Shown: one piece after another, positions 1 through 40,276 of the stretch
How positions within the stretch are numbered: position 1 is the first letter of the stretch
Layout: each line of letters starts with the position of its first letter
DNA from: a virus
Lineage: Duplodnaviria; Heunggongvirae; Uroviricota; Caudoviricetes
Virus record (IMG/VR): IMGVR_UViG_2713896903_000005
Length of the DNA: 40,276 nucleotides
Strand: one strand, 5' to 3'
Notes under the pieces: model-generated
Databases searched by the model: none
Seen by the model: the letters and a program-made list of their open reading frames with translations, nothing else
Told to the model about the DNA's origin: nothing
Position numbers and translations under genes: made by a program

Positions 1-195
1 TTAATTATTCTGCTGATTTTCTTCCATCTCGGCTTCTGCTGCCAGTGATTCTATTTTATCTGCGAATATTGCTGACAGTGTTGCAAATTCAGCATCAGTG
101 ACAGCGGGAATTGGAACAAACCTGATCCCGCTGTGTGCAAGCATGTTTGCAGTTTCAAGGCATTTCCTTAAATCTGCTGGTGATGCCCTGTTCAT
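1..195 (-). CDS. hypothetical small protein (64 aa)
   Basis: Minus-strand ORF; its ATG (195..193) overlaps the methyltransferase stop in an ATGA arrangement, suggesting translational coupling; no recognisable domain. Confidence 0.35.
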   Translation of the reverse strand: MNRASPADLRKCLETANMLAHSGIRFVPIPAVTDAEFATLSAIFADKIESLAAEAEMEENQQNN

Positions 196-842
196 GCTGC
201 ACGCTCCCGCCCCTGGTTGTCTGTTGGTGACAGCGGAGCATTGCTGAATGCATTTGTTAATTCGCCAATATCCAACGCGTATCCAGGATGTAGTTGCACT
301 GCCGGGTCTTCGCACTGATTACCCCAAACATCGAAACCATGAGACGACTGGCGGGCGAACAGTTCAATGCGAGAAACATCGCCTAACAATTGCACAAGTT
401 TTTCACGAACGACATCTGGTTTTCTTGAATGCTCAAGCCGCGGTGCGGTAAATGACTGAACGATCCCTGCATTAATGCGTGGAGGTAGTTTTCCCTTTAC
501 TGCAAACAGGCAATCTTCACTATTGGCGCGAGTCATGTGTCCCATACCCATAACCAGTTTATCTGGTTGTCGACTACCACATTTTATCCACGTGAAGCCC
601 TTCATGGTCATCAGACGGAATCCCCAGGCTTCAACAACTTTTAGTGCTTCGAGTGGTTGTGTTGGCACCCACCACATGGCCAACAGACAGTTTTCATCGG
701 CCAAATCCCACACAGGAAGGCGGCAGATATCCAGCACACTCATAACCGGATATTTAAAACCGGCACCGCGATTACCATCTGCGGCTTTGTCCCGGTATAC
801 CCAGGGTGGATCTGCATAGATTAGTGTGTATTTCTTAGTCAT
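192..842 (-). CDS. DNA N6-adenine methyltransferase (phage orphan MTase, MT-A70/Dam-like)
   Basis: IYADPPW motif near the N-terminus is typical of N6-adenine MTases; ATG at 842 preceded by GGGGTGG; the ORF-track GTG at 854 is probably an upstream extension. No adjacent restriction endonuclease gene seen. Confidence 0.75.
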   Translation of the reverse strand: MTKKYTLIYADPPWVYRDKAADGNRGAGFKYPVMSVLDICRLPVWDLADENCLLAMWWVPTQPLEALKVVEAWGFRLMTMKGFTWIKCGSRQPDKLVMGMGHMTRANSEDCLFAVKGKLPPRINAGIVQSFTAPRLEHSRKPDVVREKLVQLLGDVSRIELFARQSSHGFDVWGNQCEDPAVQLHPGYALDIGELTNAFSNAPLSPTDNQGRERAA

Positions 843-1134
843 AAACCACCCCACAACATCCTATGCCGCTATAGTCGCCACGGCGAAGGCCGTTACCTTT
901 TGTGATACATTGATCCCTGCGAACCGCGATCCTTGCACGCTCAACATCACCAGAAGCAACATCCATACACTGAAGCCAAAGGTGGGCGGCAATGCGGAAC
1001 TGCCCTTTTTTCTCTCTTTCAATCGCGCGTTTTTCGATCTCTATCGCCGCAGGAGTAACGGCGACAATCTTTGACGGACTGCGCATTGAAACCTTGTTCA
1101 TGTGATATTTTTCAAGTCGGCTTAACTTTCTCAC
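835..1134 (-). CDS. hypothetical protein
   Basis: 99-aa ORF with GTG at 1134; alternative ATG starts at 1101 and 1086; no recognisable motif; start uncertain. Confidence 0.3.
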   Translation of the reverse strand: MRKLSRLEKYHMNKVSMRSPSKIVAVTPAAIEIEKRAIEREKKGQFRIAAHLWLQCMDVASGDVERARIAVRRDQCITKGNGLRRGDYSGIGCCGVVYD

Positions 1135-1243
1135 TTAATCCAACCCTCTCTGAAAATTAATGCCAGCAGATAAAGCCATGCTGAAACAGAGGCCAGGAAT
1201 AAGTACCATCCTGACCATTTGCTCCAGTGCCTTAGCAGCGCAC

Positions 1244-1492
1244 TCATGCAGCGTTGCTCACAGGACGATATACACGTTGCTGAACAGGAGGTTTTTTTCC
1301 CTGGAACTCTGCCGGGCTTGCTGCCTGACGTTCATCAAGCCAACGCTCAACTTCGTCACGGTTCCATGCGCAGCGTTTATCGGTGATATACCAGCGTTTA
1401 GGAAATTCCCCTGCGCGCTCCATACGGTCGATAGTGCTCCATGACAGTGGCACCACCGCCAGGAGTTCCTTCTTACCTAATGCACCTTTCAT
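1244..1492 (-). CDS. AlpA/Xis-family small DNA-binding protein (possible excisionase or regulator)
   Basis: 82 aa; pattern (LSWSTIDRMERAGEFPKR...W...EVERWL) resembles AlpA-type winged-helix proteins; good SD (GAGAGGT) before the ATG. Confidence 0.6.
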   Translation of the reverse strand: MKGALGKKELLAVVPLSWSTIDRMERAGEFPKRWYITDKRCAWNRDEVERWLDERQAASPAEFQGKKPPVQQRVYRPVSNAA

Positions 1493-1541
1493 AAATACCT
1501 CTCTTGGTTGCAGTGCGGCGCGCGTGGCGCCGCGGTGGTGG

Positions 1542-2423
1542 TTACATAGATGTTTCGTTTAATTCTTCCCGACGAACGCTGTAAACGTCGGTGGCTTTTG
1601 CCAGCAGTTCGTCATCATCTGAAAGTTTTTGTGCAATGTATTTGTAAGCCTTATCCAGTTCGGAGACAGTGCTGTAATTCATCGCTGCGTTGGTAAAGGC
1701 CATCAGCATTTCTTCTGGATCACGGCTATCCGCTTTACGCGTTTGCTCATCAGGCTTTTTCACTGTTTTAGCGTTGATCAGACTATTAATTCCCGCAGCC
1801 GTAGTTGTTTGCGGAGTAATGTCTCGCTCTACACGCGGTGTCGTTTCCTGTAATTCGTCAGGGGTGTAAACACCGAGAAGTACATCAGGAGCGTGCAGGC
1901 GAGCCCATCGTTTCGTGCAAAGATAGGCAAGCTGCTGGCGCGGATCCTGTTCCCACAATGGAGAGTTACGCACTCCGGCTTGCGCCATACTGATGGTAAG
2001 CTCACGGGGTTCTGCTTCTCCTTTAAGAACTGCTGACACAGTTACCGTCAGATTCGGTGATTTATCTGTTTTGCCGTTAACATTCGACCAGTCACCGCTC
2101 CAGCGATAATTCAGGCGTGTCGCTAGCAGGCTGGAAGAGGATACGACCGCGTTTACCAACTGCGCTTCGTAGCCTAACGTTCCGTTTACCACATGCGTTT
2201 TCTGCGCCACGGCGAAAGGGTTCATTCCCCACTGTGCCGCCTGCATGGTCACCGCCAGACAATCGGCAGGTTTGCCTTCAAGATGTTTCGGTACAGTCGC
2301 TTTGCTTTGTGACATCAACTCAGCGAAACGCACCAGTTGATTCATGCCCTCGGGGCTGAAGATTGCCGCAGCAGTGCCTACAGTTGCGCCTGGTTGTGAT
2401 GTGATTGCGATATCATTGCTCAT
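1542..2423 (-). CDS. RecT/Red-beta family single-strand annealing recombinase (Bet-like)
   Basis: 293 aa; C-terminal region (CTKRWARLHAPDVLLGVYTPDELQE...ERDITP) resembles the lambda Bet C-terminus; ATGA overlap with the upstream exonuclease gene. Confidence 0.8.
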   Translation of the reverse strand: MSNDIAITSQPGATVGTAAAIFSPEGMNQLVRFAELMSQSKATVPKHLEGKPADCLAVTMQAAQWGMNPFAVAQKTHVVNGTLGYEAQLVNAVVSSSSLLATRLNYRWSGDWSNVNGKTDKSPNLTVTVSAVLKGEAEPRELTISMAQAGVRNSPLWEQDPRQQLAYLCTKRWARLHAPDVLLGVYTPDELQETTPRVERDITPQTTTAAGINSLINAKTVKKPDEQTRKADSRDPEEMLMAFTNAAMNYSTVSELDKAYKYIAQKLSDDDELLAKATDVYSVRREELNETSM

Positions 2424-3241
2424 ACGTACATATCCTGTTTACGTGCCCAGTCAGGGCGTTTAATAATTTCCACGCCGCCCCATTCATCATTTATGCGGCA
2501 TTCGTGATAGGTATTCAGATCCCGGCGGAACAGAGCGTGCCCGGCATCGACATCCTGCGCATCCAACTCGAACACGCGTACCGGATACCGACCACAATCA
2601 ATGCTTTCGCTCACGGCAAGAAATAAAAAACCATGCGGTTGACCAGTAACCCTCATTGCGCCTTCGCGGTACATTGCGTCCTGCACGTGGTAGCGGAATT
2701 CCTCGATGTGGCGTGCAAAACGGTCCATATCTGCAACCTTTTTCACGTCGACGATCACGTTGTGCTCGTTCAGCCATTTGTCTGGACGAATGCGGCACAA
2801 CTCACCAGTATCTTCATCGTTCCAGTACATTGATGCTTCGCAGTAACCAGGTGCTTCCAGCATCCAGCGTGCCGCCGGGTGAGCCATTGCGCTATCACGC
2901 ATCAGCTCCAGTTTCCGCCACTGCTCGGCATCAAGTACCGTAATCCCCATATCCGCCACATCACGAAGAAATGCCTCTTCGTCAGCTTTACCTAGTTTCG
3001 TCCGACGATCGAATTTCGGTGAAACAATGAAGCGTTTGTCGAACTCTCCAGGCTCCAGAAGCAGACAGTGCAATGCGGTTCCCATATCCAGTGCAGACTT
3101 TTTCTCTTCGTCTTCTGGTGCTGCCTGAACCCATTTAAGAAGCGCCGGATTCTTGGCAACCATGTCCAGTTGCGATTTACTCACGCCGTCACCGGCGTGG
3201 TAGTCTTCGTTGCTGATGTCGAAATAAATTCCCGGTTTCAT
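2420..3241 (-). CDS. PD-(D/E)XK recombination exonuclease (exonuclease VIII-like)
   Basis: 273 aa; N-terminus MKPGIYFDISNEDYH and D...E.K-type nuclease core are typical of prophage PDDEXK exonucleases partnered with RecT; SD GAGGGA. Confidence 0.75.
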   Translation of the reverse strand: MKPGIYFDISNEDYHAGDGVSKSQLDMVAKNPALLKWVQAAPEDEEKKSALDMGTALHCLLLEPGEFDKRFIVSPKFDRRTKLGKADEEAFLRDVADMGITVLDAEQWRKLELMRDSAMAHPAARWMLEAPGYCEASMYWNDEDTGELCRIRPDKWLNEHNVIVDVKKVADMDRFARHIEEFRYHVQDAMYREGAMRVTGQPHGFLFLAVSESIDCGRYPVRVFELDAQDVDAGHALFRRDLNTYHECRINDEWGGVEIIKRPDWARKQDMYV

Positions 3242-3537
3242 GCCGCGTCCCTCTGTCCATCAAGCTGATCCGCCAGATCCCAGCGGGCGATAATTGCCAT
3301 TGCCTCTCGCCGATAGGCATCCATCAGTTCTTCGAACTCAGGGCTGTCTTTAGCAGCCTCCAGTACTTCCTGACGAACGCCTTTGCCTGTTACAACGTCG
3401 AAAGTTGAGGACAGTTGATGAAGTCGGATGCTCTCAATCAGTTCAACTTGTCGGTCATATAGCTGTTCTGACAGGCGGTAGTCCTTGTCGAATGCCAGCA
3501 TGATTTTTTGAAGATTTTTCTGCTGATTAACGTTCAT
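3238..3537 (-). CDS. putative host-nuclease inhibitor (Gam-like), weak call
   Basis: About 99 aa; C-terminal segment (PEFEELMDAYRREAMAIIA) loosely resembles lambda Gam (EFQERMAEHIRYMVETIA); sits directly upstream of exo/bet; SD GGGAGGG before the ATG at 3537. Confidence 0.4.
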   Translation of the reverse strand: MNVNQQKNLQKIMLAFDKDYRLSEQLYDRQVELIESIRLHQLSSTFDVVTGKGVRQEVLEAAKDSPEFEELMDAYRREAMAIIARWDLADQLDGQRDAA

Positions 3538-3539
3538 TA

Positions 3540-3692
3540 TCAGCCCTCCCATATCTCGTTATCGTTGGCCACATCGCGAGCTTCTTTGCTGACGAAAGCC
3601 CACTTAATGCCTTCCTGTAAGGTGCGGAACTTCCAGCTCGTGAATCCGCATGCAGTAACGCAGTACCAACCGTTGATGATTTTCCACTGCAT
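3540..3692 (-). CDS. small Trp-rich protein (50 aa) in the Kil-like position
   Basis: Not in the ORF track (below its size cut-off); ATG at 3692 with SD GAGGT 8 nt upstream; first gene after the putative PL promoter; stop lies 2 nt before the next start. Confidence 0.35.
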   Translation of the reverse strand: MQWKIINGWYCVTACGFTSWKFRTLQEGIKWAFVSKEARDVANDNEIWEG

Positions 3693-3725
3693 AACTTGTT
3701 ACCTCGGTCTGTTATCGTTGAGGTA

Positions 3726-3754
3726 ATAATTATGCGTATTTGGTTTGGTGTCAA
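3726..3754 (-). promoter_or_regulatory. putative leftward early promoter (PL-like)
   Basis: Minus strand: -35 TTGACA (3754..3749), 17-nt spacer, -10 AATTAT (3731..3726); flanked by TTACC-N5-GGTAA sites at 3774..3788 (perfect) and 3712..3726 (one mismatch, over the predicted start site). Confidence 0.45.
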
Positions 3755-3773
3755 TAGATATGAGTTAAAAAAA

Positions 3774-3788
3774 TTACCCGCAAGGTAA
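3774..3788. promoter_or_regulatory. operator-like palindrome TTACCCGCAAGGTAA (OL-like)
   Basis: Perfect TTACC-N5-GGTAA just upstream of the PL-like -35. Confidence 0.5.
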
Positions 3789-3800
3789 TTGCGTGGGCAA

Positions 3801-3823
3801 TAAAAAAGCCGCCAGAAGGCGGC
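3801..3823 (-). terminator. intrinsic terminator downstream of the repressor gene
   Basis: Minus strand: GCCGCC-TTCT-GGCGGC hairpin followed by TTTTTTA. Confidence 0.6.
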
Positions 3824-3845
3824 TTACTTTCTGAAAACTATAGTT

Positions 3846-4430
3846 TTATTGTTTGCTTTTTTCGTTCTGGTTGATGACAAATTCAATGTAACTTTCGATC
3901 TTTGCTTTCTCGGTTTCGGGTAACAATGCGTAGCGCGAGCGGTCATAGTTGATGGTTGCAGGGTCGTGCGGGTGAATCAGTAATTCATAGCCGTGACGCC
4001 CGAATGCGGATGCCACATTCTCCAGGGTGGAAATGGAAACGCTAACCTCATTGTTTAACAGGCGGCTGATTGTCACCTGGGCGACGCCGGATGCGCGGTG
4101 TAGTTTTCCCTGCGTTGAAAGGTCGCGGCTTTCGCTCATCCAGCGTTCCAGGTTGTGAGCCGCCAGCTGACCTATATCGCTTGGTCCGACAGGCTGAAAA
4201 CCTTCCTGAGAAAGCGAGCGATCGATATCAAGCCAGTTACGGGGTTTATTGGCGGCAGCTTCAATTTTTCGAGCAACCTGGTCGCCGATAACCTTTTTGC
4301 CAAGAGCCCAGCGGTTTACCAGATTTGCCTGAGTTCCAAGTTTTTCTGCCATCCGCGTCTGAACACCATTGAATTCACGGTCGATCAAGTCGTTGAGATT
4401 TTGCCTGCGGACGTCCTGGATACTTTTCAT
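3846..4430 (-). CDS. prophage repressor (CI-like), tandem HTH, no peptidase domain
   Basis: 194 aa with two XRE-type HTH-like segments (residues about 10-60 and 105-150) and no S24/LexA-like Ala-Gly...Ser...Lys signature; divergent from the Cro-like gene. Confidence 0.7.
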   Translation of the reverse strand: MKSIQDVRRQNLNDLIDREFNGVQTRMAEKLGTQANLVNRWALGKKVIGDQVARKIEAAANKPRNWLDIDRSLSQEGFQPVGPSDIGQLAAHNLERWMSESRDLSTQGKLHRASGVAQVTISRLLNNEVSVSISTLENVASAFGRHGYELLIHPHDPATINYDRSRYALLPETEKAKIESYIEFVINQNEKSKQ

Positions 4431-4485
4431 TTTCTGGAAAATCGCCTCATATATGAATCAGTAGATGATTCAATTTAAAGCAATA

Positions 4486-4500
4486 TTACCCAACAGGTAA
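4486..4500. promoter_or_regulatory. operator-like palindrome TTACCCAACAGGTAA (OR region)
   Basis: Perfect site in the repressor/cro intergenic region; weaker sites at 4503..4517 and 4534..4548. Confidence 0.5.
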
Positions 4501-4530
4501 ATGCACCTCATAGGTAACTATCCTTGATTT

Positions 4531-4559
4531 TTGTTACCTTATGGGTGAATATTTATTAT
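4531..4559 (+). promoter_or_regulatory. putative rightward early promoter (PR-like) with overlapping operator
   Basis: -35 TTGTTA (4531..4536), 17-nt spacer, -10 TATTAT (4554..4559); one-mismatch site TTACCTTATGGGTGA (4534..4548) lies between the -35 and -10. Confidence 0.45.
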
Positions 4560-4584
4560 CTGAAATAAATATCAGGCAATAGCT

Positions 4585-4815
4585 ATGAGCGATAACGGAC
4601 ATTTCGATTTCAAAAAGCACTGGCTTGCACTTACTCCGGATGAGCGTGAAGCCTTCGCACAGGAAGCCGGAACGACGAGTCACTATATCCAGACTCACTT
4701 AACAGGTAAGCGCAAAATGCCAGGTAAGGTATTGATGAATGGGCTTTTTAAAGCCTGTAAAACAAGACAATGGCTGCGCTCAAAAGCAGAACTGGCATAC
4801 TTCTTCTACTCATGA
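4585..4815 (+). CDS. Cro-like small HTH regulator (YdaS/Cro-type)
   Basis: 76 aa, divergent from the repressor and first gene of the rightward operon; central helix-turn-helix-like region. Confidence 0.6.
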   Translation: MSDNGHFDFKKHWLALTPDEREAFAQEAGTTSHYIQTHLTGKRKMPGKVLMNGLFKACKTRQWLRSKAELAYFFYS

Positions 4816-4836
4816 TATCCAGCCACAAACCTCTGT

Positions 4837-4860
4837 AGACCGCCATCCGGCGGTCTTTTC
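4837..4860 (+). terminator. intrinsic terminator after cro (tR1-like)
   Basis: GACCGCC-ATCC-GGCGGTC hairpin followed by TTTT. Confidence 0.6.
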
Positions 4861-4965
4861 ATATCTATTCGTACCTCAAAGGTAATAAAAAACCAAATCT
4901 GGTTGATCTTTTTTTTGTGTCAGCACAAAATAACCGTAATCCCAATACTAATAACAGGGCTTACC

Positions 4966-5166
4966 ATGGAAATCATTACACGTATTGATGCCGCAAAGCG
5001 CGGGCTTAAACGCTACTACACCGGAAAACCATGTAAGCACGGACATGACAGTGAACGCTGGGTTTACAACGGACACTGTGTTGAGTGCACCATGGAATCA
5101 AACCGTCGCATCAGGGCAGAGATTAAGCAGATCATGATTAATTCCTCCCCACAACATTCAAGCTGA
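4966..5166 (+). CDS. small zinc-ribbon protein (66 aa), function unknown
   Basis: CKHGH...CVEC motif; internal ATG at 4966 chosen over the TTG at 4903; in the position of cII-like genes but without obvious HTH. Confidence 0.45.
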   Translation: MEIITRIDAAKRGLKRYYTGKPCKHGHDSERWVYNGHCVECTMESNRRIRAEIKQIMINSSPQHSS

Positions 5167-5181
5167 TAGCGGAGATTAATC

Positions 5182-5997
5182 ATGAGCAGACATGCAACAG
5201 ATTGGGCCTGGGAGACAGATCCAGGTAGCTCGTCATTAAAGCTCATACTGCTCTCGATGGCTGACAGAGCCGATGAATATAACCTCTGCTACCCCAGCAT
5301 AGAACGCCTCGTTAAAGACACTTGCCTGAATAAAAAAACCGTACAGGCCGGGCTTATATCGCTCATGAAAATGGGGCTTATTTCAGATACCGGAGAGAGA
5401 AAGGGAGCGACGAAAAGAGTGCGGGTTTTCTCTCTTAATATAACCAAAAACGGGAACATTAAAGGCAACCGGGAAGGGAGCAATGAACCCGAAAACGGTA
5501 ATGTTCCCGAAAACGGGAATATACCCAAAAACGGGATGTTGAATGATCCCAAAAACGGGATGTTGAATGATCCCAAAAACGGGATCCAGAACCAGTCATA
5601 TAACCAGTCATTTAACCAAGAGAGGGAGAGCAGGACAAAAACCGGGGATTCTGTGCCTCATGACCCCGGCGCAAACAACGCCGTGATGAATAACTTTGTT
5701 CCTCCTGGTGGGCCAGGGCAATTAGGCAAATTTGTCATGCATGAACAATGGCAGCCATCAGATGACTTTCTTCGGAAAAGCTCATTGCAGGGGATCTACC
5801 TGGACAGTCTGCCAACGGCACAGGAACTTGCAGAGTTCAGAATTTACTGGATGGCTGAGGGTAAGGCATACCATCAGGCACAGTGGGAGCAGAAGCTGGC
5901 AAGGCGGCTGCAGATTAGCAGACAGAAGCTATCAACATTACCTGATAACAACGTTCCGCACTGGAACAGCCCTGAAGCATGGGAGGATTTCTTGTGA
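5182..5997 (+). CDS. replication initiator (lambda O-like)
   Basis: 271 aa; HTH-like N-terminus; central peptide repeats (PENGNVPENGNIPKNGMLNDPKNGMLNDPKNG) encoded by DNA iterons; SD GGAG; immediately upstream of the P-like gene. Confidence 0.7.
   Translation: MSRHATDWAWETDPGSSSLKLILLSMADRADEYNLCYPSIERLVKDTCLNKKTVQAGLISLMKMGLISDTGERKGATKRVRVFSLNITKNGNIKGNREGSNEPENGNVPENGNIPKNGMLNDPKNGMLNDPKNGIQNQSYNQSFNQERESRTKTGDSVPHDPGANNAVMNNFVPPGGPGQLGKFVMHEQWQPSDDFLRKSSLQGIYLDSLPTAQELAEFRIYWMAEGKAYHQAQWEQKLARRLQISRQKLSTLPDNNVPHWNSPEAWEDFL
5488..5584. repeat. iteron array (putative ori) inside the O-like gene
   Basis: Five copies of CCC(G/A)AAAACGG(G/T)A starting at about 5488, 5506, 5524, 5548 and 5572 (spacing 18, 18, 24, 24 bp), followed by a more AT-rich stretch. 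Confidence 0.6.
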
Positions 5998-6779
5998 ACA
6001 ACGTTTTTACCGCGATACAAAACCGTGACGGAGAAGCCCTTTCTCGCATGTCAGGTTATGAGCATCAGTACACCAACAATGACAACGTGGTGAACATGTC
6101 AGCAGAGAGGCTTGTTGATGCCCTTTTCAAACAGCTGAAACAACTGTTTCCGGCGGCAGTGGTAACCAACCTGAAGACGCCAGAGCAGGAAGTTGCTGCA
6201 AAACAGCAGTGGATTGCTGCGTTTGCCGAAGGGGGGATCCGAACCCGTGAACAGGTTTCTGCTGGTATGCGCCACGCCCGCGCCAGTGAATCTCCGTTCT
6301 GGCCGTCGCCAGGGCAATTTATCAAGTGGTGCAAAGACAGCAAGATGGTTCTTGGCGTCACCATTGACGATGTGATGGCGGAGTTTCACCGGTACAGCAA
6401 GGAAAAAAGTTTATATCCTGGTGGTCCCGAAAGATTCCCGTGGCGGCATCCAGTTATGTACTGGGTCGTATGTGATACCCGCCGTGCAATGTATCAGCGC
6501 CAGCTTAGCGAGATTGAGGTTGAGAAACACGCGCGCAGGCTGCTCGATGATTGGGCGAAAAAGGTGGCTTCCGGACAGCAGATACCCGATCCGGTGATCA
6601 GCATACAAGCAAAGCCAGAACCCATGAGTACACCTCCGGACACAGGGAGAGACGTTTACCATCCACTAGGGCGAAGTTTCGGGTGCATGCCTAATGCCGC
6701 CACCCTGGGTGGAATAACACCGGCGCAGTGGCTGATGGAGGAATACAGGCGAGGAAAGGCGGCAGGATTTATCAAGTAA
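5979..6779 (+). CDS. replication protein P-like (DnaB helicase loader)
   Basis: Segment WIAAFAEGGIRTREQVSAGMRHARASESPFWPSPGQFIKWCKD parallels lambda P (WVLAFRENGITTMEQVNAGMRVARRQNRPFLPSPGQFVAWCRE); start 5979 versus GTG at 5994 unresolved. Confidence 0.75.
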   Translation: MGGFLVNNVFTAIQNRDGEALSRMSGYEHQYTNNDNVVNMSAERLVDALFKQLKQLFPAAVVTNLKTPEQEVAAKQQWIAAFAEGGIRTREQVSAGMRHARASESPFWPSPGQFIKWCKDSKMVLGVTIDDVMAEFHRYSKEKSLYPGGPERFPWRHPVMYWVVCDTRRAMYQRQLSEIEVEKHARRLLDDWAKKVASGQQIPDPVISIQAKPEPMSTPPDTGRDVYHPLGRSFGCMPNAATLGGITPAQWLMEEYRRGKAAGFIK

Positions 6780-6816
6780 TACCAGCGCGATAGCGCATTT
6801 TTTTACGCCCCAATAG

Positions 6817-6831
6817 TTACCTATTAGGTAA
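6817..6831. promoter_or_regulatory. operator-like palindrome TTACCTATTAGGTAA
   Basis: Perfect site, part of the 17-bp palindrome GTTACCTATTAGGTAAC, upstream of a candidate promoter. Confidence 0.5.
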
Positions 6832-6850
6832 CAAAATATTCTAAAATCTA

Positions 6851-6879
6851 TTGATTTCGTGTCTTATGTGGTTTTTAAT
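6851..6879 (+). promoter_or_regulatory. candidate promoter for the nin-like operon
   Basis: -35 TTGATT (6851..6856), 17-nt spacer, -10 TTTAAT (6874..6879); operator-like sites upstream and immediately downstream. Confidence 0.35.
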
Positions 6880-6893
6880 TACCTTAGAGGTAA
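6879..6893. promoter_or_regulatory. operator-like palindrome TTACCTTAGAGGTAA
   Basis: Perfect site overlapping the predicted start site and the SD of the 6897 gene. Confidence 0.45.
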
Positions 6894-6896
6894 ATC

Positions 6897-7241
6897 ATGA
6901 GAAAACAGATACAGGCTCTTGGTCGACTCAAAACAGGCCAGATGAACAAAACAGAATCTGCGTATTGCCAGCACCTTGAGCAGCGTAAACGTGCAGGGGA
7001 AATCGCCTGGTATCGATTCGAGGGTATCAAGCTACGGTTAGCTGACAACACGTTCTATACGCCCGATTTTGCTGTGATGCTCGCCACCGGCGAGATGGAA
7101 CTGCACGAAGTGAAAGGTTTCTGGACCGACGACGCCAGGGTGAAAACCAAAGTCGCCGCAGATCAGTATCCGTTCCGAATCATCGGGGTAACGGTTAAGC
7201 CAAAGAAAGCAGGTGGTGGCTGGAACATCGAAGAGTTCTGA
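6897..7241 (+). CDS. DUF1064-like phage protein (predicted PD-(D/E)XK-type nuclease)
   Basis: 114 aa; YTPDF...ELHEVKG pattern resembles D...E.K nuclease cores found in this phage family. Confidence 0.5.
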   Translation: MRKQIQALGRLKTGQMNKTESAYCQHLEQRKRAGEIAWYRFEGIKLRLADNTFYTPDFAVMLATGEMELHEVKGFWTDDARVKTKVAADQYPFRIIGVTVKPKKAGGGWNIEEF

Positions 7242-7302
7242 ATCGACGATCTTTTTAGTTATCAATGTAATCAATAAGTTATGTGGATAAGCGAGGGTAA
7301 AG

Positions 7303-7923
7303 ATGGAAAGTAATATCAAAGGGTTAGTTTCCGCCGGGCATGAGATGGCTTCGGAACTAAAAGCAGAATGTGGTGCCGTTGATATGCGCAGTGTGGCAAA
7401 GCTGATCAGCGATTTGGCAACGCAACTGGAAGTGCAACTGGTGCGTGCTAATGCGCTGGCCGAAGACCACCAGAGAGCGATTGAGTCAATTAAGCAGGCT
7501 GATGCAGCTGTTAAGTTGGCACACGAGAAGTTTTCGGCGCTGGCTGCGGAGAATGCGGCGCTGAAGTCTGCACACCCTCAGCAATTCGGTCAGAAAATGA
7601 TGGATGCATTGGTTGCATATGAGGAATGCCAGGACGATGTACCAGAAAGAGGAATGCTTAATGCGTTCTTCATCCTTCGTGACAGTGTTTGCATTGACAC
7701 TCCTGCTACTGGCGCTTTCCTGGCTGAAGTGCGGGCGCAGGGGGTGGATGCTGCTATAGAAGCTGCAAAAAATCTGGTGGCCCAAGAATATGAGTATAAG
7801 GATTTCAAAGCGGCGCAGAGTGATTGCTGTATGCACCTTGGTTCAGACCTGGTAGGGAAGGTTGAAATGACTGAGTGGTTAGTTGACTTTGCTGCCCAGC
7901 TTCGCAAAGGAGGCAACCAGTGA
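7303..7923 (+). CDS. hypothetical protein, possibly Ea22-like
   Basis: 206 aa, helix-rich; position and composition resemble ead/Ea22-like lambdoid accessory proteins; weak. Confidence 0.4.
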   Translation: MESNIKGLVSAGHEMASELKAECGAVDMRSVAKLISDLATQLEVQLVRANALAEDHQRAIESIKQADAAVKLAHEKFSALAAENAALKSAHPQQFGQKMMDALVAYEECQDDVPERGMLNAFFILRDSVCIDTPATGAFLAEVRAQGVDAAIEAAKNLVAQEYEYKDFKAAQSDCCMHLGSDLVGKVEMTEWLVDFAAQLRKGGNQ

Positions 7924-8726
7924 GCAAGATTGACTATCAGGCACTGCGTGAGGCGGCAGAGCGTGCAATTCCGGCAATGGAACGCCTGTTAATGTTGCCA
8001 GTTGATGATGATCTGATAAGCGAACAGGAACTTAAAGATAGCGGTGTTGATATTGATGCCCTCAACGCCTTCAAATTTCTGGCCGGACCAGAAACCGTGC
8101 TGGCACTACTGGATGAGATCAACGCATTAGAGGAAACGCGTATCAACGATGTTTGCCGTATTGCGGAACTAACAAAACAACTGGAGTTGGCAAAATCAAA
8201 ACTCAACGAGCAGCGTGAGTATTACGAAGGTGTTATCTCGGATGGGAGTAAGCGCATAGCAGAGTTGCAGACAAAATCTGCACCAGATTCATTTGGCATC
8301 ATCGGTGAAAATATTCGAACACAGGATAATCGAATAACGTCAGAACCTATGTTTTGTGTGTATCAAAAGCGCGAAATCGTTGTTGATTCTGATTATGACT
8401 ATGACCGGATTGTCTGGGTTGATGAAGATGGCAATGAAGCCAATAAACGCCAAAGTCGTCGTCTCGAACTACTTCACGAAAACTTTCGAGAGCCACCAGA
8501 AAAATGGCGGCGCGTTGCTGTGAAAGATATTGATGAATTCGTTACCTGCTGTTTCACCGAACAGGGTTGTAAAGACTACCTGGCAGCCAATGGTCACAAT
8601 CTTCGCTTGCCATTTATATATGTAAAAAACGGTTTCAGGAACGCTGAATATATCGGCATAAGAAACTGGCTTGCTGGCATTCGCATCAAAGGAGACGCAG
8701 GAGAGCAAAACGATGAAAAACCGTAA
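7920..8726 (+). CDS. ead/Ea22-like family protein
   Basis: 268 aa; N-terminus MSKIDYQALREAAERA typical of Ea22-like proteins; GTG start with strong SD (AAAGGAGG), GTGA overlap with the upstream gene. Confidence 0.5.
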   Translation: MSKIDYQALREAAERAIPAMERLLMLPVDDDLISEQELKDSGVDIDALNAFKFLAGPETVLALLDEINALEETRINDVCRIAELTKQLELAKSKLNEQREYYEGVISDGSKRIAELQTKSAPDSFGIIGENIRTQDNRITSEPMFCVYQKREIVVDSDYDYDRIVWVDEDGNEANKRQSRRLELLHENFREPPEKWRRVAVKDIDEFVTCCFTEQGCKDYLAANGHNLRLPFIYVKNGFRNAEYIGIRNWLAGIRIKGDAGEQNDEKP

Positions 8727-8889
8727 AGCAAAATTACTTCTTTTATCGCGTTCGACGGGGTACGAGAAGCTACCAATCAGCAATCACAAACGGGCGGTGA
8801 TCGGCATGTTTGGTAGGGTGGTATTCGCATTTAACTATAAAACCACCGCGTCGCGTAACAGACGAGAGAAGGGGTACGCAGTGCGATGA
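8713..8889 (+). CDS. small basic ORF (58 aa), hypothetical
   Basis: Begins MKNRKAK inside the 3' end of the Ea22-like gene; its first 25 bp recur as a direct repeat at the next ORF. Confidence 0.25.
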   Translation: MKNRKAKLLLLSRSTGYEKLPISNHKRAVIGMFGRVVFAFNYKTTASRNRREKGYAVR

Positions 8890-9071
8890 AAAACCGTAAA
8901 GCAAAAATTCTTTTGACCTGTAGAAATGCTCGCGGCGTCCAGCAATGGTTAAAACTCAGTAACCGCAGAATGGGGCTGTTCAAAAATACGGCTGATATTG
9001 TGATGTGTTCACTTAACAAGCCCAGCGCGGCGCAAAACCGCTGGAAAAACCACTTGCGCACTAAAGGATAG
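8886..9071 (+). CDS. small basic ORF (61 aa), hypothetical paralogue of the previous ORF
   Basis: Same MKNRKAK start; ATGA overlap with the previous ORF. Confidence 0.3.
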   Translation: MKNRKAKILLTCRNARGVQQWLKLSNRRMGLFKNTADIVMCSLNKPSAAQNRWKNHLRTKG

Positions 9072-9075
9072 TGAT

Positions 9076-9627
9076 ATGACCACTATAACCGATAAGAAAC
9101 AGTATCCAGGCGAGCAATATCTTAATGAGCTAATCACCAACATAGAGTTTGCTGCAAGGGCACCAGTTGAAGTCGTGAGAGCGATGGCAGCAGAGCTACA
9201 GAAGCGGCGCGAAGCTGATAGTGCAGAACCTGTAAGCCAAACTTACAAGTTGCCTCCCCTGTCATCCAACGAAGTAAACGACGCGGCATGGAAATTACAC
9301 AACATGCTGACTGAACACGGCCCGCTAAATGGGCGTCAGTTCAACAATCTGAAAGGTTGCTTCTATGAGGCATTAAAGGTCGCAATGCGCAACTCTCCGG
9401 TAACTCCGGATGGTTGGATAAGCTGTAGTGAGCGAATGCCGGATACCAAAATAGCCGTTCTTGTTGCTAGGGAGTTTGACAGGAAAGGTGACTGGCGAAT
9501 GAAATGGGCGACTTATATCCCGGGTCATCCTGACGCTAATGATGGGTGGCTAATTCCTGGGGCGTCGTGGAAACCGTCACACTGGATGCCGCTACCAGAA
9601 CCACCGCAAGAGGTTAACCGTGGCTAA
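9076..9627 (+). CDS. DUF551-domain phage protein
   Basis: C-terminal WISCSERMPD...W.P...SHWMPLPEPP pattern typical of DUF551; SD AAGGA. Confidence 0.65.
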   Translation: MTTITDKKQYPGEQYLNELITNIEFAARAPVEVVRAMAAELQKRREADSAEPVSQTYKLPPLSSNEVNDAAWKLHNMLTEHGPLNGRQFNNLKGCFYEALKVAMRNSPVTPDGWISCSERMPDTKIAVLVAREFDRKGDWRMKWATYIPGHPDANDGWLIPGASWKPSHWMPLPEPPQEVNRG

Positions 9628-9901
9628 CCTGCAGCTTGCCGTCAAAGGTGAATACTTCGACGCCATGATTCGCGGAGATAAAACGGAAGAGTATCGCCTG
9701 TGTAATGACTACTGGAATAAGCGAATCATGTTCCGGGAATATGACCGCCTGATTATCACAAAGGGATATCCGAAGCGCGACGACTTCAGTCGCAGAATTG
9801 ACGTCCCGTATAACGGATATGAAATAAAAACAATCACACATCCCCACTTCGGCGATAAACCGGTAAAGGTGTTCGCGGTAAAGGTAAATATTGATGGCTA
9901 A
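9620..9901 (+). CDS. hypothetical protein (possible ASCH/PUA-like fold)
   Basis: 93 aa; GTG start with SD AGAGGT; 8-nt overlap with the upstream gene. Confidence 0.4.
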   Translation: MANLQLAVKGEYFDAMIRGDKTEEYRLCNDYWNKRIMFREYDRLIITKGYPKRDDFSRRIDVPYNGYEIKTITHPHFGDKPVKVFAVKVNIDG

Positions 9902-10232
9902 ATCAGCAGCAGAGCGCAAAGCCGCTCAGAGAGCCAGACAAGCTGCATCTGGTGTGCGTAAGCTGGAAATTGTGCTTGATGCTCAGGAAATTGAAATGCT
10001 GGAGCGTAACTGTGCCACGCGTCGCCCCGGGCGTGCGCCTTACGAATTTGGTGAGTATATAGCGTTACTGATCCGCCAGGATGATGCACGCGTGCGCGGG
10101 CGTATAAAATCGATCAGCAGAAAACGTTGCGGTAAGTGCGGCGAGAGAGTTCCAGTTAATTCATGCCCGTGTAATGGTGACTCGCAATGCTGGGTGACTA
10201 AAGGCTGGCATGAAACGAAATTAATAGTGTGA
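9894..10232 (+). CDS. hypothetical protein with C-terminal Cys cluster
   Basis: ATG at 9894 (ORF-track TTG at 9891); CGKCG...CPC motif near the C-terminus. Confidence 0.4.
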   Translation: MAKSAAERKAAQRARQAASGVRKLEIVLDAQEIEMLERNCATRRPGRAPYEFGEYIALLIRQDDARVRGRIKSISRKRCGKCGERVPVNSCPCNGDSQCWVTKGWHETKLIV

Positions 10233-10240
10233 CATGTCAC
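10229..10240. repeat. 12-bp perfect palindrome GTGACATGTCAC (copy 1 of 3)
   Basis: Identical 12-mer also at 12680..12691 and 30539..30550; all three sit at gene or module junctions. Confidence 0.6.
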
Positions 10241-10249
10241 GAAGGTGTT

Positions 10250-10462
10250 ATGCCAAAAATACGCTACGACCTTGAAGATATGAGAGATAACTCAGCAAAT
10301 TTTCCGAAAGAGGTTAAATTTCTCATGCATAAGTATGGTTGCGCTAGGAGGGATATAGTTATCGACAGTCAGCACCCTTGCGGCGAGGATGTAATTTTCA
10401 TTCGCGGTAAATGGGAAGGGTATCTTGACGAGAGTTTTTACGATGAATTTGATGGACTTTGA
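10250..10462 (+). CDS. hypothetical small protein (70 aa)
   Basis: ATG at 10250 preceded by AAGGTG; the ORF-track GTG at 10229 lies inside the palindrome. Confidence 0.4.
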   Translation: MPKIRYDLEDMRDNSANFPKEVKFLMHKYGCARRDIVIDSQHPCGEDVIFIRGKWEGYLDESFYDEFDGL

Positions 10463-10467
10463 ATACT

Positions 10468-10493
10468 GCCGCCAACTATGGCGGCTTTATTTT
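10468..10493 (+). terminator. intrinsic terminator upstream of the packaging genes
   Basis: GCCGCC-AACTAT-GGCGGC hairpin followed by TTTATTTTG. Confidence 0.6.
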
Positions 10494-10504
10494 GCATGGT
10501 ACTA

Positions 10505-10519
10505 TTACCACAACGGTAA
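10505..10519. promoter_or_regulatory. operator-like palindrome TTACCACAACGGTAA
   Basis: Perfect site; an adjacent one-mismatch site at 10523..10537 ends at the terS start codon. Confidence 0.5.
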
Positions 10520-10536
10520 CTATTACCACGGTGGTT

Positions 10537-11133
10537 ATGATGCCTGCTGAACCTAAAACCTATAAACGCAAATCAACGCAATTTAAGCCACTAACAGCAA
10601 TGCAGGAGGCTTATTGCCAGTCATACATCAAAACGCCTGAAAACCAGACTCAGGCAGCGATTAACGCAGGATTCTCCCCAAATACAGCGGCAGTTAAAGC
10701 CAGTGTCATGATGCGCGATGAACGCATTCAAAAACGCATTGCCGAGTTGATGGAGGAGCGCAACAAACGAATGCGCGTCAGTGCTGATTACGTTCTCATG
10801 CGCCTGGTGGAGATCGACCAGATGGACGTGATCGACATCCTCAACGACGATGGGAGCCTTAAACCAATCCGTGAGTGGCCGAAAATCTGGCGCACTACGC
10901 TTAGTGGCTTTGATCTGTCATCGACCATCATGAACATGAACGAGGATTCGATAGAGACAATCCTCAAAAAAATTAAATGGCCTGACAAGGTGAAGAACCT
11001 TGAGCTGATTGGTAAGCATGTTGATGTCAACGCGTTCAAAGAACGCCTGGATGTTAATGTGAATGTGACAATTGCTGATCGCATAGCGGCAGCCAGGAAG
11101 CGACTCAAAGAACGTCAGGATGGTAATCAGTGA
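10537..11133 (+). CDS. terS: terminase small subunit
   Basis: Segment AYCQSYIKTPENQTQAAINAGFSPNTAAVKASVMMRDERIQKRI is typical of Terminase_2-type small subunits; ATG at 10537 chosen because the ORF-track TTG at 10459 would read through a terminator and operator sites. Confidence 0.7.
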   Translation: MMPAEPKTYKRKSTQFKPLTAMQEAYCQSYIKTPENQTQAAINAGFSPNTAAVKASVMMRDERIQKRIAELMEERNKRMRVSADYVLMRLVEIDQMDVIDILNDDGSLKPIREWPKIWRTTLSGFDLSSTIMNMNEDSIETILKKIKWPDKVKNLELIGKHVDVNAFKERLDVNVNVTIADRIAAARKRLKERQDGNQ

Positions 11134-12605
11134 CAGATACAGCGTTATCTCCTGAAGAGCAGTTGATCGAGGATATTGCAGGGTTCACTCACGATCCGCT
11201 TGGCTATGCCCTCTATGCGTTCCCGTGGGGGGAAGAGGGGACTGAACTGGCACATGCCACCGGCCCACGTCAGTGGCAGGCTGATGCGTTCCGAGAGATA
11301 CGTGATCACCTGCAGAATCCAGAGACGCGCTATCAGCCGCTTATGCTGGCACGCGCTTCTGGTCACGGTATTGGTAAATCCGCATTCATCTCAATGCTGA
11401 TCAACTGGGGCATGTCCACTTGCGAGGATTGTAAGGTCGTGGTGACCGCCAACACCGACAACCAGCTACGAACGAAGACCTGGCCGGAAATTATCAAGTG
11501 GTCGAACCTTGCTATCACGAAAGACTGGTTTACCTGTACCGCTACCGCGATGTACAGCAATGACCCTGGGCACGACAAGCGGTGGCGAGCTGACGCAATC
11601 CCCTGGTCTGAGCACAACACTGAGGCATTCGCCGGACTACACAACGAGCGAAAACGCATCATCGTGGTATTCGATGAAGCGTCGAACATTGCGGATCTGG
11701 TGTGGGAAGTTGCTGAGGGTGCGCTTACGGACGAAGACACTGAGATTATCTGGGTGGCGTTCGGAAACCCTACACGTAACACCGGACGTTTCCGCGAATG
11801 TTTCCGCAAATATAAACACCGCTGGAAAACTGCGCAGATTGACAGCCGGACGGTGGAAGGCACTAACAAACAGCAGTTGCAGAAATGGGTTGATGACTAC
11901 GGGGAAGACAGCGACTTCGTTAAAATCCGTGTGCGCGGCATATTCCCTGATGCATCTGAATTGCAGTTTATCCCTACCGGTCTTACTGATGAGGCAATGA
12001 AACGGGTGGTAACCGCTGCGCAGGTGGCGCATGCTCCGGTGATAATCGGTGTTGACCCGGCATATTCAGGCGTTGATGACGCGGTGATATACCTGCGGCA
12101 GGGGCTACACAGTAAGGTGCTGTGGACTGGCAACAAGACTACCGACGATCTGATTATGGCGAAGCGTATCGCTGACTTTGAAGACCAGTATCAGGCTGAC
12201 GCAGTGTTCATCGACTTCGGTTACGGAACCGGTTTGAAGTCAATCGGTGATGGCTGGGGACGTACATGGCAACTTGTTCCGTTCGGCGGTGCGTCCACTG
12301 ACCCGCAGATGCTTAACAAGCGTGGGGAGATGTTCAACTCATGTAAGACATGGCTGAGGCTGGGCGGCATGCTGGATGACCAGGAAACTGCAGACGACCT
12401 GTCGGCGGCAGAGTACAAAGTTCGTGTGGACGGTAAAATCGTTATCGAACCGAAGGAAGATATCAAAGAGCGTCTTGGGCGTTCGCCGGGTAAAGGCGAT
12501 GCGCTACTGCTGACGTTTGCTTTCCCGGTGTCGAAGCGCCTGCGACTTCCCGGGCAGCAGAACCAGCAAGGAAAGGCCATTACAGATTACGATCCCTATG
12601 CTTAA
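11130..12605 (+). CDS. terL: terminase large subunit
   Basis: 491 aa; Walker A-like ARASGHGIGKS and Walker B-like IIVVFDEAS; GTG start with SD overlapping the terS stop. Confidence 0.85.
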   Translation: MTDTALSPEEQLIEDIAGFTHDPLGYALYAFPWGEEGTELAHATGPRQWQADAFREIRDHLQNPETRYQPLMLARASGHGIGKSAFISMLINWGMSTCEDCKVVVTANTDNQLRTKTWPEIIKWSNLAITKDWFTCTATAMYSNDPGHDKRWRADAIPWSEHNTEAFAGLHNERKRIIVVFDEASNIADLVWEVAEGALTDEDTEIIWVAFGNPTRNTGRFRECFRKYKHRWKTAQIDSRTVEGTNKQQLQKWVDDYGEDSDFVKIRVRGIFPDASELQFIPTGLTDEAMKRVVTAAQVAHAPVIIGVDPAYSGVDDAVIYLRQGLHSKVLWTGNKTTDDLIMAKRIADFEDQYQADAVFIDFGYGTGLKSIGDGWGRTWQLVPFGGASTDPQMLNKRGEMFNSCKTWLRLGGMLDDQETADDLSAAEYKVRVDGKIVIEPKEDIKERLGRSPGKGDALLLTFAFPVSKRLRLPGQQNQQGKAITDYDPYA

Positions 12606-12679
12606 TCCGCTGGAGGGGATAATGCTGCTGATATCCTCTGATGAGGGTAAAACAAAGCCAGCTCATAGGCTGGCTGTTT

Positions 12680-12691
12680 GTGACATGTCAC
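12680..12691. repeat. 12-bp perfect palindrome GTGACATGTCAC (copy 2 of 3)
   Basis: Between the convergent terL and gp49-like genes, immediately after hairpin AGCCAGC-N6-GCTGGCT (12656..12675). Confidence 0.6.
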
Positions 12692-12695
12692 GGTG

Positions 12696-13076
12696 TTATT
12701 GCTCGCTTAACTTCTGCTTCAGCAAGTAACCTTCGAGCATCCAGATTTTGTTTACAGCATTCTGCCGGGCAATCTTCCGACCAATTTCTGCATCAAAGTT
12801 TTCCGGGCTTGCACAGGCACTCTCTCCGGTGACGGTGAAGCCATTCTTCAGCACCAGTACGCAGAAAGTGAGCAACTTCAATGGTGATAAATCACGATCG
12901 CCTTCTTCTGGTTTCTCTCTGCCACAATATTCGTTGCTGGAAATGGCACCATTTCGTCCATCATAAGCAGTAAAGTAATGCTCGCTTTTAATCACGTCTT
13001 CGATGTGCTGAGGAGTGATTCGCGGGGCTGTTTTGCCTTTCTCAACGATTTCTTTTTCGATTTGCTGGTCGTTCAT
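12696..13076 (-). CDS. Gp49-like (Phage_gp49_66 family) protein, moron
   Basis: 126 aa; C-terminal VTGESACASPENFDAEIGRKIARQNAVNKIWMLEGY pattern typical of the gp49/gene-66 family; opposite orientation to the packaging and head genes. Confidence 0.55.
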   Translation of the reverse strand: MNDQQIEKEIVEKGKTAPRITPQHIEDVIKSEHYFTAYDGRNGAISSNEYCGREKPEEGDRDLSPLKLLTFCVLVLKNGFTVTGESACASPENFDAEIGRKIARQNAVNKIWMLEGYLLKQKLSEQ

Positions 13077-13085
13077 AATCTCACC

Positions 13086-13111
13086 TTAAAAAAATGCCCG
13101 GCGAACCGGGC
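13086..13111 (-). terminator. terminator-like hairpin between the tRNA and the gp49-like gene
   Basis: Minus strand: GCCCGG-TTCG-CCGGGC followed by ATTTTTTT, only about 10 nt before the gp49-like SD and start; a second hairpin plus T-run lies at about 13190..13231. Confidence 0.45.
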
Positions 13112-13274
13112 GAACTGGAAGCAATGAGTTATGCCTTCCGTGGCTGTACTGGTTTACAGCATGAAGTCATCGCAATGGCGTCCTGCTGTAAAAAGGGCGG
13201 TGATAGTCCTTCAAGGGAAACCATCACCGCCAATCACCTGGAACTTCTGGTATTACGGTCCTTAGGCGTGATTC

Positions 13275-13351
13275 TGGCGTGGCATGCAGGATTCGAACCT
13301 GCGACCAACCGCTTAGAAGGCGGTTGCTCTGTCCAGCTGAGCTAATGCCAC
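13275..13351 (-). tRNA. tRNA-Arg (anticodon UCU)
   Basis: 77-nt cloverleaf read by hand on the minus strand: acceptor GTGGCAT/ATGCCAC, D-stem GCTC/GAGC, anticodon stem ACCGC/GCGGT with loop CTTCTAA, T-stem GCAGG/CCTGC with loop TTCGAAT, discriminator G, encoded CCA. Confidence 0.85.
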
Positions 13352-13673
13352 AACGCTGAGAGCACTTAGCCTGTTAAGGCGCCACACTTTGTCGCGGCTC
13401 CATAAATGCTCTCATCGTTGTACCATCGTCTCTTCCGAGGCGTCACACCGAATCGCCGGGATGGTGAATCCCCGTGCGCGGAATAAAACCGCTCGACTTG
13501 CACATTCCGGCTACCTGGTTCGTTTGCCCGAGCAAGGGAGGGTTCCCCTTAAACGTATCCAGACCGCTATCGGCGCATGTGCCATACGCCGTACTGCTCA
13601 AAATAAAAGCTCACTCCACCTGTTCAATTTAACGACAAGCCAGTCAGGTTAGTAACCGGAATGAACTCTTTGG

Positions 13674-13688
13674 TTACCCGAAAGGTAA
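13674..13688. promoter_or_regulatory. operator-like palindrome TTACCCGAAAGGTAA
   Basis: Perfect site in the 430-bp noncoding region upstream of the portal/head operon. Confidence 0.5.
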
Positions 13689-13778
13689 TAATTTGTGCGT
13701 TAAATGTCAACTATCTACGATAAATAAATCATATATGGTTAAATTGGTAATAATTTAATTGCGTACGGAGTCATTGAT

Positions 13779-13985
13779 ATGTGCATGGGTAGCTCACCAT
13801 CAGTGCCTGCAACACCAGAAGTTCAGGCAGCACCACAGGAGCAGGATGCCGCCGTTGTTGATGCCCGCGACGAAGAAACTCGTCGCCGTCGCGCTGCTGC
13901 TGGTCGTAGTTCTACGCTGCTTACCGGTTCTCAGGGCGACACATCAACCGCTAATACCAGCGGTAAAACGCTGCTTGGTCAGTAA
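13779..13985 (+). CDS. hypothetical small protein (68 aa), first gene of the head operon
   Basis: ATG with SD GGAG; acidic, Ala/Arg-rich; no recognisable domain. Confidence 0.4.
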   Translation: MCMGSSPSVPATPEVQAAPQEQDAAVVDARDEETRRRRAAAGRSSTLLTGSQGDTSTANTSGKTLLGQ

Positions 13986-13999
13986 CCGGAGTCATTGAA

Positions 14000-15679
14000 A
14001 TGGCGGAAACAACTAAAGAGCGATTGAACAAACAGTTCGCACAACTTGAAAGCGAGCGTCAGTCGTTCGAGCCGCACTGGCGCGAGTTGAGTGATTACAT
14101 CAACCCGCGTGGTTCCCGCTTTCTGACTTCTGAGGTCAACCGTAACGATCGACGCAATACACGCATTATTGATTCGACCGGGACTATGGCGGCGCGTACT
14201 CTCGCCAGCGGCATGATGTCTGGCATCACAAGCCCCGCGCGTCCGTGGTTTCGCCTGGCTACGCCAGATCCTGAAATGATGGATTATGGCCCTGTTAAGT
14301 TGTGGCTTGAGGCGGTGCAGAACCGCATGAACGATATGTTCAATAAGTCGAATCTCTATCAGTCGCTGCCGCAGTTATACGGAAGCCTCGGCACATACAG
14401 CACTGGCGCAATGGCGGTGCTGGAGGATGACGAGGACATCATTCGTACAATGCCATTCCCGATAGGAAGTTACTACCTGGCTAACTCACCTCGTGGCAGT
14501 GTGGACACCTGTTTTCGTAAGTTCTCTATGACTGTTCGTCAGCTTGTTCAGGAATTCGGACTAAATAACGTCAGCGAATCCGTAAAAAGCATGTGGGAAA
14601 GCGGCACCTACGAGAAGTGGATTGAAGTGATGCATTCGGTTTACCCGAACATTGACCGCGATACATCGAAGCTGGATAGCAAGAACAAGCCATTCAAATC
14701 GGTTTATTACGAGGTTGGTGGCGATAACGACAAGTTGTTGCGTGAGTCCGGATTCGATGAGTTTCCAATTATGGCTCCGCGCTGGGAAGTTAACGGCGAA
14801 GATGTTTATGGATCATCATGCCCGGGTATGCTGGCGCTTGGACCTGTTAAGGCATTGCAGCTTCTCCAGAAGCGCAAGTCGCAGTTGATTGATAAAGCCA
14901 CCAATCCGCCGATGGTTGCTCCGACTTCCCTCAAGAATCAGCGTGCCTCCCTTCTTCCTGGCGACATCACGTATATCGATCAGATTACTGGTCAGGATGG
15001 TTTCAGGCCTGCTTATCTGGTTAACCCCAGTACAGCAGATTTGGTGGCAGACATTCAGGACACTCGTCAAATCATTAACAGCGCCTACTTTGTCGATCTG
15101 TTCATGATGTTGCAGAACATCAACACCCGCTCGATGCCTGTTGAAGCGGTGATCGAAATGAAAGAAGAAAAACTTCTGATGTTGGGGCCGGTTCTGGAGC
15201 GTCTGAACGACGAATGTCTTAATCCTCTCATTGACCGCGCTTTCTCGATGATGGTGCGTAAAAACATGCTGCCGCCACCGCCTGACGCGATGGAAGGTAT
15301 GCCCCTGAAGGTCGAATACATTTCCGTCATGGCTCAGGCGCAGAAGTCTATCGGCCTGTCCAGTCTGGCATCCACGGTCAACTTCATTGGTCAACTTGCG
15401 CAAGCGAAACCAGAAGCTCTCGACAAACTCAACGTTGATCAGGCGATCGATGCATTCGCTGATATGTCCGGAGTGTCTCCAACCGTCATTGTTCCGCAGG
15501 AACAGGTTGAGCAGGCTCGCCAGCAACGGGCACAGCAACAACAGCAGCAACAAATGATGGCGATGGGGATGGCGGCGGCACAGGGTGCCAAGACGCTAAG
15601 CGAAGCTAAAACTTCGGATCCGAGTGTTTTGTCAGCTATGGCGAATGCAGTTAGTGGTCAGGGTGGGCAATCACAATGA
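14000..15679 (+). CDS. portal protein
   Basis: 559 aa, downstream of the terminase genes and upstream of scaffold and capsid genes; Gln/Ala-rich C-terminal tail; size and position typical of portal proteins. Confidence 0.7.
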   Translation: MAETTKERLNKQFAQLESERQSFEPHWRELSDYINPRGSRFLTSEVNRNDRRNTRIIDSTGTMAARTLASGMMSGITSPARPWFRLATPDPEMMDYGPVKLWLEAVQNRMNDMFNKSNLYQSLPQLYGSLGTYSTGAMAVLEDDEDIIRTMPFPIGSYYLANSPRGSVDTCFRKFSMTVRQLVQEFGLNNVSESVKSMWESGTYEKWIEVMHSVYPNIDRDTSKLDSKNKPFKSVYYEVGGDNDKLLRESGFDEFPIMAPRWEVNGEDVYGSSCPGMLALGPVKALQLLQKRKSQLIDKATNPPMVAPTSLKNQRASLLPGDITYIDQITGQDGFRPAYLVNPSTADLVADIQDTRQIINSAYFVDLFMMLQNINTRSMPVEAVIEMKEEKLLMLGPVLERLNDECLNPLIDRAFSMMVRKNMLPPPPDAMEGMPLKVEYISVMAQAQKSIGLSSLASTVNFIGQLAQAKPEALDKLNVDQAIDAFADMSGVSPTVIVPQEQVEQARQQRAQQQQQQQMMAMGMAAAQGAKTLSEAKTSDPSVLSAMANAVSGQGGQSQ

Positions 15680-15972
15680 CAGATTACGAAGACGATCAAC
15701 TGAAAGAAGAAAACGCCCGTAAGCAACGTGACATGGCACAGCGTGAAATTGATGACATTCGCTTTGTCATGAGCAGTGAACAGGGGCGTCGCGTTGTCTG
15801 GTCTGTGCTGGAGAAAGGCCGGGTGTTTTCCGCTATCTCTCCGATTGATGCTATGGCAATGGCATTTAATGAGGGGCAACGCAATCTGGCGCTGGAACTG
15901 TTTCAGCGCGTTATGGCGCATTGCCCTGAACAGTATTTGAAGATGGCCAAAGAGGCCAGTGAACAGGAGTGA
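15676..15972 (+). CDS. hypothetical head-assembly protein
   Basis: 98 aa; ATGA overlap with the portal stop; SD GGGTGGG. Confidence 0.45.
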   Translation: MTDYEDDQLKEENARKQRDMAQREIDDIRFVMSSEQGRRVVWSVLEKGRVFSAISPIDAMAMAFNEGQRNLALELFQRVMAHCPEQYLKMAKEASEQE

Positions 15973-15974
15973 TC

Positions 15975-16670
15975 ATGAATTTATTTGAGCGTTTGCTGTA
16001 TCGCCGTCTTTGCAATGAGCAACCAGTCGATGGTGGAGCAGCTCCGGCTGCGTCAGAACCATCAGCGCCTGCAGGTGATAACCCTGCTCCAGTTGGTGAT
16101 CCATCACAACCGGAAGGTGATAAGCCACAACCTGTTGCTGATGGCGATAAACCTGCTGATGACAAAAAGCCTGAAAACGATAAGCAGGATGAAAAAAAGG
16201 ACGGCGATAAACCAGAGGGTGCGCCTGAGAAGTACGAGTTTCAGGCTGCCGAAGGCGTAGAGCTGGATACAGAAGCGTTGAAGGAATTCGAGCCGGTGGC
16301 GCGAGAACTTAACCTGACCAACGAGCAAGCGCAAAAGCTGGTTGATGCTTATCCGAAGATTCTGGCAGGTGTTCAGCAGCGCCAGGCAGAAGCCTGGCAG
16401 AAAACAACCGAGCAGTGGGCTGCGGATGTAAAAGCTGACAAAGAAATCGGTGGCGACAAGTTGATTTCTAACCTTAGCGCCGCACAGCGTGCGCTTGACC
16501 AGTTCGGGACACCTGAACTCAAAGAATATCTGAACACCACCGGGCTGGGTAATCACCCTGATCTGGTCAAAACGTTCGTGAAAATCGGAAAGGCGATGTC
16601 TGAAGATGGCATGGTCACCGGTGGTAATGAAGGCCAGCGTAGTGCGGCCGAAGTGCTCTATGGCAAATAA
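15975..16670 (+). CDS. putative scaffolding protein
   Basis: Pro/Asp/Lys-rich acidic N-terminal half and helical C-terminal half, immediately upstream of the capsid gene; ATG at 15975 with SD AGGAG (ORF-track GTG at 15969). Confidence 0.5.
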   Translation: MNLFERLLYRRLCNEQPVDGGAAPAASEPSAPAGDNPAPVGDPSQPEGDKPQPVADGDKPADDKKPENDKQDEKKDGDKPEGAPEKYEFQAAEGVELDTEALKEFEPVARELNLTNEQAQKLVDAYPKILAGVQQRQAEAWQKTTEQWAADVKADKEIGGDKLISNLSAAQRALDQFGTPELKEYLNTTGLGNHPDLVKTFVKIGKAMSEDGMVTGGNEGQRSAAEVLYGK

Positions 16671-16678
16671 GAGAGGAA

Positions 16679-17671
16679 ATGACAATGGCTGTTAAAGGCT
16701 TAACTGCGCTAACGCTGGCTGACTGGGGTAAGCGCGTCGATCCAAACGGGAAAGTCGATAAGATTATCGAGCTTCTCGGTCAAACAAACCCGATCCTTCA
16801 GGATATGCCTTTTGTCGAAGGGAACCTTCCTACCGGACACCGAACCACCATTCGTTCTGGTTTACCTTCAGCTACCTGGCGTTTGCTGAACTATGGCGTA
16901 CAGCCAAGCAAATCAACCACAGTGCAGGTAACCGATTCCGTTGGCATGCTGGAAACCTATGCTGAAGTCGATAAGTCACTGGCTGATCTGAACGGTAATA
17001 CCGCCGAATTCCGCCTGTCTGAAGACCGCGCATTTATTGAAGCGATGAATCAGCAGATGGCGCAGACACTGTTTTATGGTGATTCCAGCGTTAACCCTCA
17101 GCAGTTTATGGGACTGTCCTCCCGCTATTCCAGCCTGTCTGCGGGTAATGCTCAGAACATCATTGATGCTGGTGGCACGGGTACAGATAACACCTCAATC
17201 TGGTTAGTGGTGTGGGGCGAAAACACCGTGCATGGCATCTTCCCGAAAGGGCAGAAGGCTGGCATCCAGATGGAAGATAAAGGCCAGGTGACACTGGAAG
17301 ATGCGAATGGCGGCAAGTACGAAGGCTACCGTACCCATTACAAATGGGACAACGGACTTGCTCTGCGTGACTGGCGTTATGTTGTTCGCATTGCAAACAT
17401 CGATGTCAGCAATCTTTCAGAACCTTCCTCTGCCGCAAATATTGCGAAGTTGATGGTTAAAGCACTGCATCGCATTCCAAATCGTGGCATGGGTCGCCCG
17501 GTGTTCTACATGAACCGCACTGTAGGCCAGGCTCTTGATCTGCAATCTCTGGAGAAAACATCTCTGGCGATCAGCGTAAAAGAGACAGAAGGCGAGTGGT
17601 GGACTTCATTCCGTGGTGTACCAATCCGTGAAACTGATGCGCTTCTGGAAACAGAAGCCCGCGTGGTGTAA
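16679..17671 (+). CDS. major capsid protein
   Basis: 330 aa directly after the scaffold-like gene; size and position typical; start may be the second ATG at 16685. Confidence 0.65.
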   Translation: MTMAVKGLTALTLADWGKRVDPNGKVDKIIELLGQTNPILQDMPFVEGNLPTGHRTTIRSGLPSATWRLLNYGVQPSKSTTVQVTDSVGMLETYAEVDKSLADLNGNTAEFRLSEDRAFIEAMNQQMAQTLFYGDSSVNPQQFMGLSSRYSSLSAGNAQNIIDAGGTGTDNTSIWLVVWGENTVHGIFPKGQKAGIQMEDKGQVTLEDANGGKYEGYRTHYKWDNGLALRDWRYVVRIANIDVSNLSEPSSAANIAKLMVKALHRIPNRGMGRPVFYMNRTVGQALDLQSLEKTSLAISVKETEGEWWTSFRGVPIRETDALLETEARVV

Positions 17672-17722
17672 CGCCTGTTATTAACCTGTGGGTCGTAACA
17701 GACCCACTAATGGAGAAAGAAG

Positions 17723-18160
17723 ATGATAACCGACAAACTGTTGATGTTCTCCGAAGCTCAGGCGGTTACGAATACCGCGGCTTCTACTGACGTAATCGAT
17801 CTCGGTCCAATTGACGGAAAACGTCGTGATATCGGCGTTGGTTACCCGCTTGAGTTTTGGGCGCTGGTTAACACAGCCGCCGCGGCAAGCGGTGATGCAA
17901 CTGTAAACATCCAGTTGCAGACGAGTGAGAATAACAGCTCATGGACCACTATTTATGATAGTGGCGCACTGGCAAAGACCGCCCTGACAGCAGGTAAACG
18001 AGTTGTTTCTGCAAAGGTGCCTGCCGGTGTTCAGCGATATCTGCGTGTTAACTACTCCGTCGCAACTGGCCCACTGACGGCTGGCGAATTCACTGCTGGT
18101 ATCAGTCTTGATGTTGATGCCAATACGCCGTATCCGATCCGCTCAAAAGTAACTGGTTAA
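17723..18160 (+). CDS. hypothetical capsid-associated protein (possible decoration protein)
   Basis: 145 aa after the capsid gene; SD GGAGA; beta-rich composition. Confidence 0.4.
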   Translation: MITDKLLMFSEAQAVTNTAASTDVIDLGPIDGKRRDIGVGYPLEFWALVNTAAAASGDATVNIQLQTSENNSSWTTIYDSGALAKTALTAGKRVVSAKVPAGVQRYLRVNYSVATGPLTAGEFTAGISLDVDANTPYPIRSKVTG

Positions 18161-18170
18161 GGTGATATCG

Positions 18171-18506
18171 ATGTCAGGTGAGAAACCAAGATACCGCGTT
18201 CTGCGCCTCTCTCATATCCATAACACTCTGTGGCCGGAGGGGGCAGAAATCGAATACGAAGGTGAGCCTGGTAGCGCACTGGAACCTGTTAACGATGCAG
18301 CCAGACAGGCAAAAGCAAAAGTTGCAGGAAAGGTGTCAATGGCAGCAACCAGCACCAAAATCATCAACGATGTGTCAGATGATGGTGAACTGGATAAGCT
18401 CCGTGAAGAGTACGAATTGCTCTTTAACGAGAAGCCACACCATAACGCTAAAGCCGAAACGCTCCGCGAGAAGATCGCAGATAAGCGTAAAGAACTAGGC
18501 GTGTAA
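18171..18506 (+). CDS. hypothetical protein
   Basis: ATG at 18171 with SD AAGGTGA (ORF-track GTG at 18162); followed by a strong terminator. Confidence 0.4.
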   Translation: MSGEKPRYRVLRLSHIHNTLWPEGAEIEYEGEPGSALEPVNDAARQAKAKVAGKVSMAATSTKIINDVSDDGELDKLREEYELLFNEKPHHNAKAETLREKIADKRKELGV

Positions 18507-18522
18507 GCCTCGCGAATCCGAC

Positions 18523-18544
18523 AAGGGGCTTCGGCCCCTTTATT
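18523..18544 (+). terminator. intrinsic terminator
   Basis: AAGGGGC-TTCG-GCCCCTT hairpin followed by TTATTG. Confidence 0.65.
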
Positions 18545-18556
18545 GCAGGAGTGTAT

Positions 18557-18880
18557 ATGGAACTCGTAAACCTCAAAACCGGCACTGACAGCTACCAGGA
18601 TGAGAGCGGAGAAACCAGAACTCGCGATGAATATCCGTGGGGGCTGTGCATCACTCTTAATAACGACACATTGAATAAGCTGAAGGCGCAACCTCAGGGC
18701 GTCGGAACAGAAGTGATGATAACTGCAAAGGCTGTTATTCGAGGCCTGTCTGCCAGAGAAACTGACGATGGTGTTAATCGCAGCGCCGATCTGCAGATCA
18801 CTGATATGGCAATCGCTCCTGTTTCCGGTGATGTAGAAAAATCAGCGGCTGAAACCCTCTACGGTAACGGGGGTGAGTGA
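18557..18880 (+). CDS. hypothetical protein
   Basis: ATG at 18557 with SD GCAGGAG; no recognisable domain. Confidence 0.4.
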   Translation: MELVNLKTGTDSYQDESGETRTRDEYPWGLCITLNNDTLNKLKAQPQGVGTEVMITAKAVIRGLSARETDDGVNRSADLQITDMAIAPVSGDVEKSAAETLYGNGGE

Positions 18881-19485
18881 TGGCCTCTGTAGTAGAGATC
18901 TGTAATCGTGCGCTGTCCAATATTGGCAACAGCCGCAGCATTAACAGCCTGACGGAAGCCAGCAAGGAAGCGGGGGAGTGTTCGCTGCACTTTGAGGCCT
19001 GCCGTGATGCTGTGCTTTCTGATTTTGACTGGAACTTTGCTACCAAACGCGTGGCGCTTGCAGATACGAACAATCCACCGCCTGACTGGGAATATGCGTA
19101 CCAGTACCCGTCAGATTGTCTGCGCATTACTGAAATTATGCTTCCTGGTGTACGCAATCCAACAGCAGCAATGCGCGTTCAGTACGAAGTTGGTGCAGAC
19201 ACCAACGGAACAGGAAAGTTGATCTACACAGACCAGCCGCAGGCATGGCTCAAGTATGTATCTCGCGTTTCAGATGTGAACATGTTTGATGCCATTTTTA
19301 TGGAGGCGTTGGCCTGGCGTCTTGCGGCAGCTATTAACATGGCGCTGACTGGGAATGCAGACCTCGGTACGTTTGCCCTCAATATGTACAATCGCGTGAT
19401 TCTTAGTGCTGGCTCGCATAGCCAGAATGAATCACAGGAACCACAGCCACCGGTTGACGAGTTTACCATTGCGAGGTTGTCCTGA
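18880..19485 (+). CDS. tail tubular protein A-like (T7 gp11-type adaptor), tentative
   Basis: About 200 aa directly upstream of an about 820-aa protein, mirroring the T7 gp11/gp12 size pair; N-terminal region loosely resembles gp11-type proteins. Confidence 0.45.
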   Translation: MASVVEICNRALSNIGNSRSINSLTEASKEAGECSLHFEACRDAVLSDFDWNFATKRVALADTNNPPPDWEYAYQYPSDCLRITEIMLPGVRNPTAAMRVQYEVGADTNGTGKLIYTDQPQAWLKYVSRVSDVNMFDAIFMEALAWRLAAAINMALTGNADLGTFALNMYNRVILSAGSHSQNESQEPQPPVDEFTIARLS

Positions 19486-21956
19486 TGGCTATCAGTTGGA
19501 TCCAGCCCAGCTTTGCCGGTGGTGAGATTGGACCGTCGTTGTACGGTCGTATCGACATGGCGAAGTACCAGGTGGCATTGCGCAAGTGCGATAACTTTAT
19601 CGTGCGGCAGTATGGCGGCGTTGAGAATCGACCTGGTACGCGTTTTGTCGGTGCCGCCAAATACCCAAATCGGAAATGCCGCCTGATCCCGTTCCAGTTC
19701 TCGACGGTTCAGACCTATGCTCTGGAGTTCGGGCACCAGTACATGCGCGTTATCAAAGATGGTGCATTGGTGCTGAACAGCAGCAATGTTATTTATGAAA
19801 TTGCCACGCCATATACTGAAGCCGATCTGTTCCGAATTAAATTCACGCAAAGCGCCGACGTGCTTACGCTGGTTCACCCTGCATACCCGCCGAAAGAGTT
19901 GCGCCGCTATGCGCATGACAACTGGCAACTGGTTGATGTGGTAACGAAGAACGGGCCATTTGAAGATATCAATATTGACGAGTCAGTGACGGTTTATGCC
20001 AGCGCCAGCACCGGGACAATTACGTTAACGGCAAGCGCCTCTATTTTTGGCGCGGAGCAGGTAGGCAAATTGTTCTATCTGGAACAGCCTGCAGTGGATT
20101 CGGTGCCAGTATGGGAAACCAGTAAGAGTACGTCGATTGGCGATATTCGCCGTGCAGACAGTAACTACTATCGCGCCGTTACAGCAGGCAAAACAGGTAC
20201 TTTGCGCCCTTCGCATACAGAAGGCACATCATGGGATGGCTGGGGCGGATCCGGTGATGATGATACTGGCATTGAGTGGGAATATCTGCACAGTGGTTTT
20301 GGCATTGCCCGTATCACTGCTGCAAATGGAACTACTGCAACTGCCGAGGTGATTTCCTATATCCCTTCGCAGGTAGTTGGCGAGGATAATGCCAGCTATA
20401 AATGGGCTAAATATGCCTGGAACAGTGTTAATGGTTATCCTGGCACTGTTGTTTATTATCAACAACGTCTTTACTTCGCCGCATCGACTGCGTTCCCTCA
20501 GACTATCTGGGCCAGCCGTACCGGGGATTATAAGGATTTTGGCAAAAGCAATCCTACGCAGGATGACGACAGAATTATCTACACCTATGCCGGGCGTCAG
20601 GTTAATGAGATCCGCCACCTGATTGATGTTGGTTCGCTGGTGGCGCTGACTTCCGGAGGTGAGTACGTCATCACCGGCGACCAGAACAAAGTGTTAACCC
20701 CATCATCATTTGCATTCAGCTCTCAGGGATCAAATGGCTCAAGCAACGTCCCACCAATTGCTGTGGCGAATATTGCTCTGTTCGTCCAGGAGAAAGGCAG
20801 CGTTGTCCGTGATCTGGCCTACTCATTCGATGTTGACGGCTATCAGGGGAACGACCTGACCATCCTTGCTAATCATCTTTTTCAGAAGCACAGCATTGTT
20901 GACTGGTGCTTCTCGATTGTCCCTTACTCCAGCGCCTTCTGTATTCGTGATGACGGTAAATTACTGGTGATGACCTATTTGCGTGATCAGCAGGTTTTTG
21001 CATGGGCACCACAGTCCAGTACCGGAAAATATGAAAGCACATGCAGTATCAGCGAAGGCAATGAAGATGCGGTGTATTTCGTCGTTAACCGAACCGTTAA
21101 CGGGCAAACAGTGAGATACATCGAGCGGCTGTCCAGCCGTTTATTTACCAGCGATGAAGATGCTTTCTTTGTTGATTCTGGCCTTAGCTATGATGGAAGA
21201 AATACGTCTGACAGAACGATGACCATCACCGGTGGTTCTGGTGAATGGGATTACCGTGCGGAATATACAATCAGTGTTTCTGGTGGTGCGTACTTCACCA
21301 GTAGTGATGTCGGCGCGCAACTACAGTTCCCTTATACCGGAACTGATCCTGATACTGGCGATGAAGTGTCAAAAGAATTACGTTGCGACATTATTTCTGT
21401 AACCAGCAATACCGCTGTAGTGGTTCGTGCTAACAGGAACGTCCCTCCATCCCTCAGGAATGTGGCCACCACGAACTGGCAGATGGCGCGCCGGACATTT
21501 GGAGGCCTGTCTCATCTTGAAGGCCAGACCGTAAACATTCTCTCTGATGCGAACGTGGAACCACAGAAAGTGGTTTCCGGAGGTGCCGTCACGCTGGAAT
21601 CTCCGGGGGCTGTAGTGCACATCGGCCTGCCAATAACTGCTGAATTCGAAACACTGGATATCAACATTAACGGACAGGAAACGCTGCTGGACAAAAAACA
21701 GGTGATCTCCTCCGTTACTCTGGTTGTGAATGCCAGTCGCGGCATCTTGGCGACTACGCCCGGCGGTAAATGGTACGAATATCCACAGCGTGAATTCGAG
21801 TTCTACGATGATCCTGTTGATGATGCTACCGGAAAAGTAGAAGTGAAACTGGACAGTAACTGGGGCAAAAACGGACGTGTAAAAATCCGTCAGCTTGATC
21901 CGTTGCCGCTGTCTGTTCTTGCCGTTATTCCTCGCCTTACTGTTGGGGGGTTCTGA
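19485..21956 (+). CDS. tail tubular protein B-like (nozzle), tentative
   Basis: 823 aa; TGATG overlap with the upstream gene; size and position match gp12-type tail tube proteins. Confidence 0.45.
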   Translation: MAISWIQPSFAGGEIGPSLYGRIDMAKYQVALRKCDNFIVRQYGGVENRPGTRFVGAAKYPNRKCRLIPFQFSTVQTYALEFGHQYMRVIKDGALVLNSSNVIYEIATPYTEADLFRIKFTQSADVLTLVHPAYPPKELRRYAHDNWQLVDVVTKNGPFEDINIDESVTVYASASTGTITLTASASIFGAEQVGKLFYLEQPAVDSVPVWETSKSTSIGDIRRADSNYYRAVTAGKTGTLRPSHTEGTSWDGWGGSGDDDTGIEWEYLHSGFGIARITAANGTTATAEVISYIPSQVVGEDNASYKWAKYAWNSVNGYPGTVVYYQQRLYFAASTAFPQTIWASRTGDYKDFGKSNPTQDDDRIIYTYAGRQVNEIRHLIDVGSLVALTSGGEYVITGDQNKVLTPSSFAFSSQGSNGSSNVPPIAVANIALFVQEKGSVVRDLAYSFDVDGYQGNDLTILANHLFQKHSIVDWCFSIVPYSSAFCIRDDGKLLVMTYLRDQQVFAWAPQSSTGKYESTCSISEGNEDAVYFVVNRTVNGQTVRYIERLSSRLFTSDEDAFFVDSGLSYDGRNTSDRTMTITGGSGEWDYRAEYTISVSGGAYFTSSDVGAQLQFPYTGTDPDTGDEVSKELRCDIISVTSNTAVVVRANRNVPPSLRNVATTNWQMARRTFGGLSHLEGQTVNILSDANVEPQKVVSGGAVTLESPGAVVHIGLPITAEFETLDININGQETLLDKKQVISSVTLVVNASRGILATTPGGKWYEYPQREFEFYDDPVDDATGKVEVKLDSNWGKNGRVKIRQLDPLPLSVLAVIPRLTVGGF

Positions 21957-22420
21957 TGATCGATGTTCAAATTATTCCCGCTACCGAAGAGCATCTTCAG
22001 ATGATTTTGCCGGATGTTCGTCAGGCTGATATTGACGAACTGTATGCGGTATCGCTGATGACTACCGAAGATGCGCTGCGTGTTGGTCTTCGCACTGCGA
22101 CTATGGCCTGGTCAGGGTTCGCGAACGGAGAACTGGTAACCATGTTTGGTGTATCTCCGGCGTCAATGATCGGTGGCAATGGTACGCCCTGGCTGGTCGG
22201 AACCAGCCGTATTGAAAAATATCAGAAGACATTTCTTCGCCACTGCCGCCCTGTATTGCAGCAGATGCTGGCAGTTTATCCGCGCCTGGAAAACTACGTC
22301 GACGAGCGAAACCATGTTGCCAAAGCATGGCTGCACTGGCTTGGATTCAGGCTTGAAGAAGCCGCGCCTTATGGTGCTCTTGGTCTTAATTTCCACAGAT
22401 TTCACATGGAGAGAAAATAA
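21956..22420 (+). CDS. hypothetical virion protein
   Basis: 154 aa, start overlaps the upstream stop; position corresponds to small internal virion proteins of T7-type tails. Confidence 0.4.
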   Translation: MIDVQIIPATEEHLQMILPDVRQADIDELYAVSLMTTEDALRVGLRTATMAWSGFANGELVTMFGVSPASMIGGNGTPWLVGTSRIEKYQKTFLRHCRPVLQQMLAVYPRLENYVDERNHVAKAWLHWLGFRLEEAAPYGALGLNFHRFHMERK

Positions 22421-22995
22421 TGTGCGATCCGGTTATTGCTGGTGGCGCAATGCTCGCCATGAGTGGCATTCAGGCATACACCCAGTACCAACAGGGAAAG
22501 TATGCCTCGAAGGTTGCAGAAGCGAACGCAGATATAGCCACTGCTCAGGCAAATGATGCAATAAACAGAGGTAACGCTGAAGCTGAGCAACGGCGCAGAG
22601 AGACCCGACAGCGGCTTGGTACACAAGCGGCGACAATGGGGGCGACCGGTGCTGATTTATCTACCGGTAACGCGCTGGATATATTTGGCGACACTGCCCA
22701 GTTTGGCGCTCTTGATTCTCTGACGACGGTGAATAACGCGCAACGCGAGGATTACGGTTATCAGGTTCAGGCTGCCAACTATAAAGCAGAAGCCAGTTCA
22801 GCCCGTAAACAGGGGAATGTGGGAGCAGCAACAACATTGCTCACTGCGCCTCTGAAGGCATACGGTGCGTACCAGATGTTTGGTGGGACGTGGAGTCCGT
22901 TCTCTAAAGGAAGTACATCTGGTGGTGGGACGCCAATGTTATCTAACTCAGGTTTTATGAATTCTGACTCCCGATTCAAAATAGGAGGTTACTGA
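22420..22995 (+). CDS. internal virion protein (gp14-like), tentative
   Basis: 191 aa; Ala/Gln-rich with MC... N-terminus, reminiscent of T7 gp14-type proteins. Confidence 0.4.
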   Translation: MCDPVIAGGAMLAMSGIQAYTQYQQGKYASKVAEANADIATAQANDAINRGNAEAEQRRRETRQRLGTQAATMGATGADLSTGNALDIFGDTAQFGALDSLTTVNNAQREDYGYQVQAANYKAEASSARKQGNVGAATTLLTAPLKAYGAYQMFGGTWSPFSKGSTSGGGTPMLSNSGFMNSDSRFKIGGY

Positions 22996-25616
22996 TGCCA
23001 GTCGTACCAACAGTATCCGGACGTCAGGTTGAGAGTCGTGGAGTTCAGTCAGCAGGCTTGCAGACGTTTTCTCAGCCAGGTATTGGTGATGCTTTTGTTC
23101 GGGCAGGGACAGAGGCAATTGATGTTCTGGGTCAGGAAAAACAGCGTGCCAATATTGCCTTGGTTCAGGAGGCATCCCTTAAACTCAGTCAGACAGGCAG
23201 CGATCTGCTGAATAACCCTGAAACAGGTTTGCTTAACCTGAAAGGGAAAAATGCTATTGGAAAAGGTCAGGAGTATACGCAGCAGTTTGATGCTCAGGTC
23301 GAACAACTGGCTATGTCGCTGCCGGATGAACAGGCTCGTAATGCTTTCATGCAGCAGGCGCAGCAGCAGCGTATTCAGTTCACTACGCAGGCCGGGAGGT
23401 ACGAAATAGGACAGGTTCGCCAGTATGAGGCGAATATGCAGGATGCGACACTAAAAAACCTATCGATGCAGTTCCGTAACCCGACAATGGCAAACCAGGC
23501 AGGATTGAAGGCATATCATAGCATCATCGCTTACGGCGAAGCCCACGGCCAGAGTCAAGAAGAGATCGAACAGAACTGGGTTTCGTGGCGCGAGAATGCC
23601 GCGAACGGTGCGGCGGAGGCGTGGTATGTGCCGATGTATCAACAGATGATGGGGCCGAACGGCAAGATTGAGGTAACCGATACACCGAGTGAGGCGCAGT
23701 TATTCTCTGCAATAATCTGGCAGGAGAGTGGCGGAAATCAGTACGGAAAGGACGGAACACCTCTGGTGTCGCCAAAAGGCGCTGTTGGCGTAGCGCAGGT
23801 GACGGAAGATACTGGCCCCGAAGCTGCCCGCCTTGCTGGTGTGCCGTGGGACCGAGATAAATGGTTGAATGACCCGCGCTATAATGCCCGCTTGGGGCAA
23901 GCTTATTTCGGCGCGCAGATGAAGAAATACGACAATAACCCGGTTCTGGCAGTAGCTGCCTATAACGCTGGCCCAGGAAAGGTTGACGGCTGGATTAAAC
24001 AGATTGGCGATCCGCGCACAGGCGAAGTCAGTAACGCCCAGTTTGCCGCAGCTATCCCATACGACGAGACGCGCAATTATGTGGCAAAAGTAACTGGCAG
24101 TGCTGGAGCTATTCCTGGATCTGCGACGATGGAAAACCTCATCGCACAGCCATTCTGGAACGCCATGAGTCCGGACAAAAAGTCGCAGATGATGAGCAAG
24201 GTTGCTGGCATGTACGACATGCAGGCTTCAGCCGGTCGCGTTGCGCTACAGAGTCGAATGCAGGACGACCTATCCAAAATTGAGGCCGGTAAGCAGGTGA
24301 CGCCTATTTCAGCGCACGAATGGGCCGCCGTTATGCCGCTTCAGGCAGCGCCTGCCGAGCGCCTGCAGATGGAAAAAACCTTCCAGCAATACCAGCAGGC
24401 AATGACGCTACAACCTGTTTATCAGACCATTATGCAGGGCAACGTCCAGCAGGGTACCGCCGCCGTGCAGGCAATGGCACCGCAGGAAAACGACCCTGAC
24501 TTTAAATACAAAGCCGAGCTTTATGCATCGGCAAAGGTCAAGCTTGGGCAGGTACTGAAGGCGCGGGAAGCGGATCCGGGGGCGTGGCTGCAACAAAACT
24601 CTCCGGTTGTGCAGGCTGCATTCCAGCAGTACCTCAATGACCCTTCATCTGGTGAATACCTAGTTTCCCGCATACAGTCTGAAAAAGACCGCTTGGGGAT
24701 AATGAGCAAAAAAGTTTTACCGGAGTCCATGGTCAACGACGTACTGCAGCGTATTGACAACACGCAGGAATCTAGCGTAAAGGCCATTCAGTCGGTGGCG
24801 CAGTCGTTCGGCAAATACTCGGACCAGGTGATGCGGCAGGTGCAAAATAAAGCATTCCCAGCTTTAAAGGTTGTAATGTCTACAGAAAACCAACGGGCAG
24901 CAGATGCGTTGTGGCAAATACGGAATGTACCTACTTCTGATTTGAGATCTGGCTTGGATAAAAACCAGGCAGACAGTGCAGACTCATCGTGGACAGATCA
25001 ATTTAAAGATTTTTCTTCAACTCTTATTCCTCAGAGAAATGGTGCTGAAAACTGGACTATTTATAACGAGCAGGGAAAACGCTTGACCTACAACTACATG
25101 CAGCGCGGAATGTCGGCGTCTGATGCAGCAAAACAGGCGTATCAGGACCTTCTCGGCGAGCAGTACCAGACCAATGGCACTTGGCGGCTACCTAATCGTG
25201 CAGGGATAGATATTCGTGACGTTAACGATGGTGCCAATGCGTATCTGAAAAACCTGTCAGCAGATCAGATTATGCCGCTTATTGGTGACCCAAGGCTACC
25301 TGATGAGGTCAACCGTGAGCAGAGTATCTCCCGCATTCGTGATAATGCGCAGTGGGTTACCAACAGCGACGAAACAGGACTTACCCTGATGCTCAACGGG
25401 CTGATCGTCAACGGTGCCGACGGCAACCCGATTACGGTGACGTTCAACGATCTGGCGAAACTGGGAACAACCAACCGATCAGTATGGAACAGCATTACCA
25501 AGTTCATTGATACTCCGGTGAAATATACTCCCGGACAGTCTAAGGAATACAGCGCAGAAAGTCAGCGCGACAACCTGATTAACATTTTCCAGAACGGCCA
25601 GCAATCAGGACGATAA
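22995..25616 (+). CDS. internal virion protein with lytic transglycosylase (SLT) domain
   Basis: 873 aa; SLT-like motifs IIWQESGGNQY...GAVGVAQV...AYNAGPG at about residues 235-330; SD GGAGG. Confidence 0.7.
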   Translation: MPVVPTVSGRQVESRGVQSAGLQTFSQPGIGDAFVRAGTEAIDVLGQEKQRANIALVQEASLKLSQTGSDLLNNPETGLLNLKGKNAIGKGQEYTQQFDAQVEQLAMSLPDEQARNAFMQQAQQQRIQFTTQAGRYEIGQVRQYEANMQDATLKNLSMQFRNPTMANQAGLKAYHSIIAYGEAHGQSQEEIEQNWVSWRENAANGAAEAWYVPMYQQMMGPNGKIEVTDTPSEAQLFSAIIWQESGGNQYGKDGTPLVSPKGAVGVAQVTEDTGPEAARLAGVPWDRDKWLNDPRYNARLGQAYFGAQMKKYDNNPVLAVAAYNAGPGKVDGWIKQIGDPRTGEVSNAQFAAAIPYDETRNYVAKVTGSAGAIPGSATMENLIAQPFWNAMSPDKKSQMMSKVAGMYDMQASAGRVALQSRMQDDLSKIEAGKQVTPISAHEWAAVMPLQAAPAERLQMEKTFQQYQQAMTLQPVYQTIMQGNVQQGTAAVQAMAPQENDPDFKYKAELYASAKVKLGQVLKAREADPGAWLQQNSPVVQAAFQQYLNDPSSGEYLVSRIQSEKDRLGIMSKKVLPESMVNDVLQRIDNTQESSVKAIQSVAQSFGKYSDQVMRQVQNKAFPALKVVMSTENQRAADALWQIRNVPTSDLRSGLDKNQADSADSSWTDQFKDFSSTLIPQRNGAENWTIYNEQGKRLTYNYMQRGMSASDAAKQAYQDLLGEQYQTNGTWRLPNRAGIDIRDVNDGANAYLKNLSADQIMPLIGDPRLPDEVNREQSISRIRDNAQWVTNSDETGLTLMLNGLIVNGADGNPITVTFNDLAKLGTTNRSVWNSITKFIDTPVKYTPGQSKEYSAESQRDNLINIFQNGQQSGR

Positions 25617-25617
25617 C

Positions 25618-27315
25618 ATGCCAATTTACACAGATGATCCGGGACAGGGAATTAACCAGCCAATTGGCAACGCGCCAGCAGGGCTTGGCGAATCGCTGCT
25701 TTCTTCCCTTAAGCAGGGATTTGAAGAGGGGCCGGTCATGTCCGGCTACCGCTTTGCGCAGGCCGACTCGCTGGCGAATGACCCAAACTCTACAGTTATC
25801 AGTAAGCAGGAAGCGGATGAGCTCCTGAAGCAGTACGGCGTAAAGAGCATAAACGTGCCAGATTCTGGCGTTACGCAGGCTTTTCTCGATCATGTTATTG
25901 CCGAACGCAAAGATTCTCTGGCACGCCAGCAGATCGCGATGTCGGCACCGAGCGGATGGGTAGCCACGCCGCTTAATTTCGCAGCCAGCCTAGCTGGTTC
26001 AATGGCAGATCCTGGTAACGTGGCGCTGGCGCTGGTTCCGTTCGCTGGAGAAGCAAAGGCGGCTTCTGTGCTTGGCCGATTTGGCGAGCGATTTGTTGCT
26101 GGTGCACGCATGGGGGCAGCGCAGGCGGTGGTGACCGTGCCGCTTACCGGGCTGGCAGCGGCGGCGGAAGGTGACGACTTCACCTATAGCAACGCGTTGG
26201 AAAGTACTTTCTTTAACACGATGGCTGGCGGTCTAATGCATGCCGGCGGCGGCCTTATCGCCGATATCGTGCGACCGCGTCGCGTTCCCGATGCTGCAAC
26301 GGGAGAGTCCCCGGCGTTTTCTGGCGATGCGCAGCCAACCCCGGTGATAACGCCTGACAACATTCCGGCGGGCGTGAATATCCCTGAGGTTGGCGCTAAC
26401 GCAGATCTGGCGGCTGCCATTTCCAGTGAAGCGGAGAGCTACGCATACAGCCGGGCTTATGACGACGTGGTTCCTGACTATATGGCGCGCCAGCAGGAGT
26501 TACAGAGCGGGCAGATCGGTAACGTTGCCGACCTGCGTGCCGAGCTTGCGGCTAATCAACGTCATGCTGACTCTCTTGATGCGACGCTGCAGCAGCGCAC
26601 CAAAAAGTATCAGGGGCAGCGGATGAAGTTTAAGGATGCGCGCTCTAGGGCACTGAAAGAGATTCAGGCCGAGAAAGACGCCATCGCTGCACGCAATCAG
26701 GAGATCAACACATCGCTGGAGCAGAACGCGACAGCAGAGCAGGCGCGCTGGCGCCAGTCTCAGATTTCCCGCGGCGAGATCCCCGACGACCTGAAAGTCA
26801 CCATTTCCGAGCGTGCGCAGCAGATCCTGGACGGCATGCAGATGTCGCCGGTCGCTGGCGCAGTTCGCACTGCCGCAAGCGCCATCAGGGATGCTGACTG
26901 GAGCGTGAACCAGCAGGCGTATCGCGCTGCGCTGGCACACATGATGGAAGGACGTAGCCCAGATGTTGAGCCCTTCTATGAACTGCACAAACCGGCACTG
27001 CGTGAACGCGCCATCCATCGCATACAGAACCCGGCACGGCAGGTTGATGAAACGGCTCGCCCAGCAAGCGAAACAGCCGATCGGGTTTATCAAGAAACGC
27101 AAAAGGCAGATCATGAAATTACCGCTGCCGCTGCAGACCTTGATAACGAGCTCAACCTGAGTAACGCCCTGCTTGACGATATCGCTGTCGATAACCCTGA
27201 TCTTGCGACCACGTTGCGCCAGAAACTCAATGATATTCGTGCAGACGCCAGCGACAATAGCATGAGCAACGCTTTCCGGGCATTTGCCGCCTGTATGATT
27301 AACCGGGGGATGTGA
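25618..27315 (+). CDS. internal virion / ejection protein
   Basis: 565 aa, Ala-rich, between the SLT protein and a large ejection protein. Confidence 0.45.
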   Translation: MPIYTDDPGQGINQPIGNAPAGLGESLLSSLKQGFEEGPVMSGYRFAQADSLANDPNSTVISKQEADELLKQYGVKSINVPDSGVTQAFLDHVIAERKDSLARQQIAMSAPSGWVATPLNFAASLAGSMADPGNVALALVPFAGEAKAASVLGRFGERFVAGARMGAAQAVVTVPLTGLAAAAEGDDFTYSNALESTFFNTMAGGLMHAGGGLIADIVRPRRVPDAATGESPAFSGDAQPTPVITPDNIPAGVNIPEVGANADLAAAISSEAESYAYSRAYDDVVPDYMARQQELQSGQIGNVADLRAELAANQRHADSLDATLQQRTKKYQGQRMKFKDARSRALKEIQAEKDAIAARNQEINTSLEQNATAEQARWRQSQISRGEIPDDLKVTISERAQQILDGMQMSPVAGAVRTAASAIRDADWSVNQQAYRAALAHMMEGRSPDVEPFYELHKPALRERAIHRIQNPARQVDETARPASETADRVYQETQKADHEITAAAADLDNELNLSNALLDDIAVDNPDLATTLRQKLNDIRADASDNSMSNAFRAFAACMINRGM

Positions 27316-29864
27316 TGGCAGCAAACGAATTTTTGACGCAGTGCGAGCGCAGTGTAAATGCTGCCGCTGGTCGCGAGCTTTCTTCCGATGAGATGGAGTC
27401 GCTGGTGCGTGACATGAACGACACCACTAGGCGAATTCTGGCGACCAATGAGGCGCTGTCTCTGGAAGAGGCCGCTATGCGCGCAGCGGAAGAACTGGGC
27501 AATGCCGATATGCTGGCAAAACAGATTGAGGCTCGCAATAAGGCAATCAACACCCGTATTGCCGCACAACGACTTAGAGAGCTTCGTACTATCTGGAAAG
27601 ACCGCCCGGATATCGGGCTTGAAGCAATGCTGGTTGGCCGCAACGATGCGCGTACCGGCGCCCGCCGGTCGGTATCTTCGGAGGTGGCGCAACTGCGCGG
27701 CAAGTATCATTCCGGTATCAACTACGATTTTGACCGTGCCGGGCTGGTGCAATTCATCGCCAGCGGCAGCAATGACAGGGAAATTGCCGATGCAATGTGG
27801 CGCATAGGGCGCGGGCAGTCAACTGACGGTATGACAAAGCAATCCGTAAGCGCTGCACAAATCATCATGAAATGGCAGGAAACTGCGCGCATTGATGAGA
27901 ACCGCGCCGGGGCATGGATACGCAAAGAGCCGGGCTATATAGTGCGCCAGTCACACTACATCATGAAGATCCGCGCCGCAGGTTATGAAGCATGGCGAAA
28001 TGCTATTCTCCCGCGCCTTGATGAGCGCACTTTTGACGGCGTGGCTGACCGCGAGCAGTTCATGCGTAACATTTATAACGGGCTGGCTTCCGGCGTGCAT
28101 CTTACATCTGAAAAGCCAGATTGGATGAATGGCTTTAAGGGATTGGCGAACGCAGCTAAACGCGCCAGCCAAGAGCGAATTTTGCACTTCAAAGATGGTA
28201 TCTCGTGGCACGAGTACAACCAGCAATTCGGCACCGGCAGCCTGCGAGAGGCGCTGTTTGGTGGCTTAAACAGCGCTGCCCGCACAACGGGCATGATGCG
28301 CGTACTGGGCACTAACCCACAGAACATGTTTAAGTACCTGACGGACACCATTGCTGAAGATATCAGCAAATCCGGAAGACCGGCAGCGTTGGCTGACTAC
28401 ATGACGAAGGTGCGTCGCATTAACCGTACCGTAATGCCGCAGGTTGACGGCTCGCTAAATATTCCTGGCAGCGTAGGCTGGGCCAATGCGTCGGCGGCTG
28501 TACGCGGCTGGTTGCGTATGAGCCAGCTTGGTGGCGCGGTAATCTCATCGTTTAACGACGTGCCTATCGCCGCTACCGAGATGCGCTACCAAGGGCAGAA
28601 TTTTATGCAGGCGTTGCTTGGTGCTATGAGAGGCCGCTTAACGCGTTACAACAGCGCGGAGCAGAAAGAGATCCTTTCCTCTATCGGAGTTTATTCCGAC
28701 TCCATGACGCAGGAAATCATCCGGCGCATATCTGGTGATGACACGCTGAATGGAAAACTTGGTCGCGCGCAGCAGCTTTTCTTTAAGTACAACCTCATGA
28801 ACTTCTGGACCGAGAGCGGTCGTAACAGCAACGCCATGATGATAACCAACTGGCTTGCAAAGAATGCTGACCAGTCTCATGCGCGGCTACCGGAAGACCT
28901 GCGACGCGTGCTGGATCTGCACGGTATTGGCGAACGTGAGTGGGAAATTTTTCGCAACATGGACATGGCCGATAGCGAAGGTCGTAAGTTCATGACGACC
29001 AGCGGCATCCGCGGCGTGCCTGACGAAGTGATTGCCGGTTATGTAGAGAGTAAGGGGATCAAACCAACGCAGCGCGCTATCGCTGACGCACGCGATCAAT
29101 TGGAAGGGCAGTTGCGCGGCTACATCCTTGACCGCCTGAATATCGCCATGTCAGAGCCTGGCGATCGCACGCAGGCGTTTATGAAGATGGGCACGGTGCC
29201 AGGAACGGTGGCTGGGGAAGCAATACGATTCGCTGGTCAGTACAAATCGTTCACTGCAAGCTTCATGCAGAACGTACTAGGACGCGAAGTATTCGGGCGT
29301 GGTTATATTCCTGCTGGGCTTGGTGAGTCGAAAACCGGATCGCTGACGAATGCGCTGCTACGTAACGGGAAGGGGGCTTTCCTTGGTGCTGCAAATCTCT
29401 TTGTCTGGGCGACTATGTTTGGTTATATCTCCATGCAGTCAAAACTCATGCTGAAAGGGCAAACACCACGCCCGGCAGATGCCAAGACGTTTCTCGCAGC
29501 CGCATCTCAGGGGGGCGGTCTTGGCATCTTGGGTGACTTCATGTTTGGCGAGGTCAACCGCATGGGGGCCGGGCCGGTTACGTCGCTAATGGGGCCAGCA
29601 GCATCGAACGCTGACAGCATTATCACGCTGCTCCAGCAGACCACGAGAGGGGATGCAGATTTGGGTGACTGGTATCGCACGGCACTTGACAATACGCCAT
29701 TCCTCAACGTGTTCTGGCTTCGTACGGCGATGAATGGTTTAATATTGAACCGGATACAAGATGCCCTTGACCCAGGCTCTCTTGAGCGTTATCAGCGCCG
29801 TGTTGAGCGTGAACAGGGTAACGACTTTCTGATCCCACCATCGCAGTTCATGCTAGGGAAGTAA
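27315..29864 (+). CDS. large internal virion / ejection protein
   Basis: About 850 aa; ATG at 27315 overlaps the upstream stop (ORF-track GTG at 27312); hydrophobic segment near the C-terminus consistent with membrane insertion during ejection. Confidence 0.45.
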   Translation: MAANEFLTQCERSVNAAAGRELSSDEMESLVRDMNDTTRRILATNEALSLEEAAMRAAEELGNADMLAKQIEARNKAINTRIAAQRLRELRTIWKDRPDIGLEAMLVGRNDARTGARRSVSSEVAQLRGKYHSGINYDFDRAGLVQFIASGSNDREIADAMWRIGRGQSTDGMTKQSVSAAQIIMKWQETARIDENRAGAWIRKEPGYIVRQSHYIMKIRAAGYEAWRNAILPRLDERTFDGVADREQFMRNIYNGLASGVHLTSEKPDWMNGFKGLANAAKRASQERILHFKDGISWHEYNQQFGTGSLREALFGGLNSAARTTGMMRVLGTNPQNMFKYLTDTIAEDISKSGRPAALADYMTKVRRINRTVMPQVDGSLNIPGSVGWANASAAVRGWLRMSQLGGAVISSFNDVPIAATEMRYQGQNFMQALLGAMRGRLTRYNSAEQKEILSSIGVYSDSMTQEIIRRISGDDTLNGKLGRAQQLFFKYNLMNFWTESGRNSNAMMITNWLAKNADQSHARLPEDLRRVLDLHGIGEREWEIFRNMDMADSEGRKFMTTSGIRGVPDEVIAGYVESKGIKPTQRAIADARDQLEGQLRGYILDRLNIAMSEPGDRTQAFMKMGTVPGTVAGEAIRFAGQYKSFTASFMQNVLGREVFGRGYIPAGLGESKTGSLTNALLRNGKGAFLGAANLFVWATMFGYISMQSKLMLKGQTPRPADAKTFLAAASQGGGLGILGDFMFGEVNRMGAGPVTSLMGPAASNADSIITLLQQTTRGDADLGDWYRTALDNTPFLNVFWLRTAMNGLILNRIQDALDPGSLERYQRRVEREQGNDFLIPPSQFMLGK

Positions 29865-29865
29865 T

Positions 29866-30237
29866 ATGAACAGAATTATATTAATGATTATTCTTATGCT
29901 TTTAGTTGTAGAATCTTTTGCAGATACTACCTCACCGTTAATGATTCAGCCTAAAAATGGGGAAACACTGGAGGATTCTAAAAAGCATACAATGGAATAT
30001 TTTGGATGTATAAAAGGGCAGGTCGTAAAATACGCTAAGACAGGAGAAAGTGTTGATTCTATATCCAAAGCTTCGGTTGTGTCATGCGAGTCGTACATAC
30101 AAAAGATTGCTGAATCAAATATATACTATTTAAATTCCTCTCAAGACGGTAAGCGGAAATTTATTGGAAGGCTTAAATCAGATGGTGAAAATTTAGCAAC
30201 GAAATTTGCTATGGATGAAAAGCTAAAAAATAAATAG
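29866..30237 (+). CDS. AT-rich moron: small secreted protein
   Basis: 123 aa; N-terminal signal-peptide-like segment MNRIILMIILMLLVVESFA; visibly lower GC than the flanking virion genes. Confidence 0.5.
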   Translation: MNRIILMIILMLLVVESFADTTSPLMIQPKNGETLEDSKKHTMEYFGCIKGQVVKYAKTGESVDSISKASVVSCESYIQKIAESNIYYLNSSQDGKRKFIGRLKSDGENLATKFAMDEKLKNK

Positions 30238-30245
30238 GTGACTAC

Positions 30246-30542
30246 ATGCAAGCGATAGGATTCATTGTTTATATCGTCGTTGGTCTTTTTCAGTTGGCAG
30301 CAATTATGGCTGGGCTTGAATCATGGTGGGGATTGCACTGGATAATTGCAGCCCCCATTGCTTTCATCGTGAGCTATATTCCATTTGTTGGAGCGATTGT
30401 TGGTATGGTTGGCGCTGTGGATGTATGGCGGTGGGAGTGGTGGCAGGCTGGCCTTCTCTTCTTTGGTGGGATCATCTTTGCTATTGTCTGCGGTGGAATG
30501 TCATCATTTTTCGAATGGCTATCATTCAGAAAAGGGACGTGA
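30246..30542 (+). CDS. AT-rich moron: small integral membrane protein
   Basis: 98 aa with two to three hydrophobic helices; SD AGGTGA; followed by a palindrome and a strong terminator. Confidence 0.5.
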   Translation: MQAIGFIVYIVVGLFQLAAIMAGLESWWGLHWIIAAPIAFIVSYIPFVGAIVGMVGAVDVWRWEWWQAGLLFFGGIIFAIVCGGMSSFFEWLSFRKGT

Positions 30543-30550
30543 CATGTCAC
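30539..30550. repeat. 12-bp perfect palindrome GTGACATGTCAC (copy 3 of 3)
   Basis: Overlaps the stop codon of the membrane-protein moron and directly precedes a terminator. Confidence 0.6.
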
Positions 30551-30575
30551 AGGCCGCTTTCGCGGCCTTGTTTTT
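30551..30575 (+). terminator. intrinsic terminator ending the virion/moron operon
   Basis: AGGCCGC-TTTC-GCGGCCT hairpin followed by TGTTTTT. Confidence 0.7.
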
Positions 30576-30804
30576 AACGAATGCCACCGCCGCCAGGGCG
30601 GGAATCCGCAGAACGCCCACCGCAGCGGGAGCCGTCAGCGGCAGTATCGCTGTCGTGCTGACAACGACCGGCAAAGGCCTGAGTTGAAGCTACCAGAGAC
30701 AACAAAACGAACAGTGCAGCAAATGCTTTTTTCATTGTGAAATTTCCATCTATAAGCCACCTCAATGTGGCGTCAATGAGTGTAGCACTGACTTTTGTTT
30801 CGTC

Positions 30805-30830
30805 CACAAAAAAGCCCGCGGCGCGGGCTA
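30805..30830 (-). terminator. intrinsic terminator ending the leftward antirepressor operon
   Basis: Minus strand: GCCCGCG-C-CGCGGGC hairpin followed by TTTTTTGTGG. Confidence 0.6.
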
Positions 30831-31343
30831 TTCTTCATCTTGATTATTTTTATTTGGTCTGTCGTTTCTACCAAGAATAAATACAGAAGCCAAACCAATT
30901 AGATCAACAGTTATTAATGTACCAGCAAATACTGTATCACCGTTCCAAGCAAAAAGAGTGGCAATAGCAAGAATAAGAATTGTGACAGTGAAAGCCATCC
31001 ACTGACCGCGCTTATCTTTATATATTGCACCAGACATAGCCATATATTCCATGCTATGACGATGAGCCTGTTCCTTTTCGCTCCTGACCATTATTCTTTC
31101 GGCTCCGTTATCTACGATTTCGTTGTATTCACGGAGCATTGATGGTGGAGGCAGAGGTCCGCTAAAAGAACTCTTCTTTACAATCGCCATGAACTGAGGC
31201 CGTTCAAGTAAGCGTTGGAGAATGGCTGGGTTTTCAACCAACTCTCCTTCGATTTCCTTGACCTTTTCCTCAGTTACCTTTTCCTGCTCATCACCGGGCT
31301 GTGGCAAGCTGACGTCTTGCTTTTCTTGCACGCAGTCGCTCAT
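30828..31343 (-). CDS. DUF2335-like membrane protein
   Basis: 171 aa; soluble N-terminal region with PPPSMLREYNEIVDNGAERIMVRSEKEQAHRH followed by two C-terminal transmembrane helices. Confidence 0.5.
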   Translation of the reverse strand: MSDCVQEKQDVSLPQPGDEQEKVTEEKVKEIEGELVENPAILQRLLERPQFMAIVKKSSFSGPLPPPSMLREYNEIVDNGAERIMVRSEKEQAHRHSMEYMAMSGAIYKDKRGQWMAFTVTILILAIATLFAWNGDTVFAGTLITVDLIGLASVFILGRNDRPNKNNQDEE

Positions 31344-31506
31344 ATGGCCTCATACTTATCCTTAAGTCATCACCTACAGCCTGAAAGTCATTTCTTATTG
31401 ACTCTGCATCTGAATTACTAGATAGCAGCTTTGTATAATCTGTAGATGGAACCAAATCCAAGATACTACCTGCTGCACGCATAATCCTGCGGGTTGAGCG
31501 CAACAT
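31291..31506 (-). CDS. hypothetical small protein (71 aa)
   Basis: Strong SD AGGAGGT 5 nt before the ATG at 31506; 3' end overlaps the start of the DUF2335-like gene by about 50 nt in another frame. Confidence 0.35.
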   Translation of the reverse strand: MLRSTRRIMRAAGSILDLVPSTDYTKLLSSNSDAESIRNDFQAVGDDLRISMRPYERLRARKARRQLATAR

Positions 31507-31565
31507 ATCGTACCTCCTATTTAACCAAAGGCTTAATTACCTTTGGAGTAAACTTAATTAAAAAA

Positions 31566-31775
31566 CTACTTCCTTACAGTGGCAAGATCCTGTTTAACAA
31601 TTGCAGCAGCGAGACGACGCATCTCCTTAACTTCAGGAAGCTCAGAAATTTGCTGTGATGAAATATATACACCACCACGCTTGTTAACCTGCGCTGACGC
31701 CGGAACTTCTGCATTTTTTGCCTGAGGGCTGAGTGCATTATCCCTCGTTTTTGTACGAGCGGACCAAAATCCCAT
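31566..31775 (-). CDS. hypothetical small protein (69 aa)
   Basis: Strong SD GAGGAGGAG before the ATG at 31775; promoter-like TTGCAG-17-TACTAT upstream with an operator-like palindrome over the start site. Confidence 0.45.
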   Translation of the reverse strand: MGFWSARTKTRDNALSPQAKNAEVPASAQVNKRGGVYISSQQISELPEVKEMRRLAAAIVKQDLATVRK

Positions 31776-31801
31776 ATCTCCTCCTCATGTAAACACATGG
31801 T

Positions 31802-31816
31802 TTACCTTTAGGGTAA
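31802..31816. promoter_or_regulatory. operator-like palindrome TTACCTTTAGGGTAA
   Basis: Perfect site immediately downstream of a minus-strand -10-like TACTAT (31822..31817). Confidence 0.5.
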
Positions 31817-31888
31817 TAGTACGCTATTCACCCCCAGTCTGCAATCTGTACAGAATTATTTAAAGGCACATCCCTGTGCCGCCGCCCG

Positions 31889-32599
31889 TCAGAAGAACCC
31901 TGCCTTGTCGTTGATGTACTCCGCGTGCGTCTGGATATCACGCAGGCATTTGCTCACACCAACGATGTAGCAGAACATGGTGGTCAGCTCCGCCGCCGCG
32001 CCCGATACGTCGTGCCCGTCGTCCTGCAACTGGTTTAGCAGATTCATCAGCAGTGAGTTCTCCGTCAGGCCGAGAACACCAGACGGCGAGTGAATCAGGC
32101 TGCGGTAGCCGGGCTTCAGCGGGGCGCTGTAGGTTTTGTTCTCTATCTTCATTGCCTGCATCACTGCTGACGCCGTGGCGTTGGCTACCTGGTCGGCAAC
32201 CATCTTTATGCGTTCTTCCTGCGGGAGCGAGTTTTTAATGTAACTTCCGGTGCGGCGGATCTGAGGAAGTACCTCACCTGTAACCCATTTACGAAAGCGG
32301 TAGGGGATAGTGCCTGGTGTCACTGCGTCGCGGCAGCGGAGGATCAGTGTGTAGAGGCCTGACTCGGAGATGATGTTGATCTCTTTTACTCGGCGGTCAA
32401 AAATTACACGATGTTCATGCCCTATGTTGAACATAGACCTTTCATCATCATCCAGTTTTTCAAGTGCTTGGGTGACGTTTTGGATACGCAGCGCACTACA
32501 AACGTCTTGGGCTACAAACCATGGTTGGCCATCGATAATGATGGAACGGATAGGGTTAACAGATTCAAATTTGAAGATGGCAGTTTGAGCATTAGCCAT
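31889..32599 (-). CDS. Bro-N domain antirepressor
   Basis: N-terminal Bro-N-like segment (FKFESVNPIRSIIIDGQPWFVAQDVCSAL); C-terminal domain shared with the short 33748..34005 product; ATG at 32599 with SD GGAG (ORF-track start 32614). Confidence 0.65.
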   Translation of the reverse strand: MANAQTAIFKFESVNPIRSIIIDGQPWFVAQDVCSALRIQNVTQALEKLDDDERSMFNIGHEHRVIFDRRVKEINIISESGLYTLILRCRDAVTPGTIPYRFRKWVTGEVLPQIRRTGSYIKNSLPQEERIKMVADQVANATASAVMQAMKIENKTYSAPLKPGYRSLIHSPSGVLGLTENSLLMNLLNQLQDDGHDVSGAAAELTTMFCYIVGVSKCLRDIQTHAEYINDKAGFF

Positions 32600-32753
32600 G
32601 GTGGTTATCTCCACTTAGTGATTTTAATCACCACCGCAACGCCAATTACTGGTGGTGAACTGGACAAGGTTGGCGTACCGGCCTAAGTGGTACCGGCGTC
32701 CTTTCGGACCCCTGCCCAGCCCACCATAATTCGGATATAGCTGTGCTTAACGC

Positions 32754-32777
32754 ATAAAAAAACCACGTCTGGCGTGG
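32754..32777 (-). terminator. intrinsic terminator or attenuator inside the antirepressor leader
   Basis: Minus strand: CCACG-CCAGA-CGTGG hairpin followed by TTTTTTTAT, about 150 nt upstream of the Bro-N start. Confidence 0.5.
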
Positions 32778-32868
32778 TATGCGCCACTTAGTAACTCGGG
32801 ACGCCAATCCCGGCACTGGATTTTGCCAGTGCCCGATTACTATGGCACAAGAGGAGTGCTATGTAAAT

Positions 32869-32883
32869 TTACCGCAAAGGTAA
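32869..32883. promoter_or_regulatory. operator-like palindrome TTACCGCAAAGGTAA
   Basis: Perfect site overlapping the predicted start site of a minus-strand promoter (-35 TTGATT, -10 TTATCA region, about 32890..32918). Confidence 0.5.
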
Positions 32884-32961
32884 TGATAAACGCGAAGAAA
32901 TATTAAAATCAACCGTATTTGGTTGATTGCGTTTAACGCTTGATCACCTGAAAGCAAGATA

Positions 32962-32976
32962 TTACCTTTAAGGTAA
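32962..32976. promoter_or_regulatory. operator-like palindrome TTACCTTTAAGGTAA
   Basis: Perfect site 20 nt upstream of the 32997 start codon. Confidence 0.5.
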
Positions 32977-32996
32977 TGTTATTGTGAGGAAAAGCA

Positions 32997-33725
32997 ATGG
33001 AAGTTTTCTGGATAGTTGTTGGTGTGGTTGCGGTGATTATTTACGTTATCAACCAGAACAAGACTAAGATCTCTGATCGTACGGTCGTTAATCATAACAA
33101 AACGATAAAGACCGAAGATGGGGAGATAACGATTAATCGTACACAGGTGATAGAACACACCTCCACTCAGTTTCAAAAAACGGGAGATAATGCGCCTAAT
33201 ATTTCCGTACCTCCTGCTTATGATAGCGCGGTAATCCAGACATATTATAAACAGCAGGAGTTAGCAAAAGAGAGGCAACTGATTCAGCCAAAGCCATTTA
33301 CAGCAGAGCTTCCACCTGGAGTGTCAACGCGTCCGGCATATCATGGAAGATTCCCTGGTGATGACGTATCGTCTCAGTCACCTAAAAAAGCACCTCAGGC
33401 AGTATCAGAGCCAGCAAGAATACCTTCTGTATCGCCGTCAAAAGAAGAATCAGCTAACGAAGTTTCAAGTGCCCGCAAGCAGTGTTTGCGATGCAGAATA
33501 AACCTTCCATATGAAAAATTCAGGAAATCGTCAAAAAATCCAGATGGATTGACTAAGTGGTGTGCAAGGTGTCTAGATGGCCCAAAGAATACACGTCATA
33601 TGAAGTGGTGCCCAATTTGTAATGTCCGCAGAAAACGAACCAGCTTTTACCCTAATAATCAAAATGCGGACGGCTTAATGGCATGGTGCAAAACGTGCTG
33701 GGATGAGCACAAAGCGAAACGATAG
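32997..33725 (+). CDS. membrane-anchored protein with duplicated Cys-rich zinc-ribbon-like motifs
   Basis: 242 aa; N-terminal transmembrane helix (FWIVVGVVAVIIYVI), Pro/Ser-rich linker, two C-terminal repeats (CLRCR...DGLTKWCARC and CPIC...DGLMAWCKTC); AT-rich. Confidence 0.5.
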   Translation: MEVFWIVVGVVAVIIYVINQNKTKISDRTVVNHNKTIKTEDGEITINRTQVIEHTSTQFQKTGDNAPNISVPPAYDSAVIQTYYKQQELAKERQLIQPKPFTAELPPGVSTRPAYHGRFPGDDVSSQSPKKAPQAVSEPARIPSVSPSKEESANEVSSARKQCLRCRINLPYEKFRKSSKNPDGLTKWCARCLDGPKNTRHMKWCPICNVRRKRTSFYPNNQNADGLMAWCKTCWDEHKAKR

Positions 33726-33750
33726 GCCGCTCTTGCGGCCTTTAAATTTA
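33725..33750. terminator. terminator hairpin between convergent genes
   Basis: GGCCGC-TCTT-GCGGCC hairpin followed by TTTAAATTT on the plus strand and a T-rich run on the minus strand. Confidence 0.55.
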
Positions 33751-34005
33751 CCGGGTTTGTTTTCGTAATTGTTCGGCACAATAGTCGAGATGTGTTTGCA
33801 GATCCTGCATAGACATCTGCGAGCTGGTGACGTAGTTAATCAGTGCAGTCAGTTCGGCAAGTGGGCCATCGACATTAAATCCATCCTTATCGAGATCCCG
33901 GAGTAATTTCATCAAGTGCGATCCCTCCACCAGTGACCTGACGCCTCCCGGCGTGTGAATCCTTTCGGTAAATCCGTCTTCCAGTGGATAGTGATACTGC
34001 TGCAT
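33748..34005 (-). CDS. short antirepressor-like protein, probably SOS-regulated
   Basis: About 85 aa from the ATG at 34005 (SD GGAGAAG); matches the C-terminal domain of the Bro-N antirepressor (TPGGVRSLVEGSHLMKLLRDLDKDGFNVDGPLAELT vs SPSGVLGLTENSLLMNLLNQLQDDGHDVSGAAAELT); a LexA box lies 20-40 nt upstream. Confidence 0.5.
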   Translation of the reverse strand: MQQYHYPLEDGFTERIHTPGGVRSLVEGSHLMKLLRDLDKDGFNVDGPLAELTALINYVTSSQMSMQDLQTHLDYCAEQLRKQTR

Positions 34006-34024
34006 CTTATCTTCTCCATGCAAT

Positions 34025-34044
34025 AACTGTATATTTATACAGTA
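34025..34044. promoter_or_regulatory. LexA (SOS) box
   Basis: AACTGTATATTTATACAGTA matches the CTGT-N8-ACAG consensus with an AT-rich spacer; overlaps the promoter region of the short antirepressor gene. Confidence 0.7.
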
Positions 34045-34081
34045 GCAAATAATTTGTTTGCTATCCAGCACGTTTTGCAAA

Positions 34082-34096
34082 TTACCTGAAAGGTAA
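34082..34096. promoter_or_regulatory. operator-like palindrome TTACCTGAAAGGTAA
   Basis: Perfect site between the antirepressor gene and the tailspike gene. Confidence 0.5.
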
Positions 34097-34200
34097 TATC
34101 TATTCGTATTTATGGGTTATCTATCCATATATGATTTTTAAGGTAATAGAATAACCGGATATGCGGCGCAACGGGTGCTGCGACTATCTGGAGATTTAAC

Positions 34201-36111
34201 ATGACGGTCTCAACAGAAGTTGACCACAACGAATATACAGGTAACGGTGTTACAACTACGTTCCCTTATACCTTTAGGATTTTCCAGAAATCTGATCTGG
34301 TAGTACAAGTGGTTGACCTTGATGAAAATATCACAGTTCTTGCTCTTGATACTGATTACACAGTTACCGGGGCGGGAGGGTATAACGGTGGTAATGTAAT
34401 TCTGTCGAAGGCGTTGGCTAACGGTTATCAGATTTCTATGTATCGAGAGCTACCGGTTACGCAGGAAACCGATCTGCGCAATCAGGGTAAGTTCTTTGCA
34501 GAGGTGCATGAGGATGCGTTTGATAAGCTAACGATGCTGATCCAGCAGGTTCGCAGTTTGTTTACCTTGGCGCTTCGCAAGCCATCATTCGTGGCAAACT
34601 ATTATGATGCTTTGAATAATTACATCCGTAATCTTCGTGACCCGTCTCATCCTCAGGATGCAGCCACCAAGAATTATGTAGATACGCTGGCCAACGGAAA
34701 CCTAAACAGGGTGCTAAGAGTTCCAGAAGCATCCATACCTTCTCTTCCTGACGTTAATGGAAGGAGAAATAAAGCATTAAGTTTTGATGCATCTGGTAAC
34801 CCCTTGCTTTTAGATCCTGCAGGCAGTGGATTATGGGGATATGTTCTTATCGATTCGTTCCAGGCTGGAGCAAAAATATCAACCCGTTACGAAGCATTGC
34901 ATTGGCCTCTTCCTGATGGGGATGGTGAATATTATCGTTGGGATGGAGTATTGCCTAAGGAAGTCCCTGCAGGATCAACCCCTGACTCAACTGGTGGAAT
35001 AGGAATTGGGGCGTGGGTTGGTATAGGTGATGCATCATTAAGATCTGACTTGGCAGATAATCTAATCCCAGGAGCAAGCTTGGTATCAATACATTCTGGG
35101 ACGGTTAACGATGCTCTTGTGTATAACACTCCAGAAATGTTTGGCGCGCGACCAGACGGTTCTGTAGATGCATCTTCAGCTATTATTGCAGCAGGAAAGG
35201 ATGGCATTGGTAGTTATGGTGTAAATAAAGTTCTCCTCACAGGAGGTTCAGAAAGAACATTTGATATACAGTCTGATACAAATTCTCTTATCCTGTCATT
35301 CGGAAGACCATTTATTAATGGTATGGGAAATGGTGAGATAATCGATGTAAGAAGAACGATAAATCGCCCTATTAATAATAAAGGCCATTCTTCTTATCTT
35401 ATAGCTCACCGTGGGTATGTGAATGTACATGCTGAAAATACGGTCGCATCAATTAGTCTTGCGGCAAAATCTTGCCATGCTGTAGAGGTTGATGTTCAGA
35501 CCACATCTGACGGTCGATATGTTGTTTTTCATGACTTTACCACTGGTAATTTAATGAATAATGATCTAACTGTAGCAACATCAACCCTAGAACAACTTCA
35601 GGCATTAAAATATAAGAAAATGATTGGTACAAAATATGAGTACCATTGCAGGATTCCTACATTTGAGCAAGTTCTTGACGCTTGCCGTAGAACAGGCACT
35701 GAAATTTGGTGGGAGATTATGTCAACCAATACACCAGATCAAGTTGATGGTATGATACAGGCCGTCATTGATTATGGAATGGAACACAATGCTGTTTGCA
35801 CCACCGGAGTAGTATCTAACTTATATCTTCTCCGCAATAAATCTGAAGATATGAGAGTTCAATTAACTTCATCCAGCGCGACCCCCGATGAAACAGTGAA
35901 AGATATGGTTCGTCATCTTCGCCATATTGGTAATGGAACTCTTGCAATTGAGTATATTGACATGACAAACAGGCCATGGATACCTGAATATTGTTACCAA
36001 CGAGGCGTGGATATTGTTGTTTACACATTGTTTGCGTCTTATCAGGCGGTTCAAGCAAGAAACATCGGGATTCGGCAGATCATGTGTAACCAACAAGTAG
36101 GAGTTGAATAA
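34201..36111 (+). CDS. tailspike with C-terminal glycerophosphodiester phosphodiesterase (GDPD)-like domain
   Basis: N-terminus (NEYTGNGVTTTFPYTFRIF) matches the conserved particle-binding domain of podovirus tail fibres and tailspikes; C-terminal region carries GDPD-type motifs (IAHRG...ENT...VEVDV...DGRYVVFHD, later RIPTFEQVL...EIWWEI); SD GGAG. Confidence 0.7.
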   Translation: MTVSTEVDHNEYTGNGVTTTFPYTFRIFQKSDLVVQVVDLDENITVLALDTDYTVTGAGGYNGGNVILSKALANGYQISMYRELPVTQETDLRNQGKFFAEVHEDAFDKLTMLIQQVRSLFTLALRKPSFVANYYDALNNYIRNLRDPSHPQDAATKNYVDTLANGNLNRVLRVPEASIPSLPDVNGRRNKALSFDASGNPLLLDPAGSGLWGYVLIDSFQAGAKISTRYEALHWPLPDGDGEYYRWDGVLPKEVPAGSTPDSTGGIGIGAWVGIGDASLRSDLADNLIPGASLVSIHSGTVNDALVYNTPEMFGARPDGSVDASSAIIAAGKDGIGSYGVNKVLLTGGSERTFDIQSDTNSLILSFGRPFINGMGNGEIIDVRRTINRPINNKGHSSYLIAHRGYVNVHAENTVASISLAAKSCHAVEVDVQTTSDGRYVVFHDFTTGNLMNNDLTVATSTLEQLQALKYKKMIGTKYEYHCRIPTFEQVLDACRRTGTEIWWEIMSTNTPDQVDGMIQAVIDYGMEHNAVCTTGVVSNLYLLRNKSEDMRVQLTSSSATPDETVKDMVRHLRHIGNGTLAIEYIDMTNRPWIPEYCYQRGVDIVVYTLFASYQAVQARNIGIRQIMCNQQVGVE

Positions 36112-36923
36112 TGAATATTTCAAGAATGGGGTGGAAACATTACGTAACCTCTGGAACTGGTACAATAAATATCAGTGAAGATAGAGAAACTTTATACATG
36201 TCTGCAAGCGCTGGGCTAACAACTTTAGCAACAACGGAAATTGTTGCTGATGCTGAGAGTGAAATTGAGGTGACATTCGAGGCTAGATATATAGCCAATT
36301 CAATCACAGGTACTGATTATGCGATTTGTGGTATTTATTATTTTGGATTTCAGAACGAGAACGGTGGTGGTTTAGGTAACAGCTTCTCGGAGTTGCGCAT
36401 AACATCTAACGAGCTACAAACATATACGGCGAAATTGATTGTGCCAGCTACTAAAAACGAACTTAATTCTAATAGAATTGAGATCAGGTTTAATATTCCT
36501 AACAATGCTGACGGTTCTCTTTATGTTATTGGATATCCACGGGTGTCTATTAAGCGTTCTGCAATTGGGGTTTCGAGAATTATCGCAAAAGGTATCATAG
36601 ATCTCGTTCAGAATTCCGGCTCTGATGAAGTAGTTGTTAAGTTAATTAGTTGTAACAATGTTTCCAATGTTACGATGACATCAAGTAATCAAAATGTAGA
36701 AATAAATCTTGAAAGTTTTCCGAGAATTTACCCGGAAACGCCAATGTTTACCGCTACGATGATTCCGCAGGGAGATGAAGTTCCTGGAATGTATCAGCCC
36801 TTATATTTAACGTTTGATGCAAAAAGCAAAAAACTAACAATGGCATTTAAAAATGCATCTGGATCACGAATTGCAATATATCAAGCAAGACATCTGCGGT
36901 TTAACTTCACAATAACAATCTGA
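36111..36923 (+). CDS. hypothetical protein translationally coupled to the tailspike
   Basis: 270 aa; TAATG stop/start overlap with the tailspike gene and SD AGGAG; AT-rich, beta-rich. Confidence 0.45.
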   Translation: MNISRMGWKHYVTSGTGTINISEDRETLYMSASAGLTTLATTEIVADAESEIEVTFEARYIANSITGTDYAICGIYYFGFQNENGGGLGNSFSELRITSNELQTYTAKLIVPATKNELNSNRIEIRFNIPNNADGSLYVIGYPRVSIKRSAIGVSRIIAKGIIDLVQNSGSDEVVVKLISCNNVSNVTMTSSNQNVEINLESFPRIYPETPMFTATMIPQGDEVPGMYQPLYLTFDAKSKKLTMAFKNASGSRIAIYQARHLRFNFTITI

Positions 36924-37130
36924 GTTTACACAAACACAATCACAAACCCATTATGGCTCATATTGGAGAAAGATTAGCACAAAACACCCCATAACCTTAA
37001 CAAGGTATGATTCTGGGAAAATAACCCAAAAGGTAATTTCCACAATGGTGTTAGCTTGTTTTAATACATATACGGTTTGTTGTGTATAATTGACTCACCA
37101 ACTAAGGGGGTTATTCATGTACAGTAAACG

Positions 37131-37535
37131 ATGGTCACTATGGCTCATGTGCTAACAACAGAGTCGGTTAATCAGGGGCTTAGTATGACTGCTCTGGCTT
37201 CGGTTTTTGTTGGTATACCACCAGAAGTGGCGCTTGGTGCTTTATCAGGTGCGGTAATATTTATTACCTCTGCTGTTGAATATCCAATACGCCGCCGGGT
37301 TATCCTGTCGATGCTCAGCTTCCTCTGCGGGCTTCTCTTCTACAAACCAACAGCATCAATCCTTATCGGCGTAGCCAGCCTGATCCCAACTATCACGCAG
37401 GATTCATTCGAGAAAGGGATCGTTTTCTCTGTCGGCGCATTTGTTTCGGCAATTGTTGCAGTACGCATTGGTATCTGGCTCTATCATCGTTCCGACAATC
37501 CACGCGATTTAATCCCGGGGGAGAAAAGACGATGA
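37131..37535 (+). CDS. holin-like membrane protein
   Basis: 134 aa with several hydrophobic helices, first gene of the lysis cassette; start could be 37140; a 12-codon ORF (37117..37155) with strong SD overlaps the start. Confidence 0.45.
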   Translation: MVTMAHVLTTESVNQGLSMTALASVFVGIPPEVALGALSGAVIFITSAVEYPIRRRVILSMLSFLCGLLFYKPTASILIGVASLIPTITQDSFEKGIVFSVGAFVSAIVAVRIGIWLYHRSDNPRDLIPGEKRR

Positions 37536-37840
37536 CAACTCATGAGCTGCTTTTACTCATTGTCAATGCGGTTATCTGTTCTGTGATAGCAATCCGCGTC
37601 GGAACCTTCCAGCGTAATGGATCGCAACACCGTCGGTGGGGAGGTTGGATAGCCTACTTCCTTATCGTAGCGTCAGCCAGCATCCCAGTCCGGGCTGCAT
37701 ATGCAATCTGGTTACACACGACAATGGCTGTGGATTTATCTGAGGTAATTATTAACGCTGTCATGCTTGCTGCGGTTCTTAAAACTCGCGGTAACGTCGT
37801 TCAAATTTTCAAAATAACGAGGTCTAAACATGGAGATTAA
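37532..37840 (+). CDS. holin or antiholin
   Basis: 102 aa with about three transmembrane helices; immediately upstream of, and overlapping, the endolysin gene. Confidence 0.5.
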
Positions 37841-38459
37841 ACAATTCCAGCGAGCTGCTGGTATTAGCGAGGCGCTGGCCGAACGCTGGTTCCCGCATAT
37901 AACTTCAGCGATGAAAGAGTTTGGAATCAGCAAACCCGAAGATCAGGCAATGTTTATTGCTCAGGTCGGGCATGAGTCTGGGAGCTTCACTCGGTTGCAG
38001 GAGAATTTCAACTACAGTGTCTGTGGACTGGCTAACTTCGTTCGGGCTGGGCGCCTCACTCAGGGGCAGGCTAATGCACTGGGTCGCCGTGCTGGTGAAC
38101 CGCCATTACCACTCGAGCGACAGCGCGCGATCGCAAATCTGGTGTACAGCAAACGCATGGGTAACAATGCTCCTGGCGATGGCTGGAATTACCGTGGGCG
38201 CGGACTTATCCAGATTACCGGTTTGAATAATTATCGTGACTGTGGAAACGGTCTGAAGGTTGACCTGCTGGAGAGTCCTGAACTGCTGGCGCAGGACGAA
38301 TATGCGGCTCGTAGCGCGGCGTGGTTCTTCTCCAGCAAAGGCTGCATGAAGTATACCGGCGATATTGCACATGTAACTCTGATTATCAATGGTGGCAGGA
38401 ATGGCATCGACGATCGGCTCGCGCGGTACGTCACTGCCAGTAAGGTGATGGCTGTATGA
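37830..38459 (+). CDS. endolysin, glycoside hydrolase family 19 (chitinase-like lysozyme)
   Basis: GH19-type motifs [12 protein letters not shown] and [15 protein letters not shown]; located between the holin and spanin genes. Confidence 0.8.
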
Positions 38460-38944
38460 TCTGGGCATTCGTAAAAGCATACCGGAAACAGTTGCTTATC
38501 GTGGCGATGCTTGCTGTTCTGGTCATGTTTGGAGTTGTTACATGGAATTTACATGGCAGTCGTCAGTACGACGCCGGGTATGCGCAGGCGAAGGAAGATC
38601 AGAAACAGGCTGATGATAAGTTCAGGTCACAGCGTGAGCAGGAGAAAACACAAATTGAACGTGAAGCACAATCCCGTATTGATGCGGCGCGTGCTGATGC
38701 TGAGTATGCTAATACCGCTGCTGACAGCATGCGCGCCGAGATTGACAAAACCAAGCGACTCGCCGAACACTATACCGGATCTTTCCCCCCTGGCACGCCA
38801 GCCAGCAAGGTCATCGGTGTGCTCGCCGACATGCTTGAAGAAAGCAACCGAGTTTACAATGCAACAGCAGTTGAGGCTGAAAAGTATCGTATCGCAGGGG
38901 AATTCTGCGAGCAGCAATACGACTCATTGAAGAAGCAAAAATAG
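38456..38944 (+). CDS. i-spanin (Rz-like)
   Basis: 162 aa; N-terminal transmembrane helix, charged coiled-coil periplasmic domain; overlaps the endolysin stop. Confidence 0.65.
38682..38930 (+). CDS. o-spanin (Rz1-like) embedded in the Rz frame
   Basis: +1-frame ORF inside Rz starting [17 protein letters not shown], with lipobox LLTAC, followed by a Pro-rich mature region. Confidence 0.55.
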   Translation: MRRVLMLSMLIPLLTACAPRLTKPSDSPNTIPDLSPLARQPARSSVCSPTCLKKATEFTMQQQLRLKSIVSQGNSASSNTTH

Positions 38945-39115
38945 GGGTATTGATTTCCGGTGACGGTATATAAAACGGTACGGGAAAAATTTAGTTTTTG
39001 AAAAATGTTATCACTCAATTGGTTATGGTATCCGTAAATAATTGAGTGGGGAATAAATCCGACAACGCATTGCAACATTTTCTTGTCGGGTAGGGCTGCC
39101 GTATATTTTAGTCAC

Positions 39116-39146
39116 AAAACCCTCCGTTCTCTGGAGGGTTTTTTTG
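39116..39146 (+). terminator. intrinsic terminator downstream of the lysis cassette
   Basis: CCCTCC-GTTCTCT-GGAGGG hairpin followed by TTTTTTT. Confidence 0.65.
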
Positions 39147-39185
39147 TATATATAAAAAAGCCCATAATTCTTACGAATCATGGGC
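39146..39185 (-). terminator. intrinsic terminator for the convergent minus-strand operon
   Basis: Minus strand: imperfect hairpin GCCCATGATTC-GTAA-GAATTATGGGC followed by TTTTTTATATATA. Confidence 0.5.
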
Positions 39186-39204
39186 TTTATGGTAGAGAAA
39201 GCAA

Positions 39205-39744
39205 TTAGTTAAACCAGCTATCAGATTTATTTTCTTCTGCTTTGCCGGCACTTTTCATCAAATCGCGTCCGCCTTCCGACATATTGCGGTTCGCATCGGC
39301 TTCTGACTGAACAACATCAGTATGCGCAGCCTGACGCTTAAGCTCCTGATCGATGTACTCGTTTTCCCTTTTTACTCGCGCTTCTTCTTTCGCCAGTGCC
39401 AGTTTTTGCTTCTGGATTTCTAAACTGCGCAACTCATCTTCATAACCTTGATCACGCTGTTTATCTTTGGTGGCTTCAGCATCCAACTTGTCCTGACGAG
39501 CTTGTCGTGCTGCCGCAGCAGCTGCGGCTTTCTTATTCGCTGCTGCCTGCGCATTTGCGCGTCGTTGCCTTTCTTGTTGGACTTCTCTGTTGCGCTCCGC
39601 TACCCATTCATCATGCTCTTTTTTCTCTTCATTTTTGCCCTGCTGTTCAGCTTCTGCAACTGCGGAGAGCTGATCCTGTAATGAAGAGGCAAAGGTTGTG
39701 TTGCTTAGCGTAGCCAGAATTGCGCACAGCAGTATTTTCTTCAT
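39205..39744 (-). CDS. secreted coiled-coil protein (periplasmic), function unknown
   Basis: ATG at 39744 gives signal peptide MKKILLCAILATLSNTTFA; the rest is highly charged, Ala/Gln/Glu/Lys-rich; SD AGGGGGGGG. Confidence 0.45.
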   Translation of the reverse strand: MKKILLCAILATLSNTTFASSLQDQLSAVAEAEQQGKNEEKKEHDEWVAERNREVQQERQRRANAQAAANKKAAAAAAARQARQDKLDAEATKDKQRDQGYEDELRSLEIQKQKLALAKEEARVKRENEYIDQELKRQAAHTDVVQSEADANRNMSEGGRDLMKSAGKAEENKSDSWFN

Positions 39745-39760
39745 GACCCCCCCCTGATGA

Positions 39761-40276
39761 TTATTTTTTCTCAGGGCATGTCGCGTTTGGCTGAATGCGG
39801 GTTTCATTGTAAGCAGTGGAGATAACAACTGCTAAACCAGTAGTGAATTGGCACTGTTTGCCAACCTGGGTTGAGGTATAAACTTTTTTCCCGTCTTTAT
39901 AGGTTAAAGACACACCTTCAACTAAAGTTTTATCACTTACCATGGAGCCTGCTGCCGCACCTGCCGCACCACCTCCGACTGCACCAGCCGTGGTATTCAG
40001 GCTGCTGCCGGAACCTACGTTATGGCCCACAACACCACCTGCCACTGCACCAAGAACAGCGCCAAAAGTCTGTGCTGCTTGTTTATTTTTCGTATTATCT
40101 ACCGCTACTTTTGCTGGTAGCACGGAAATAATATTAACTGTTTTGGTCTCTTGTTTTGAGTTCAGCTGATCTGTTTGATAAACATCAGCAGCATGATCAT
40201 CTGCATTGGATTGACAGCCAGCGAGAGTGAAAGAAGCCAAAATAGCTACAGGTAAGAAACATTTTTTAAAGTTCAT
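39761..40276 (-). CDS. SlyB-like glycine-zipper outer-membrane lipoprotein
   Basis: Lipoprotein signal with lipobox LAGC; Gly-zipper segment (GAVLGAVAGGVVGHNVGSG...AGAVGGGAAGAAAG) and overall pattern like the SlyB/Pcp family; may be host flank or phage cargo. Confidence 0.55.
   Translation of the reverse strand: MNFKKCFLPVAILASFTLAGCQSNADDHAADVYQTDQLNSKQETKTVNIISVLPAKVAVDNTKNKQAAQTFGAVLGAVAGGVVGHNVGSGSSLNTTAGAVGGGAAGAAAGSMVSDKTLVEGVSLTYKDGKKVYTSTQVGKQCQFTTGLAVVISTAYNETRIQPNATCPEKK

Follow-up and report, generated by a model that had tools for sequence, protein, structure and literature searches.

How does a single short palindrome, TTACC-N5-GGTAA, come to stand before so many transcription units of one prophage, and which protein reads it? 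The window, i.e. the whole 40,276-nt stretch of DNA analysed here, is a Uetakevirus (phiV10/ε15-like) prophage adjoining the host genes yfgI/yfgH. The original prediction, made by eye, had listed ten perfect and six one-mismatch copies, all in intergenic or promoter regions, and warned that copies inside genes might have been missed. An exhaustive scan of both strands recovered precisely these ten and six starts (Table 1) and found no perfect or one-mismatch copy in coding sequence anywhere in the window. Shuffled sequences are expected to contain 0.03 perfect copies and 0.53 copies with at most one mismatch, and a Markov-1 model of intergenic DNA predicts 0.0075 and 0.18, respectively. All 16 copies are intergenic, although only 8.9% of the window is non-coding, a distribution with a chance of about 2e-17. 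Two-mismatch matches are found in coding sequence in 25 cases and in an intergenic region in one (4503, 17 bp after 4486). Scanning 171 kb of E. coli chromosome gave one perfect match, eight with one mismatch and 98 with two, as compared to 10, 6 and 26 in the 40 kb of the window; perfect copies are about 40-fold enriched in the prophage and two-mismatch matches are at background level. The palindrome is strongly non-random, and neither coding DNA nor the host DNA scanned contains it at a similar density. The extended consensus proposed earlier stands as far as an A/T-rich N5 core is concerned, but the core is not specifically nnAAA and the flanking A of ATTACC is present in only 56% of 127 distinct sites from ten genomes.

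Table 1. Operators, promoters and regulatory genes predicted in the prophage (window coordinates; promoters given as -35 element, spacer length and -10 element).
Feature	Position	Strand	Palindrome	Remarks
OL1	3712..3726		one mismatch	abuts PL -10, covers predicted start site
PL	TTGACA(3754-3749)-17-AATTAT(3731-3726)	-		PWM score 12.1
OL2, auxiliary operator	3774..3788		perfect	62 bp upstream of OL1
Rep, master (CI-like) repressor	3846..4430	-		N-terminal HTH DNA-binding domain; dimerisation and tetramerisation (Ant-binding) domains
PRM, predicted rep promoter	TTTACC(4501-4496)-18-TAAATT(4477-4472)			prediction recurs in 7 of the genomes examined
OR3-like operator	4486..4500		perfect	over -35 and spacer of PRM
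OR2-like weak operator	4503..4517		two mismatches	17 bp from 4486
OR1-like operator	4534..4548		one mismatch	between PR -35 and -10
PR	TTGTTA(4531-4536)-17-TATTAT(4554-4559)			
Cro-like small repressor, 76 aa	4585..4815	+		first gene of rightward operon, divergent from rep; phrog_35 'transcriptional repressor', E=5.6e-13
Operator behind cro	4871..4885		one mismatch	just past terminator (4837-4856); centre ~60 bp upstream of predicted start of replication-gene promoter (4903-4931)
Upstream operator, nin-like promoter	6817..6831		perfect	62 bp from 6879
Core operator, nin-like promoter	6879..6893		perfect	TTGATT(6851-6856)-17-TTTAAT(6874-6879)
terS operator	10505..10519		perfect	directly after extended -10 TGgTACTAT (10497-10505); syntenic with annotated ε15 site 12-27
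Second terS operator	10523..10537		one mismatch	18 bp downstream; over terS ribosome-binding region (ATG ~10540)
Operator of strong conserved leftward promoter	13674..13688		perfect	encloses -10 of TTGACA(13710-13705)-17-TACCTT(13687-13682); syntenic with annotated ε15 repressor site 2931-2947
Operator between gene 31566-31775 and small ORF 31291-31506	31537..31551		one mismatch	ORF has a strong Shine-Dalgarno sequence
Core operator, gene 31566-31775	31802..31816		perfect	TTGCAG(31844-31839)-17-TACTAT(31821-31816), - strand
Core operator, leftward antirepressor-leader promoter	32869..32883		perfect	TTGATT(32912-32907)-18-TATCAT(32888-32883)
Operator of gene 32997-33725	32962..32976		perfect	over -10 of divergent rightward promoter
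Small antirepressor Ant	33748..34008	-		88% identical to SPC32H Ant; phrog_450
LexA box CTGTATATTTATACAG	34027..34042			over ant promoter, 19 nt upstream of ant ATG; perfect CTGT-N8-ACAG match
Operator, divergent ant-tailspike region	34082..34096		perfect	directly upstream of ant promoter; syntenic with annotated ε15 site 19895-19911
Operator upstream of lysis cassette	37022..37036		one mismatch	centre ~68 bp before start of best promoter TTAATA-18-TATAAT (37061-37090); relatives ε15 24704, phiV10 24692

Is the motif tied to a particular protein? When all 5-Nx-5 palindromes were counted without bias, TTACC-N5-GGTAA ranked first in ten of ten genomes encoding a homologue (43–100% identity) of Rep, the product of the gene at 3846-4430. 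Comparison of the site maps of phiV10, ε15, SPC32H, Tyrion, BUCT711 and four further prophages revealed syntenic positions at PL, OR and the nin-like promoter, before terS, before the head genes and in the ant/tailspike region; the operator at 4871 also occurs in phiV10 and Tyrion, which have the GTACC mismatch in common, and in BUCT711. The half-site is constant across the ten genomes examined, and in aligned orthologous promoter regions the arms are invariant and the N5 cores and flanks variable, as seen for the arms and spacer of OL2 in nine genomes. Moreover, the GenBank record of ε15 annotates seven sites as protein_bind 'repressor', all seven of which read (A)TTACC-N5-GGTAAT and which include those preceding terS, the head genes and the tailspike; phiV10-type records are without annotation of these sites. 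The earlier proposal of one repressor acting on dispersed operators is thereby supported.

The original prediction had named the 3846-4430 protein as the obvious binder, and besides the ε15 annotation several observations argue for this assignment: 1) a phmmer search against the PDB aligned Rep over its full length with its homologue SPC32H Rep (5D50 chain A, E=3.5e-42, residues 1-190 versus 2-197), and this match together with the alignments indicates the same architecture of middle and C-terminal oligomerisation/Ant-binding domains; 2) Rep is 99.5% identical to phiV10 gp40 and to ZX5 ORF21, overexpression of which blocks lytic growth, with no free phage and endolysin and holin transcripts decreased by more than 99.9%; 3) Rep is 43% identical overall to the annotated ε15 repressor and to SPC32H Rep, and identity to SPC32H-type Rep is 54% for the DNA-binding domain and 39% elsewhere. 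Secondary descriptions of SPC32H Rep report a tetramer that binds palindromic sites and is taken apart by Ant. Taken together, TTACC-N5-GGTAA very probably serves as operator for Rep, which is the lysogeny repressor in Uetakeviruses of the ε15/phiV10/SPC32H type, an assignment resting on the motif's enrichment and placement, its conservation and the homology of Rep. How could Rep read such a site? The two N-terminal HTH domains of the oligomer would each contact one TTACC arm, presumably through the N36-LVNRW-41 stretch as likely recognition helix, which is invariant in a five-phage alignment; across a broader set of 27 homologues invariance is limited to N36, R40 and W41, with L37 almost invariant.

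The position of the operators relative to promoters suggests how Rep would act. A PWM promoter scan reproduced all five promoter placements proposed earlier (PL, PR, the 6851 promoter and those of the 31566 gene and the antirepressor leader). Five promoters, namely PL, the nin-like promoter and those of terS, the antirepressor leader and the 31566 gene, share the final T of their -10 element with the operator, which begins there and extends over the start site. At PR, PRM, gene 32997 and the leftward promoter at 13674 the operator lies inside the stretch from -35 to -10. In either position bound Rep would keep RNA polymerase off the promoter. The operator-promoter offset peaks sharply at 0 (42 cases), a peak to which the scoring itself contributes, since it takes the aT of aTTACC for the end of a -10 element. 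The right arm of the 6879 operator (GAGGTAA) doubles as Shine-Dalgarno sequence for the ATG at 6897. The 13674 site, which the original prediction assigned to the head operon, is located in the -10 of a leftward promoter directed at gp03 and at the tRNA-Arg gene (13275-13351, minus strand); 62 bp to the right, near the head-operon start, there is a conserved GGTAA half-site (13746-13750).

Second sites at fixed distances are a recurrent element of this arrangement. Across the genomes the spacing of adjacent sites peaks at 62 bp (16 cases), the 18-bp pair recurs 8 times and conserved half-sites are located at +62 and +50 bp, among them GGTAA (34142-34146), which is 50 bp downstream of the 34082 operator and abuts the predicted tailspike -10 TAGAAT. 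The 62-bp and 17/18-bp spacings are common to the window and ε15/SPC32H-type phages. In the immunity region three operators (4486, 4503 and 4534) are found between predicted PRM and PR, spaced by 17+31 bp as compared to 17+30 bp in ε15 (33341/33358/33388). In general, a presumed high-affinity operator is accompanied by a further site, whether complete, weak or half, at 17–18, 48–50 or 62 bp. Since SPC32H Rep is reportedly tetrameric on palindromes, one tetramer would have two pairs of DNA-binding domains.

Could the sites instead, all of them or a subset upstream of -35, be bound by a shared activator, or could Rep itself activate PRM or the lysogenic-conversion genes? The sites at 4871, 34082 and 37022, like the upstream member of each pair at PL and Pnin, are centred about 57–70 bp upstream of the best predicted start, and the lysis-proximal site of ε15 and phiV10 is located in a divergent region beside lysogenic-conversion genes. 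Counting against the repressor reading, no convincing core promoter was assigned to four sites (4871, 34082, 37022 and 31537, the last without a convincing promoter in the PWM scan), and to repress from about -57 to -70 Rep would require a partner site or looping. However, at least nine sites overlap -35, -10 or +1 elements, positions at which a bound protein would be expected to obstruct RNA polymerase, the depositors of ε15 label the sites as repressor sites, and the lysis genes are shut off by overexpression of the near-identical ZX5 repressor, making activation very unlikely. Equally improbable is that another co-inherited protein, for example the Cro-like protein, is the main binder of the dispersed copies and Rep is confined to the immunity region. 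The gene of this PHROG-classified 'transcriptional repressor' is found beside rep in every genome examined, and co-occurrence alone cannot separate the two proteins; the dispersed sites, however, have arms identical to those of OL and OR next to rep, the recognition-helix block of Rep is conserved together with the half-site, and in the ε15 record the distal sites are attributed to the repressor. The Cro-like protein probably also uses the OR operators.

The mycobacteriophage L5 stoperators, bound by gp71, were the precedent suggested originally, and the likeness holds for dispersal, i.e. many copies of one repressor site throughout the prophage, but not for the form and location of the sites. 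L5 sites are asymmetric, oriented with transcription, located within units and act on elongation, whereas those described here are palindromic and hence without orientation, strictly intergenic with none of the 16 in a gene, and mostly coincident with promoter elements. It is extremely unlikely that Rep stops elongating polymerase inside units instead of preventing initiation, even if a roadblock is conceivable at 4871, 10523, 6879 and 31537, which are situated past terminators or over ribosome-binding sites. A non-regulatory motif, be it a bipartite restriction-modification target (some Type I and IIB enzymes recognise sequences of similar 5-N5-5 form), a recombination site or a small hairpin (a weak terminator-like hairpin was flagged at one copy), is barely conceivable, as a modification target should occur beyond 9% of the genome and without fixed promoter offsets, and the stems are just 5 bp and A/T-rich.

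Rep as repressor at dispersed operators invites comparison with two further systems. Phage P1 has operators dispersed through its genome, from which the C1 repressor directly controls many operons; one of these operators, Op51, lies at c4-icd-ant (immI), an operon that encodes an antirepressor behind a C4 antisense-RNA leader. The dispersed-regulon logic and the C4-RNA leader are common to both phages, but P1 operators are asymmetric 17-bp sites whereas the operator here is palindromic, and Rep is of XRE/HTH_3 type and unrelated to C1, with no C1-like family among its profile matches. With lambda the prophage has in common divergent PR and PRM with three shared operators, paired PL operators and an oligomeric repressor able to bridge sites. 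In contrast to lambda, whose late genes use Q antitermination, operators are also found at packaging, tailspike, lysis and accessory units. Furthermore, a Pfam scan of Rep gave HTH families only and no S24 peptidase domain; Rep is not a lambda-type CI with a C-terminal S24 (LexA-like) autocleavage domain and would have to be inactivated by an antirepressor.

The closest relatives are the Rep-Ant-LexA switches of ε15 and SPC32H/SPN1S, with which the prophage shares the palindrome, its syntenic places, a full-length Rep homologue and a small Ant with a LexA box. Different from these phages, the prophage has an inserted block between the structural operon and ant, which contributes three further promoters with operators and, behind an isrK/C4 leader, a second protein with an Ant domain; the promoter at the 32869 operator is predicted to drive this leader together with the antirepressor itself, of Bro-N/Ant-domain type (31889-32614). 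The original prediction made no mention of the SOS-linked small Ant or of its LexA box. The small Ant appears to be under LexA control, judging from the box over its promoter. By homology to SPC32H, induction could proceed in three steps: LexA cleavage would free the small Ant, Ant would disassemble Rep tetramers, and loss of Rep would derepress the second, Rep-controlled protein with an Ant domain.

TTACC-N5-GGTAA thus matches the already recognised Rep operator of ε15/phiV10-type phages, a known system and no discovery. Details added here are the module in which the operator begins on the last T of the -10 element, the conserved 62-bp spacing and the placement of the presumed head-operon site in the leftward tRNA-Arg promoter. 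As every rightward unit is closed by a terminator and transcription restarts at the next unit's own operator-bearing promoter, Rep would silence most units directly in the lysogen and not via a cascade.

A scan of both strands returned ten perfect copies of the palindrome TTACC-N5-GGTAA, where dinucleotide-preserving shuffles give 0.03 expected, and six copies with one mismatch, the total of 16 sites with at most one mismatch comparing with 0.53 expected. These are the copies, with the same starts, that the original prediction had picked out as dispersed operators, and, as it had claimed for the perfect ones, they lie outside genes, 16 of 16, in a gene map made from the ORF list and the phiV10 annotation. 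The non-coding share of the window is 8.9%, the probability of finding all 16 sites in this fraction is about 2e-17, and a first-order Markov model of the non-coding DNA predicts 0.0075 perfect copies. Among the two-mismatch matches 25 of 26 are coding, the sole intergenic one being the weak site 4503, located 17 bp after site 4486. The same count over 171 kb of E. coli chromosome gave 1 perfect match, 8 with one mismatch and 98 with two, as compared to 10, 6 and 26 in the 40 kb of the window. The motif is thus clearly not found at similar density in coding DNA or in the host.

What else could such a palindrome be? The analogy with the stoperators of phage L5, from which a single repressor likewise acts at dispersed sites, fails on asymmetry and on location, as the sites of the window are palindromic and intergenic, unlike the asymmetric L5 sites inside transcription units. 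The palindrome is not a LexA, CRP or Fur site, in agreement with the original prediction; the LexA box of the window is a separate element. Readings as restriction-modification target or as hairpin were rejected as well.

For the operator reading, homology to a known repressor, annotated sites in ε15 and the conservation of the half-site and, for the most part, of the helix agree on Rep, the proposed master repressor, as candidate binder. The 194-residue protein aligns over its whole length with SPC32H Rep (PDB 5D50, E=3.5e-42); its identity is 43% with the annotated ε15 repressor and 99.5% with phiV10 gp40 and ZX5 ORF21. When ZX5 ORF21 was overexpressed, free phage was abolished and transcripts fell by 99.99% for endolysin and by 99.97% for holin (PMC9782041). 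Secondary sources describe SPC32H Rep as having an N-terminal DNA-binding, a dimerisation and a C-terminal tetramerisation domain, and report a protein which sits as tetramer on palindromic sites with DNA-binding domains from different dimers paired, and which is disassembled by the tetrameric antirepressor Ant (PMC9638917; PMC9986798). No S24 peptidase domain was detected in the window Rep by Pfam search, which gives HTH families alone, and this fits a putative inactivation by antirepressor, not RecA-stimulated cleavage.

The block N36-L-V-N-R-W41, which by comparison with the HTH of lambda Cro we take to be the recognition helix, is invariant in an alignment of five phage Reps. Among 27 Rep homologues, down to 42% identity, N36, R40 and W41 never change and L37 hardly does; the block varies only by V38I, N39S and one L37V. 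The window and ε15 Reps are 54% identical in the DNA-binding domain and 39% in the remainder. Scanning viral contigs with Rep returned only copies 99–100% identical, and the DNA-binding domain as sole query gave fragments; a full-length search recovered homologues down to 52% identity, including the N39S and V38I variants, and their contigs bear the same TTACC-N5 palindrome. Helix and operator thus co-occur strictly, and no signal of covariation is possible because the half-site shows no variation. As far as sequence goes, a half-site that never changes and a helix that mostly does not are consistent with Rep as the binder.

Relatives of the window carry the same motif. Every perfect 5-Nx-5 palindrome (x = 2–9) was counted without preselection in the window, phiV10, ε15, SPC32H, Enterobacter phage Tyrion, Klebsiella phage BUCT711 and four prophage contigs with more distant Rep homologues (E. 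coli, Serratia, a metagenome), and TTACC-N5 ranked top in 10 of 10 genomes with 6–11 copies each. Syntenic copies in relatives number two to three left of rep and two to three between rep and the cro-like gene, a pair each before the nin-like operon and before terS, and one each before the head genes, in the ant-tailspike region, before the lysis genes and near attP/int. The copy near attP/int, a one-mismatch operator conserved in relatives, falls outside the window. Moreover, the ε15 GenBank record contains seven features labelled 'protein_bind, repressor, lysogeny', and all seven read (A)TTACC-N5-GGTAAT. Since they match the motif throughout, dispersed operators were already recognised by the ε15 depositors, including those before terS, head genes and tailspike. 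The GenBank records of phiV10-type phages were searched for operator annotation and contain none. The ε15 genome paper is said to give a consensus like ATTACCWDWWNGGTAAT; a text search of the literature for it returned nothing relevant.

The early region of the window is 97–98% identical to phiV10-type Escherichia phages of the genus Uetakevirus (PAS61, phiv142-3, TL-2011b, ZX5 and phiV10) and to many E. coli prophages, and it matches DNA in 3,723 of 5,426 complete E. coli genomes. As host yfgI/yfgH follow at the right end, the window is an integrated prophage, from the adenine-methylase gene through attR, which these host genes would put at roughly 38950–39200; the integrase end lies outside.

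Positions and layout of features in the window and of annotated repressor sites in ε15
Feature	Position	Strand	Sequence or remark
Operators, perfect (starts)	3774, 4486, 6817, 6879, 10505, 13674, 31802, 32869, 32962, 34082
Operators, one mismatch (starts)	3712, 4534, 4871, 10523, 31537, 37022
rep	3846-4430	-	proposed master repressor
Module at PL			TTGACA-17-AATTAT/TACC, PWM score 12.1
Module at nin-like promoter			TTGATT-17-TTTAAT/TACC
Module at promoter of gene	31566-31775
Module at antirepressor-leader promoter			TTGATT-18-TATCAT/TACC, PWM score 11.3
Module at terS			extended -10, TGgTACTAT/TACC
Leftward promoter	13710-13682	-	operator 13674-13688 contains its -10
tRNA-Arg(UCU)	13275-13351	-	faced by leftward promoter, with gp03-like gene
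Terminator-like hairpins			after cro, after P-like gene, before terS, after terL, after structural operon
Bro-N antirepressor	31889-32614	-
C4 antisense RNA and isrK	32648-32731, 32756-32832	-	Bro-N leader; Rfam, above gathering score
Small antirepressor Ant	33748-34008	-
LexA box CTGTATATTTATACAG	34027-34042		perfect; 19 nt upstream of ant ATG
71-aa ORF	31291-31506	-	operator 31537-31551 30 nt upstream
Palindrome GTGACATGTCAC	10229-10240, 12680-12691, 30539-30550
Host yfgI/yfgH	39205-40276	-	right end of window
ε15 annotated repressor sites	12-27, 2931-2947, 19895-19911, 32479-32494, 32554-32570, 32616-32632, 35906-35922		AY150271.2

How are the operators placed with respect to the promoters? 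Sigma-70 promoters were scored with a simple PWM (99.9th percentile in the window, 6.0), used because the built-in consensus scan was too strict for most sites. In a recurring module the first T of the operator is the last T of the -10 hexamer, so that the operator spans roughly -7 to +8. Elsewhere the operator lies inside the promoter, in the spacer of PR, over the -35 of the predicted PRM or over the -10 of gene 32997; at sites 4871, 31537, 34082 and 37022 the scan found no convincing core promoter. Across the ten genomes the operator-to-promoter offsets peak sharply at 0 (42 cases), a peak that is partly built in, the aT of the motif (aTTACC) being read by the PWM as a -10 end; where a consensus -35 stands 17 bp away, the bias plays no part. 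The PL module scores 10.8–12.1 in 9/9 genomes scored.

Furthermore, the spacing between neighbouring sites across genomes takes fixed values, 62 bp being the most frequent (n=16, and one of 63), followed by 18 bp (n=8), 48 bp (n=6) and 17 bp (n=3). At PL and the nin-like promoter each core operator has a second operator 62 bp upstream, and in alignments of eight or nine genomes the arms and a CTATTGA around the -35 are invariant and the N5 cores and flanks variable, which is the footprint of selection on the arms. Half-sites GGTAA also keep their distance from two sites that seemed to stand alone, 62 bp from site 13674 in 9/9 genomes and 50 bp from site 34082, adjoining the predicted tailspike -10, in 5/5 genomes covering the respective region. 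Such distances between a strong site and its partner would suit a Rep tetramer, which offers two pairs of DNA-binding domains, and with spacings this constant natural promoters could serve to test the tetramer-bridging model of SPC32H Rep.

A terminator-like hairpin closes most rightward units, and transcription then restarts at an operator-bearing promoter region, a layout that supports direct control of most transcription units by Rep. The window thereby shows a temperate phage whose units appear nearly all to be held directly by a single repressor under antirepressor control. Site 13674, assigned to the head operon by the original prediction, is real, but the -10 inside it (TACCTT) belongs to a strong promoter that runs leftward, has a perfect TTGACA at a spacing of 17 bp and is conserved in 9/9 genomes. 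The head operon could still be controlled from here via the half-site at +62, albeit less directly. The ORF 13094-13345 (+), which overlaps the tRNA-Arg gene, is probably spurious.

The prophage carries two Ant-domain proteins, as the Bro-N antirepressor shows 42% identity to the small Ant over its last 80 residues and both match phrog_450; one stands behind a LexA box, the other behind a Rep operator. With the small Ant and its LexA box the window bears the putative SOS arm of the switch, and a Rep operator lies immediately upstream of the ant promoter. The promoter of the Bro-N antirepressor carries a core operator, and its leader together with the Bro-N gene resembles the immI (c4-ant) module of P1. 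A second Ant repressed by Rep would give positive feedback once Rep begins to fail. Identity to the SPC32H counterpart is 88% for the small Ant but only 43% for Rep (39% in the Ant-binding part), which suggests module exchange or an Ant working across divergent Reps. Downstream of operator 31537-31551, the 71-aa ORF has a strong AGGAGG ribosome-binding site.

A second palindrome, GTGACATGTCAC, occurs three times in the window (0.03 expected) and is conserved in related Uetakevirus genomes, where two copies flank the terS-terL module and one sits at the structural operon's end, each usually adjoining a rho-independent terminator. The E. coli host loci examined lack it, and the literature searched does not mention it.

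All sequence-level defining features tested for the ε15/SPC32H Rep-operator system were found, and the predicted system is therefore this one, already known, in a phiV10-type prophage. It shares dispersed operators and a C4-RNA antirepressor leader with P1 C1 and a tripartite OR with lambda CI but belongs to neither family. Modest novelty lies in the rule for the promoter-operator junction, in the conserved 62-bp geometry, in the reassigned tRNA promoter and in the family-wide invariance of the half-site, and the result opens no new question. Its value is mainly for annotation, as phiV10-type phages and very common E. coli prophages were deposited without operators; the site map (16 operators, one weak site and two half-sites, with promoters) is directly transferable to those records, and more than 300 IMG/VR contigs encode Rep.

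In lambdoid phages immunity specificity is set by operator recognition. The Rep family examined here (52–100% identity; Escherichia, Salmonella, Klebsiella, Enterobacter, Serratia) has one invariant half-site, mostly conserved residues in the recognition helix and one 62-bp pair geometry, and the Ant-binding part of Rep diverges across the family while the half-site stays fixed. This invariance raises the possibility that operator recognition does not hold immunity specificity in the genus. If the arrangement is functional, it is conceivable, though rather doubtful, that specificity would come from the Rep-Ant interaction or from cell-surface conversion, that Rep would form obligatory micro-loops of about six turns at PL, the nin-like promoter and the tRNA/head region, and that nearly all units would have Rep as their one direct regulator.

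Follow-up and report, generated by a model that had tools for sequence, protein, structure and literature searches.

Positions 3700-4584 of a 40,276-nucleotide stretch of viral DNA (IMG/VR record IMGVR_UViG_2713896903_000005, the whole of which we call the window) very probably form the primary immunity region of an epsilon15-like podophage, a Uetakevirus of the phiV10 type, and are built around a Rep/Ant switch of the SPC32H type. Direct support comes from the homology of Rep and Ant to proteins of solved structure, the lack of a cleavage module in Rep, the enrichment and conservation of an operator motif, a LexA box and terminators. The locus governs lysogeny in a common type of E. coli prophage, the phiV10/epsilon15-like one: its DNA is about 97-98% identical to that of phiV10, ZX5 and other Uetakevirus genomes (97.6-97.9% for phiV10 and ZX5), and it was found in 562 of 5426 complete E. 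coli genomes (~10%). The observation is correct, ordinary and already known; the mechanism, in which a small antirepressor under SOS control inactivates a repressor that is not cleavable, is described and structurally solved in the sister phage SPC32H, to the extent of the account available for that phage.

Results

A lambda-like layout with a repressor that lacks a cleavage module

The original prediction, made from the sequence of the window, described a lambda-like immunity layout between 3700 and 4584, and all of the features it listed are present: PL and OL, a terminator and the repressor gene, OR, and a cro-like gene, with the divergent repressor and Cro-like genes recovered as ORFs of 194 aa (minus strand) and 76 aa (plus strand; Table 1). 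The plus-strand ORFs of the region, such as 3508-3726 and 4155-4478, were rejected as genes, lying antisense within rep or across PL at places where no phiV10 gene is annotated.

Rep is identical at 193 of 194 residues to both phiV10 p40 and ZX5 ORF21, and the phiV10 record lists p40 as a 'putative transcriptional repressor, two helix-turn-helix motifs' and marks the terminator as well. Over residues 1-190 Rep aligns with the repressor of Salmonella phage SPC32H (PDB 5D50_A, E 3.5e-42), a full-length homologue with which it shares 43% identity overall, 53% in the DNA-binding domain (DBD), 33% in the middle domain and 51% in the C-terminal tail. In a Pfam search the protein showed two stretches of HTH_3, the best at 106-147 with E 1.2e-9, as well as a YdaS-like HTH (residues 21-61), and no Peptidase_S24 match even at E<=1; a search for a cleavage site found neither an AG nor a CG (Ala-Gly/Cys-Gly) dipeptide in a protein that has no cysteine at all. 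This is the outcome that had been anticipated for a domain search of the repressor. The features of a lambda CI-type repressor (a C-terminal Peptidase_S24 domain, an Ala-Gly site and a Ser/Lys dyad) are not found in Rep, and we rejected RecA autocleavage because both the S24 domain and the cleavage dipeptide are missing. A role as the antitoxin of a toxin-antitoxin pair was also rejected, the matches to HigA, HipB and VapB being far under their cut-offs. For the ZX5 counterpart, overexpression of ORF21 abolished free phage and lowered endolysin and holin transcripts by >99.9%.

Table 1 Positions of regulatory features in the window
Feature	Position	Strand	Remarks
Left operator, promoter-proximal, TTATCGTTGAGGTAA	3712..3726		1 mismatch; abuts PL -10
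PL-like promoter, TTGACA-17-AATTAT	3726..3754	-	10/12 match; drives leftward early operon (gp39/gp38 homologues, RecE/RecT)
Left operator, distal, TTACCCGCAAGGTAA	3774..3788		perfect; 62 bp from proximal site
Intrinsic terminator of repressor transcript	3798..3825	-	8-bp GC-rich stem 3825..3806, then T-run; annotated as terminator in phiV10
rep, 194-aa non-cleavable repressor	3846..4430	-	N-terminal HTH DNA-binding domain, HTH_3-like middle domain, C-terminal tetramerisation/Ant-binding tail
Candidate rep promoter, TTTACC-17/18-TTAAAT/TAAATT	4472..4501	-	weak, 8/12; overlaps operator 4486-4500; inferred
OR site nearest rep, TTACCCAACAGGTAA	4486..4500		perfect
OR middle site, GCACCTCATAGGTAA	4503..4517		2 mismatches
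PR region, two overlapping candidates	4524..4559	+	TTGATT-18-AATATT (4524-4553); TTGTTA-17-TATTAT (4531-4559)
OR site over PR, TTACCTTATGGGTGA	4534..4548		1 mismatch; imperfect at this position in all four phages
Cro-like gene, 76-aa five-helix HTH protein	4585..4815	+	phrog_35 'transcriptional repressor', E 5.6e-13
Intrinsic terminator after cro-like gene	4837..4856	+	-15 kcal/mol, z = -4.8; annotated in phiV10
Operator, GTACCTCAAAGGTAA	4871..4885		1 mismatch; ahead of promoter-like TTGATC-17-CAAAAT for replication genes
Operator pair, 6817-6831 and 6879-6893	6817..6893		62 bp apart; ahead of DUF1064 gene
Operators 10505-10519 and 10523-10537	10505..10537		perfect and 1 mismatch; directly before small terminase subunit start codon, 10540
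Operator ahead of head-gene operon	13674..13688		epsilon15 counterpart 2931-2947 annotated repressor binding site
Operator-like site, TTACCTTTGGAGTAA	31537..31551		1 mismatch; between two small minus-strand ORFs
Operator, TTACCTTTAGGGTAA	31802..31816		perfect; upstream of minus-strand ORF 31566-31775
Second antirepressor gene, 236 aa	31889..32599	-	Bro-N domain fused to Ant-like C-terminal domain
C4 antisense RNA (32648-32731) and IsrK-like RNA (32756-32832)	32648..32832	-	leader of Bro-N::Ant gene
Two operators, 32869-32883 and 32962-32976	32869..32976		both perfect; upstream of RNA/antirepressor module and of divergent gene at 32997
ant, 85-aa antirepressor	33748..34005	-	translation matches SPC32H antirepressor PDB 5D50_E, E 4e-47
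LexA box (canonical), CTGTATATTTATACAG	34027..34042		22 bp upstream of ant
Operator between ant and tailspike gene	34082..34096		epsilon15 counterpart annotated repressor binding site
Operator-like site, TAACCCAAAAGGTAA	37022..37036		1 mismatch; ahead of lysis cassette; counterparts in SPC32H (24782) and epsilon15 (24704)

Operators, promoters and terminators of the immunity region

The operator-like palindromes are copies of a single motif, TTACC-N5-GGTAA, with three copies at OR and two around PL. The motif stands at aligned OR and OL positions in the window, SPC32H, epsilon15 and Tyrion, and across these four phages the half-sites are invariant and the central 5 bp variable; the counterpart of 3712-3726 shows no mismatch in Tyrion, SPC32H or epsilon15. 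Three graded sites had been predicted at OR and are there, whereas the one site predicted at OL turned out to be two, flanking PL. The perfect OR site covers the presumed rep promoter and not PR, which does not match the order of operator occupancy in lambda and is a point against our reading of the region; occupancy of the individual sites by Rep is predicted from their sequences.

The PL-like promoter lies where it was expected, with its perfect TTGACA -35, and the GTCAATAG block that contains this -35 is invariant in the four phages. The assignment of PR is evenly balanced. The promoter originally proposed, TTGTTA-17-TATTAT, is present and matches the consensus at 9/12 positions, but it is rivalled by a TTGATT -35 (4524-4529) that does not vary among the four phages, whereas the TTGTTA hexamer is not conserved, SPC32H and epsilon15 having TT-TCA in its place. 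We therefore give equal weight to a PR of the form TTGATT-17/18-(G)AATAT(T), whose start would lie ~6-8 bp further upstream; the aligned position in SPC32H is TTGATT-17-ATAATT, although in the window the TTGTTA candidate scores better (9/12 versus 8/12, with a 17-bp spacer), and both may be used. The hexamers of the candidate rep promoter are also seen by eye in SPC32H. Consensus promoters are not enriched in the region (3 found versus 3.4 expected in shuffles), so the promoters rest on position and conservation and not on statistics, and their start points are placed provisionally.

An intrinsic terminator had been predicted directly after the repressor gene, and the stem and T-run found there have a folding energy of -16.5 kcal/mol (z = -3.55).

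The Cro-like gene is the first of the rightward operon, and its position and size fit the Cro type. An AF2 model of the protein (pLDDT 88) is a five-helix HTH, and Foldseek matched it to YdaS, the 434 repressor and P22 c2 (TM 0.53-0.62, with weak E-values of about 1), the fold matches being uniformly lambda-repressor-like HTH domains at these weak E-values. Sequence searches of Pfam, NCBIfam and PDB gave no match, and the homologues, all labelled 'hypothetical', occur only in Enterobacterales. The protein presumably locks in the lytic state.

Predicted operators dispersed across the genome

Perfect copies of the motif number 10 in the window versus 0.03 expected, and all are intergenic; beyond OR and OL, 11 further copies (perfect or with one mismatch) lie in other intergenic regions. 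Pairs of the 6817/6879 type with the same spacing are present in Tyrion, SPC32H and epsilon15, and the epsilon15 RefSeq record marks equivalent positions as repressor binding sites, including site 12-27, the counterpart of 10505-10537. A search for sigma-70 promoters beside each dispersed operator gave no consistent pattern, and none that was consistent at the late-gene sites; a literature search for operator sequences of epsilon15 or phiV10 gave nothing specific.

It is doubtful that the copies outside OL and OR serve something other than Rep, be it the Cro-like protein, a late regulator or the packaging or replication machinery, or that they are promoter elements. Some of them do adjoin late genes for which the promoter search yielded no sigma-70 match, but they have the sequence of the OR and OL sites, their positions are conserved in the four phages, they are marked as repressor sites in the curated epsilon15 record, and they are located upstream of both antirepressor genes, a sensible place for a repressor to act.

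If the dispersed sites are Rep operators, Rep may be a genome-wide repressor and not one that, as in lambda, acts at two promoters, a proposal to which we give an even chance. Through ~16 dispersed palindromes every transcription unit (terminase, head, tailspike, lysis and both of its own antagonists) would be shut directly, a p53-like tetramerisation domain would loop the pairs that keep a 62-bp spacing in four phages (at PL and ahead of DUF1064), and two antirepressor inputs would act on the repressor, making a lambda/P1/Gifsy hybrid in a 40-kb podophage. Tests of looping or late-gene control were sought in the literature and none was found; in the epsilon15 record the sites are predicted.

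Two antirepressor genes and the probable route to induction

Antirepressor-mediated induction, which the original prediction had expected, is supported by the sequences and already known for the phiV10/SPC32H-type family: a homologue of SPC32H Ant and a LexA box lie outside the stretch on which that prediction was made. The LexA box is conserved in SPC32H, epsilon15 and ZX5, and the ant leader too is conserved in the four phages. The same prediction had set this route against RecA-mediated induction, and there it needs amending, as induction is not RecA-independent: RecA and the SOS response are needed through LexA cleavage. Ant is much better conserved with respect to SPC32H than Rep, which is only 43% identical, so the compatibility of Ant with Rep in the window phage is inferred.

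The second antirepressor, Bro-N::Ant, carries an Ant-like domain (E 2e-13) and is 81% identical to its ZX5 orthologue. The matches to the C4 and IsrK RNAs (66 and 67 bits) are both over their gathering scores, and C4 (RF01695, gathering score 45) immediately precedes the start codon of Bro-N::Ant (32599), as expected of a P1 immI-type arrangement. One could accordingly ask whether induction proceeds mainly through Bro-N::Ant under C4/IsrK control, in a circuit like that of P1 immI, with a lesser role for the LexA-controlled small Ant. The position of the fusion behind both RNAs and its Ant-like domain favour this, as does the ~1000-fold lower prophage titre seen on overexpression of the ZX5 Bro-N antirepressor; we nevertheless regard it as unlikely, since the small Ant is a much closer match to the Ant of SPC32H, one proven by experiment, and has a conserved LexA box; the two routes may also coexist.

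The accessory region that holds these genes (30700-34250) is mosaic among the window phage, phiV10 and ZX5. The att core of ZX5 (ATTGAGTGGGAATGATT) was not found in the window.

Discussion

How Rep may bind and release its operators

The original prediction spoke of a tandem-HTH repressor, a description that holds at the level of sequence, where the second module in fact gives the best HTH_3 match and the phiV10 annotation likewise records two motifs, but its implicit reading, that a single chain contacts DNA through both of its HTH modules, each on one half-site, is very improbable: in the solved homologue, as far as the available account of SPC32H goes, the module that follows the DBD is a dimerisation domain (MDD) and the DNA-binding pairs are N-terminal domains from different dimers, symmetric palindromes suit two identical domains whereas the two modules of Rep differ in sequence, and the second module is the least conserved despite identical operator half-sites. 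We favour a Rep that binds through its N-terminal domains and oligomerises through the rest of the chain. The same account gives the domain order of SPC32H Rep as N-terminal DBD, MDD and a CAD/TetDloop that both tetramerises and binds Ant; there the tetramer is the DNA-binding form, the dimer binds weakly, and an Ant tetramer, on binding two Rep dimers, disrupts their tetramer. By analogy, Rep of the window phage would have the same oligomeric states, and our picture of a Rep tetramer on the operator that is dissociated by an Ant tetramer is taken from SPC32H.

In the scheme that we propose, Rep would be expressed from the weak leftward promoter beside OR, its transcript stopping at the hairpin 3806-3825. 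The protein would be dimerised by its middle HTH_3-like domain and built into a tetramer, the presumed DNA-binding form, by its C-terminal tail, and its N-terminal HTH domains would bind the 15-bp palindrome, whose half-sites are one helical turn apart. Of the three OR sites, the one at 4534 would lie over PR and the one at 4486 over the presumed rep promoter, and the two sites that bracket PL, 62 bp apart, would suit a tetramer gripping two palindromes simultaneously. The same palindrome appears to head the replication, terminase, head, tailspike/ant and lysis units, so Rep probably silences these units directly and not via a lambda-style antitermination cascade. DNA damage would lead to RecA-stimulated cleavage of LexA and free the ant promoter, and Ant would then bind the C-terminal domains of Rep and split the tetramer into weakly DNA-binding dimers. 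PL and PR would then fire, and the Cro-like protein would be made from PR.

Comparison with known systems

With SPC32H the window phage shares the order of rep, a divergent gene of 76-77 aa and ant beside the tailspike gene, a Rep homologous over its full length and likewise without an S24 domain, a closely similar Ant, the operator palindrome with three OR sites, and a LexA box before ant. It differs in having two OL sites where SPC32H has three (~70 bp are missing in the window), in the limited identity of Rep noted above, and in Bro-N::Ant and C4/IsrK, which are not in the SPC32H gene table. Work on SPC32H published in J Virol in 2013 reportedly found its Ant to be structurally distinct. 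The SPC32H lytic switch is represented by the Rep/Ant structures PDB 5D50 and 5D4Z (Kim and Ryu 2013; Kim et al. 2016).

Within 3700-4584 there is essentially no difference from phiV10 and vB_EcoP_ZX5; the phiV10 annotation already has the terminators and the note on two HTH motifs, and the repressor and the Bro-N antirepressor of ZX5 have both been tested by overexpression. Lambda has the same order of PL/OL, repressor, OR and cro, the same three operators between divergent promoters and a repressor transcript that is likewise terminated before PL. In contrast to lambda, the window repressor has no S24 autocleavage domain and induction goes through an antirepressor, the active form would, by analogy, be a tetramer made by a different C-terminal module, terminators stand right after rep and after the cro-like gene, and the operators are dispersed over the genome where lambda uses an N/Q cascade.

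P1, with its C1 repressor and immI (c4 RNA, icd, ant), also has one repressor with many operators spread over the genome, and in both phages a C4 antisense RNA precedes an antirepressor gene with repressor operators upstream. The C1 operators of P1 are asymmetric, unlike the palindromes of the window; the proteins are unrelated by name, and the window additionally has a LexA-controlled Ant. In the Gifsy/Fels prophages a non-cleavable repressor is inactivated by an antirepressor under LexA repression (Lemire et al. 2011, PMC3121763), a logic in common with the window.

Implications

As a discovery the locus is minor, being almost identical to one that is annotated and has been tested in part (phiV10, ZX5) and whose mechanism is solved in SPC32H. 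For the engineering of reporter phages based on phiV10 it helps to know of the second, RNA-controlled antirepressor, and the genome-wide operators with their fixed 62-bp pairs may offer a compact system in which to study repression by a looping tetramer. SOS-inducibility via Ant, in an immunity type carried by ~10% of complete E. coli genomes, is useful for predicting antibiotic-triggered prophage induction.

The repressor and its locus

The divergent gene pair of the original prediction is present in the ORF list (positions 3000-5400), and the system it belongs to is already known. Positions 3500-5200 are 97-98% identical to phiV10, O157 typing phages 9 and 10, ZX5, PAS61 and others, ~77% identical to Enterobacter phage Tyrion, and the stretch is found in 562 of 5426 complete E. 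coli genomes. The phiV10 record annotates the repressor ORF as p40 ('putative transcriptional repressor; two helix-turn-helix motifs (PF01381); similar to epsilon15p38') and marks terminators after p40 and p41 as well. The window has neither an integrase gene nor the att core reported for ZX5, so more than a simple circular permutation separates it from phiV10. Elsewhere, the RecT-like protein (293 aa) and the exonuclease (273 aa) have separate ORFs, as in Tyrion and ZX5, whereas recET is one fused CDS in the phiV10 record; the terminase genes and the head genes are separated by a tRNA-Arg (anticodon TCT), and SPC32H has one at this position too.

The repressor, Rep, is identical to phiV10 p40 and to ZX5 ORF21 at 193 of 194 residues; in the ZX5 study, overexpression of ORF21 abolished free phage and cut transcripts for endolysin by 99.99% and for holin by 99.97%. 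As anticipated, there is no sign of an S24 peptidase: a Pfam search gave no Peptidase_S24 match in Rep at E<=1, and its sequence contains no Ala-Gly or Cys-Gly. The same search reported two HTH_3 stretches, the best of them at residues 106-147 (E 1.2e-9), and a sub-threshold YdaS-like HTH at residues 21-61. Rep residues 1-190 align with the SPC32H repressor (PDB 5D50_A, E 3.5e-42) and its C-terminal half with 5D4Z. Secondary literature on SPC32H divides Rep into an N-terminal DNA-binding domain (DBD), a middle dimerisation domain (MDD) and a C-terminal domain (CAD, 'TetDloop') responsible for both tetramerisation and Ant binding. It also gives the tetramer as the form of Rep that binds DNA, the dimer doing so weakly, and has tetrameric Ant engaging two Rep dimers and breaking the Rep tetramer apart. 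Two HTH-like segments were correctly noticed, but the second thus corresponds to the dimerisation domain. Identity to SPC32H Rep is 53% in the DBD, 33% in the middle domain and 51% in the C-terminal tail (domain boundaries approximate).

The Cro-like protein matches phrog_35 'transcriptional repressor' (E 5.6e-13) and has no sequence match in Pfam, NCBIfam or PDB; the 48 relatives in the databases are without exception enterobacterial proteins labelled 'hypothetical'. AlphaFold modelling from 23 sequences gave five helices (pLDDT 88), and the best Foldseek matches are all lambda-repressor-like HTH domains, namely YdaS (8co2), 434 repressor (1pra) and P22 c2 (3jxb), with TM-scores of 0.53-0.62 and rmsd of 2.3-3.2 Å but E-values of ~1. 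The name Cro-like is reasonable by predicted fold and position, with function putative.

Operators and promoters

All of the palindromes noticed originally are a single motif, TTACC-N5-GGTAA, of which the window holds 10 perfect copies (0.03 expected), every one intergenic, and six more intergenic copies with one mismatch. The three sites at OR stand as predicted. At OL, in place of the single site noticed originally, two predicted sites 62 bp apart flank PL; SPC32H and epsilon15 have a third within ~70 bp missing from the window. In a four-phage alignment (window phage, Tyrion, SPC32H, epsilon15), the OR half-sites are invariant and the central 5 bp variable; the PR-proximal site is imperfect in all four. 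At 4501-4550, the middle OR site mirrors the one next to PR, each with its imperfect half-site outward; together they make an inverted repeat with 18-nt arms centred on the conserved TTGATT, an arrangement that SPC32H does not have.

Features of the window (operators are predicted TTACC-N5-GGTAA sites)
Feature	Coordinates	Strand	Remarks
RecT-like and exonuclease ORFs	1542-3241	-	
small leftward genes, RecE/RecT			left of rep
left site	3712-3726		1 mismatch; abuts PL -10
PL-like TTGACA-17-AATTAT	3754..3726	-	consensus scan
left site	3774-3788		0 mismatches; 20 bp upstream of PL -35
hairpin terminator	3825..3806	-	strong; z = -3.55
rep	3846-4430	-	194 aa
OR site	4486-4500		0 mismatches
OR site	4503-4517		2 mismatches
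TTGATT hexamer	4524-4529		
PR-like TTGTTA-17-TATTAT	4531..4559	+	consensus scan
OR site	4534-4548		1 mismatch
cro-like gene	4585-4815		76 aa; divergent from rep
hairpin terminator	4837..4856	+	strong; z = -4.80
operator	4871		past terminator of cro-like gene
DnaT-like protein gene	5182-5997		right side, replication genes
lambda-P-like protein gene			right side, next after DnaT-like gene
operators, 62-bp pair	6817-6831, 6879-6893		before DUF1064 gene
operators	10505, 10523 (span 10505-10537)		just before terminase small subunit
tRNA-Arg	13275-13351	-	
operator	13674-13688		before head operon
operators	31537-31551, 31802-31816, 32869 and 32962 (span 32869-32976)		around accessory genes
Bro-N::Ant gene	31889-32599	-	
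C4 antisense RNA	32648-32731	-	Rfam, above gathering threshold; Bro-N::Ant leader
IsrK-like RNA	32756-32832	-	Rfam, above gathering threshold; Bro-N::Ant leader
242-aa ORF	32997-33725	+	
ant	33748-34005	-	85 aa
LexA box	34027-34042		22 bp upstream of ant
operator	34082-34096		between ant and tailspike gene
operator	37022-37036		before lysis cassette
DUF5384 and glycine-zipper/TraT-like proteins	39205-40276	-	right end

Equivalent places in SPC32H, epsilon15 and Tyrion bear the motif too, 62-bp pairs included, and the epsilon15 RefSeq record already marks these positions 'protein_bind: repressor, lysogeny', so that dispersed Rep operators, predicted here from sequence, are not a new idea. The 62-bp start-to-start spacing is exact at two loci in each of the four phages (3712/3774 and 6817/6879 in the window; 3165/3227 and 6235/6297 in L002, 33604/33666 and 35972/36034 in L003, and 32555/32617 and 35907/35969 in L004, the other compared phages), suggesting that a single tetramer spans both palindromes of a pair along the same helix face.

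A consensus scan recovered both predicted promoters, PL with its TTGACA -35 included. Promoter-like matches in the region do not exceed the shuffled count, which leaves position and conservation as the support for these promoters. By alignment of OR, the TTGTTA taken as the PR -35 varies whereas the TTGATT hexamer is invariant in all four phages, and SPC32H carries TTGATT-17-ATAATT at the aligned position; the true PR may therefore lie ~7 bp further upstream. A weak leftward candidate rep promoter, TTTACC-17/18-TTAAAT, overlaps the perfect operator at 4486, suggesting negative autoregulation of rep. Both hairpin terminators, including the one expected directly after rep, fold far better than shuffled sequences. 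Directly downstream of the cro-like gene (4837-4931) come a strong terminator, then an operator and a promoter-like TTGATC-17-CAAAAT, so the replication genes may be a unit of their own under Rep control and not be reached by readthrough from PR.

Two antirepressor modules

Over 83 residues, the 85-aa ant product aligns with the SPC32H antirepressor (5D50_E, E 4e-47), and a canonical LexA box, CTGTATATTTATACAG, precedes the gene; conservation of the ant leader, the LexA box and the operator beside it extends to SPC32H, epsilon15 and ZX5. SPC32H Rep is reportedly uncleaved on SOS induction and inactivated by Ant, whose promoter LexA is said to repress. The Ant homologue and LexA box indicate that antirepressor-mediated induction was rightly proposed, with one qualifier: induction would still be RecA-dependent, through LexA. 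The window phage and SPC32H are far more alike in Ant than in Rep (Rep 43% overall, 51% in the Ant-binding tail). Operator half-sites are identical in the four phages, which raises the question of cross-immunity and cross-induction between phiV10-type and epsilon15-type phages.

Another gene fuses a Bro-N domain to an Ant-homologous C-terminal domain (residues 155-231 versus 5D50_E, E 2e-13). It is 81% identical to ZX5 ORF4, overexpression of which brought the prophage titre down from 10^9 to 10^6 in the ZX5 study. Two perfect predicted Rep operators lie upstream of the module, whose leader contains C4 and IsrK-like RNAs. C4 controls icd and ant in P1. The Gifsy-1 gene anrP, which is antirepressor-like and lies downstream of IsrK, is under IsrK control. 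Together with Bro-N::Ant, the two RNAs would form a second antirepressor circuit like those of P1 immI and Gifsy-1. The 242-aa ORF between the two modules shows a weak resemblance, below threshold, to an Stc1-like cysteine-rich family (Pfam E 4.4e-4), and a perfect predicted operator overlaps its upstream region.

The window copy is near-identical to annotated phages; the original observation is confirmed and its interpretation supported. The refinements concern how the operator is defined and how many copies there are, the other candidate for PR, what the second HTH-like module actually does, where ant and its LexA box lie, and the second antirepressor module.

Follow-up and report, generated by a model that had tools for sequence, protein, structure and literature searches.

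A 12-bp palindrome at three gene borders of a phiV10/epsilon15-like prophage as the predicted operator of a small ribbon-helix-helix regulator

The palindrome GTGACATGTCAC, found at three gene borders of a phiV10/epsilon15-like (Uetakevirus) prophage, is probably the cognate operator of the small regulator encoded at 9894..10232, which would control transcription across terminator-marked borders. The pairing of regulator and motif is based upon the co-occurrence of the gene and the motif and upon the ribbon-helix-helix (RHH) fold predicted for the protein; we infer both the binding and its effect on transcription from sequence comparisons and structure prediction. The motif sites mark the places where related phages swap cargo genes, and they are kept at the same boundaries in distant relatives.

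The palindrome and its three copies

The window, that is, the whole stretch of 40,276 nt that was analysed, contains exact copies of GTGACATGTCAC at 10229-10240, 12680-12691 and 30539-30550, as reported in the initial annotation, while none of 100 dinucleotide-preserving shuffles of the window had even one copy. The count expected for a given 12-mer is 0.0024 (40276/4^12), in agreement with the earlier estimate of about 0.002, and by our own arithmetic the probability of three or more copies, summed across the 4096 possible 12-bp palindromes, is about 1e-5. The suggested one-mismatch search of the window, extended to two mismatches, gave a single extra site, the one-mismatch copy GTGACATGGCAC at 15728..15739 (unstranded, as are the three exact copies), located within the ORF 15676..15972. 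This copy is probably outside the motif system, because it is carried by close relatives only and is absent from more distant ones. A 14-mer, TGTGACATGTCACG, is common to the three exact copies on the appropriate strand, copy 3 being in the reverse orientation.

Copy 1 (10229..10240) holds the TGA stop codon of the regulator gene (10230-10232) and ends 9 nt upstream of the ATG of a variable cargo ORF (10250..10462, plus strand, 70 aa, phrog_1541), which is reduced to an 8-codon remnant in TL-2011b and phiV10. This ORF separates copy 1 from the intrinsic terminator T1 (10468..10485, plus strand; GCCGCC-N6-GGCGGC then TTTATTTT), located immediately 5' of terS (start at about 10537), a position that it keeps in every Uetakevirus examined. 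The distance from copy 1 to T1 is 228 nt in the window, whereas in relatives this terminator and the motif are only 23-41 nt apart. The labelling of this junction as one between nin-like and packaging genes was right as to the gene boundary but overlooked that the gene ending in the motif encodes a predicted DNA-binding regulator.

Copy 2 (12680..12691) is located 4 nt from the terminator hairpin T2 (12656..12675, unstranded) and 4 nt past the stop codon of a minus-strand cargo gene (12696..13076) of the N4 gp49 / Sf6 gp66 family (PF13876, E = 3e-35), whose position holds unrelated genes in other phages. T2 lies between terL and this cargo gene; the terminator scan placed it on the minus strand, the side with the stronger T-run, and in plus-strand transcription the hairpin is upstream of copy 2. 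A tRNA-Arg gene is present on the minus strand at 13275-13351. Copy 3 (30539..30550) contains the TGA stop codon of a cargo ORF of 98 aa (30246..30542, plus strand, phrog_3075) and is directly 5' of the intrinsic terminator T3 (30551..30568, plus strand; AGGCCGC-TTTC-GCGGCCT then TGTTTTT), with which the structural-gene operon ends. T3 and a second, near-identical terminator at 33724..33741 (plus strand; AGGCCGCTCTTGCGGCCT) flank a 3.2-kb antirepressor module that is missing from some relatives. The location of all three copies at gene boundaries, and of two of them immediately beside terminator-like hairpins (T2 for copy 2, T3 for copy 3), was therefore as first described. Of 376 motif sites, about 175 are followed in the sense direction by a terminator no more than a few tens of nucleotides away.

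The regulator family and the distribution of the motif

The regulator gene (9894..10232, plus strand) encodes 112 aa, belongs to the family of phiV10 gp55, epsilon15 gp49 and N15 gp46 (phrog_536) and specifies what is most likely a small, previously uncharacterised phage DNA-binding protein; a literature search on N15 gene 46 found no relevant paper. In the predicted structure, a basic helix in an arginine-rich N-terminus is followed by an RHH domain and, at the C-terminus, by a Cys zinc ribbon. The protein thus combines a predicted RHH fold with a short palindromic candidate operator that co-occurs with its gene.

Motif sites were strongly enriched, with 210 in 2.26 Mb when about 2 were expected. 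In most of the loci fetched via diverse homologues (L085-L235) the motif overlaps the TGA of the regulator gene, and where the stop codon is TAA or TAG the motif is located 2-6 nt downstream of it, so that the motif is not a by-product of coding. The gene-end motif was missing from the homologue loci L166, L169-171, L194 and L176, and Aeromonas members had variant or split repeats only. When the scan was started from the motif, the regulator was recovered in at least 36 of the 119 IMG/VR loci picked, which cover parts of their contigs, and the motif was at the end of the regulator gene in 6 of 120 genome loci.

The general form of the motif is GTGAC-N2-GTCAC. The half-sites were found in the family loci (3.87 Mb) 350 times with a spacing of two bases, never with three and 0-1 times each with none, one or four, the next highest count being 11 for a spacing of five. 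Across the loci the half-sites are almost invariant and the central 2 bp vary freely, which is the pattern to be expected of a dimeric DNA site. Close relatives include point-mutant copies. Within coding sequences the DNA motif is kept at synonymous positions, and such sites are conserved in N15 repA, in the cII-like gene of ZF40 and in a phrog_2479 gene.

E15, SPN1S and Tyrion carry the identical 12-mer at all three syntenic places, with 30-nt flanks down to 23-50% identity; the relatives sharing all three places are Salmonella and Enterobacter phages, and copy 2 is syntenic in phiV10, E15, Tyrion and SPN1S. The comparison with related phages that the initial annotation had called for hence showed copies kept at equivalent junctions, where they flank variable cargo. 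Regulator homologues were also found in unrelated phage types (N15/phiKO2, ZF40, P2-like, T7-portal-type and Vibrio phages), the hosts of the family being Enterobacterales, Vibrio and Aeromonas. Genomes bearing a homologue have 1-3 GTGAC-N2-GTCAC sites each, usually at the stop codon of the regulator or up to about 6 nt after it. N15 and phiKO2 have three syntenic sites each, of the form GTGAC[TG/CA]GTCAC; ZF40 and Vibrio K233 have three and a Xenorhabdus P2-like prophage has one, and the gene is also paired with the motif in a T7-portal-type temperate phage. No site was found in lambda or P2, both of which are without the regulator gene. This co-occurrence in very different phages supports the protein-binding role proposed for the palindrome, with the RHH/zinc-ribbon regulator as the candidate. 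In the literature, GTGACATGTCAC was mentioned in no paper, and the two papers containing GTGACTGGTCAC were unrelated eukaryotic studies.

A predicted operator at terminator-marked borders

The regulator would bind the palindrome as a symmetric oligomer; the half-site centres are separated by 8 bp, the distance found between adjacent MetJ boxes. Each predicted operator is located where a transcription unit ends, at the stop codon or 4 nt past it and next to an intrinsic terminator. Three borders are marked in this way: the early-right operon ends before T1 and terS, terL meets the moron at T2, and the structural operon ends at T3. As a delayed-early product, the regulator would most likely, once accumulated, control whether RNA polymerase crosses these borders. 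We favour a model in which read-through into terS and the late genes depends on the regulator; alternatively, the sites would act at convergent junctions as a roadblock or insulator in both directions. The islands formed by the motif and the terminator would then have become breakpoints for the exchange of cargo, because they are the only short sequences common to mosaic relatives and are located in insertion-tolerant gaps.

Several observations run counter to the operator model. Among them are the homologue loci that have no motif at the gene end, the variant or split repeats of the Aeromonas members, the point-mutant copies of close relatives and the location of the T2 hairpin ahead of copy 2 in plus-strand transcription. 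The distance between the motif and the terminator varies widely, from 1 nt (copy 3) to 228 nt (copy 1), and an operator at the 3' end of its own gene is atypical of RHH repressors. Furthermore, N15 and ZF40 encode a separate Q-like antiterminator besides the regulator, and in the Xenorhabdus P2-like prophage the unit of gene, motif and terminator is convergent with the late genes; late antitermination cannot therefore be the role of the whole family.

Comparison with other RHH pairs (P22 Arc and Mnt, MetJ, CopG, omega) showed the same association of a small RHH protein with a short symmetric operator, and the 8-bp half-site spacing is that of tandem MetJ boxes. However, this regulator has an additional C-terminal zinc ribbon, its predicted operators are not at its own promoter but at the 3' end of its gene and at distant sites next to terminators, and the conservation of one operator sequence across the family is unusual. 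The order of elements resembles lambda Q/qut/tR' (and AlpA of P. aeruginosa): the regulator is last in the early-right operon and directly 5' of the late operon, and is followed by the DNA site, an intrinsic terminator (T1) and terS with the late genes. Unlike qut, the site is not embedded in a promoter, as a scan for sigma-70-like promoters gave none at or around copy 1 and only two minus-strand sites, inside terL; the distances between site and terminator, which begins 12-41 nt after the motif in relatives, are also incompatible with a promoter-proximal pause. The regulator is dissimilar to the Q families (no match in Pfam and NCBIfam) and coexists with a Q-like gene in N15 and ZF40. The sop centromere sites of N15 and phiKO2 are likewise 5-N2-5 palindromes found at 3-4 places in those genomes, repA included, but their sequence is CGACC-N2-GGTCG, their protein is SopB/ParB and their function is partition.

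Alternative explanations

The motif could instead be primarily a recombination boundary, with or without the terminator, for the exchange of cassettes (morons), the regulator being one such cassette; we regard this as the most serious alternative, though an unlikely one. Variable cargo begins a few nucleotides from every copy. For several relatives, phiV10, TL-2011b and PH444 among them, BLAST homology resumes at 30538, immediately ahead of copy 3, and the match to PAS61 is limited to the 32-bp island of the motif and T3. This island had at least eight unrelated left flanks and at least three right flanks among 97 IMG/VR sites, and copy 2 is adjoined by at least seven different cargo genes in different phages. 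Cargo is located between two motif copies in L166 and L176, the latter with copies that differ in their central dinucleotide, as opposed to the empty sites of their relatives L194 and L165. Unrelated cargo ORFs stop exactly 4 nt ahead of the motif, and one family of small ORFs adjoins copy 1 in some phages and copy 2 in others. We thus found a short conserved island at the exact junctions of unrelated genes in related genomes, and the phage has homologues of RecT and exonuclease VIII (annotations of phiV10 and TL-2011b).

On the other hand, 12 bp would make a very short substrate for homologous exchange, and the motif is linked to no site-specific recombinase. It is kept inside genes where cargo does not vary (N15 repA, ZF40 cII-like, phrog_2479), it is conserved among phage types that otherwise share only the regulator gene, and the motif-less terminator at 33724-33741 is an equally good cassette border. 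A recombination boundary is moreover compatible with the operator model rather than exclusive of it. The proposed module-boundary role stands as a correlate, since the islands of motif and terminator coincide exactly with the breakpoints that separate variable cargo. Mosaic boundary sequences and mobile regulatory cassettes include the PeSL elements of T4-type phages and lambdoid moron junctions. The islands resemble these in that a short motif and a stem-loop are found at exact junctions, sometimes with cargo between two copies. They differ from PeSLs, which combine a promoter with a stem-loop, in being a predicted operator with a terminator, and from both in being tied to one regulator family and in occurring inside genes as well.

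Action of the motif as RNA is improbable, whether as a small 3' UTR or leader hairpin, a nut/boxB-like element or a signal for stability or processing that the regulator or a host factor would recognise shortly ahead of terminators. The offset from stop codons is fixed (-4 in 207 sites and +4 in 80), copy 3, copy 2 (on the minus strand) and the sites of many relatives are followed by a terminator when read in the sense direction, the variable centre would form the loop, two stem variants in the sense orientation are G-U compatible, and the N-terminus of the regulator is arginine-rich. However, the hairpin has only 4-5 bp and folds at -2.7 to -2.9 kcal/mol, and its z-scores relative to shuffled sequences are -0.2 and -1.5. 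This fold at -2.7 kcal/mol, no better than shuffled, favours a DNA site. There was no clear wobble bias, about three stem variants preserving pairing versus two to three disrupting it, and a search of Rfam at the motif sites matched no family. The RHH fold predicted for the linked protein is one that binds double-stranded DNA, and the perfect dyad, the strict spacing, the occurrence in both gene orientations and the sites within genes all fit DNA better.

The chromosomal site matS, GTGAC[AG]N[TC]GTCAC (PMC3603311, PMC8669397), is absent from prophages generally (PMC3603311), and its 13-bp form, GTGAC-RNY-GTCAC, was found at 0 sites in the family loci (3.87 Mb). The motif is the E. coli matS consensus GTGACATTGTCAC less one central base. 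The half-sites GTGAC and GTCAC are identical in the two, and both systems have a dyad, few dispersed copies and a protein containing an RHH domain. The host range of the regulator family (Enterobacterales, Vibrio, Aeromonas) matches what we take to be the MatP-bearing clade. By contrast, the spacer is strictly 2 bp instead of 3, the sites are carried by phage genomes, where they adjoin gene ends and terminators, and the regulator has no detectable homology to MatP and lacks its four-helix bundle and its ZapB- and MukB-interacting parts.

Two readings can be based upon this likeness. It is conceivable, at rather long odds, that the regulator and GTGAC-N2-GTCAC form a phage-borne, orthogonal counterpart of MatP/matS used in lytic growth, with sites that also serve as linkers for module exchange. 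With the same half-sites and a spacer shorter by one base, the sites would be invisible to MatP in the lysogen. Such a system would bridge or insulate phage modules or manipulate the MukBEF/MatP-dependent organisation of DNA, and its sites would at the same time be the linker sequences that have long been postulated for the exchange of phage modules. Slightly less plausible still is a matS-like chromosome organisation in which host MatP or a phage analogue bridges or loops the three sites or excludes MukBEF from phage DNA, instead of regulating transcription. The matching half-sites and hosts and the absence of true matS from these loci and from prophages speak for it. Against it, homology to MatP (PF06303 + PF17414) had an hhalign probability below 1%, with MatP Pfam matches in 0 of 40 regulator members, and 1-3 sites per genome leave little to organise. 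The 1-bp shorter spacer also turns the half-sites by about 34 degrees, which makes binding by MatP doubtful, and the identity of the half-sites may be a coincidence.

Lastly, the initial annotation had also suggested a target of a nuclease or methyltransferase. It is highly improbable that the motif is recognised by the orphan adenine methyltransferase of the phage or by a nuclease of the restriction or homing type: an N6-adenine methyltransferase homologue is encoded by these phages (annotation of phiV10 and TL-2011b) and the motif contains short palindromic subsites, but 1-3 copies at fixed syntenic positions are unlike a methylase or restriction-modification specificity of 4-6 bp, no nuclease gene is consistently linked to it, the site is intact beside the gene, unlike a homing target, and the motif travels with the RHH gene among phages with differing methylases.

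Copies of the palindrome in the prophage

The element analyzed here is an E. coli prophage of the phiV10/epsilon15-like type (Uetakevirus). The 12-bp palindrome GTGACATGTCAC, of the general form GTGAC-N2-GTCAC, was found in three exact copies starting at 10229, 12680 and 30539, and none of 100 dinucleotide-preserving shuffles of the window gave any copy; the expectation of about 0.002 copies put forward in the initial annotation was correct (40276/4^12). A scan allowing up to two mismatches yielded a sole additional site, at 15728 in coding sequence, and the 14-mer TGTGACATGTCACG is common to the three copies when each is taken on the appropriate strand.

Copy 1 (10229..10240) includes the TGA stop of ORF 9894..10232 (+) and lies 9 nt upstream of a 70-aa ORF (10250..10462); a strong terminator, T1 (10468-10485), and terS come next, in this order. 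Copy 2 (12680..12691) is located between T2, a hairpin at 12656-12675 downstream of terL, and a minus-strand gp49/66-family gene whose stop is 4 nt away. Copy 3 (30539..30550) includes the stop of a 98-aa ORF and adjoins the terminator T3 (30551-30568). A tRNA-Arg (anticodon TCT; 13275-13351, minus strand) is encoded in the variable stretch that separates copy 2 from the portal gene.

Comparison with other Uetakeviruses showed that Salmonella E15, Salmonella SPN1S and Enterobacter Tyrion carry the identical 12-mer at all three syntenic positions, with 30-nt flanks of only 23-50% ungapped identity except for the coding left flank of copy 1 (about 75%). Copy 1 of phiV10 is a one-mismatch variant, GTGACATGTTAC. 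In GenBank, the phiV10 and Tyrion sequences are opened within copy 1, just past the regulator stop (39101-39104 plus 1-8 of L001 and 41755-41760 plus 1-6 of L004, respectively), so that this copy is invisible in both linear records. TL-2011b is without copy 2 and has a different terminator at that place. A few point-mutant copies were found among near-identical prophages, so that the loss of a single site can be tolerated in the short term.

T1 is located directly 5' of terS in every Uetakevirus examined. The mechanically called terS start, a TTG at 10459, would put T1 inside the gene and is probably wrong; annotation pipelines call a terS that is too long and engulfs the terminator. Between T1 and the probable terS start (ATG 10537/10540) lie the direct repeats GGTACTATTACCAC and GGTAACTATTACCAC (10498-10529), which are kept in all Uetakeviruses examined and may serve as a TerS/pac element or belong to a late promoter.

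Linkage of the palindrome to a regulator gene

The product of ORF 9894..10232 matched phrog_536, annotated as 'transcriptional regulator', and no Pfam family. This family, with 154 representatives at 50% clustering, conserves a basic N-terminal helix (AERKxAQRxR), an RHH-like core and invariant CxxC...C cysteines. A TraR/DksA-like zinc finger was rejected, the similarity in a PDB sequence-profile search being weak (E about 0.4).

In most loci of diverse homologues, GTGAC-N2-GTCAC overlaps the TGA of the regulator gene. When the stop is TAA or TAG, the motif is still found 2-6 nt downstream, and it is therefore not a coding by-product of the regulator C-terminus. The pattern occurred 210 times in 2.26 Mb of homologue loci, against about 2 expected, and its spacing was strict, with 350 occurrences of the N2 form in 3.87 Mb and 0 or 1 each for the N0, N1, N3 and N4 forms. 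These counts, together with those of the shuffles, excluded a chance origin. GTGACATGTCAC accounted for 290 of 376 syntenically aligned sites; the others differed mostly at the central two bases (CCTG, CGTG, CACG, CGCG, CCAG), half-site changes being rare.

The pairing of gene and motif was present in phage types that have little else in common. N15 (sites at 28550, 33237 and 39269) and phiKO2 have three syntenic sites each (at the stop of gene 46, inside repA, and between gene 33 and the terminator preceding the antirepressor operon), as many as Pectobacterium ZF40 and Vibrio phage K233, in which one site is directly 5' of terS. A Xenorhabdus P2-like prophage has the motif 4 nt past the regulator stop and then a terminator, and a T7-portal-type temperate phage carries the pairing as well. 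Lambda and P2, both without the regulator gene, had no site. A family present in many temperate phages of Enterobacterales, Vibrio and Aeromonas, including N15 (gp46), epsilon15 and phiV10, thus gains a candidate cis-element. The earlier proposal that the palindrome is a methylase or nuclease target was left unsupported, with copy number, synteny and linkage all against it.

When the search started from the motif, at least 36 of 119 partial IMG/VR loci came from contigs with the regulator gene. The 14-mer scan of species-representative genomes gave mainly chance matches in unrelated phyla (about 15 Enterobacterales among the roughly 80 titles listed); the regulator was present in 6 of 120 loci, Enterobacterales wherever the title was readable, with the motif at the 3' end of the gene in 4 of these 6. 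The N2 form was not found in distant Aeromonas members, which show GTGACCGG-N30-CCGGTCAC or repeated GTGACCGGACAC. Our literature search did not find GTGACATGTCAC or a described function for the regulator family, and the two papers containing GTGACTGGTCAC were unrelated. Contig ends about 246 bp past the gene were considered as physical genome termini and rejected, since IMG/VR contigs stop at gene boundaries, which points to trimming.

Several other elements were observed near these sites. The one-mismatch variant GTGACATGGCAC, at 15728-15739 within ORF 15676..15972, is found again about 25 nt upstream of the only exact motif of Yersinia phage vB_YenM_42.18 (L241, about 11672), and may be a coincidence or a weak secondary site. 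The motif is kept within a minus-strand gene of unknown function, phrog_2479 (L166 1985, L203 944, L207 3709, L165 3093 and others), where it encodes T-C-D-M-S and is maintained at synonymous positions across strongly diverged sequences; in L166 this gene adjoins a cI-like repressor gene. In L167, L174, L179-L202 and others, copy 1 is followed, about 6-60 nt past the regulator stop, by TTGACT-N17-TACTGT, which overlaps a perfect LexA box (TACTGT-N8-ACAGTA), so that the next (cargo) gene would have an SOS-controlled promoter. The P0121 group (L086-L164) has a conserved small hairpin, CCYGTTGCAGCRGG, about 20-35 nt past the motif and upstream of the Shine-Dalgarno of the next gene; its sequence varies in a compensatory manner (CCTG..CAGG versus CCCG..CGGG). 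The next gene encodes an AlpA-like protein in some members (e.g. L089, L096), whose provirus contigs stop directly after it.

Module junctions and cargo

The initial annotation had placed the motif at the borders of functional modules, and a position between exchangeable modules was supported as an observation, since unrelated cargo adjoins copies 2 and 3 in related phages. At copy 2, terL and the hairpin are constant on the left and at least seven unrelated minus-strand ORFs occur on the right. At copy 3, homology to phiV10, TL-2011b, PH444 and others begins at 30538, and PAS61 has only a 32-bp island of motif and T3 in common with the window. Over 97 distinct IMG/VR sites, this island had at least eight unrelated left flanks and at least three unrelated right flanks. 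In T7-portal-type phages, a cargo gene is located between two motif copies (L166, L176) and the site is empty in relatives (L194, L165).

Traces of exchange were found in the genes themselves (10250-10462 of the window; L001 1-45; L002 11520-11546). The 70-aa ORF (phrog_1541) ends in YDEFDGL-stop and is cut in TL-2011b and phiV10 to the 8-codon MHDEFDGF-stop, an in-frame deletion remnant and not the leader peptide for which this micro-ORF might be taken. In epsilon15-like phages and L017, homologous remnants (MKDEFDRF-stop and MKYEFDGF-stop) are found next to copy 2, on the minus strand.

Near-identical terminators at 30551-30568 and 33724-33741 (AGGCCGC-N4-GCGGCCT) bracket a 3.2-kb minus-strand antirepressor/membrane-protein module, which is missing from some relatives; the second is a twin of T3 without the motif. 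In 11 of the 97 IMG/VR sites, motif and T3 were joined straight to the sequence following 33741, and the whole module is therefore a cassette. Rfam placed a C4 antisense RNA (32648-32731) and isrK (32756-32832), both on the minus strand, immediately 5' of the Bro-N antirepressor gene (31889..32614), and the region is a P1 c4/immI-type, RNA-controlled antirepressor module.

Because of the unrelated flanks, the cargo between two copies, the ORF remnants and the motif-less twin of T3, sequence comparison indicates that the exchange points are conserved regulatory islands, motif-bearing or motif-less. Linkers at mosaic junctions are predicted by modular theories of phage evolution and, to our knowledge, have rarely been pinned down; motif and terminator provide a concrete, sequence-defined case of conserved islands located exactly at such junctions.

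Candidate operator function

The motif-internal TGA was the stop of an ORF of at least 45 codons in 207 sites, an ORF stop lay exactly 4 nt upstream of the motif in 80 sites, unrelated cargo ORFs among them, and about 175 of 376 sites had a terminator-like hairpin within tens of nucleotides downstream, taken in the sense direction. The predicted RHH fold of the regulator, the perfect dyad, the strict spacing with a free centre and the occurrence of sites in either gene orientation and inside coding sequence point to a putative double-stranded DNA operator bound by a symmetric oligomer, as does the low stability of the corresponding RNA hairpin (only -2.7 kcal/mol). No G-U wobble bias separating RNA from DNA was seen in the few events available.

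Under the proposed mechanism, the regulator would act along the order regulator gene, site, conserved terminator T1 and terS, with more sites at T2 and T3 on a plus-strand path of about 20 kb through packaging and structural genes. The order suggests that passage through terminators is controlled. The favoured effect of binding would be read-through past T1 into the late operon, because this essential operon lies beyond T1 and the promoter scan showed no sigma-70-like site at T1 or downstream of it. We know of no account of how epsilon15-like phages cross the conserved terminator before terS, and the pairing makes this passage directly testable. However, N15 and ZF40 possess their own Q-like gene, the regulator-motif arrangement of the P2-like prophage is convergent with the late genes, motif-terminator distances are variable, and plus-strand transcription meets the T2 hairpin before copy 2. 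For these reasons the family-wide role may be broader than read-through, as a roadblock or insulator or as a context-dependent repressor or activator.

A tie to the host machinery was considered as well. GTGACATGTCAC equals the E. coli matS consensus GTGACATTGTCAC less one central base, matS being GTGAC[AG]N[TC]GTCAC (PMC3603311, PMC8669397). An RHH domain is present in MatP and predicted in the regulator, but sequence homology between the two was not detected; a large protein search with MatP gave near-identical sequences only and was of little use for this question. True matS has been reported missing from prophages (PMC3603311), and its N3 form was not found in 3.87 Mb of loci. We regard the likeness as an unexplained lead, which raises a testable tie to the chromosome-organising machinery of the host.

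A role as a -35 element (GTGACA) or within a promoter spacer was rejected, candidate -10 boxes being inconsistent across relatives and copies, and CI/Cro operators were dismissed because GTGAC half-sites are missing from the cI-cro intergenic region (4430-4585), whose repeats are unrelated to the motif.

Another set of 5-N2-5 palindromes, CGACC-N2-GGTCG, is scattered over N15 (L239; 33482, 35933, 41127 and 45564) and phiKO2 (L244; 14635, 17075, 22114 and 25348), with four sites in each. These match the 'putative plasmid partitioning sites' annotated in phiKO2, and one is located 245 bp from the GTGAC site in repA.

Follow-up and report, generated by a model that had tools for sequence, protein, structure and literature searches.

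Terminator-bounded transcription units preceded by immunity operators in a phiV10/epsilon15-like prophage without Q and N

Introduction

Two described systems are close to the locus considered here. The record of phage epsilon15 (NC_004775.2) has the same gene order and the same terminator before terS, and it labels one dyad 'repressor' before terS (12-27), gp3 (2931-2947), the tailspike gene (19895-19911) and the resolvase gene, and at OL, all of these sites being predictions in the database record.

The second system is the Rep-Ant pair of SPC32H. Papers of 2013 and 2016 reportedly describe its Rep tetramer on palindromic operators and the disassembly of that tetramer by Ant. That tetrameric Rep binds palindromic operators and that Ant disassembles the Rep tetramer is also stated in PMC9638917.

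Here we analyzed a 40,276-nucleotide stretch of viral DNA (IMG/VR record IMGVR_UViG_2713896903_000005), referred to as the window. It is 97% identical in DNA sequence to phiV10 and the O157 typing phages, and represents a phiV10/epsilon15-like (Uetakevirus) temperate podophage, a phiV10-type prophage of E. coli. Compared with epsilon15, the window is about 80% DNA-identical in the late genes; it has a tRNA-Arg and, ahead of the terminator, one additional small gene (10250-10462) that follows the regulator gene. Positions 10463-13778 are the early/late gene junction of a phage without Q and N.

Results

Searches for antiterminators at the early/late junction

The junction and its flanks contain the following features:

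9894-10232, plus strand: last early gene, encoding a 112-aa ribbon-helix-helix (RHH)-like protein with a C-terminal Cys (zinc) cluster (phrog_536; epsilon15 gp49 / N15 gp46 family)
10229-10240: palindrome GTGACATGTCAC, copy 1, over the stop codon of the 112-aa regulator gene
10250-10462, plus strand: small inserted gene (phrog_1541), absent at this position in TL-2011b, epsilon15 and Tyrion
10468-10493, plus strand: intrinsic terminator ending the rightward early operon before terS, hairpin GCCGCCAACTATGGCGGC (10468-10485) plus UUUAUUUUG
10497-10505, plus strand: putative extended -10 promoter PterS, TGGTACTAT (TGnTAnTAT)
10504-10520: Rep operator, terS copy 1, ATTACCACAACGGTAAC, over the -10/start-site region; epsilon15 equivalent annotated 'protein_bind repressor'
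10522-10538: Rep operator, terS copy 2 (weaker), ATTACCACGGTGGTTAT, a 17-bp dyad match over the SD and ATG
10540-11133, plus strand: terS (Terminase_2; Pfam PF03592, E = 1e-29), with its ATG at 10537 or 10540
11130-12605, plus strand: terL, with homologs annotated in phiV10 and epsilon15
12656-12675: bidirectional terminator separating terL from the minus-strand gene that converges on it, annotated in phiV10
12680-12691: palindrome GTGACATGTCAC, copy 2, at the same position in epsilon15 (2142) and Tyrion (2702)
12696-13076, minus strand: Phage_gp49_66 family gene (gp66-like; Pfam PF13876, E = 3.4e-35)
13275-13351, minus strand: tRNA-Arg (TCT) (ARAGORN and Rfam RF00005, 71.7 bits)
13673-13689: Rep operator before the head operon; epsilon15 equivalent (2931-2947) annotated as a repressor site
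13730-13754, plus strand: predicted head-operon promoter region, box CATATATGGTT, 7 nt, TAATAAT, no -35; an invariant block in about 70 distinct relatives
13779-13985, plus strand: first gene of the head operon (epsilon15 gp3 homolog; phrog_831)

No Q, N or other antiterminator family was matched among the window ORFs scanned (PHROGs and/or Pfam, with NCBIfam for ten ORFs). The initial annotation, which had recognized neither a Q homolog nor an N-like Arg-rich protein and had called for profile searches of the small early ORFs, was thus borne out for the ORFs covered. The scan covered every candidate gene outside the unbroken block of large virion-gene ORFs at 14000-29864, which is annotated as structural in both complete relatives. 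The small right-operon ORFs were compared with both PHROGs and Pfam; for the genes of terminase, replication and recombination, and for the proteins of tailspike and lysis, one library or neither was used. No antiterminator is annotated in either of the two complete genomes, those of epsilon15 and Tyrion. The first gene under PL (3238-3552) belongs to phrog_856, to which no function is assigned; its product is not Arg-rich and matched no N family. We found no Rfam elements near PL or cro, and a permissive Rfam scan of 3400-5250 and 10200-13800 returned only sub-threshold chance matches, a result that bears on put-like RNA antitermination of the HK022 kind only as far as Rfam covers put. As for the constitutive promoter with a Q-binding element that lambda-type control has close before a terminator, a promoter-like GTGACA-17-TAAATT arrangement precedes the terminator in epsilon15 and Tyrion only; the window and phiV10-type relatives lack it, and so do palindrome copies 2 and 3.

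The terminator before terS folds at -16.2 kcal/mol (z = -5.0; 0 of 200 shuffles folded as well). Tyrion and epsilon15 share its hairpin, which the epsilon15 record labels a rho-independent terminator, and 34 of 46 distinct terS upstream regions keep the terminator; the strong terminator first noticed here is therefore real. The tR1-like terminator noticed after cro likewise has a genuine hairpin, but its U tract is weak. It had been taken to imply antitermination or read-through in the early right operon; instead, an operator and a promoter-like element follow it:

4837-4856, plus strand: tR1-like intrinsic terminator after cro (-15.0 kcal/mol, z = -5.0; weak U tract UUUUCAUAUCU)
4870-4886: Rep operator copy with 2 mismatches, just past the cro terminator, at the same position in Tyrion and epsilon15
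4903-4931, plus strand: candidate re-initiation promoter TTGATC-17-CAAAAT, conserved in the window, epsilon15 and Tyrion

After the replication-gene terminator, an operator and a promoter-like TTGATT-17-TTTAAT precede position 6897 and are conserved in the three phages. Because conserved promoter-like elements lie downstream of the cro and replication-gene terminators, no antiterminator is required at either, and re-initiation explains the layout after both.

Predicted Rep operators at early and late units

The dyad ATTACC-N5-GGTAAT (17 bp) has 17 matches in the window at no more than 2 mismatches, against 1.04 expected by chance (sd 1.0; maximum 5 in 100 shuffles). Nearly all matches fall in intergenic promoter regions and, in a departure from SPC32H, they are spread over at least nine of these. 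Sites are found at PL and PR (3711, 3773, 4485 and variants flank the two), just past the terminator of cro, and ahead of the resolvase gene and the terS, head, tailspike and lysis units, with operators at homologous positions in epsilon15 and Tyrion. Further components of this system are:

3846-4430, minus strand: immunity repressor Rep, SPC32H type (phmmer against PDB 5D50_A, E = 3.5e-42, full length, residues 1-190; phrog_8)
33748-34005, minus strand: antirepressor Ant, SPC32H type (phmmer against 5D50_E, E = 1.4e-46)
34025-34044: LexA box 20 nt upstream of ant, 1 mismatch to consensus (0.01 expected by chance)
34081-34097: perfect Rep operator (dyad match) between ant and the tailspike promoter
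37021-37037: Rep operator (dyad match) before the lysis cassette promoter

Both partners of the SPC32H Rep-Ant complex (PDB 5D50) thus have homologs in the window, with a LexA box at ant. The window also carries a second, P1-like antirepressor locus, which is not shared with epsilon15.

The two operator-like palindromes that the initial annotation placed against the terS start are present, but in the wrong register: its GGTA-N-TACC palindromes are the inner halves of neighboring ATTACC/GGTAAT half-sites, and the enriched unit is the 17-bp dyad. The region that it called noncoding before the head operon does lack a protein gene and contain an operator (13352-13778; one operator, 13673-13689), but it is not empty, the tRNA-Arg(TCT) at 13275-13351 having been omitted. 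A long inverted repeat (13345-13426) also lies upstream of the head operon.

A predicted terS promoter

The extended -10 element TGnTAnTAT and an operator occur together upstream of terS in all 46 distinct relatives, with variation only at the two 'n' positions, and are kept even in lineages without the pre-terS terminator. PterS has no -35. The junction of -10 and operator is the same at PL (AATTAT|TACC), PterS (TACTAT|TACC) and the resolvase promoter (TTTAAT|TACC). Because the extended -10 overlaps the operator in every one of the 46 distinct relatives, terS-terL would most likely be switched on by derepression. The earlier suggestion that late expression relies on derepression or activation rather than on Q fits these data, most clearly at terS, where an immunity operator overlaps a conserved -10 as at PL, but the geometry at the head, tailspike and lysis units is not that of classical repression. 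If terS is under plain derepression, it would not be 'late' when the phage infects a Rep-free cell, which counts against our preferred explanation.

Predicted head, tailspike and lysis promoters

The arrangement seen before the head operon recurs at two further units:

34126-34149: predicted tailspike promoter, box 34126-34136, TAATAG 34144-34149
37067-37090: predicted lysis promoter, box 37067-37077, TATAAT 37085-37090

All three units share the box CATATRYGGTT, then 7 nt, then TAnnAn, and have no -35; for the head promoter, either TTAAAT or TAATAA could be the -10. Enrichment of CCATATATGG / CATATRYGGTT across the genome was rejected (17 versus 16 and 41 versus 34 expected, 2 mismatches); positional conservation is the sole support for the box. 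Upstream of the box, the operator stands at a distance of about 45-46 nt in the tailspike and lysis units and of 57 nt in the head unit, which is not a classical repression geometry, and an additional activator for these three units is therefore likely. Counted from the likely start, the operator centers fall at about -67 to -80, again not a position for repression, so Rep may act here by looping, or the operator may serve divergent leftward promoters (of ant, and of the tRNA and gp66-like unit). A minus-strand TTGACA (13710-13705) lies 15 nt upstream of the head operator.

A model for transcription without Q and N

Setting these elements, with their enrichment and conservation, beside the Rep/Ant homology and the lack of matches to Q/N families, we consider it reasonably probable that the phage runs on terminator-bounded units with their own promoters, each with a Rep operator, that terS-terL is derepressed and that the head, tailspike and lysis units probably need an extra early factor. 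Transcription would be split into short units that end at intrinsic terminators and each restart at their own promoter. In the lysogen, judging from operator positions, Rep would directly silence every unit, including packaging, head, tailspike and lysis. DNA damage would lead to LexA cleavage and synthesis of Ant, which would take Rep apart and release all units. The early operon would stop at 10468-10493, with PterS TGGTACTAT just downstream restarting transcription, and Rep at 10504-10538 would cover PterS from its -10 through the start site into the leader. The delay that Q gives in lambda would probably come, for the head, tailspike and lysis units, from a further early factor of the phage. 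What we infer is promoter activity, Rep binding at the late units and the need for an activator.

The last early gene and its palindrome

The 112-aa regulator is associated with a palindrome whose third copy in the window lies at the end of the head-tail genes:

30539-30550, plus strand: palindrome copy 3, over the last head-tail gene's stop codon; also in epsilon15 (19517) and Tyrion (20377)
30552-30575, plus strand: terminator after the last head-tail gene, with an annotated counterpart in epsilon15

Copies 2 and 3 adjoin terminators at the ends of late units. GTGAC-N2-GTCAC lies at the regulator gene's stop codon in 59 of 69 distinct homolog loci, with 35 further copies elsewhere (0.6 expected); its half-sites are invariant and its center is variable. 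On this pattern, GTGAC-N2-GTCAC is the predicted short, symmetric cognate site of the 112-aa protein. A DNA site is preferred over an RNA hairpin or nut-like site because the palindrome folds poorly (-2.9 kcal/mol, z = -0.4) and its stem shows no covariation. It was also rejected as a sigma-70 promoter or a class I/II activator site for PterS, since its spacing from the -10 differs (55, 73 and 259 nt). For the protein, BFVD yielded no useful structure and PDB no sequence match; nothing relevant to the motif strings turned up in the literature.

Of the alternatives, the one that survives best is a cryptic antiterminator, although we think it improbable. The 112-aa protein would bind GTGACATGTCAC near terminators and let early transcripts read into terS and beyond, as a functional substitute for Q. 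Its gene is always the last before terS in Uetakeviruses, each of the three window palindromes is placed between stop codon and terminator, and two Vibrio phages have copies directly before terS and upstream of lysis genes; the stop-codon and excess counts above point the same way. However, ZF40, N15 and lambdoid loci encode members of this family alongside Q-like proteins, so that its distribution does not mark it as a Q substitute, and the predicted RHH-like fold would be that of DNA-binding repressors. Moreover, copy 2 lies past the terminator on the plus strand and on the minus strand would promote read-through into antisense terL, and PterS is conserved even where there is no terminator. 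There is, similarly, only a slim chance that the epsilon15 gp49 / N15 gp46 family comprises widespread, uncharacterized regulators that act at GTGAC-N2-GTCAC between stop codon and intrinsic terminator, controlling RNA polymerase as it crosses operon boundaries, and that in Q-less Uetakeviruses they are the missing early-to-late switch.

Still less probable is that there is no dedicated mechanism, with leaky terminators allowing passive read-through from PR as genome copies rise and the late operators acting as redundant safety roadblocks. In its favor, the U tract of the cro-proximal terminator is poor, and the gp66-like gene must be expressed past its upstream terminator (13096-13111), which sits 20 nt before its ATG and leaves no room for a promoter, so some read-through does occur in the phage. 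Yet the 10468 terminator is strong (7 U in 8), convergent genes and bidirectional terminators at the terL-head and head-tail/tailspike boundaries make continuous rightward read-through unlikely, and the promoter-like blocks before the head, tailspike and lysis units are nearly invariant.

Cro proteins commonly use the same operators as their repressor, and the Cro-like protein (4585-4815; repressor family phrog_35) could bind the similarly spaced late operators in lytic growth, activating the -35-less promoters from about -67 to -80 while repressing PL/PR as a one-protein switch, but this idea is purely inferential, the head and tailspike operators are equally well placed for a leftward promoter (the minus-strand TTGACA) and the ant promoter, respectively, and we regard it as quite unlikely.

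Discussion

The layout of operators and terminators described here is real and largely known; its novelty is low because NC_004775.2 already annotates repressor sites and terminators. New by-products are the pairing of the 112-aa regulator with its palindrome and the -35-less promoter box common to the head, tailspike and lysis units. Late genes can apparently be organized without the lambda Q/N paradigm in a common group of E. coli/Salmonella prophages, through a single repressor, removed by a LexA-controlled antirepressor, before every terminator-insulated unit, including packaging and lysis. Prophage annotation and the engineering of phiV10/epsilon15 reporter phages can make use of this. 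Two testable questions follow: which factor drives the -35-less promoters of the head, tailspike and lysis units, and what role is played by the regulator and its palindrome, a pair that recurs at operon boundaries in several phage lineages.

In Gram-positive phages, the RinA/ArpU activators are encoded by a small gene directly upstream of terS, with a regulated promoter before terS (PMC3152322). The window differs in that its regulator has no sequence relationship to them, its terS promoter overlaps an immunity operator, and the site presumed for the regulator is at the stop codon of the regulator gene itself, not at the promoter.

Phage P1, with C1, resembles the window in having one repressor with operators scattered over the genome, but Rep is not a C1 homolog and the window operators are symmetric. 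As in the immI c4 RNA/ant arrangement of P1, the window also has a C4 antisense RNA with isrK (Rfam C4, 66 bits, and isrK, 67 bits; 32648-32832, minus strand) upstream of an Ant gene (31889-32614), and its terminase is PacA/PacB-like. No Lpa-like family was matched among the PHROG results for the ORFs scanned. P1 late promoters are -35-less and Lpa-dependent, and the late promoters of the window likewise have no -35 and a conserved upstream box.

Finally, although the window has no Q family and no conserved promoter at the palindrome, and its regulator is RHH-like, its order is that of lambda Q/pR'-tR': last among the early genes comes the regulator, then a protein-binding DNA site, a terminator and the late genes.

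Gene order and relatives of the phage

Over positions 9000-14000, megablast finds about 97% identity to phiV10, the O157 typing phages 9 and 10, TL-2011b, and related Uetakevirus podophages; epsilon15, Tyrion, and Klebsiella and Enterobacter relatives stand at about 80%. From ORFs and profile searches, we drew the following gene order for the window.

Gene order of the window
Leftward early operon: MT-A70 methylase, PerC-like activator, AlpA/Xis, RecT, exonuclease
3846-4430 (-): repressor (Rep)
4585-4815: cro-like gene
5182-6779: replication genes
6897-10462: nin-like genes
10540-12605: terS and terL, followed by a minus-strand gene and then tRNA-Arg
13779 to about 30542: head-tail operon
Between head-tail operon and tailspike: minus-strand accessory and antirepressor block
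34201: tailspike gene
37131-38944: lysis cassette

No integrase is found within the window. Its left end (1-315) opens inside a DUF1382 gene, and past the lysis cassette (38945-40276) lie minus-strand accessory genes (DUF5384, glycine-zipper lipoprotein). Conserved small candidate regulators are the PerC/ANR-like activator of the leftward operon, 835-1134 (-), and the zinc-finger protein phrog_1081, 4966-5166 (+), encoded by the first gene past the cro terminator. Within the replication initiator gene, a tandem 20-nt repeat (TGGGATCATTCAACATCCCG in the minus-strand reading, 5532-5575) encodes a repeated PKNGMLND peptide and probably represents origin iterons. The C-terminus of a 242-aa protein (32997-33725) matches the endonuclease VII PHROG, phrog_1035.

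Profile searches return no antiterminator family

The initial annotation had recognized neither a Q nor an N homolog, and our searches agree. The profile scans took in the candidate genes outside the contiguous virion-gene block (14000-29864), against PHROGs and/or Pfam, and gave no match to Q, N, or any other family of antiterminators. The small right-operon ORFs were searched against both libraries, with ten ORFs additionally searched against NCBIfam; the terminase, replication, recombination, tailspike, and lysis genes were searched against one library or neither. Rfam at gathering thresholds returned tRNA, isrK, and C4 only, and permissive thresholds gave nothing credible near the leftward early promoter PL, cro, terS, or the head leader. 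Neither epsilon15 nor Tyrion, both with complete annotated genomes, has an antiterminator annotation.

Predicted Rep operators are dispersed across the control regions

The repressor is a full-length homolog of SPC32H Rep (PDB 5D50_A, E = 3.5e-42). Its predicted 17-bp operator dyad, ATTACC-N5-GGTAAT, occurs 17 times in the window at ≤2 mismatches, versus 1.04 expected, and all copies except two weak intragenic matches are intergenic, in control regions.

Operator copies
3711, 3773: PL
4485: PR, the rightward early promoter
4870: past the cro terminator
6816, 6878: ahead of the resolvase gene
10504-10520, 10522-10538: ahead of terS
13673: ahead of the head operon
31536, 31801, 32868, 32961: ant region
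34081: ahead of the tailspike gene
37021: ahead of the lysis genes

The operators hold equivalent positions in epsilon15 and Tyrion. An 85-aa homolog of SPC32H Ant, the antirepressor that dismantles Rep, is encoded at 33748-34005 (-) (E = 1.4e-46), with a near-consensus LexA box (34025-34044) 20 nt upstream; ant and the tailspike gene read divergently. Rfam also places isrK and C4 antisense RNA at 32648-32832 (-), directly 5' of a gene for a 241-aa BRO-type antirepressor, 31889-32614 (-). These elements constitute a second, P1 immI-like antirepressor locus besides the small LexA-controlled Ant.

A candidate repressor-controlled promoter precedes terS

The strong terminator that the initial annotation had placed ahead of terS (10468-10493) is borne out by its folding (-16.2 kcal/mol, z = -5.0, with UUUAUUUUG after it) and by its conservation in Tyrion and in epsilon15, where it is annotated. 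The two operator-like palindromes described as abutting the terS start are likewise present, but in a different register, the meaningful unit being the ATTACC-N5-GGTAAT dyad. Overlapping the first dyad is a candidate extended -10 promoter, PterS, with the sequence TGGTACTAT. Its junction, TGG-TACTAT running into TACC, is the same -10/operator join as at PL, where the promoter scan gave TTGACA-17-AATTAT and the operator starts inside the -10 (AATTAT into TACC).

In related contigs, TGnTAnTAT and the operator are retained in every distinct terS upstream sequence (46/46), with variation at the two 'n' positions only. Twelve of these have no terminator hairpin and still keep both elements, some with a umuD-like gene upstream. 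Judged by its conservation, this pattern is the footprint of a predicted extended -10 promoter that the repressor would control directly, and we therefore interpret terS-terL as a unit transcribed on its own. In this reading the terminator would halt the early operon, and PterS would restart transcription into terS-terL after Rep removal. Throughout, we infer promoter activity, protein binding, and timing from sequence and conservation.

A similar arrangement bears on the cro terminator, which had been taken to imply antitermination or read-through in the early right operon. Past this terminator lie a copy of the operator and TTGATC-16/17-CAAAAT, an element that is conserved. The replication genes are followed by a short terminator (6784-6804), an operator, and TTGATT-17-TTTAAT; here too the -10 continues into an operator, immediately ahead of the resolvase ATG. 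The order of terminator, operator, and putative promoter recurs along the rightward arm, so the cro terminator creates no need for antitermination.

The head, tailspike, and lysis units share a box

The region before the head operon, described initially as 430 bp of noncoding DNA, does include a 427-bp stretch without a protein gene, but this abuts a tRNA-Arg(TCT) gene, 13275-13351 (-), so that the gap is not wholly noncoding. An inverted repeat of 24 nt (13345-13426) overlaps the 5' flank of the tRNA, and a terminator with a 14-bp stem, 13196-13231 (-), follows it. By eye, a block around 13560-13640 looks conserved with epsilon15, in which an RNase III site is annotated there. The gp49_66-family gene, 12696-13076 (-), has a terminator close upstream, a GC-rich hairpin and U7 tract at 13096-13111 (-) that stops 20 nt short of its ATG. 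This leaves no room for a promoter, so that the gene would be expressed only via read-through from the tRNA-Arg unit.

Three further units look unlike those above. Each is preceded by a common box, CATAT(A/G)(T/C)G(G/A)TT, followed after 7 nt by TAATAA, TAATAG, or TATAAT.

Box plus -10-like hexamer
13730-13754: head
34126-34149: tailspike
37067-37090: lysis

None of these candidate promoters has a -35, and each box has an operator 45-57 nt upstream. The head version is nearly invariant among about 70 distinct relatives. The box is not enriched genome-wide, so its support comes solely from its placement. The same box occurs at 6863-6873 in the resolvase promoter spacer and, in Tyrion, also in the PL spacer. 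We infer that the head, tailspike, and lysis units would need an additional early factor. The operators here may also serve divergent leftward promoters: the head operator has a TTGACA 15 nt upstream on the minus strand, and the tailspike operator adjoins the ant promoter.

A conserved palindrome accompanies the last early regulator

The last early gene (9894-10232) encodes a 112-aa protein, a candidate RHH-like/zinc regulator of phrog_536 ('transcriptional regulator'; epsilon15 gp49, N15 gp46). Sequence searches of Pfam, NCBIfam, and PDB gave no match for it. At the stop codon of the gene, and overlapping it, is a perfect 12-bp palindrome, GTGACATGTCAC (10229-10240). Further exact copies lie just past the terL terminator (12680-12691) and where the last head-tail gene stops, directly ahead of a terminator (30539-30550); all three have a stop codon on one side and an intrinsic terminator on the other, and epsilon15 and Tyrion have the same three in the same places. 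Another copy, with one mismatch, is at 15728-15739. The stretch from the palindrome at the regulator gene's stop codon to the terminator before terS holds an inserted small gene of phrog_1541 (10250-10462); it is missing from the equivalent point of TL-2011b, epsilon15, and Tyrion, and other relatives have a LexA-boxed umuD-like gene in its place.

GTGAC-N2-GTCAC lies between -12 and +15 nt from the stop codon in 59 of 69 distinct homolog loci, including those of ZF40, N15, and lambdoid contigs, and 35 more copies occur in 627 kb, versus 0.6 expected. It accompanies the phrog_536 gene in Uetakevirus, lambdoid, ZF40, N15, Yersinia P2-like, and Vibrio phages; in two Vibrio phages, copies are found 20 nt ahead of terS and also upstream of the holin gene. 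Because the half-sites are constant, the center is variable, and the RNA form barely folds, the palindrome is most likely the regulator's DNA site. We set aside the regulator as a simple Q replacement, as its family occurs together with Q-like proteins in other phages. The regulator may act as a boundary or roadblock, or may govern read-through at the adjoining terminators.

Comparison with known systems

In the epsilon15 GenBank record, these dyads are already annotated as repressor sites ahead of terS, gp3, and the tailspike gene, and so is the pre-terS terminator. The Rep-Ant pair of the window is the SPC32H system. Dispersed operators, a C4/isrK-ant locus, and -35-less candidate late promoters resemble P1, although the ORFs scanned include no C1 or Lpa homolog. 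The finding is therefore sound: the organization is of a known kind, and what is new is a further phage that carries it.

Follow-up and report, generated by a model that had tools for sequence, protein, structure and literature searches.

What do the two small genes at the end of the late operon of an Escherichia coli prophage do, and do they belong together? The stretch of DNA analysed (the window, 40,276 nucleotides) represents an epsilon15/phiV10-type prophage of E. coli (genus Uetakevirus), and its gene order is that of phiV10 and epsilon15: terminase, portal, capsid, and tail genes, followed by three large internal virion proteins of 873 aa (with an SLT domain), 565 aa, and 850 aa, in that order. 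The gene of the last of these (27312..29864, plus strand) lies two genes downstream of that of the SLT-domain protein, is the counterpart of phiV10 gp20 and epsilon15 gp17, and matches phrog_684, "virion structural protein" (E 3e-269); T7 and P22 suggest, by analogy, that its product has an ejection role. It forms the upstream edge of a slot that holds two plus-strand open reading frames, ORF1 and ORF2 (29866-30237 and 30246-30542), which together fill exactly the stretch that a preliminary description had given. Farther 3' come a BRO-N antirepressor gene and other genes of a minus-strand block, then the tailspike gene (34201-36111), and finally the lysis cassette. DNA related to 29300-31400 occurs in 538 of the 5426 complete E. 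coli genomes; phages HEMP4 and phiv142-3 share 98-99% identity with the part from 30231 to 30846, and phiV10 matches in the terminator region.

ORF1 (29866..30237, plus strand) is separated by 1 nt from the TAA stop of the 850-aa gene and encodes a predicted secreted protein of 123 aa. Its GC content (33.1%) and GC3 (29.0%) are the lowest values in the window, which has 49.3% GC as a whole, and the gene looks horizontally acquired. Residues 1-19, encoded at 29866..29922 on the plus strand (MNRIILMIILMLLVVESFA, followed by D), have the n-, h-, and c-regions of a Sec signal, namely MNR, a 12-residue hydrophobic core, and ESFA/D (the slash marks cleavage), with small residues at -3 and -1. Homologues keep the cleavage site as ASA/D or SFA/D, so that the signal peptide of the preliminary description is borne out; among these homologues the signal-peptide part varies and the mature part is conserved. 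One distant homologue (L132) has the lipobox LSAC in place of the Sec cleavage site, and this fusion of the domain to a lipoprotein signal supports a periplasmic location. The mature part is a helical domain with two invariant cysteines, C48 and C74, which probably form a disulfide, and the AF2 model (pLDDT 87) is an all-helical bundle.

The mean column identity of ORF1 homologues is 87%. Judged by dN/dS against homologues in other genera (0.11-0.15, and 0.06 for the mature part), ORF1 is under purifying selection. The family is small, with 22 clusters among 5.8 billion, all from Enterobacterales. ORF1 had no match among Pfam, PHROGs, NCBIfam, or PADLOC models, a PDB sequence search with the ORF1 profile found none, tblastn against 50,697 phage records gave no match, and a metagenome scan recovered close relatives only.

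ORF2 (30246..30542, plus strand) begins 8 nt after the ORF1 stop, is preceded by the Shine-Dalgarno sequence AGGTGA, and encodes a predicted inner-membrane protein of 98 aa with four helices. It belongs to phrog_3075 (E 1.6e-54), with residues 1-98 aligned to profile positions 1-98, i.e., over the full length; the family is labelled as of unknown function in PHROGs v4 and was the sole match of ORF2 in scans of Pfam, PHROGs, NCBIfam, and PADLOC, which covered the neighbouring genes and two alternative cassettes as well. Below the gathering cut-off of 29.2 lies a similarity to Phage_holin_5_2 (PF16079; 15.2 bits, E 0.027). The AF2 model (pLDDT 91) places helices at residues 2-28, 32-42, 46-59, and 65-97, in line with the earlier claim of a multi-helix membrane protein. 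Conserved in the family are P46, G49, G53, G56, A57, W61, and W63, and helix 3 carries a conserved P-x2-G-x3-G-x2-GA motif. Both termini are rich in K and R, and the loops, ESWWG and DVWRWEWWQ, combine acidic residues with an abundance of Trp, which suggests an N-in/C-in topology. Against homologues in other genera, dN/dS is 0.05-0.16, and by this measure ORF2, too, is under purifying selection. Comparison of the ORF1 and ORF2 models with solved and predicted viral structures revealed no likeness.

Could such short frames be chance ORFs, or decaying remnants without function? Both are annotated as hypothetical everywhere, and ORF2 is cut off after 20 nt in E. coli N21 and is truncated or frameshifted also in GPEC128-620. 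Against this reading stand the dN/dS values of 0.05-0.16, reached with synonymous change saturated, the alignments of ORF1 and ORF2 homologues, which are free of indels across genera, the confident AF2 models, and the full-length PHROG match of ORF2. We regard it as exceedingly improbable, and it is refuted as far as sequence evidence can refute it.

The preliminary description had treated ORF1 and ORF2 as one AT-rich moron. Strongly reduced GC is true of ORF1 and not of ORF2 (46.8%, against 49.3% for the window), and the two genes prove to be distributed independently among prophages. In the complete E. coli genomes (n = 5426), ORF1 is present in 7, ORF2 in 216, and both in 5, and ORF2 thus occurs without ORF1 in approximately 211 of 216 genomes; the same is true of 71 of the 80 IMG/VR loci with ORF2. 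Sixty-five of these 80 loci have an unannotated 57-aa ORF with two transmembrane helices (2-TM) in front of ORF2, seven have ORF1, two have an ORF1-like gene of 48% identity, and the remaining six have other cassettes, which encode a 2-TM protein of 103 aa or of 54 aa, or a secreted protein of 175 aa. Klebsiella prophages show a clean ORF1-only arrangement, with the palindrome described below directly after the ORF1 stop, and Cronobacter prophages a clean ORF2-only arrangement, in which 1 nt separates ORF2 from the large virion gene. In E. coli 4/4 and ETEC4068, the slot holds the gene of a secreted protein of 186 aa, and ORF2 is missing. The slot of phiV10 is occupied by gp21 (46 aa) and that of epsilon15 by gp18 (64 aa), two unrelated 2-TM proteins; as small transmembrane proteins in the same position they were candidate homologues of ORF2, and were rejected as not homologous.

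A secreted ORF1 product and a membrane-bound ORF2 product that work only jointly, as an obligate two-component system, might account for the 8 of 18 IMG/VR loci with ORF1 in which the pair recurs, always 8-11 nt apart and across diverged lineages (86% and 94% identity), and for the two loci in which the 48%-identical ORF1-like gene precedes ORF2. The prevalence of ORF2 alone, the clean single-gene arrangements in Klebsiella and Cronobacter, and the difference in GC between the two genes speak against such a system, which we consider highly unlikely. From their distribution, ORF1 and ORF2 are independently swappable accessory genes and not a two-gene unit.

All occupants of the first position of the slot are envelope-targeted and have 31-41% GC (42-48% in ORF2 homologues), and they belong to unrelated families of secreted or 2-TM proteins. 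A spacing of 1-12 nt is kept in every slot arrangement among the relatives. Variable cargo of this kind, placed where the late operon ends, is ordinary for a prophage; here, ORF1 is a rare, AT-rich secreted-protein cassette and ORF2 a common gene of ordinary composition. Cassettes and upstream virion genes are partly associated: ORF1 (at least 75% identity) follows the 850-type last virion protein in 15 of 15 loci, and the 57-aa ORF is always found behind the 824-type allele (no more than 23% identity to the 850-type). Physical linkage alone may explain these associations. When ORF1 homologues in general are considered, they directly follow three alleles of the last virion protein, the 850-type, the 824-type, and a 1129-aa type.

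With gaps of 1 nt (850-aa gene to ORF1) and 8 nt (ORF1 to ORF2), both genes are co-oriented with the late operon, and a consensus scan of the plus strand from 29000 to 30246 found no sigma-70-like site. This points to co-transcription of ORF1 and ORF2 with the late genes; without a promoter-like site, expression in the lysogen is not indicated by the sequence. The operon ends at an intrinsic terminator (30551..30575, plus strand; AGGCCGC-TTTC-GCGGCCT followed by TGTTTTT) with a 7-bp stem that includes six G-C pairs. In phiV10, this element carries the annotation of a terminator. It had been called strong; its anatomy of stem and U-tract is canonical, although the folding energy of the region is not unusual when compared with shuffled sequences (z -1.4). 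The terminator is found also in relatives that carry other cassettes, in which the hairpin after the palindrome varies. Its U-tract overlaps the stop of a convergent gene (30574..30738, minus strand) for a secreted, Cys-containing peptide of 54 aa, which matches phrog_14503 ("membrane associated protein", moron category, E 2.4e-40) and adjoins the terminator in many related loci; a gene for a DUF2335 membrane protein follows (30828-31343, minus strand).

Immediately before the terminator, a 12-bp palindrome, GTGACATGTCAC (30539..30550), closes the slot, as had been noted before, and overlaps the TGA stop of ORF2. The window holds three exact copies, where approximately 0.002 would be expected for an exact 12-mer in 40 kb. 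The second copy (10229..10240) overlaps the TGA stop of a 113-aa ORF (9891-10232) upstream of the small-terminase gene, and the third (12680..12691) adjoins a hairpin after the large-terminase gene, between convergent genes. The palindrome has counterparts at the homologous places of phiV10 and, in epsilon15, where gp18 ends; it marks the slot end in 76 of the 80 IMG/VR loci and closes the slot whichever cassette is present. It is thus a conserved cis element of the genus and not specific to the cargo, and it may be a protein-binding site, a boundary of recombination modules, or both. The phiV10 record is cut inside a copy of the palindrome with one mismatch; this raises the question of physical genome ends and may reflect numbering only.

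Because co-transcription with the late genes is the only mode of expression that the sequence supports, a role in the lytic cycle has to be weighed. Late envelope proteins could help by tuning the timing of lysis in the manner of an antiholin, or by shielding the inner membrane of the producing cell from the phage's own membrane-inserting ejection proteins (self-immunity or chaperoning). In epsilon15 (gp18), phiV10 (gp21), and most relatives, the last virion gene is followed by one for a small hydrophobic protein, and the weak, sub-threshold similarity of ORF2 to Phage_holin_5_2 would fit as well. However, the prophage has a separate, full lysis cassette (37131-38944) with Phage_holin_8 and Phage_holin_3_7 (holin genes at 37131-37840), a GH19 endolysin, and DUF2514, which argues against a core role in lysis. 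The slot occupants are unrelated to each other, and a secreted protein stands alone in the slot in Klebsiella and in E. coli 4/4, which argues that no conserved essential membrane function resides there; moreover, relatives of ORF2 are found far from virion genes. We therefore think it unlikely that the two proteins are lytic-cycle helpers.

The position between an ejection-type gene and the tailspike gene invites comparison with sieA of phage P22. SieA has 162-164 aa and three TM helices, is expressed by the prophage from its own promoter, PsieA (PMC10883804), and is an inner-membrane protein able to block the conduit formed by ejection proteins (Leavitt et al. 2024, PMC10883804). Its gene occupies the interval from gene 16 to gene 9 and is convergent to the former; homologues have been reported only in P22-like prophages. 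Members of the SieA family keep related phages from injecting their DNA, and escape mutations fall in ejection proteins. ORF1 and ORF2 likewise come after the last ejection-type gene (27312-29864) and before the tailspike gene (34201-36111) of a temperate podovirus, and the region with the BRO-N antirepressor resembles the P22 order gene16-sieA-mnt-arc-ant-gene9. ORF2 also shares with SieA that it is a small, predicted multi-helix protein of the inner membrane and patchily distributed among relatives. In contrast to sieA, ORF1 and ORF2 are on the strand of the late genes and show no promoter-like site in a consensus scan, and ORF2 has 98 aa and four modelled helices. In orientation, it is the minus-strand genes for the 54-aa peptide and the DUF2335 membrane protein that are sieA-like, not ORF1 and ORF2. 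Comparison of ORF2 with P22 SieA, which represented type A among the SieA types A, B, and C, gave a BLASTP E value of 20 and an hhalign probability of 0.2%, and ORF2 was rejected as a SieA homologue. The sieA-like position that had been proposed thus holds for the flanking genes and fails for orientation, promoter-like site, and similarity to SieA.

Phage T4 offers a resemblance of logic. Its Imm and Sp proteins are encoded by two independent small genes, are located in the inner membrane and on the periplasmic side, respectively, and are made in lytic growth, from early genes; they block DNA entry and the tail lysozyme of a superinfecting phage. The pairing with ORF2 and ORF1 is one of analogy and not of membership, and tblastn against the 50,697 phage records found no T-even match to either gene. 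The source that PMC12373910 cites for Imm and Sp is Lu and Henning 1994.

The two genes also resemble the morons of lambdoid phages (HK97 and lambda; lom, bor) in that they are extra genes of the late region, present in some and absent from other close relatives, with products located in the envelope. Deviant base composition, another moron trait, is seen in ORF1 (33.1%, compared with 54.9% in the upstream gene) and not in ORF2 (46.8%). Whereas a classical moron (Hendrix/Juhala definition) has its own promoter and terminator and is expressed by the prophage, ORF1 and ORF2 show no detectable promoter and end at the terminator of the late operon. A further comparison is with immunity proteins against pore-forming colicins and microcins (Cei, Cai, and MceB), which have approximately 100 aa and 3-4 TM helices, reside in the inner membrane, neutralise an incoming membrane-inserting protein within the bilayer, and travel as cargo of mobile elements. 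Unlike these, ORF2 matches no Pfam or NCBIfam immunity model and has no adjacent toxin gene. A search of PADLOC-DB 2.0 at E <= 1 returned no match for ORF1, ORF2, the 54-aa peptide, the DUF2335 protein, or two alternative cassettes.

The wider family of ORF2 gives a view of where such proteins reside. An exhaustive profile search recovered 743 representatives at the 50% identity level; 50 diverse members had no meaningful match in Pfam, and the fusion of some members to DUF805, RDD, or MORN domains was followed as a functional clue and gave no lead. By tblastn against the 50,697 phage records, ORF2 was found in Uetakevirus-like records only. In a different Salmonella podophage, one with a T7-like terminase, a homologue of 54% identity stands behind the last large virion protein. 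One distant relative lies 11 nt behind a CI-like HTH_3 repressor gene that diverges from cro, the place of lambda rexAB-type genes, and others adjoin integrases and BRO-N genes. A filamentous-phage-like element has a further relative adjacent to a McrB-like gene, a P4-like element has one adjacent to a Schlafen-like gene, and others lie, in non-phage settings, beside DUF805 genes or umuDC. The ORF2 family is thus a large, unnamed family of membrane proteins carried as cargo by prophages and other mobile elements. These contexts fit accessory proteins that protect the host, and not a role in morphogenesis; the relatives beside umuDC and DUF805 in non-phage settings argue for a more general membrane function and against phage exclusion.

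The same contexts bear on lysogenic conversion, in which low expression from the prophage would alter the envelope of the host and thereby its stress tolerance, serum resistance, or permeability. The relatives of ORF2 in a cI operon and near integrases would be expressed there in the lysogenic state, and AT-rich, horizontally acquired cargo is typical of conversion genes. In phiv142-3, the small gene orf10 of the neighbouring region affected serum resistance (PMC7724020). However, the ORF2 homologue of that phage, orf12, was not among the regulated genes when transcripts in serum and LB were compared (PMC7724020), a screen whose data are serum/LB ratios and comprise up-regulated genes only. 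With no promoter-like site upstream of ORF1 or ORF2 and no similarity of either to known conversion or virulence proteins, conversion appears improbable to us. A literature search for both families, by accession, family, and phage name, found no functional data.

The predicted export of ORF1 and membrane insertion of ORF2 argue against a role as virion components. The best single hypothesis is exclusion of incoming related phages at the level of the envelope, because of the precedent of P22 SieA and the habit of exclusion genes of adjoining the virion gene that they counter; we hold this reading tentatively, at somewhat less than even chances. Such neighbourhoods are frequent, and examples are llp of T5, beside pb5, and cor, beside tail genes. 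Products of the slot would then reside in the envelope of a cell that carries or produces the phage and would block the entry of a related podovirus. ORF1, in the first position after the gene of the last internal virion protein, would be a Sec-exported helical protein that acts in the periplasm as Sp of T4 does, e.g., against an ejected transglycosylase or a conduit that spans the periplasm. ORF2, in the second and optional position, would sit N-in/C-in in the membrane with a glycine-zipper helix and two Trp-rich periplasmic loops and would disturb the inner-membrane conduit built by incoming ejection proteins. An in-membrane block of this sort is the mode of P22 SieA, T4 Imm, and colicin immunity proteins.

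Taken together, these observations could be joined in a broader reading, which we offer as speculative and on balance doubtful. The end of the late operon would be an exchange slot for exclusion proteins that are matched to the upstream allele of the ejection protein. The ORF2 family, which comprises at least 743 clusters at 50% identity, lacks a Pfam model, and has one member that lies in a cI operon, would be a widespread and unrecognised class of in-membrane immunity or exclusion proteins. The palindrome would be a fixed boundary or a protein-binding site, which serves cassette swapping or the control of read-through.

The locus is an easy test bed for envelope-level exclusion. There are natural variants with either gene alone, with both, and with unrelated cassettes, and they stand behind two alleles of the ejection protein that are only 23% identical. 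Should the genes have no role in exclusion, the annotation would still be useful, as what had been described as a two-gene AT-rich moron splits into an ORF1 cassette and an ordinary ORF2 gene. Phages of the epsilon15/phiV10 type are used for the detection and typing of E. coli O157. If exclusion is true, ORF1 and ORF2 would be the first entry-blocking proteins described for this type of podovirus, and a large unnamed family of mobile-element membrane proteins, that of ORF2, would gain a function.

In otherwise similar prophages, the last internal virion protein occurs as at least three very different alleles, of 850-aa, 824-aa, and 1129-aa types, and each is accompanied by its own downstream cassette types. 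Comparison of the window gene (27312-29864) with its counterpart in phiv142-3 (L001, 1346-3820) gave 23% identity between the 824-aa and 850-aa types. At 65 of the 80 IMG/VR loci carrying ORF2, which encodes the four-helix inner-membrane protein, the ORF2 homologue is separated from the last virion-protein gene by an unannotated 57-aa ORF with two transmembrane segments. The copy of this ORF in phiv142-3 (3830-4003; GTG start, 36% GC) lies in space that is partly covered in the deposited record by an N-terminally over-extended Orf12.

Some E. coli prophages have lost an intact ORF2. In E. coli N21 (L007, 3938-4300), and also in L116 and L117, a rearrangement that introduced pieces of an antirepressor gene truncates it 20 nt past its start, and in GPEC128-620 (L025) it carries a frameshift; ORF2 is therefore dispensable. 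Distant members of the ORF2 family have varied neighbours. One lies 11 nt downstream of a CI-like repressor gene (L033/L034), others adjoin umuD-umuC, twice independently (L027 and L138), and others neighbour or are fused with DUF805 membrane proteins (L031 and L143). In Microvirga and another alphaproteobacterium, the family member is followed by another small membrane protein, which carries a 'PYGYY..LRIV' motif.

Two minus-strand genes of the window run convergent to the late operon: one encodes a 54-aa secreted two-Cys peptide (30574-30738; phrog_14503, category 'moron'), which many relatives keep beside the terminator, and the other a DUF2335 membrane protein (30828-31343; phrog_3996). 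These two genes match the orientation of the P22 superinfection-exclusion gene sieA better than ORF1 (the secreted-protein gene) and ORF2 do. Further along, the plus-strand tailspike gene (34201-36111) encodes both a Tail_spike_N domain and a glycerophosphodiester phosphodiesterase (GDPD) domain, the latter a receptor-destroying activity that is unusual in this group of phages, and is directly followed by an AT-rich plus-strand gene for a 270-aa product (36111-36923; 37% GC, GC3 29.5%). Elsewhere, the large-terminase and portal genes are separated by an insert with a minus-strand N4 gp49/Sf6 gp66-family gene (PF13876; 12696-13076) and a minus-strand tRNA-Arg(TCT) gene (13275-13351), after which come approximately 400 nt without a long ORF.

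The exact 12-bp palindrome GTGACATGTCAC occurs three times in the window (10229-10240, 12680-12691, and 30539-30550); a TGA stop codon is overlapped at two of these sites, and a terminator hairpin adjoins the palindrome at two. It is also found in phiV10 (L139, at 2262 and 19493, plus a copy with one mismatch across the record ends) and in epsilon15 (L022, at 7518). Irrespective of the preceding cassette, the palindrome closes the variable slot at 76 of the 80 IMG/VR loci. It is a genus-wide element located at the boundaries of operons or modules.

Follow-up and report, generated by a model that had tools for sequence, protein, structure and literature searches.

How is a prophage induced when its immunity repressor carries no autocleavage domain? 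The window analyzed here, i.e., the whole stretch of 40,276 nucleotides, is a prophage of E. coli, epsilon15/phiV10-like (Uetakevirus), and the question arises from its repressor, Rep, and from a pair of antirepressor genes far from the main immunity region. We consider it fairly likely that the region holding this pair is an induction module, in which two antirepressors are aimed at the one non-cleavable repressor. Everything listed in the initial annotation was found at the positions given there, and each of its claims that could be checked was borne out, with the refinements given below. The repressor gene and the sites beside it are as follows.

3846..4430, minus strand: rep, non-cleavable immunity repressor of 194 aa, presumed target of both antirepressors (phmmer against PDB, and Pfam)
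4485..4550, unstranded: three operator-like sites in the rep-cro intergenic region, i.e., ATTACCCAACAGGTAAA, a GGTAAC half-site and GTTACCTTATGGGTGAA (sequence reading and pattern search)

Pfam assigned HTH_3 and HTH_26 to Rep and nothing else; the absence of an S24 peptidase (autocleavage) domain from its Pfam matches agrees with the initial annotation, which had described the repressor as lacking a LexA-like autocleavage domain. In phmmer searches of the PDB, Rep matched 5D50_A (‘Repressor’, E = 3.5e-42) and 5D4Z_A (C-terminal domain, E = 3.6e-20), and it is 42.7% identical to the rep product of SPC32H by tblastn. When up to 2 mismatches are allowed, the window has 17 sites that fit the palindrome ATTACC-N5-GGTAAT, where 1.04 would be expected, and the cluster of three sites in the rep-cro intergenic region identifies it as the prophage's own immunity (Rep) operator. 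Perfect copies are found at 32961..32977 and 34081..34097, and one-mismatch copies at 32868..32884 and 31801..31817. One predicted Rep operator adjoins the –35 element of each antirepressor promoter, where Rep would be expected to repress rather than activate; an operator centred just upstream of a –35 element could in principle activate instead. The operator-like palindrome that had been ascribed to the larger antirepressor gene is thus the immunity operator, so that this gene falls under the control of Rep and of RNA, with no call for a further regulator.

The smaller of the two antirepressor genes and its control region comprise three elements.

33748..34005, minus strand: short ant, 85 aa, orthologue of SPC32H Ant, with ATG at 34005, Shine-Dalgarno sequence (SD) GGAG and a PDB match
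34025..34044, unstranded: predicted LexA (SOS) box, AACTGTATATTTATACAGTA, ~20 nt 5' of the short ant ATG
34081..34097, unstranded: perfect predicted Rep operator, ATTACCTGAAAGGTAAT, adjoining the –35-like TTGCAA (34080..34075, minus strand) of the short ant promoter

The short Ant matched PDB 5D50_E (‘Anti-repressor protein’) over residues 2–84 (E = 4.1e-47) and is ~88% identical to the annotated ant product of Salmonella phage SPC32H (KC911856). A near-consensus LexA box had been proposed at this gene and none at the larger one, and both statements hold: AACTGTATATTTATACAGTA agrees with the consensus TACTGTATATATATACAGTA at 18/20 positions, and it is the sole site in the window within 3 mismatches, where shuffles expect 0. 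Four sites fit CTGT-N8-ACAG, and the one at 34025..34044 alone has an 8-nt spacer made up entirely of A/T. A LexA box lies at most 80 nt upstream of short ant in 75/80 related IMG/VR loci, and the tandem of antirepressors is kept in 76/80. The order of operator, TTGCA(A/T), LexA box, SD and ATG is collinear with the ant control region of SPC32H, and alignment showed that the position of the operator at this promoter is conserved in SPC32H, phiV10, Tyrion and Klebsiella phages. The promoter scan gave no clear –10 element for the short ant promoter.

The lytic switch of SPC32H has reportedly been worked out by Kim and Ryu (2013, J Virol 87:11775) and by Kim and colleagues (2016, PNAS 113:E2480). 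SPC32H Ant and Rep have been crystallized together (PDB 5D50; 5D4Z is a further entry of this system). In a review, SPC32H Rep is said to be inactivated by LexA-controlled Ant (PMC7380047), and a second paper describes a tetrameric Ant that binds two Rep dimers (PMC9638917). The phage analyzed here resembles SPC32H in its orthologous short Ant, in its homologous Rep without an autocleavage domain and in its collinear control region, as well as in having ant divergent from the tailspike gene and downstream of internal-virion genes; Rep and Ant are, moreover, present in essentially the same ~35 phage records. It differs in that Rep is only ~43% identical, Ant being far more conserved than Rep between the two phages (88% vs 43%), and in the extra presence of orf242 and of a cassette in which the RNAs isrK and C4 precede the larger antirepressor gene. 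Short ant, LexA box and Rep together are an SPC32H-type switch, already characterized, and the core of the finding is to this extent already known. The Gifsy and Fels prophages had been offered as the precedent; Gifsy-1 does have a LexA-controlled antirepressor acting on a non-cleavable repressor, but the closest system is that of SPC32H, on the evidence of the Ant and Rep matches to it and to PDB 5D50 and of the collinear ant control region.

The larger antirepressor occupies the other end of the region.

31889..32599, minus strand: large antirepressor, 236 aa, with a Bro-N domain (residues 17–112), a linker and a C-terminal Ant-like domain (~155–231)

The Bro-N domain was recognized by Pfam over residues 17–112 (E = 1.6e-19). 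Pairwise alignment by BLASTP confirmed the suggestion that the short product is homologous to the C-terminus of the Bro-N protein: residues 155–228 aligned with the short Ant without gaps, with 31/74 positions identical (42%, E = 2e-15). The sole PDB match of the Bro-N protein is 5D50_E (E = 2.2e-13), reached via the Ant-like C-domain, and both Ant-domain proteins best match phrog_450 (‘unknown function’ in PHROGs), the Bro-N protein with E = 6.5e-36 over residues 153–234. An AlphaFold monomer model of this C-domain stayed below a pLDDT of 50 and gives the fold no independent confirmation. It is modestly new that antirepressors with different wiring have a single structure-defined Ant domain in common.

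Elsewhere the Ant-like C-domain is fused to AntA, Rha and ORF6N N-domains, and in TL-2011b the same C-domain (88% identical) is carried by a P22_AR_N-type antirepressor. Such varied fusions are the pattern expected of a portable module that would target a repressor, and the relationships among the sequences suggest that the C-domain of the Bro-N protein may bind Rep, although its identity to Ant is only 42%. Alternatively, the shared domain might be a module for tetramerization or scaffolding only, the Bro-N protein acting through its DNA-binding, KilA-N-like Bro-N domain, e.g., as a regulator of transcription or replication, without binding Rep. Compatible with this, SPC32H Ant is itself a tetramer (PMC9638917) and some conserved residues could serve self-assembly; the short and fused forms have just 17 invariant columns in common; and Bro-N proteins are functionally heterogeneous (PMC7313666). 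However, Ant-domain proteins form a very small family (62 of 1.84 billion cluster representatives), which is confined in the phage collection to genomes that also encode a Rep homologue, the N-domains to which the domain is joined are of five kinds, each of them typical of antirepressors, and the two large antirepressors of TL-2011b keep C-domains that are 88% identical despite unrelated N-domains. These observations argue for selection on a phage-specific partner, and we regard a purely structural role as improbable.

Upstream of the Bro-N gene, the leader that had been described as structured resolves into a promoter, two RNAs and two copies of a target site.

32868..32884, unstranded: predicted Rep operator, ATTACC-N5-GGTAAA, one mismatch, directly adjoining the –35 element of the isrK promoter
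32839..32867, minus strand: promoter P_isrK, with TTTACA, a 17-nt spacer and a TG-extended CATAGT (promoter scan)
32756..32832, minus strand: isrK RNA with its own intrinsic terminator (Rfam RF01394, 67.2 bits, gathering score 50)
32807..32801 and 32791..32784, minus strand: upstream C4-target copies in isrK, a1 = TTGGCGT and b1 = CTAAGTGG
32648..32731, minus strand: C4 antisense RNA, P1-type (Rfam RF01695, 66 bits, gathering score 45)
32611..32645, minus strand: C4 target in the Bro-N mRNA leader, a2 = TTGGCGT (32645..32639) and b2 = CTAAGTGG (32618..32611)

Both RNAs score above their Rfam gathering scores, and the leader fold has a z-score of –4.9. P_isrK places the start of transcription at ~32832, which is the 5' end of the Rfam isrK match, and the isrK terminator lies at 32778..32762; the operator half-sites and their position at the –35 element of P_isrK are kept in 7/7 aligned leaders. 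C4 is located 48 nt upstream of the Bro-N ATG on the same strand. Its recognition loop b' (CCACUUAG, 32690..32683) and its single-stranded a' (ACGCCAA, 32676..32670) are both complementary to bipartite sites within isrK and over the Bro-N SD, where b2 overlaps the GGAG (32612..32609) 9 nt before the ATG at 32599. The bipartite TTGGCGT...CTAAGTGG occurs three times against 0 expected, i.e., in isrK, in the Bro-N leader and on the plus strand opposite C4 a'/b'. The 90 C4 copies, drawn from 78 sources, comprise at least four b' types and three a' types, variously combined, and in each case the two targets have the complementary sequence; C4, the isrK site and the leader site co-vary across these 78 related sources. 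The isrK and C4 RNAs stand upstream of the Bro-N gene in 6/6 relatives that have the gene and are absent from SPC32H, which lacks it. By DNA similarity the leader is detectable in 257 phage records, and the isrK-C4-Bro-N stretch was matched in 475/5426 complete E. coli genomes (~9%). Carriers of this prophage type include O157 and O103 strains. The phiV10-like phages alter O-antigen.

SPC32H and epsilon15 lack the cassette, Ant alone sufficing for their switch, and in phiV10 the C-domain is split by a frameshift; the cassette is therefore dispensable. It might go further and be a horizontally shuffled passenger without a role in the switch, possibly decaying, as could be read from its absence in the Salmonella clade and the frameshifted phiV10 copy, from the variable inserts such as orf242 that flank it, and from a leader cassette held in common with unrelated Stx and APSE phages. 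Against this, an intact Bro-N gene is present here and, with 98–100% protein identity, in hundreds of E. coli prophages, the three-way RNA complementarity has been kept through several specificity switches, and the Rep operator is retained at the promoter. Such conservation points to a working circuit under purifying selection, and we hold a passenger without function to be very improbable.

The immI operon of P1 and P7 is said to consist of the P51 promoter with the C1 operator Op51, a1b1, c4 RNA, a2b2/icd and ant, in work attributed to Citron and Schuster (1990) and to Biere and colleagues (1992). The logic of P1 c4 is described in PMC7313666. As in P1/P7 immI, a C4 RNA (RF01695) sits in the leader of an antirepressor operon, its a' and b' are complementary to an upstream and a downstream copy of which the latter covers the ribosome-binding site, an operator of the primary immunity repressor (assigned by sequence in our phage) lies at the promoter, operators are dispersed round the genome, and specificity switches through co-variation. 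Unlike in P1/P7, no ORF was found between C4 and the Bro-N ATG, and hence no icd-like coupled ORF, and C4 targets the antirepressor's own SD; the host element is a podovirus; and the upstream target copy is located inside a terminated sRNA, isrK. The antirepressor protein probably differs from P1 Ant1/2 as well, since the Pfam and PDB searches detected in it a Bro-N domain and an SPC32H-type Ant domain only.

Gifsy-1 encodes two antirepressors. Translation of one, AnrP, is regulated by IsrK, which also has a share in induction (Hershko-Shalev et al., 2016, PMC4825925); the other, GfoA, is under LexA control (Lemire et al., 2011, PMC3121763). An Rfam run on Gifsy-1 returned the same order of isrK with its terminator, a C4-like RNA and an antirepressor, and both phages have two antirepressors under different control, one of them small, separate, LexA-controlled and acting on a non-cleavable repressor. 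In contrast to the shared domain here, AnrP carries an ORF6N N-domain and does not resemble GfoA (E = 8.2); the Gifsy-1 antirepressors are not paralogous, and domain sharing is thus no general rule. In Gifsy-1, furthermore, the repressor belongs to a different family and the two units lie ~3 kb apart rather than in tandem beside a tailspike gene, and its orf45 frame is not conserved in our leader, where the equivalent AUG at 32728 opens only 14 codons before a stop at 32684 inside C4. The APSE phages have isrK and c4 upstream of BRO-N genes (PMC7313666), and in them as in Stx-converting phages this RNA cassette stands in front of a gene for a Bro-N protein or an antirepressor; those proteins are not known to carry the SPC32H Ant domain, and other repressors are used there. 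The module is thus the known SPC32H Rep/Ant/LexA switch joined to the known C4/isrK-controlled antirepressor cassette of P1 immI, Gifsy-1 isrK-anrP, APSE and Stx phages; the finding is correct and largely ordinary, both parts belonging to known kinds.

The likeness to P1 raises the alternative that the Bro-N antirepressor is an infection-phase ‘anti-immunity’ factor in the sense of P22 Ant or P1 Ant and not a device for induction. An incoming genome would produce it for a short time, until C4 and Rep build up, and the protein would disable Rep in a related resident prophage or tip the choice between lysis and lysogeny, while in an established lysogen Rep and C4 would keep it fully silent. The wiring, with a repressor operator at the promoter and C4, follows P1 immI; C4 specificity types are reshuffled between phages that are nearly identical in other respects, as expected of a heteroimmunity determinant; the phiV10 gene is annotated ‘putative anti-immunity protein’; and the greater conservation of Ant than of Rep relative to SPC32H is compatible with action across immunity types, for which cross-acting antirepressors are documented (PMC3121763). 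The isrK-anrP equivalent of Gifsy-1, however, contributes to stationary-phase prophage induction (PMC4825925), and the two roles are not mutually exclusive. We judge a role confined to anti-immunity to be unlikely, if clearly worth keeping in view, and continue with the reading of the region as an induction module.

The two units are separated by an inserted gene, and the module as a whole is bounded by virion genes.

32961..32977, unstranded: perfect predicted Rep operator, ATTACCTTTAAGGTAAT, separated by 93 bp from the operator at P_isrK and lying 20 bp 5' of the orf242 start codon ATG
32997..33725, plus strand: orf242, 242 aa, inserted on the opposite strand and separating the two antirepressor units
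33724..33741, unstranded: GC-rich hairpin where short ant and orf242 converge, between their stop codons, resembling a terminator on the plus strand
22995..29864: genes for large internal-virion/ejection-type proteins, on one side of the module
34201..36111: tail fibre/spike gene, on the other side of the module

The orf242 product has an N-terminal hydrophobic segment and Cys-rich repeats at its C-terminus; it matches phrog_6762 (E = 7.5e-148), of unknown function, and a Pfam match to Stc1 is weak. The gene was found in 28/80 related loci and is missing from ZX5, Tyrion and Klebsiella phages, in which isrK directly follows short ant. We do not count it as part of the switch. The flanks are those that had been claimed for the module, i.e., ejection-protein genes and a tailspike gene, and in this position it resembles immI of P22, likewise an accessory antirepressor locus of a podovirus outside the main immunity region. 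The likeness to P22 immI (mnt-arc-ant, with sar antisense RNA) holds for genome position and does not extend to wiring: Rfam gave no match to sar RNA in the window, and Pfam gave no match to the ribbon-helix-helix proteins Arc or Mnt among the neighbouring small ORFs. The P22 repressor, in addition, is RecA-cleavable and P22 Ant has other domains. The relative TL-2011b has a third antirepressor, sar-associated and of P22_AR_N type, with the same Ant-like C-domain.

If the region is an induction module, its two units may work as follows. In the uninduced state, LexA on the box at 34025..34044 and Rep on the operator next to the –35 element would keep the 85-aa Ant off; upon DNA damage LexA would be removed and Ant made. 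Tetrameric Ant would then bind Rep dimers and take the Rep tetramer off its operators, as shown for the SPC32H orthologue. In the second unit, the promoter flanked by the Rep operator would transcribe isrK, and transcripts running past the isrK terminator, as assumed from the Gifsy-1 case, would yield C4 RNA and Bro-N mRNA. The C4 loop and single-stranded tail would pair with the bipartite site over the Bro-N SD and block translation, and the second bipartite copy in isrK (a1/b1) could compete for C4. SOS would thus fire unit 1, and loss of Rep would derepress P_isrK, shift the balance of isrK, C4 and mRNA and allow the Bro-N antirepressor to be made, which may reinforce the inactivation of Rep by positive feedback or permit SOS-independent induction or anti-immunity. 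We infer this order of events, unit 1 and then unit 2. That two signals feed into induction is plausible by analogy with GfoA and AnrP of Gifsy-1.

The module would govern induction of a prophage type present in ~9% of complete E. coli genomes. For a Bro-N ‘anti-repressor’, a gene class usually annotated by its N-terminal domain only, the crystallographically defined Ant domain provides a concrete candidate partner, Rep. The co-variation of C4, isrK and leader supplies natural specificity variants for the joint gating of antirepressor translation by isrK and C4, a point left open in the Gifsy-1 work. More speculatively, and with doubts that we would not hide, the fold of SPC32H Ant may represent a portable domain for ‘Rep-disassembly’ that is placed under up to three independent circuits per Uetakevirus-type prophage genome, i.e., LexA for the stand-alone Ant, C4/isrK for the Bro-N fusion and sar for the P22_AR_N fusion of TL-2011b. 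In that case SOS, RNA-level immunity or timing, and superinfection would all be integrated at one repressor, with isrK as a built-in C4 decoy, through which derepression by the small Ant could set off a burst of the large one, gated by RNA and driven by positive feedback. If true, this would give a structure-based rule for ‘anti-repressor’ annotations, namely an N-terminal delivery domain followed by a C-terminal repressor-specific warhead. Current understanding is not overturned; two known systems are extended and seen combined.

The window is a temperate E. coli podophage of the epsilon15/phiV10-like kind (Uetakevirus), with 92-97% identity to TL-2011b, HEMP4, ZX5 and phiV10 over 31500..34300 and 99-100% identity to the same phages in the repressor gene. 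The antirepressor module is flanked upstream by genes for large internal-virion or ejection-type proteins and downstream by a tail fibre/spike gene. The initial annotation read this module correctly and well: the elements it named are all real and lie well beyond chance.

Features of the module and its surroundings, in window coordinates
34081..34097: operator at the short ant promoter, followed directly by a -35-like TTGCAA
33748..34005, minus strand: short ant ORF, 85 aa
32997..33725, plus strand: orf242, 242 aa, between both antirepressor units
32884..32868: operator at the promoter ahead of the Bro-N gene, followed directly by the -35 TTTACA
32832..32756, minus strand (that of the Bro-N gene): isrK, Rfam match of 67 bits
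32731..32648, minus strand (that of the Bro-N gene): C4 antisense RNA, Rfam match of 66 bits
30828..31775, minus strand: operator-preceded unit downstream of the Bro-N gene, operator at 31801..31817
13275..13351, minus strand: phage-borne tRNA-Arg (anticodon UCU)

Compared with all PDB sequences, short Ant matched a single entry, i.e., chain E of 5D50 ('Anti-repressor protein', E 4e-47), the Rep/Ant crystal structure of SPC32H. The window repressor (Rep, 3846..4430) matched chain A of this entry ('Repressor', E 3.5e-42), and also 5D4Z, the Rep C-terminal domain. In a tblastn search short Ant showed 88% identity to a gene annotated ant in SPC32H, located at the equivalent position, divergent from the tailspike gene. 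As had been proposed, Rep is without an autocleavage domain, Pfam resolving HTH domains only, and the LexA box AACTGTATATTTATACAGTA (34025..34044) is indeed near-consensus: it matches the E. coli LexA consensus at 18/20 positions, is the sole such site in the window, and had no counterpart in 100 shuffles. Aligned element by element, the upstream region has the same order, i.e., Rep operator ATTACC-N5-GGTAAT, TTGCA(A/T), LexA box, GGAG and ATG, in the window, SPC32H, phiV10, Tyrion and the Klebsiella phages. The box was further thought to overlap the promoter of the short gene. A consensus promoter scan located P_isrK, the promoter of isrK, but at the short ant promoter it found no acceptable -10 element, so this overlap is read from position and from collinearity with SPC32H. 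Short Ant carries every sequence-level feature that defines the SPC32H Ant family and, judged by these features, is the SPC32H antirepressor. Since short Ant, Rep and the control region match the SPC32H switch, the core of the finding is an already characterised system. SPC32H Rep is reportedly not cleaved on SOS induction, and is said to be inactivated by the LexA-repressed Ant, a tetramer which reportedly engages two dimers of Rep and takes apart the tetramer with which Rep binds DNA. The same account of Rep inactivation by a LexA-controlled Ant appears in the review PMC7380047, and that of the Ant tetramer with two Rep dimers in the discussion of PMC9638917. By analogy with SPC32H, the first unit, in which LexA and Rep stand over the small Ant, would very probably serve as the SOS trigger. 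Between the window and SPC32H, Ant is 88% but its target Rep 43% identical; this much greater conservation of Ant hints at a conserved Rep surface as the Ant contact, and Ant could then act across immunity types.

The palindrome ATTACC-N5-GGTAAT occurs at 17 sites within 2 mismatches in the window, against 1.04 expected, with three clustered between rep and cro and further sites before several transcription units. By this pattern it is the immunity operator, and the sites are dispersed round the genome as are the C1 operators in P1. What had been described as an operator-like palindrome at the Bro-N gene is this same operator, abutting the -35 of P_isrK, an arrangement conserved in 7/7 aligned relatives, even in those with another spacer and a Rep of only 45% identity. 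The operators are often paired (3711/3773, 6816/6878, 10504/10522 and 32868/32961), two of the pairs being exactly 62 bp start to start. Such pairs would suit a Rep tetramer on two palindromes, because SPC32H Rep reportedly binds DNA as a tetramer. An operator half-site is also included in a conserved element at 34130..34160 (minus strand TTCTATTACC...ATATG.AT), which all relatives, SPC32H included, have in the interval from the short ant operator to the start of the tail fibre gene; it could belong to the tail fibre promoter or offer Rep a second contact.

The short product had been called homologous to the C-terminal domain of the Bro-N protein (236 aa, 31889..32599), and pairwise alignment bears this out: residues 155-228 align with short Ant without gaps at 42% identity (E 2e-15). 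Residues 17-112 form a Pfam Bro-N domain, and the sole PDB match of the protein is 5D50_E, over residues 155-231 (E 2.2e-13). Both antirepressors match phrog_450, listed as 'unknown function' in PHROGs. A word-indexed homologue search with short Ant returned close stand-alone relatives only, with zero fusions; the fused architectures were visible only by exhaustive profile search, which among 1.84 billion cluster representatives recovered only 62 Ant-domain members, either stand-alone proteins of ~85 aa or domains placed C-terminally behind Bro-N, AntA, Phage_pRha or ORF6N. In an AlphaFold2 model of the Bro-N protein as a monomer, the Bro-N domain was confident and the Ant-like domain had pLDDT < 50, so that the assignment of the latter rests on sequence homology to 5D50_E; in 5D50 the domain is tetrameric and complexed, which may account for the low value. 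A rival reading gives the Bro-N protein a function other than Rep targeting. Across the phage collection, the genomes with an Ant domain are essentially those with Rep. We read the Ant domain as a portable Rep-targeting module, which in its fused form would likewise bind Rep. The two large antirepressors of TL-2011b have C-domains 88% identical and unrelated N-domains. One of them, that phage's third antirepressor (314 aa, minus strand, 7777..8721 of the TL-2011b record), joins a P22-Ant-like N-domain to a C-domain that shows 88% identity to the Ant-like domain of the Bro-N protein, and an Rfam sar RNA match (8723..8790) adjoins its gene; a gene of this type is present in 18/80 IMG/VR relatives and not in the window.

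The structured leader noted at the Bro-N gene consists of isrK and C4. P_isrK is sigma-70-type (TTTACA, a 17-nt spacer and a TG-extended CATAGT), its predicted start is the first base of isrK, and the 3' end of isrK is its own terminator. Two parts of C4, its hairpin loop CCACUUAG and the single-stranded ACGCCAA after it, are complementary to a bipartite UUGGCGU...CUAAGUGG, of which the transcript has exactly two copies, one inside isrK and one in the Bro-N leader, against none expected by chance. In the leader copy, CUAAGUGG overlaps the Shine-Dalgarno sequence of the Bro-N gene, a GGAG located 9 nt before its AUG. The 90 C4 copies from 78 related sources show at least four types of loop (CCACUUAG, CCUUUUAG, CCUUUGUAG and CCGUUUAG) and three of tail (ACGCCAA, AGACCAA and GUCUCAA) in several combinations, and every combination had its matching complement in both targets, with G-U pairs at a few isrK sites. 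The leader cassette turns up in 257 phage records, many Stx phages among them.

This leader has the same a1b1/c4(a'b')/a2b2 logic as P1/P7 immI, and the architecture of the isrK-orf45-anrP locus of Gifsy-1 is that of the Bro-N unit. However, P1 and Gifsy-1 have a coupled upstream ORF (icd/orf45), whereas in the window the target of C4 is the ribosome-binding site of the antirepressor itself; an ORF of this type was rejected, the equivalent AUG opening 14 codons only. The Bro-N unit is therefore a new member or variant of the P1 immI/Gifsy-1 isrK-anrP kind and not a strict P1 immI: it works alike, but lacks the coupled ORF and encodes a different protein. In Gifsy-1, short IsrK activates AnrP translation and contributes to induction (PMC4825925), and the isrK/C4 arrangement has been noted beside BRO-N genes in APSE phages (PMC7313666). 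Rfam itself labels the Gifsy-1 isrK region 'a1, b1 targets of C4' (RF03163). In the Gifsy-1 record, the Rfam matches to isrK, C4 and 'c4-a1b1' (RF03163) overlap or adjoin one another within 34131..34329, and by these calls the published orf45/STnc1160 region corresponds to a C4-type RNA and isrK to its a1/b1 target copy. The N-domain of Gifsy-1 AnrP is ORF6N. A C-domain common to the large riboregulated and the small SOS-controlled antirepressor was rejected as a general rule, Gifsy-1 AnrP and GfoA being unrelated (E 8.2). The initial annotation also likened the module to P22 immI; the position agrees, but P22-type control was rejected, as sar RNA and the Arc and Mnt genes are absent from the window, and the likeness is positional only.

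Salmonella members of the group (SPC32H, epsilon15 and SPN1S) have short ant only, without isrK or C4, while in the members from E. coli, Enterobacter and Klebsiella, short ant, isrK, C4 and the Bro-N ant form a co-oriented tandem. In the 80 IMG/VR loci having the Bro-N-type C-domain, short ant lay within 3 kb in 76, and a CTGT-N8-ACAG box preceded it in 75. In phiV10 the Bro-N gene (4571..5250) is frameshifted inside the Ant-like domain and annotated as PhiV10p23 and p22; the large antirepressor of this much-studied phage is probably inactive. Because the frameshift splits the C-domain, the isrK-C4-Bro-N cassette is dispensable, and a rival reading takes it for a dispensable passenger. The same stretch is matched in 475 of 5426 complete E. 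coli genomes, and its C4 pairings are kept through the changes of loop and tail.

In the window and TL-2011b an opposite-strand 242-aa gene of the orf242 type splits the two units. Its product has an N-terminal hydrophobic segment and repeated Cys-x2-Cys motifs in the C-terminal part, belongs to phrog_6762 (unknown function), and has weak matches to Stc1 and endonuclease-VII zinc-finger-like proteins. The gene is found in 28/80 related loci, and is missing from ZX5, Tyrion and the Klebsiella phages; a perfect Rep operator (32961..32977) precedes its ATG by 20 bp, and the gene may be a moron under Rep control. Within orf242 there is a fourth CTAAGTGG octamer (33553..33560, plus strand), no more than chance would give. 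Three ORFs make up the unit at 30828..31775: one of 69 aa (phrog_5739), one of 71 aa, and one of 171 aa for a DUF2335 membrane protein classed as a moron in PHROGs. The tail fibre/spike (34201..36111, plus strand) has an N-terminal part of the conserved Uetakevirus type and, at residues 403-627, a C-terminal glycerophosphodiester phosphodiesterase domain (GDPD, E 3e-22). This is an unusual receptor-degrading domain and points to a surface polysaccharide with phosphodiester links as the receptor. The ORF next to it (36111..36923, plus strand, 270 aa) is without a PHROG match.

For the second unit, we consider it rather likely, with less assurance than for the SOS trigger, that it provides a second antirepressor against the same Rep, with a two-level block, competition by isrK, reinforcement after Rep loss, and possibly other inputs. 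In the lysogen it would be held off by Rep on P_isrK and by C4 on the ribosome-binding site, with isrK as a competing target for C4. Removal of Rep by the small Ant would allow P_isrK to fire; once isrK and leader are in surplus over C4, the large antirepressor would be translated and the switch reinforced. A rival reading assigns the Bro-N protein an anti-immunity role in the infection phase. A unit acting as second antirepressor could answer SOS-independent cues, as isrK does in Gifsy-1, and its targets could also include related phages, whether incoming or resident. The finding is known biology, combined anew.
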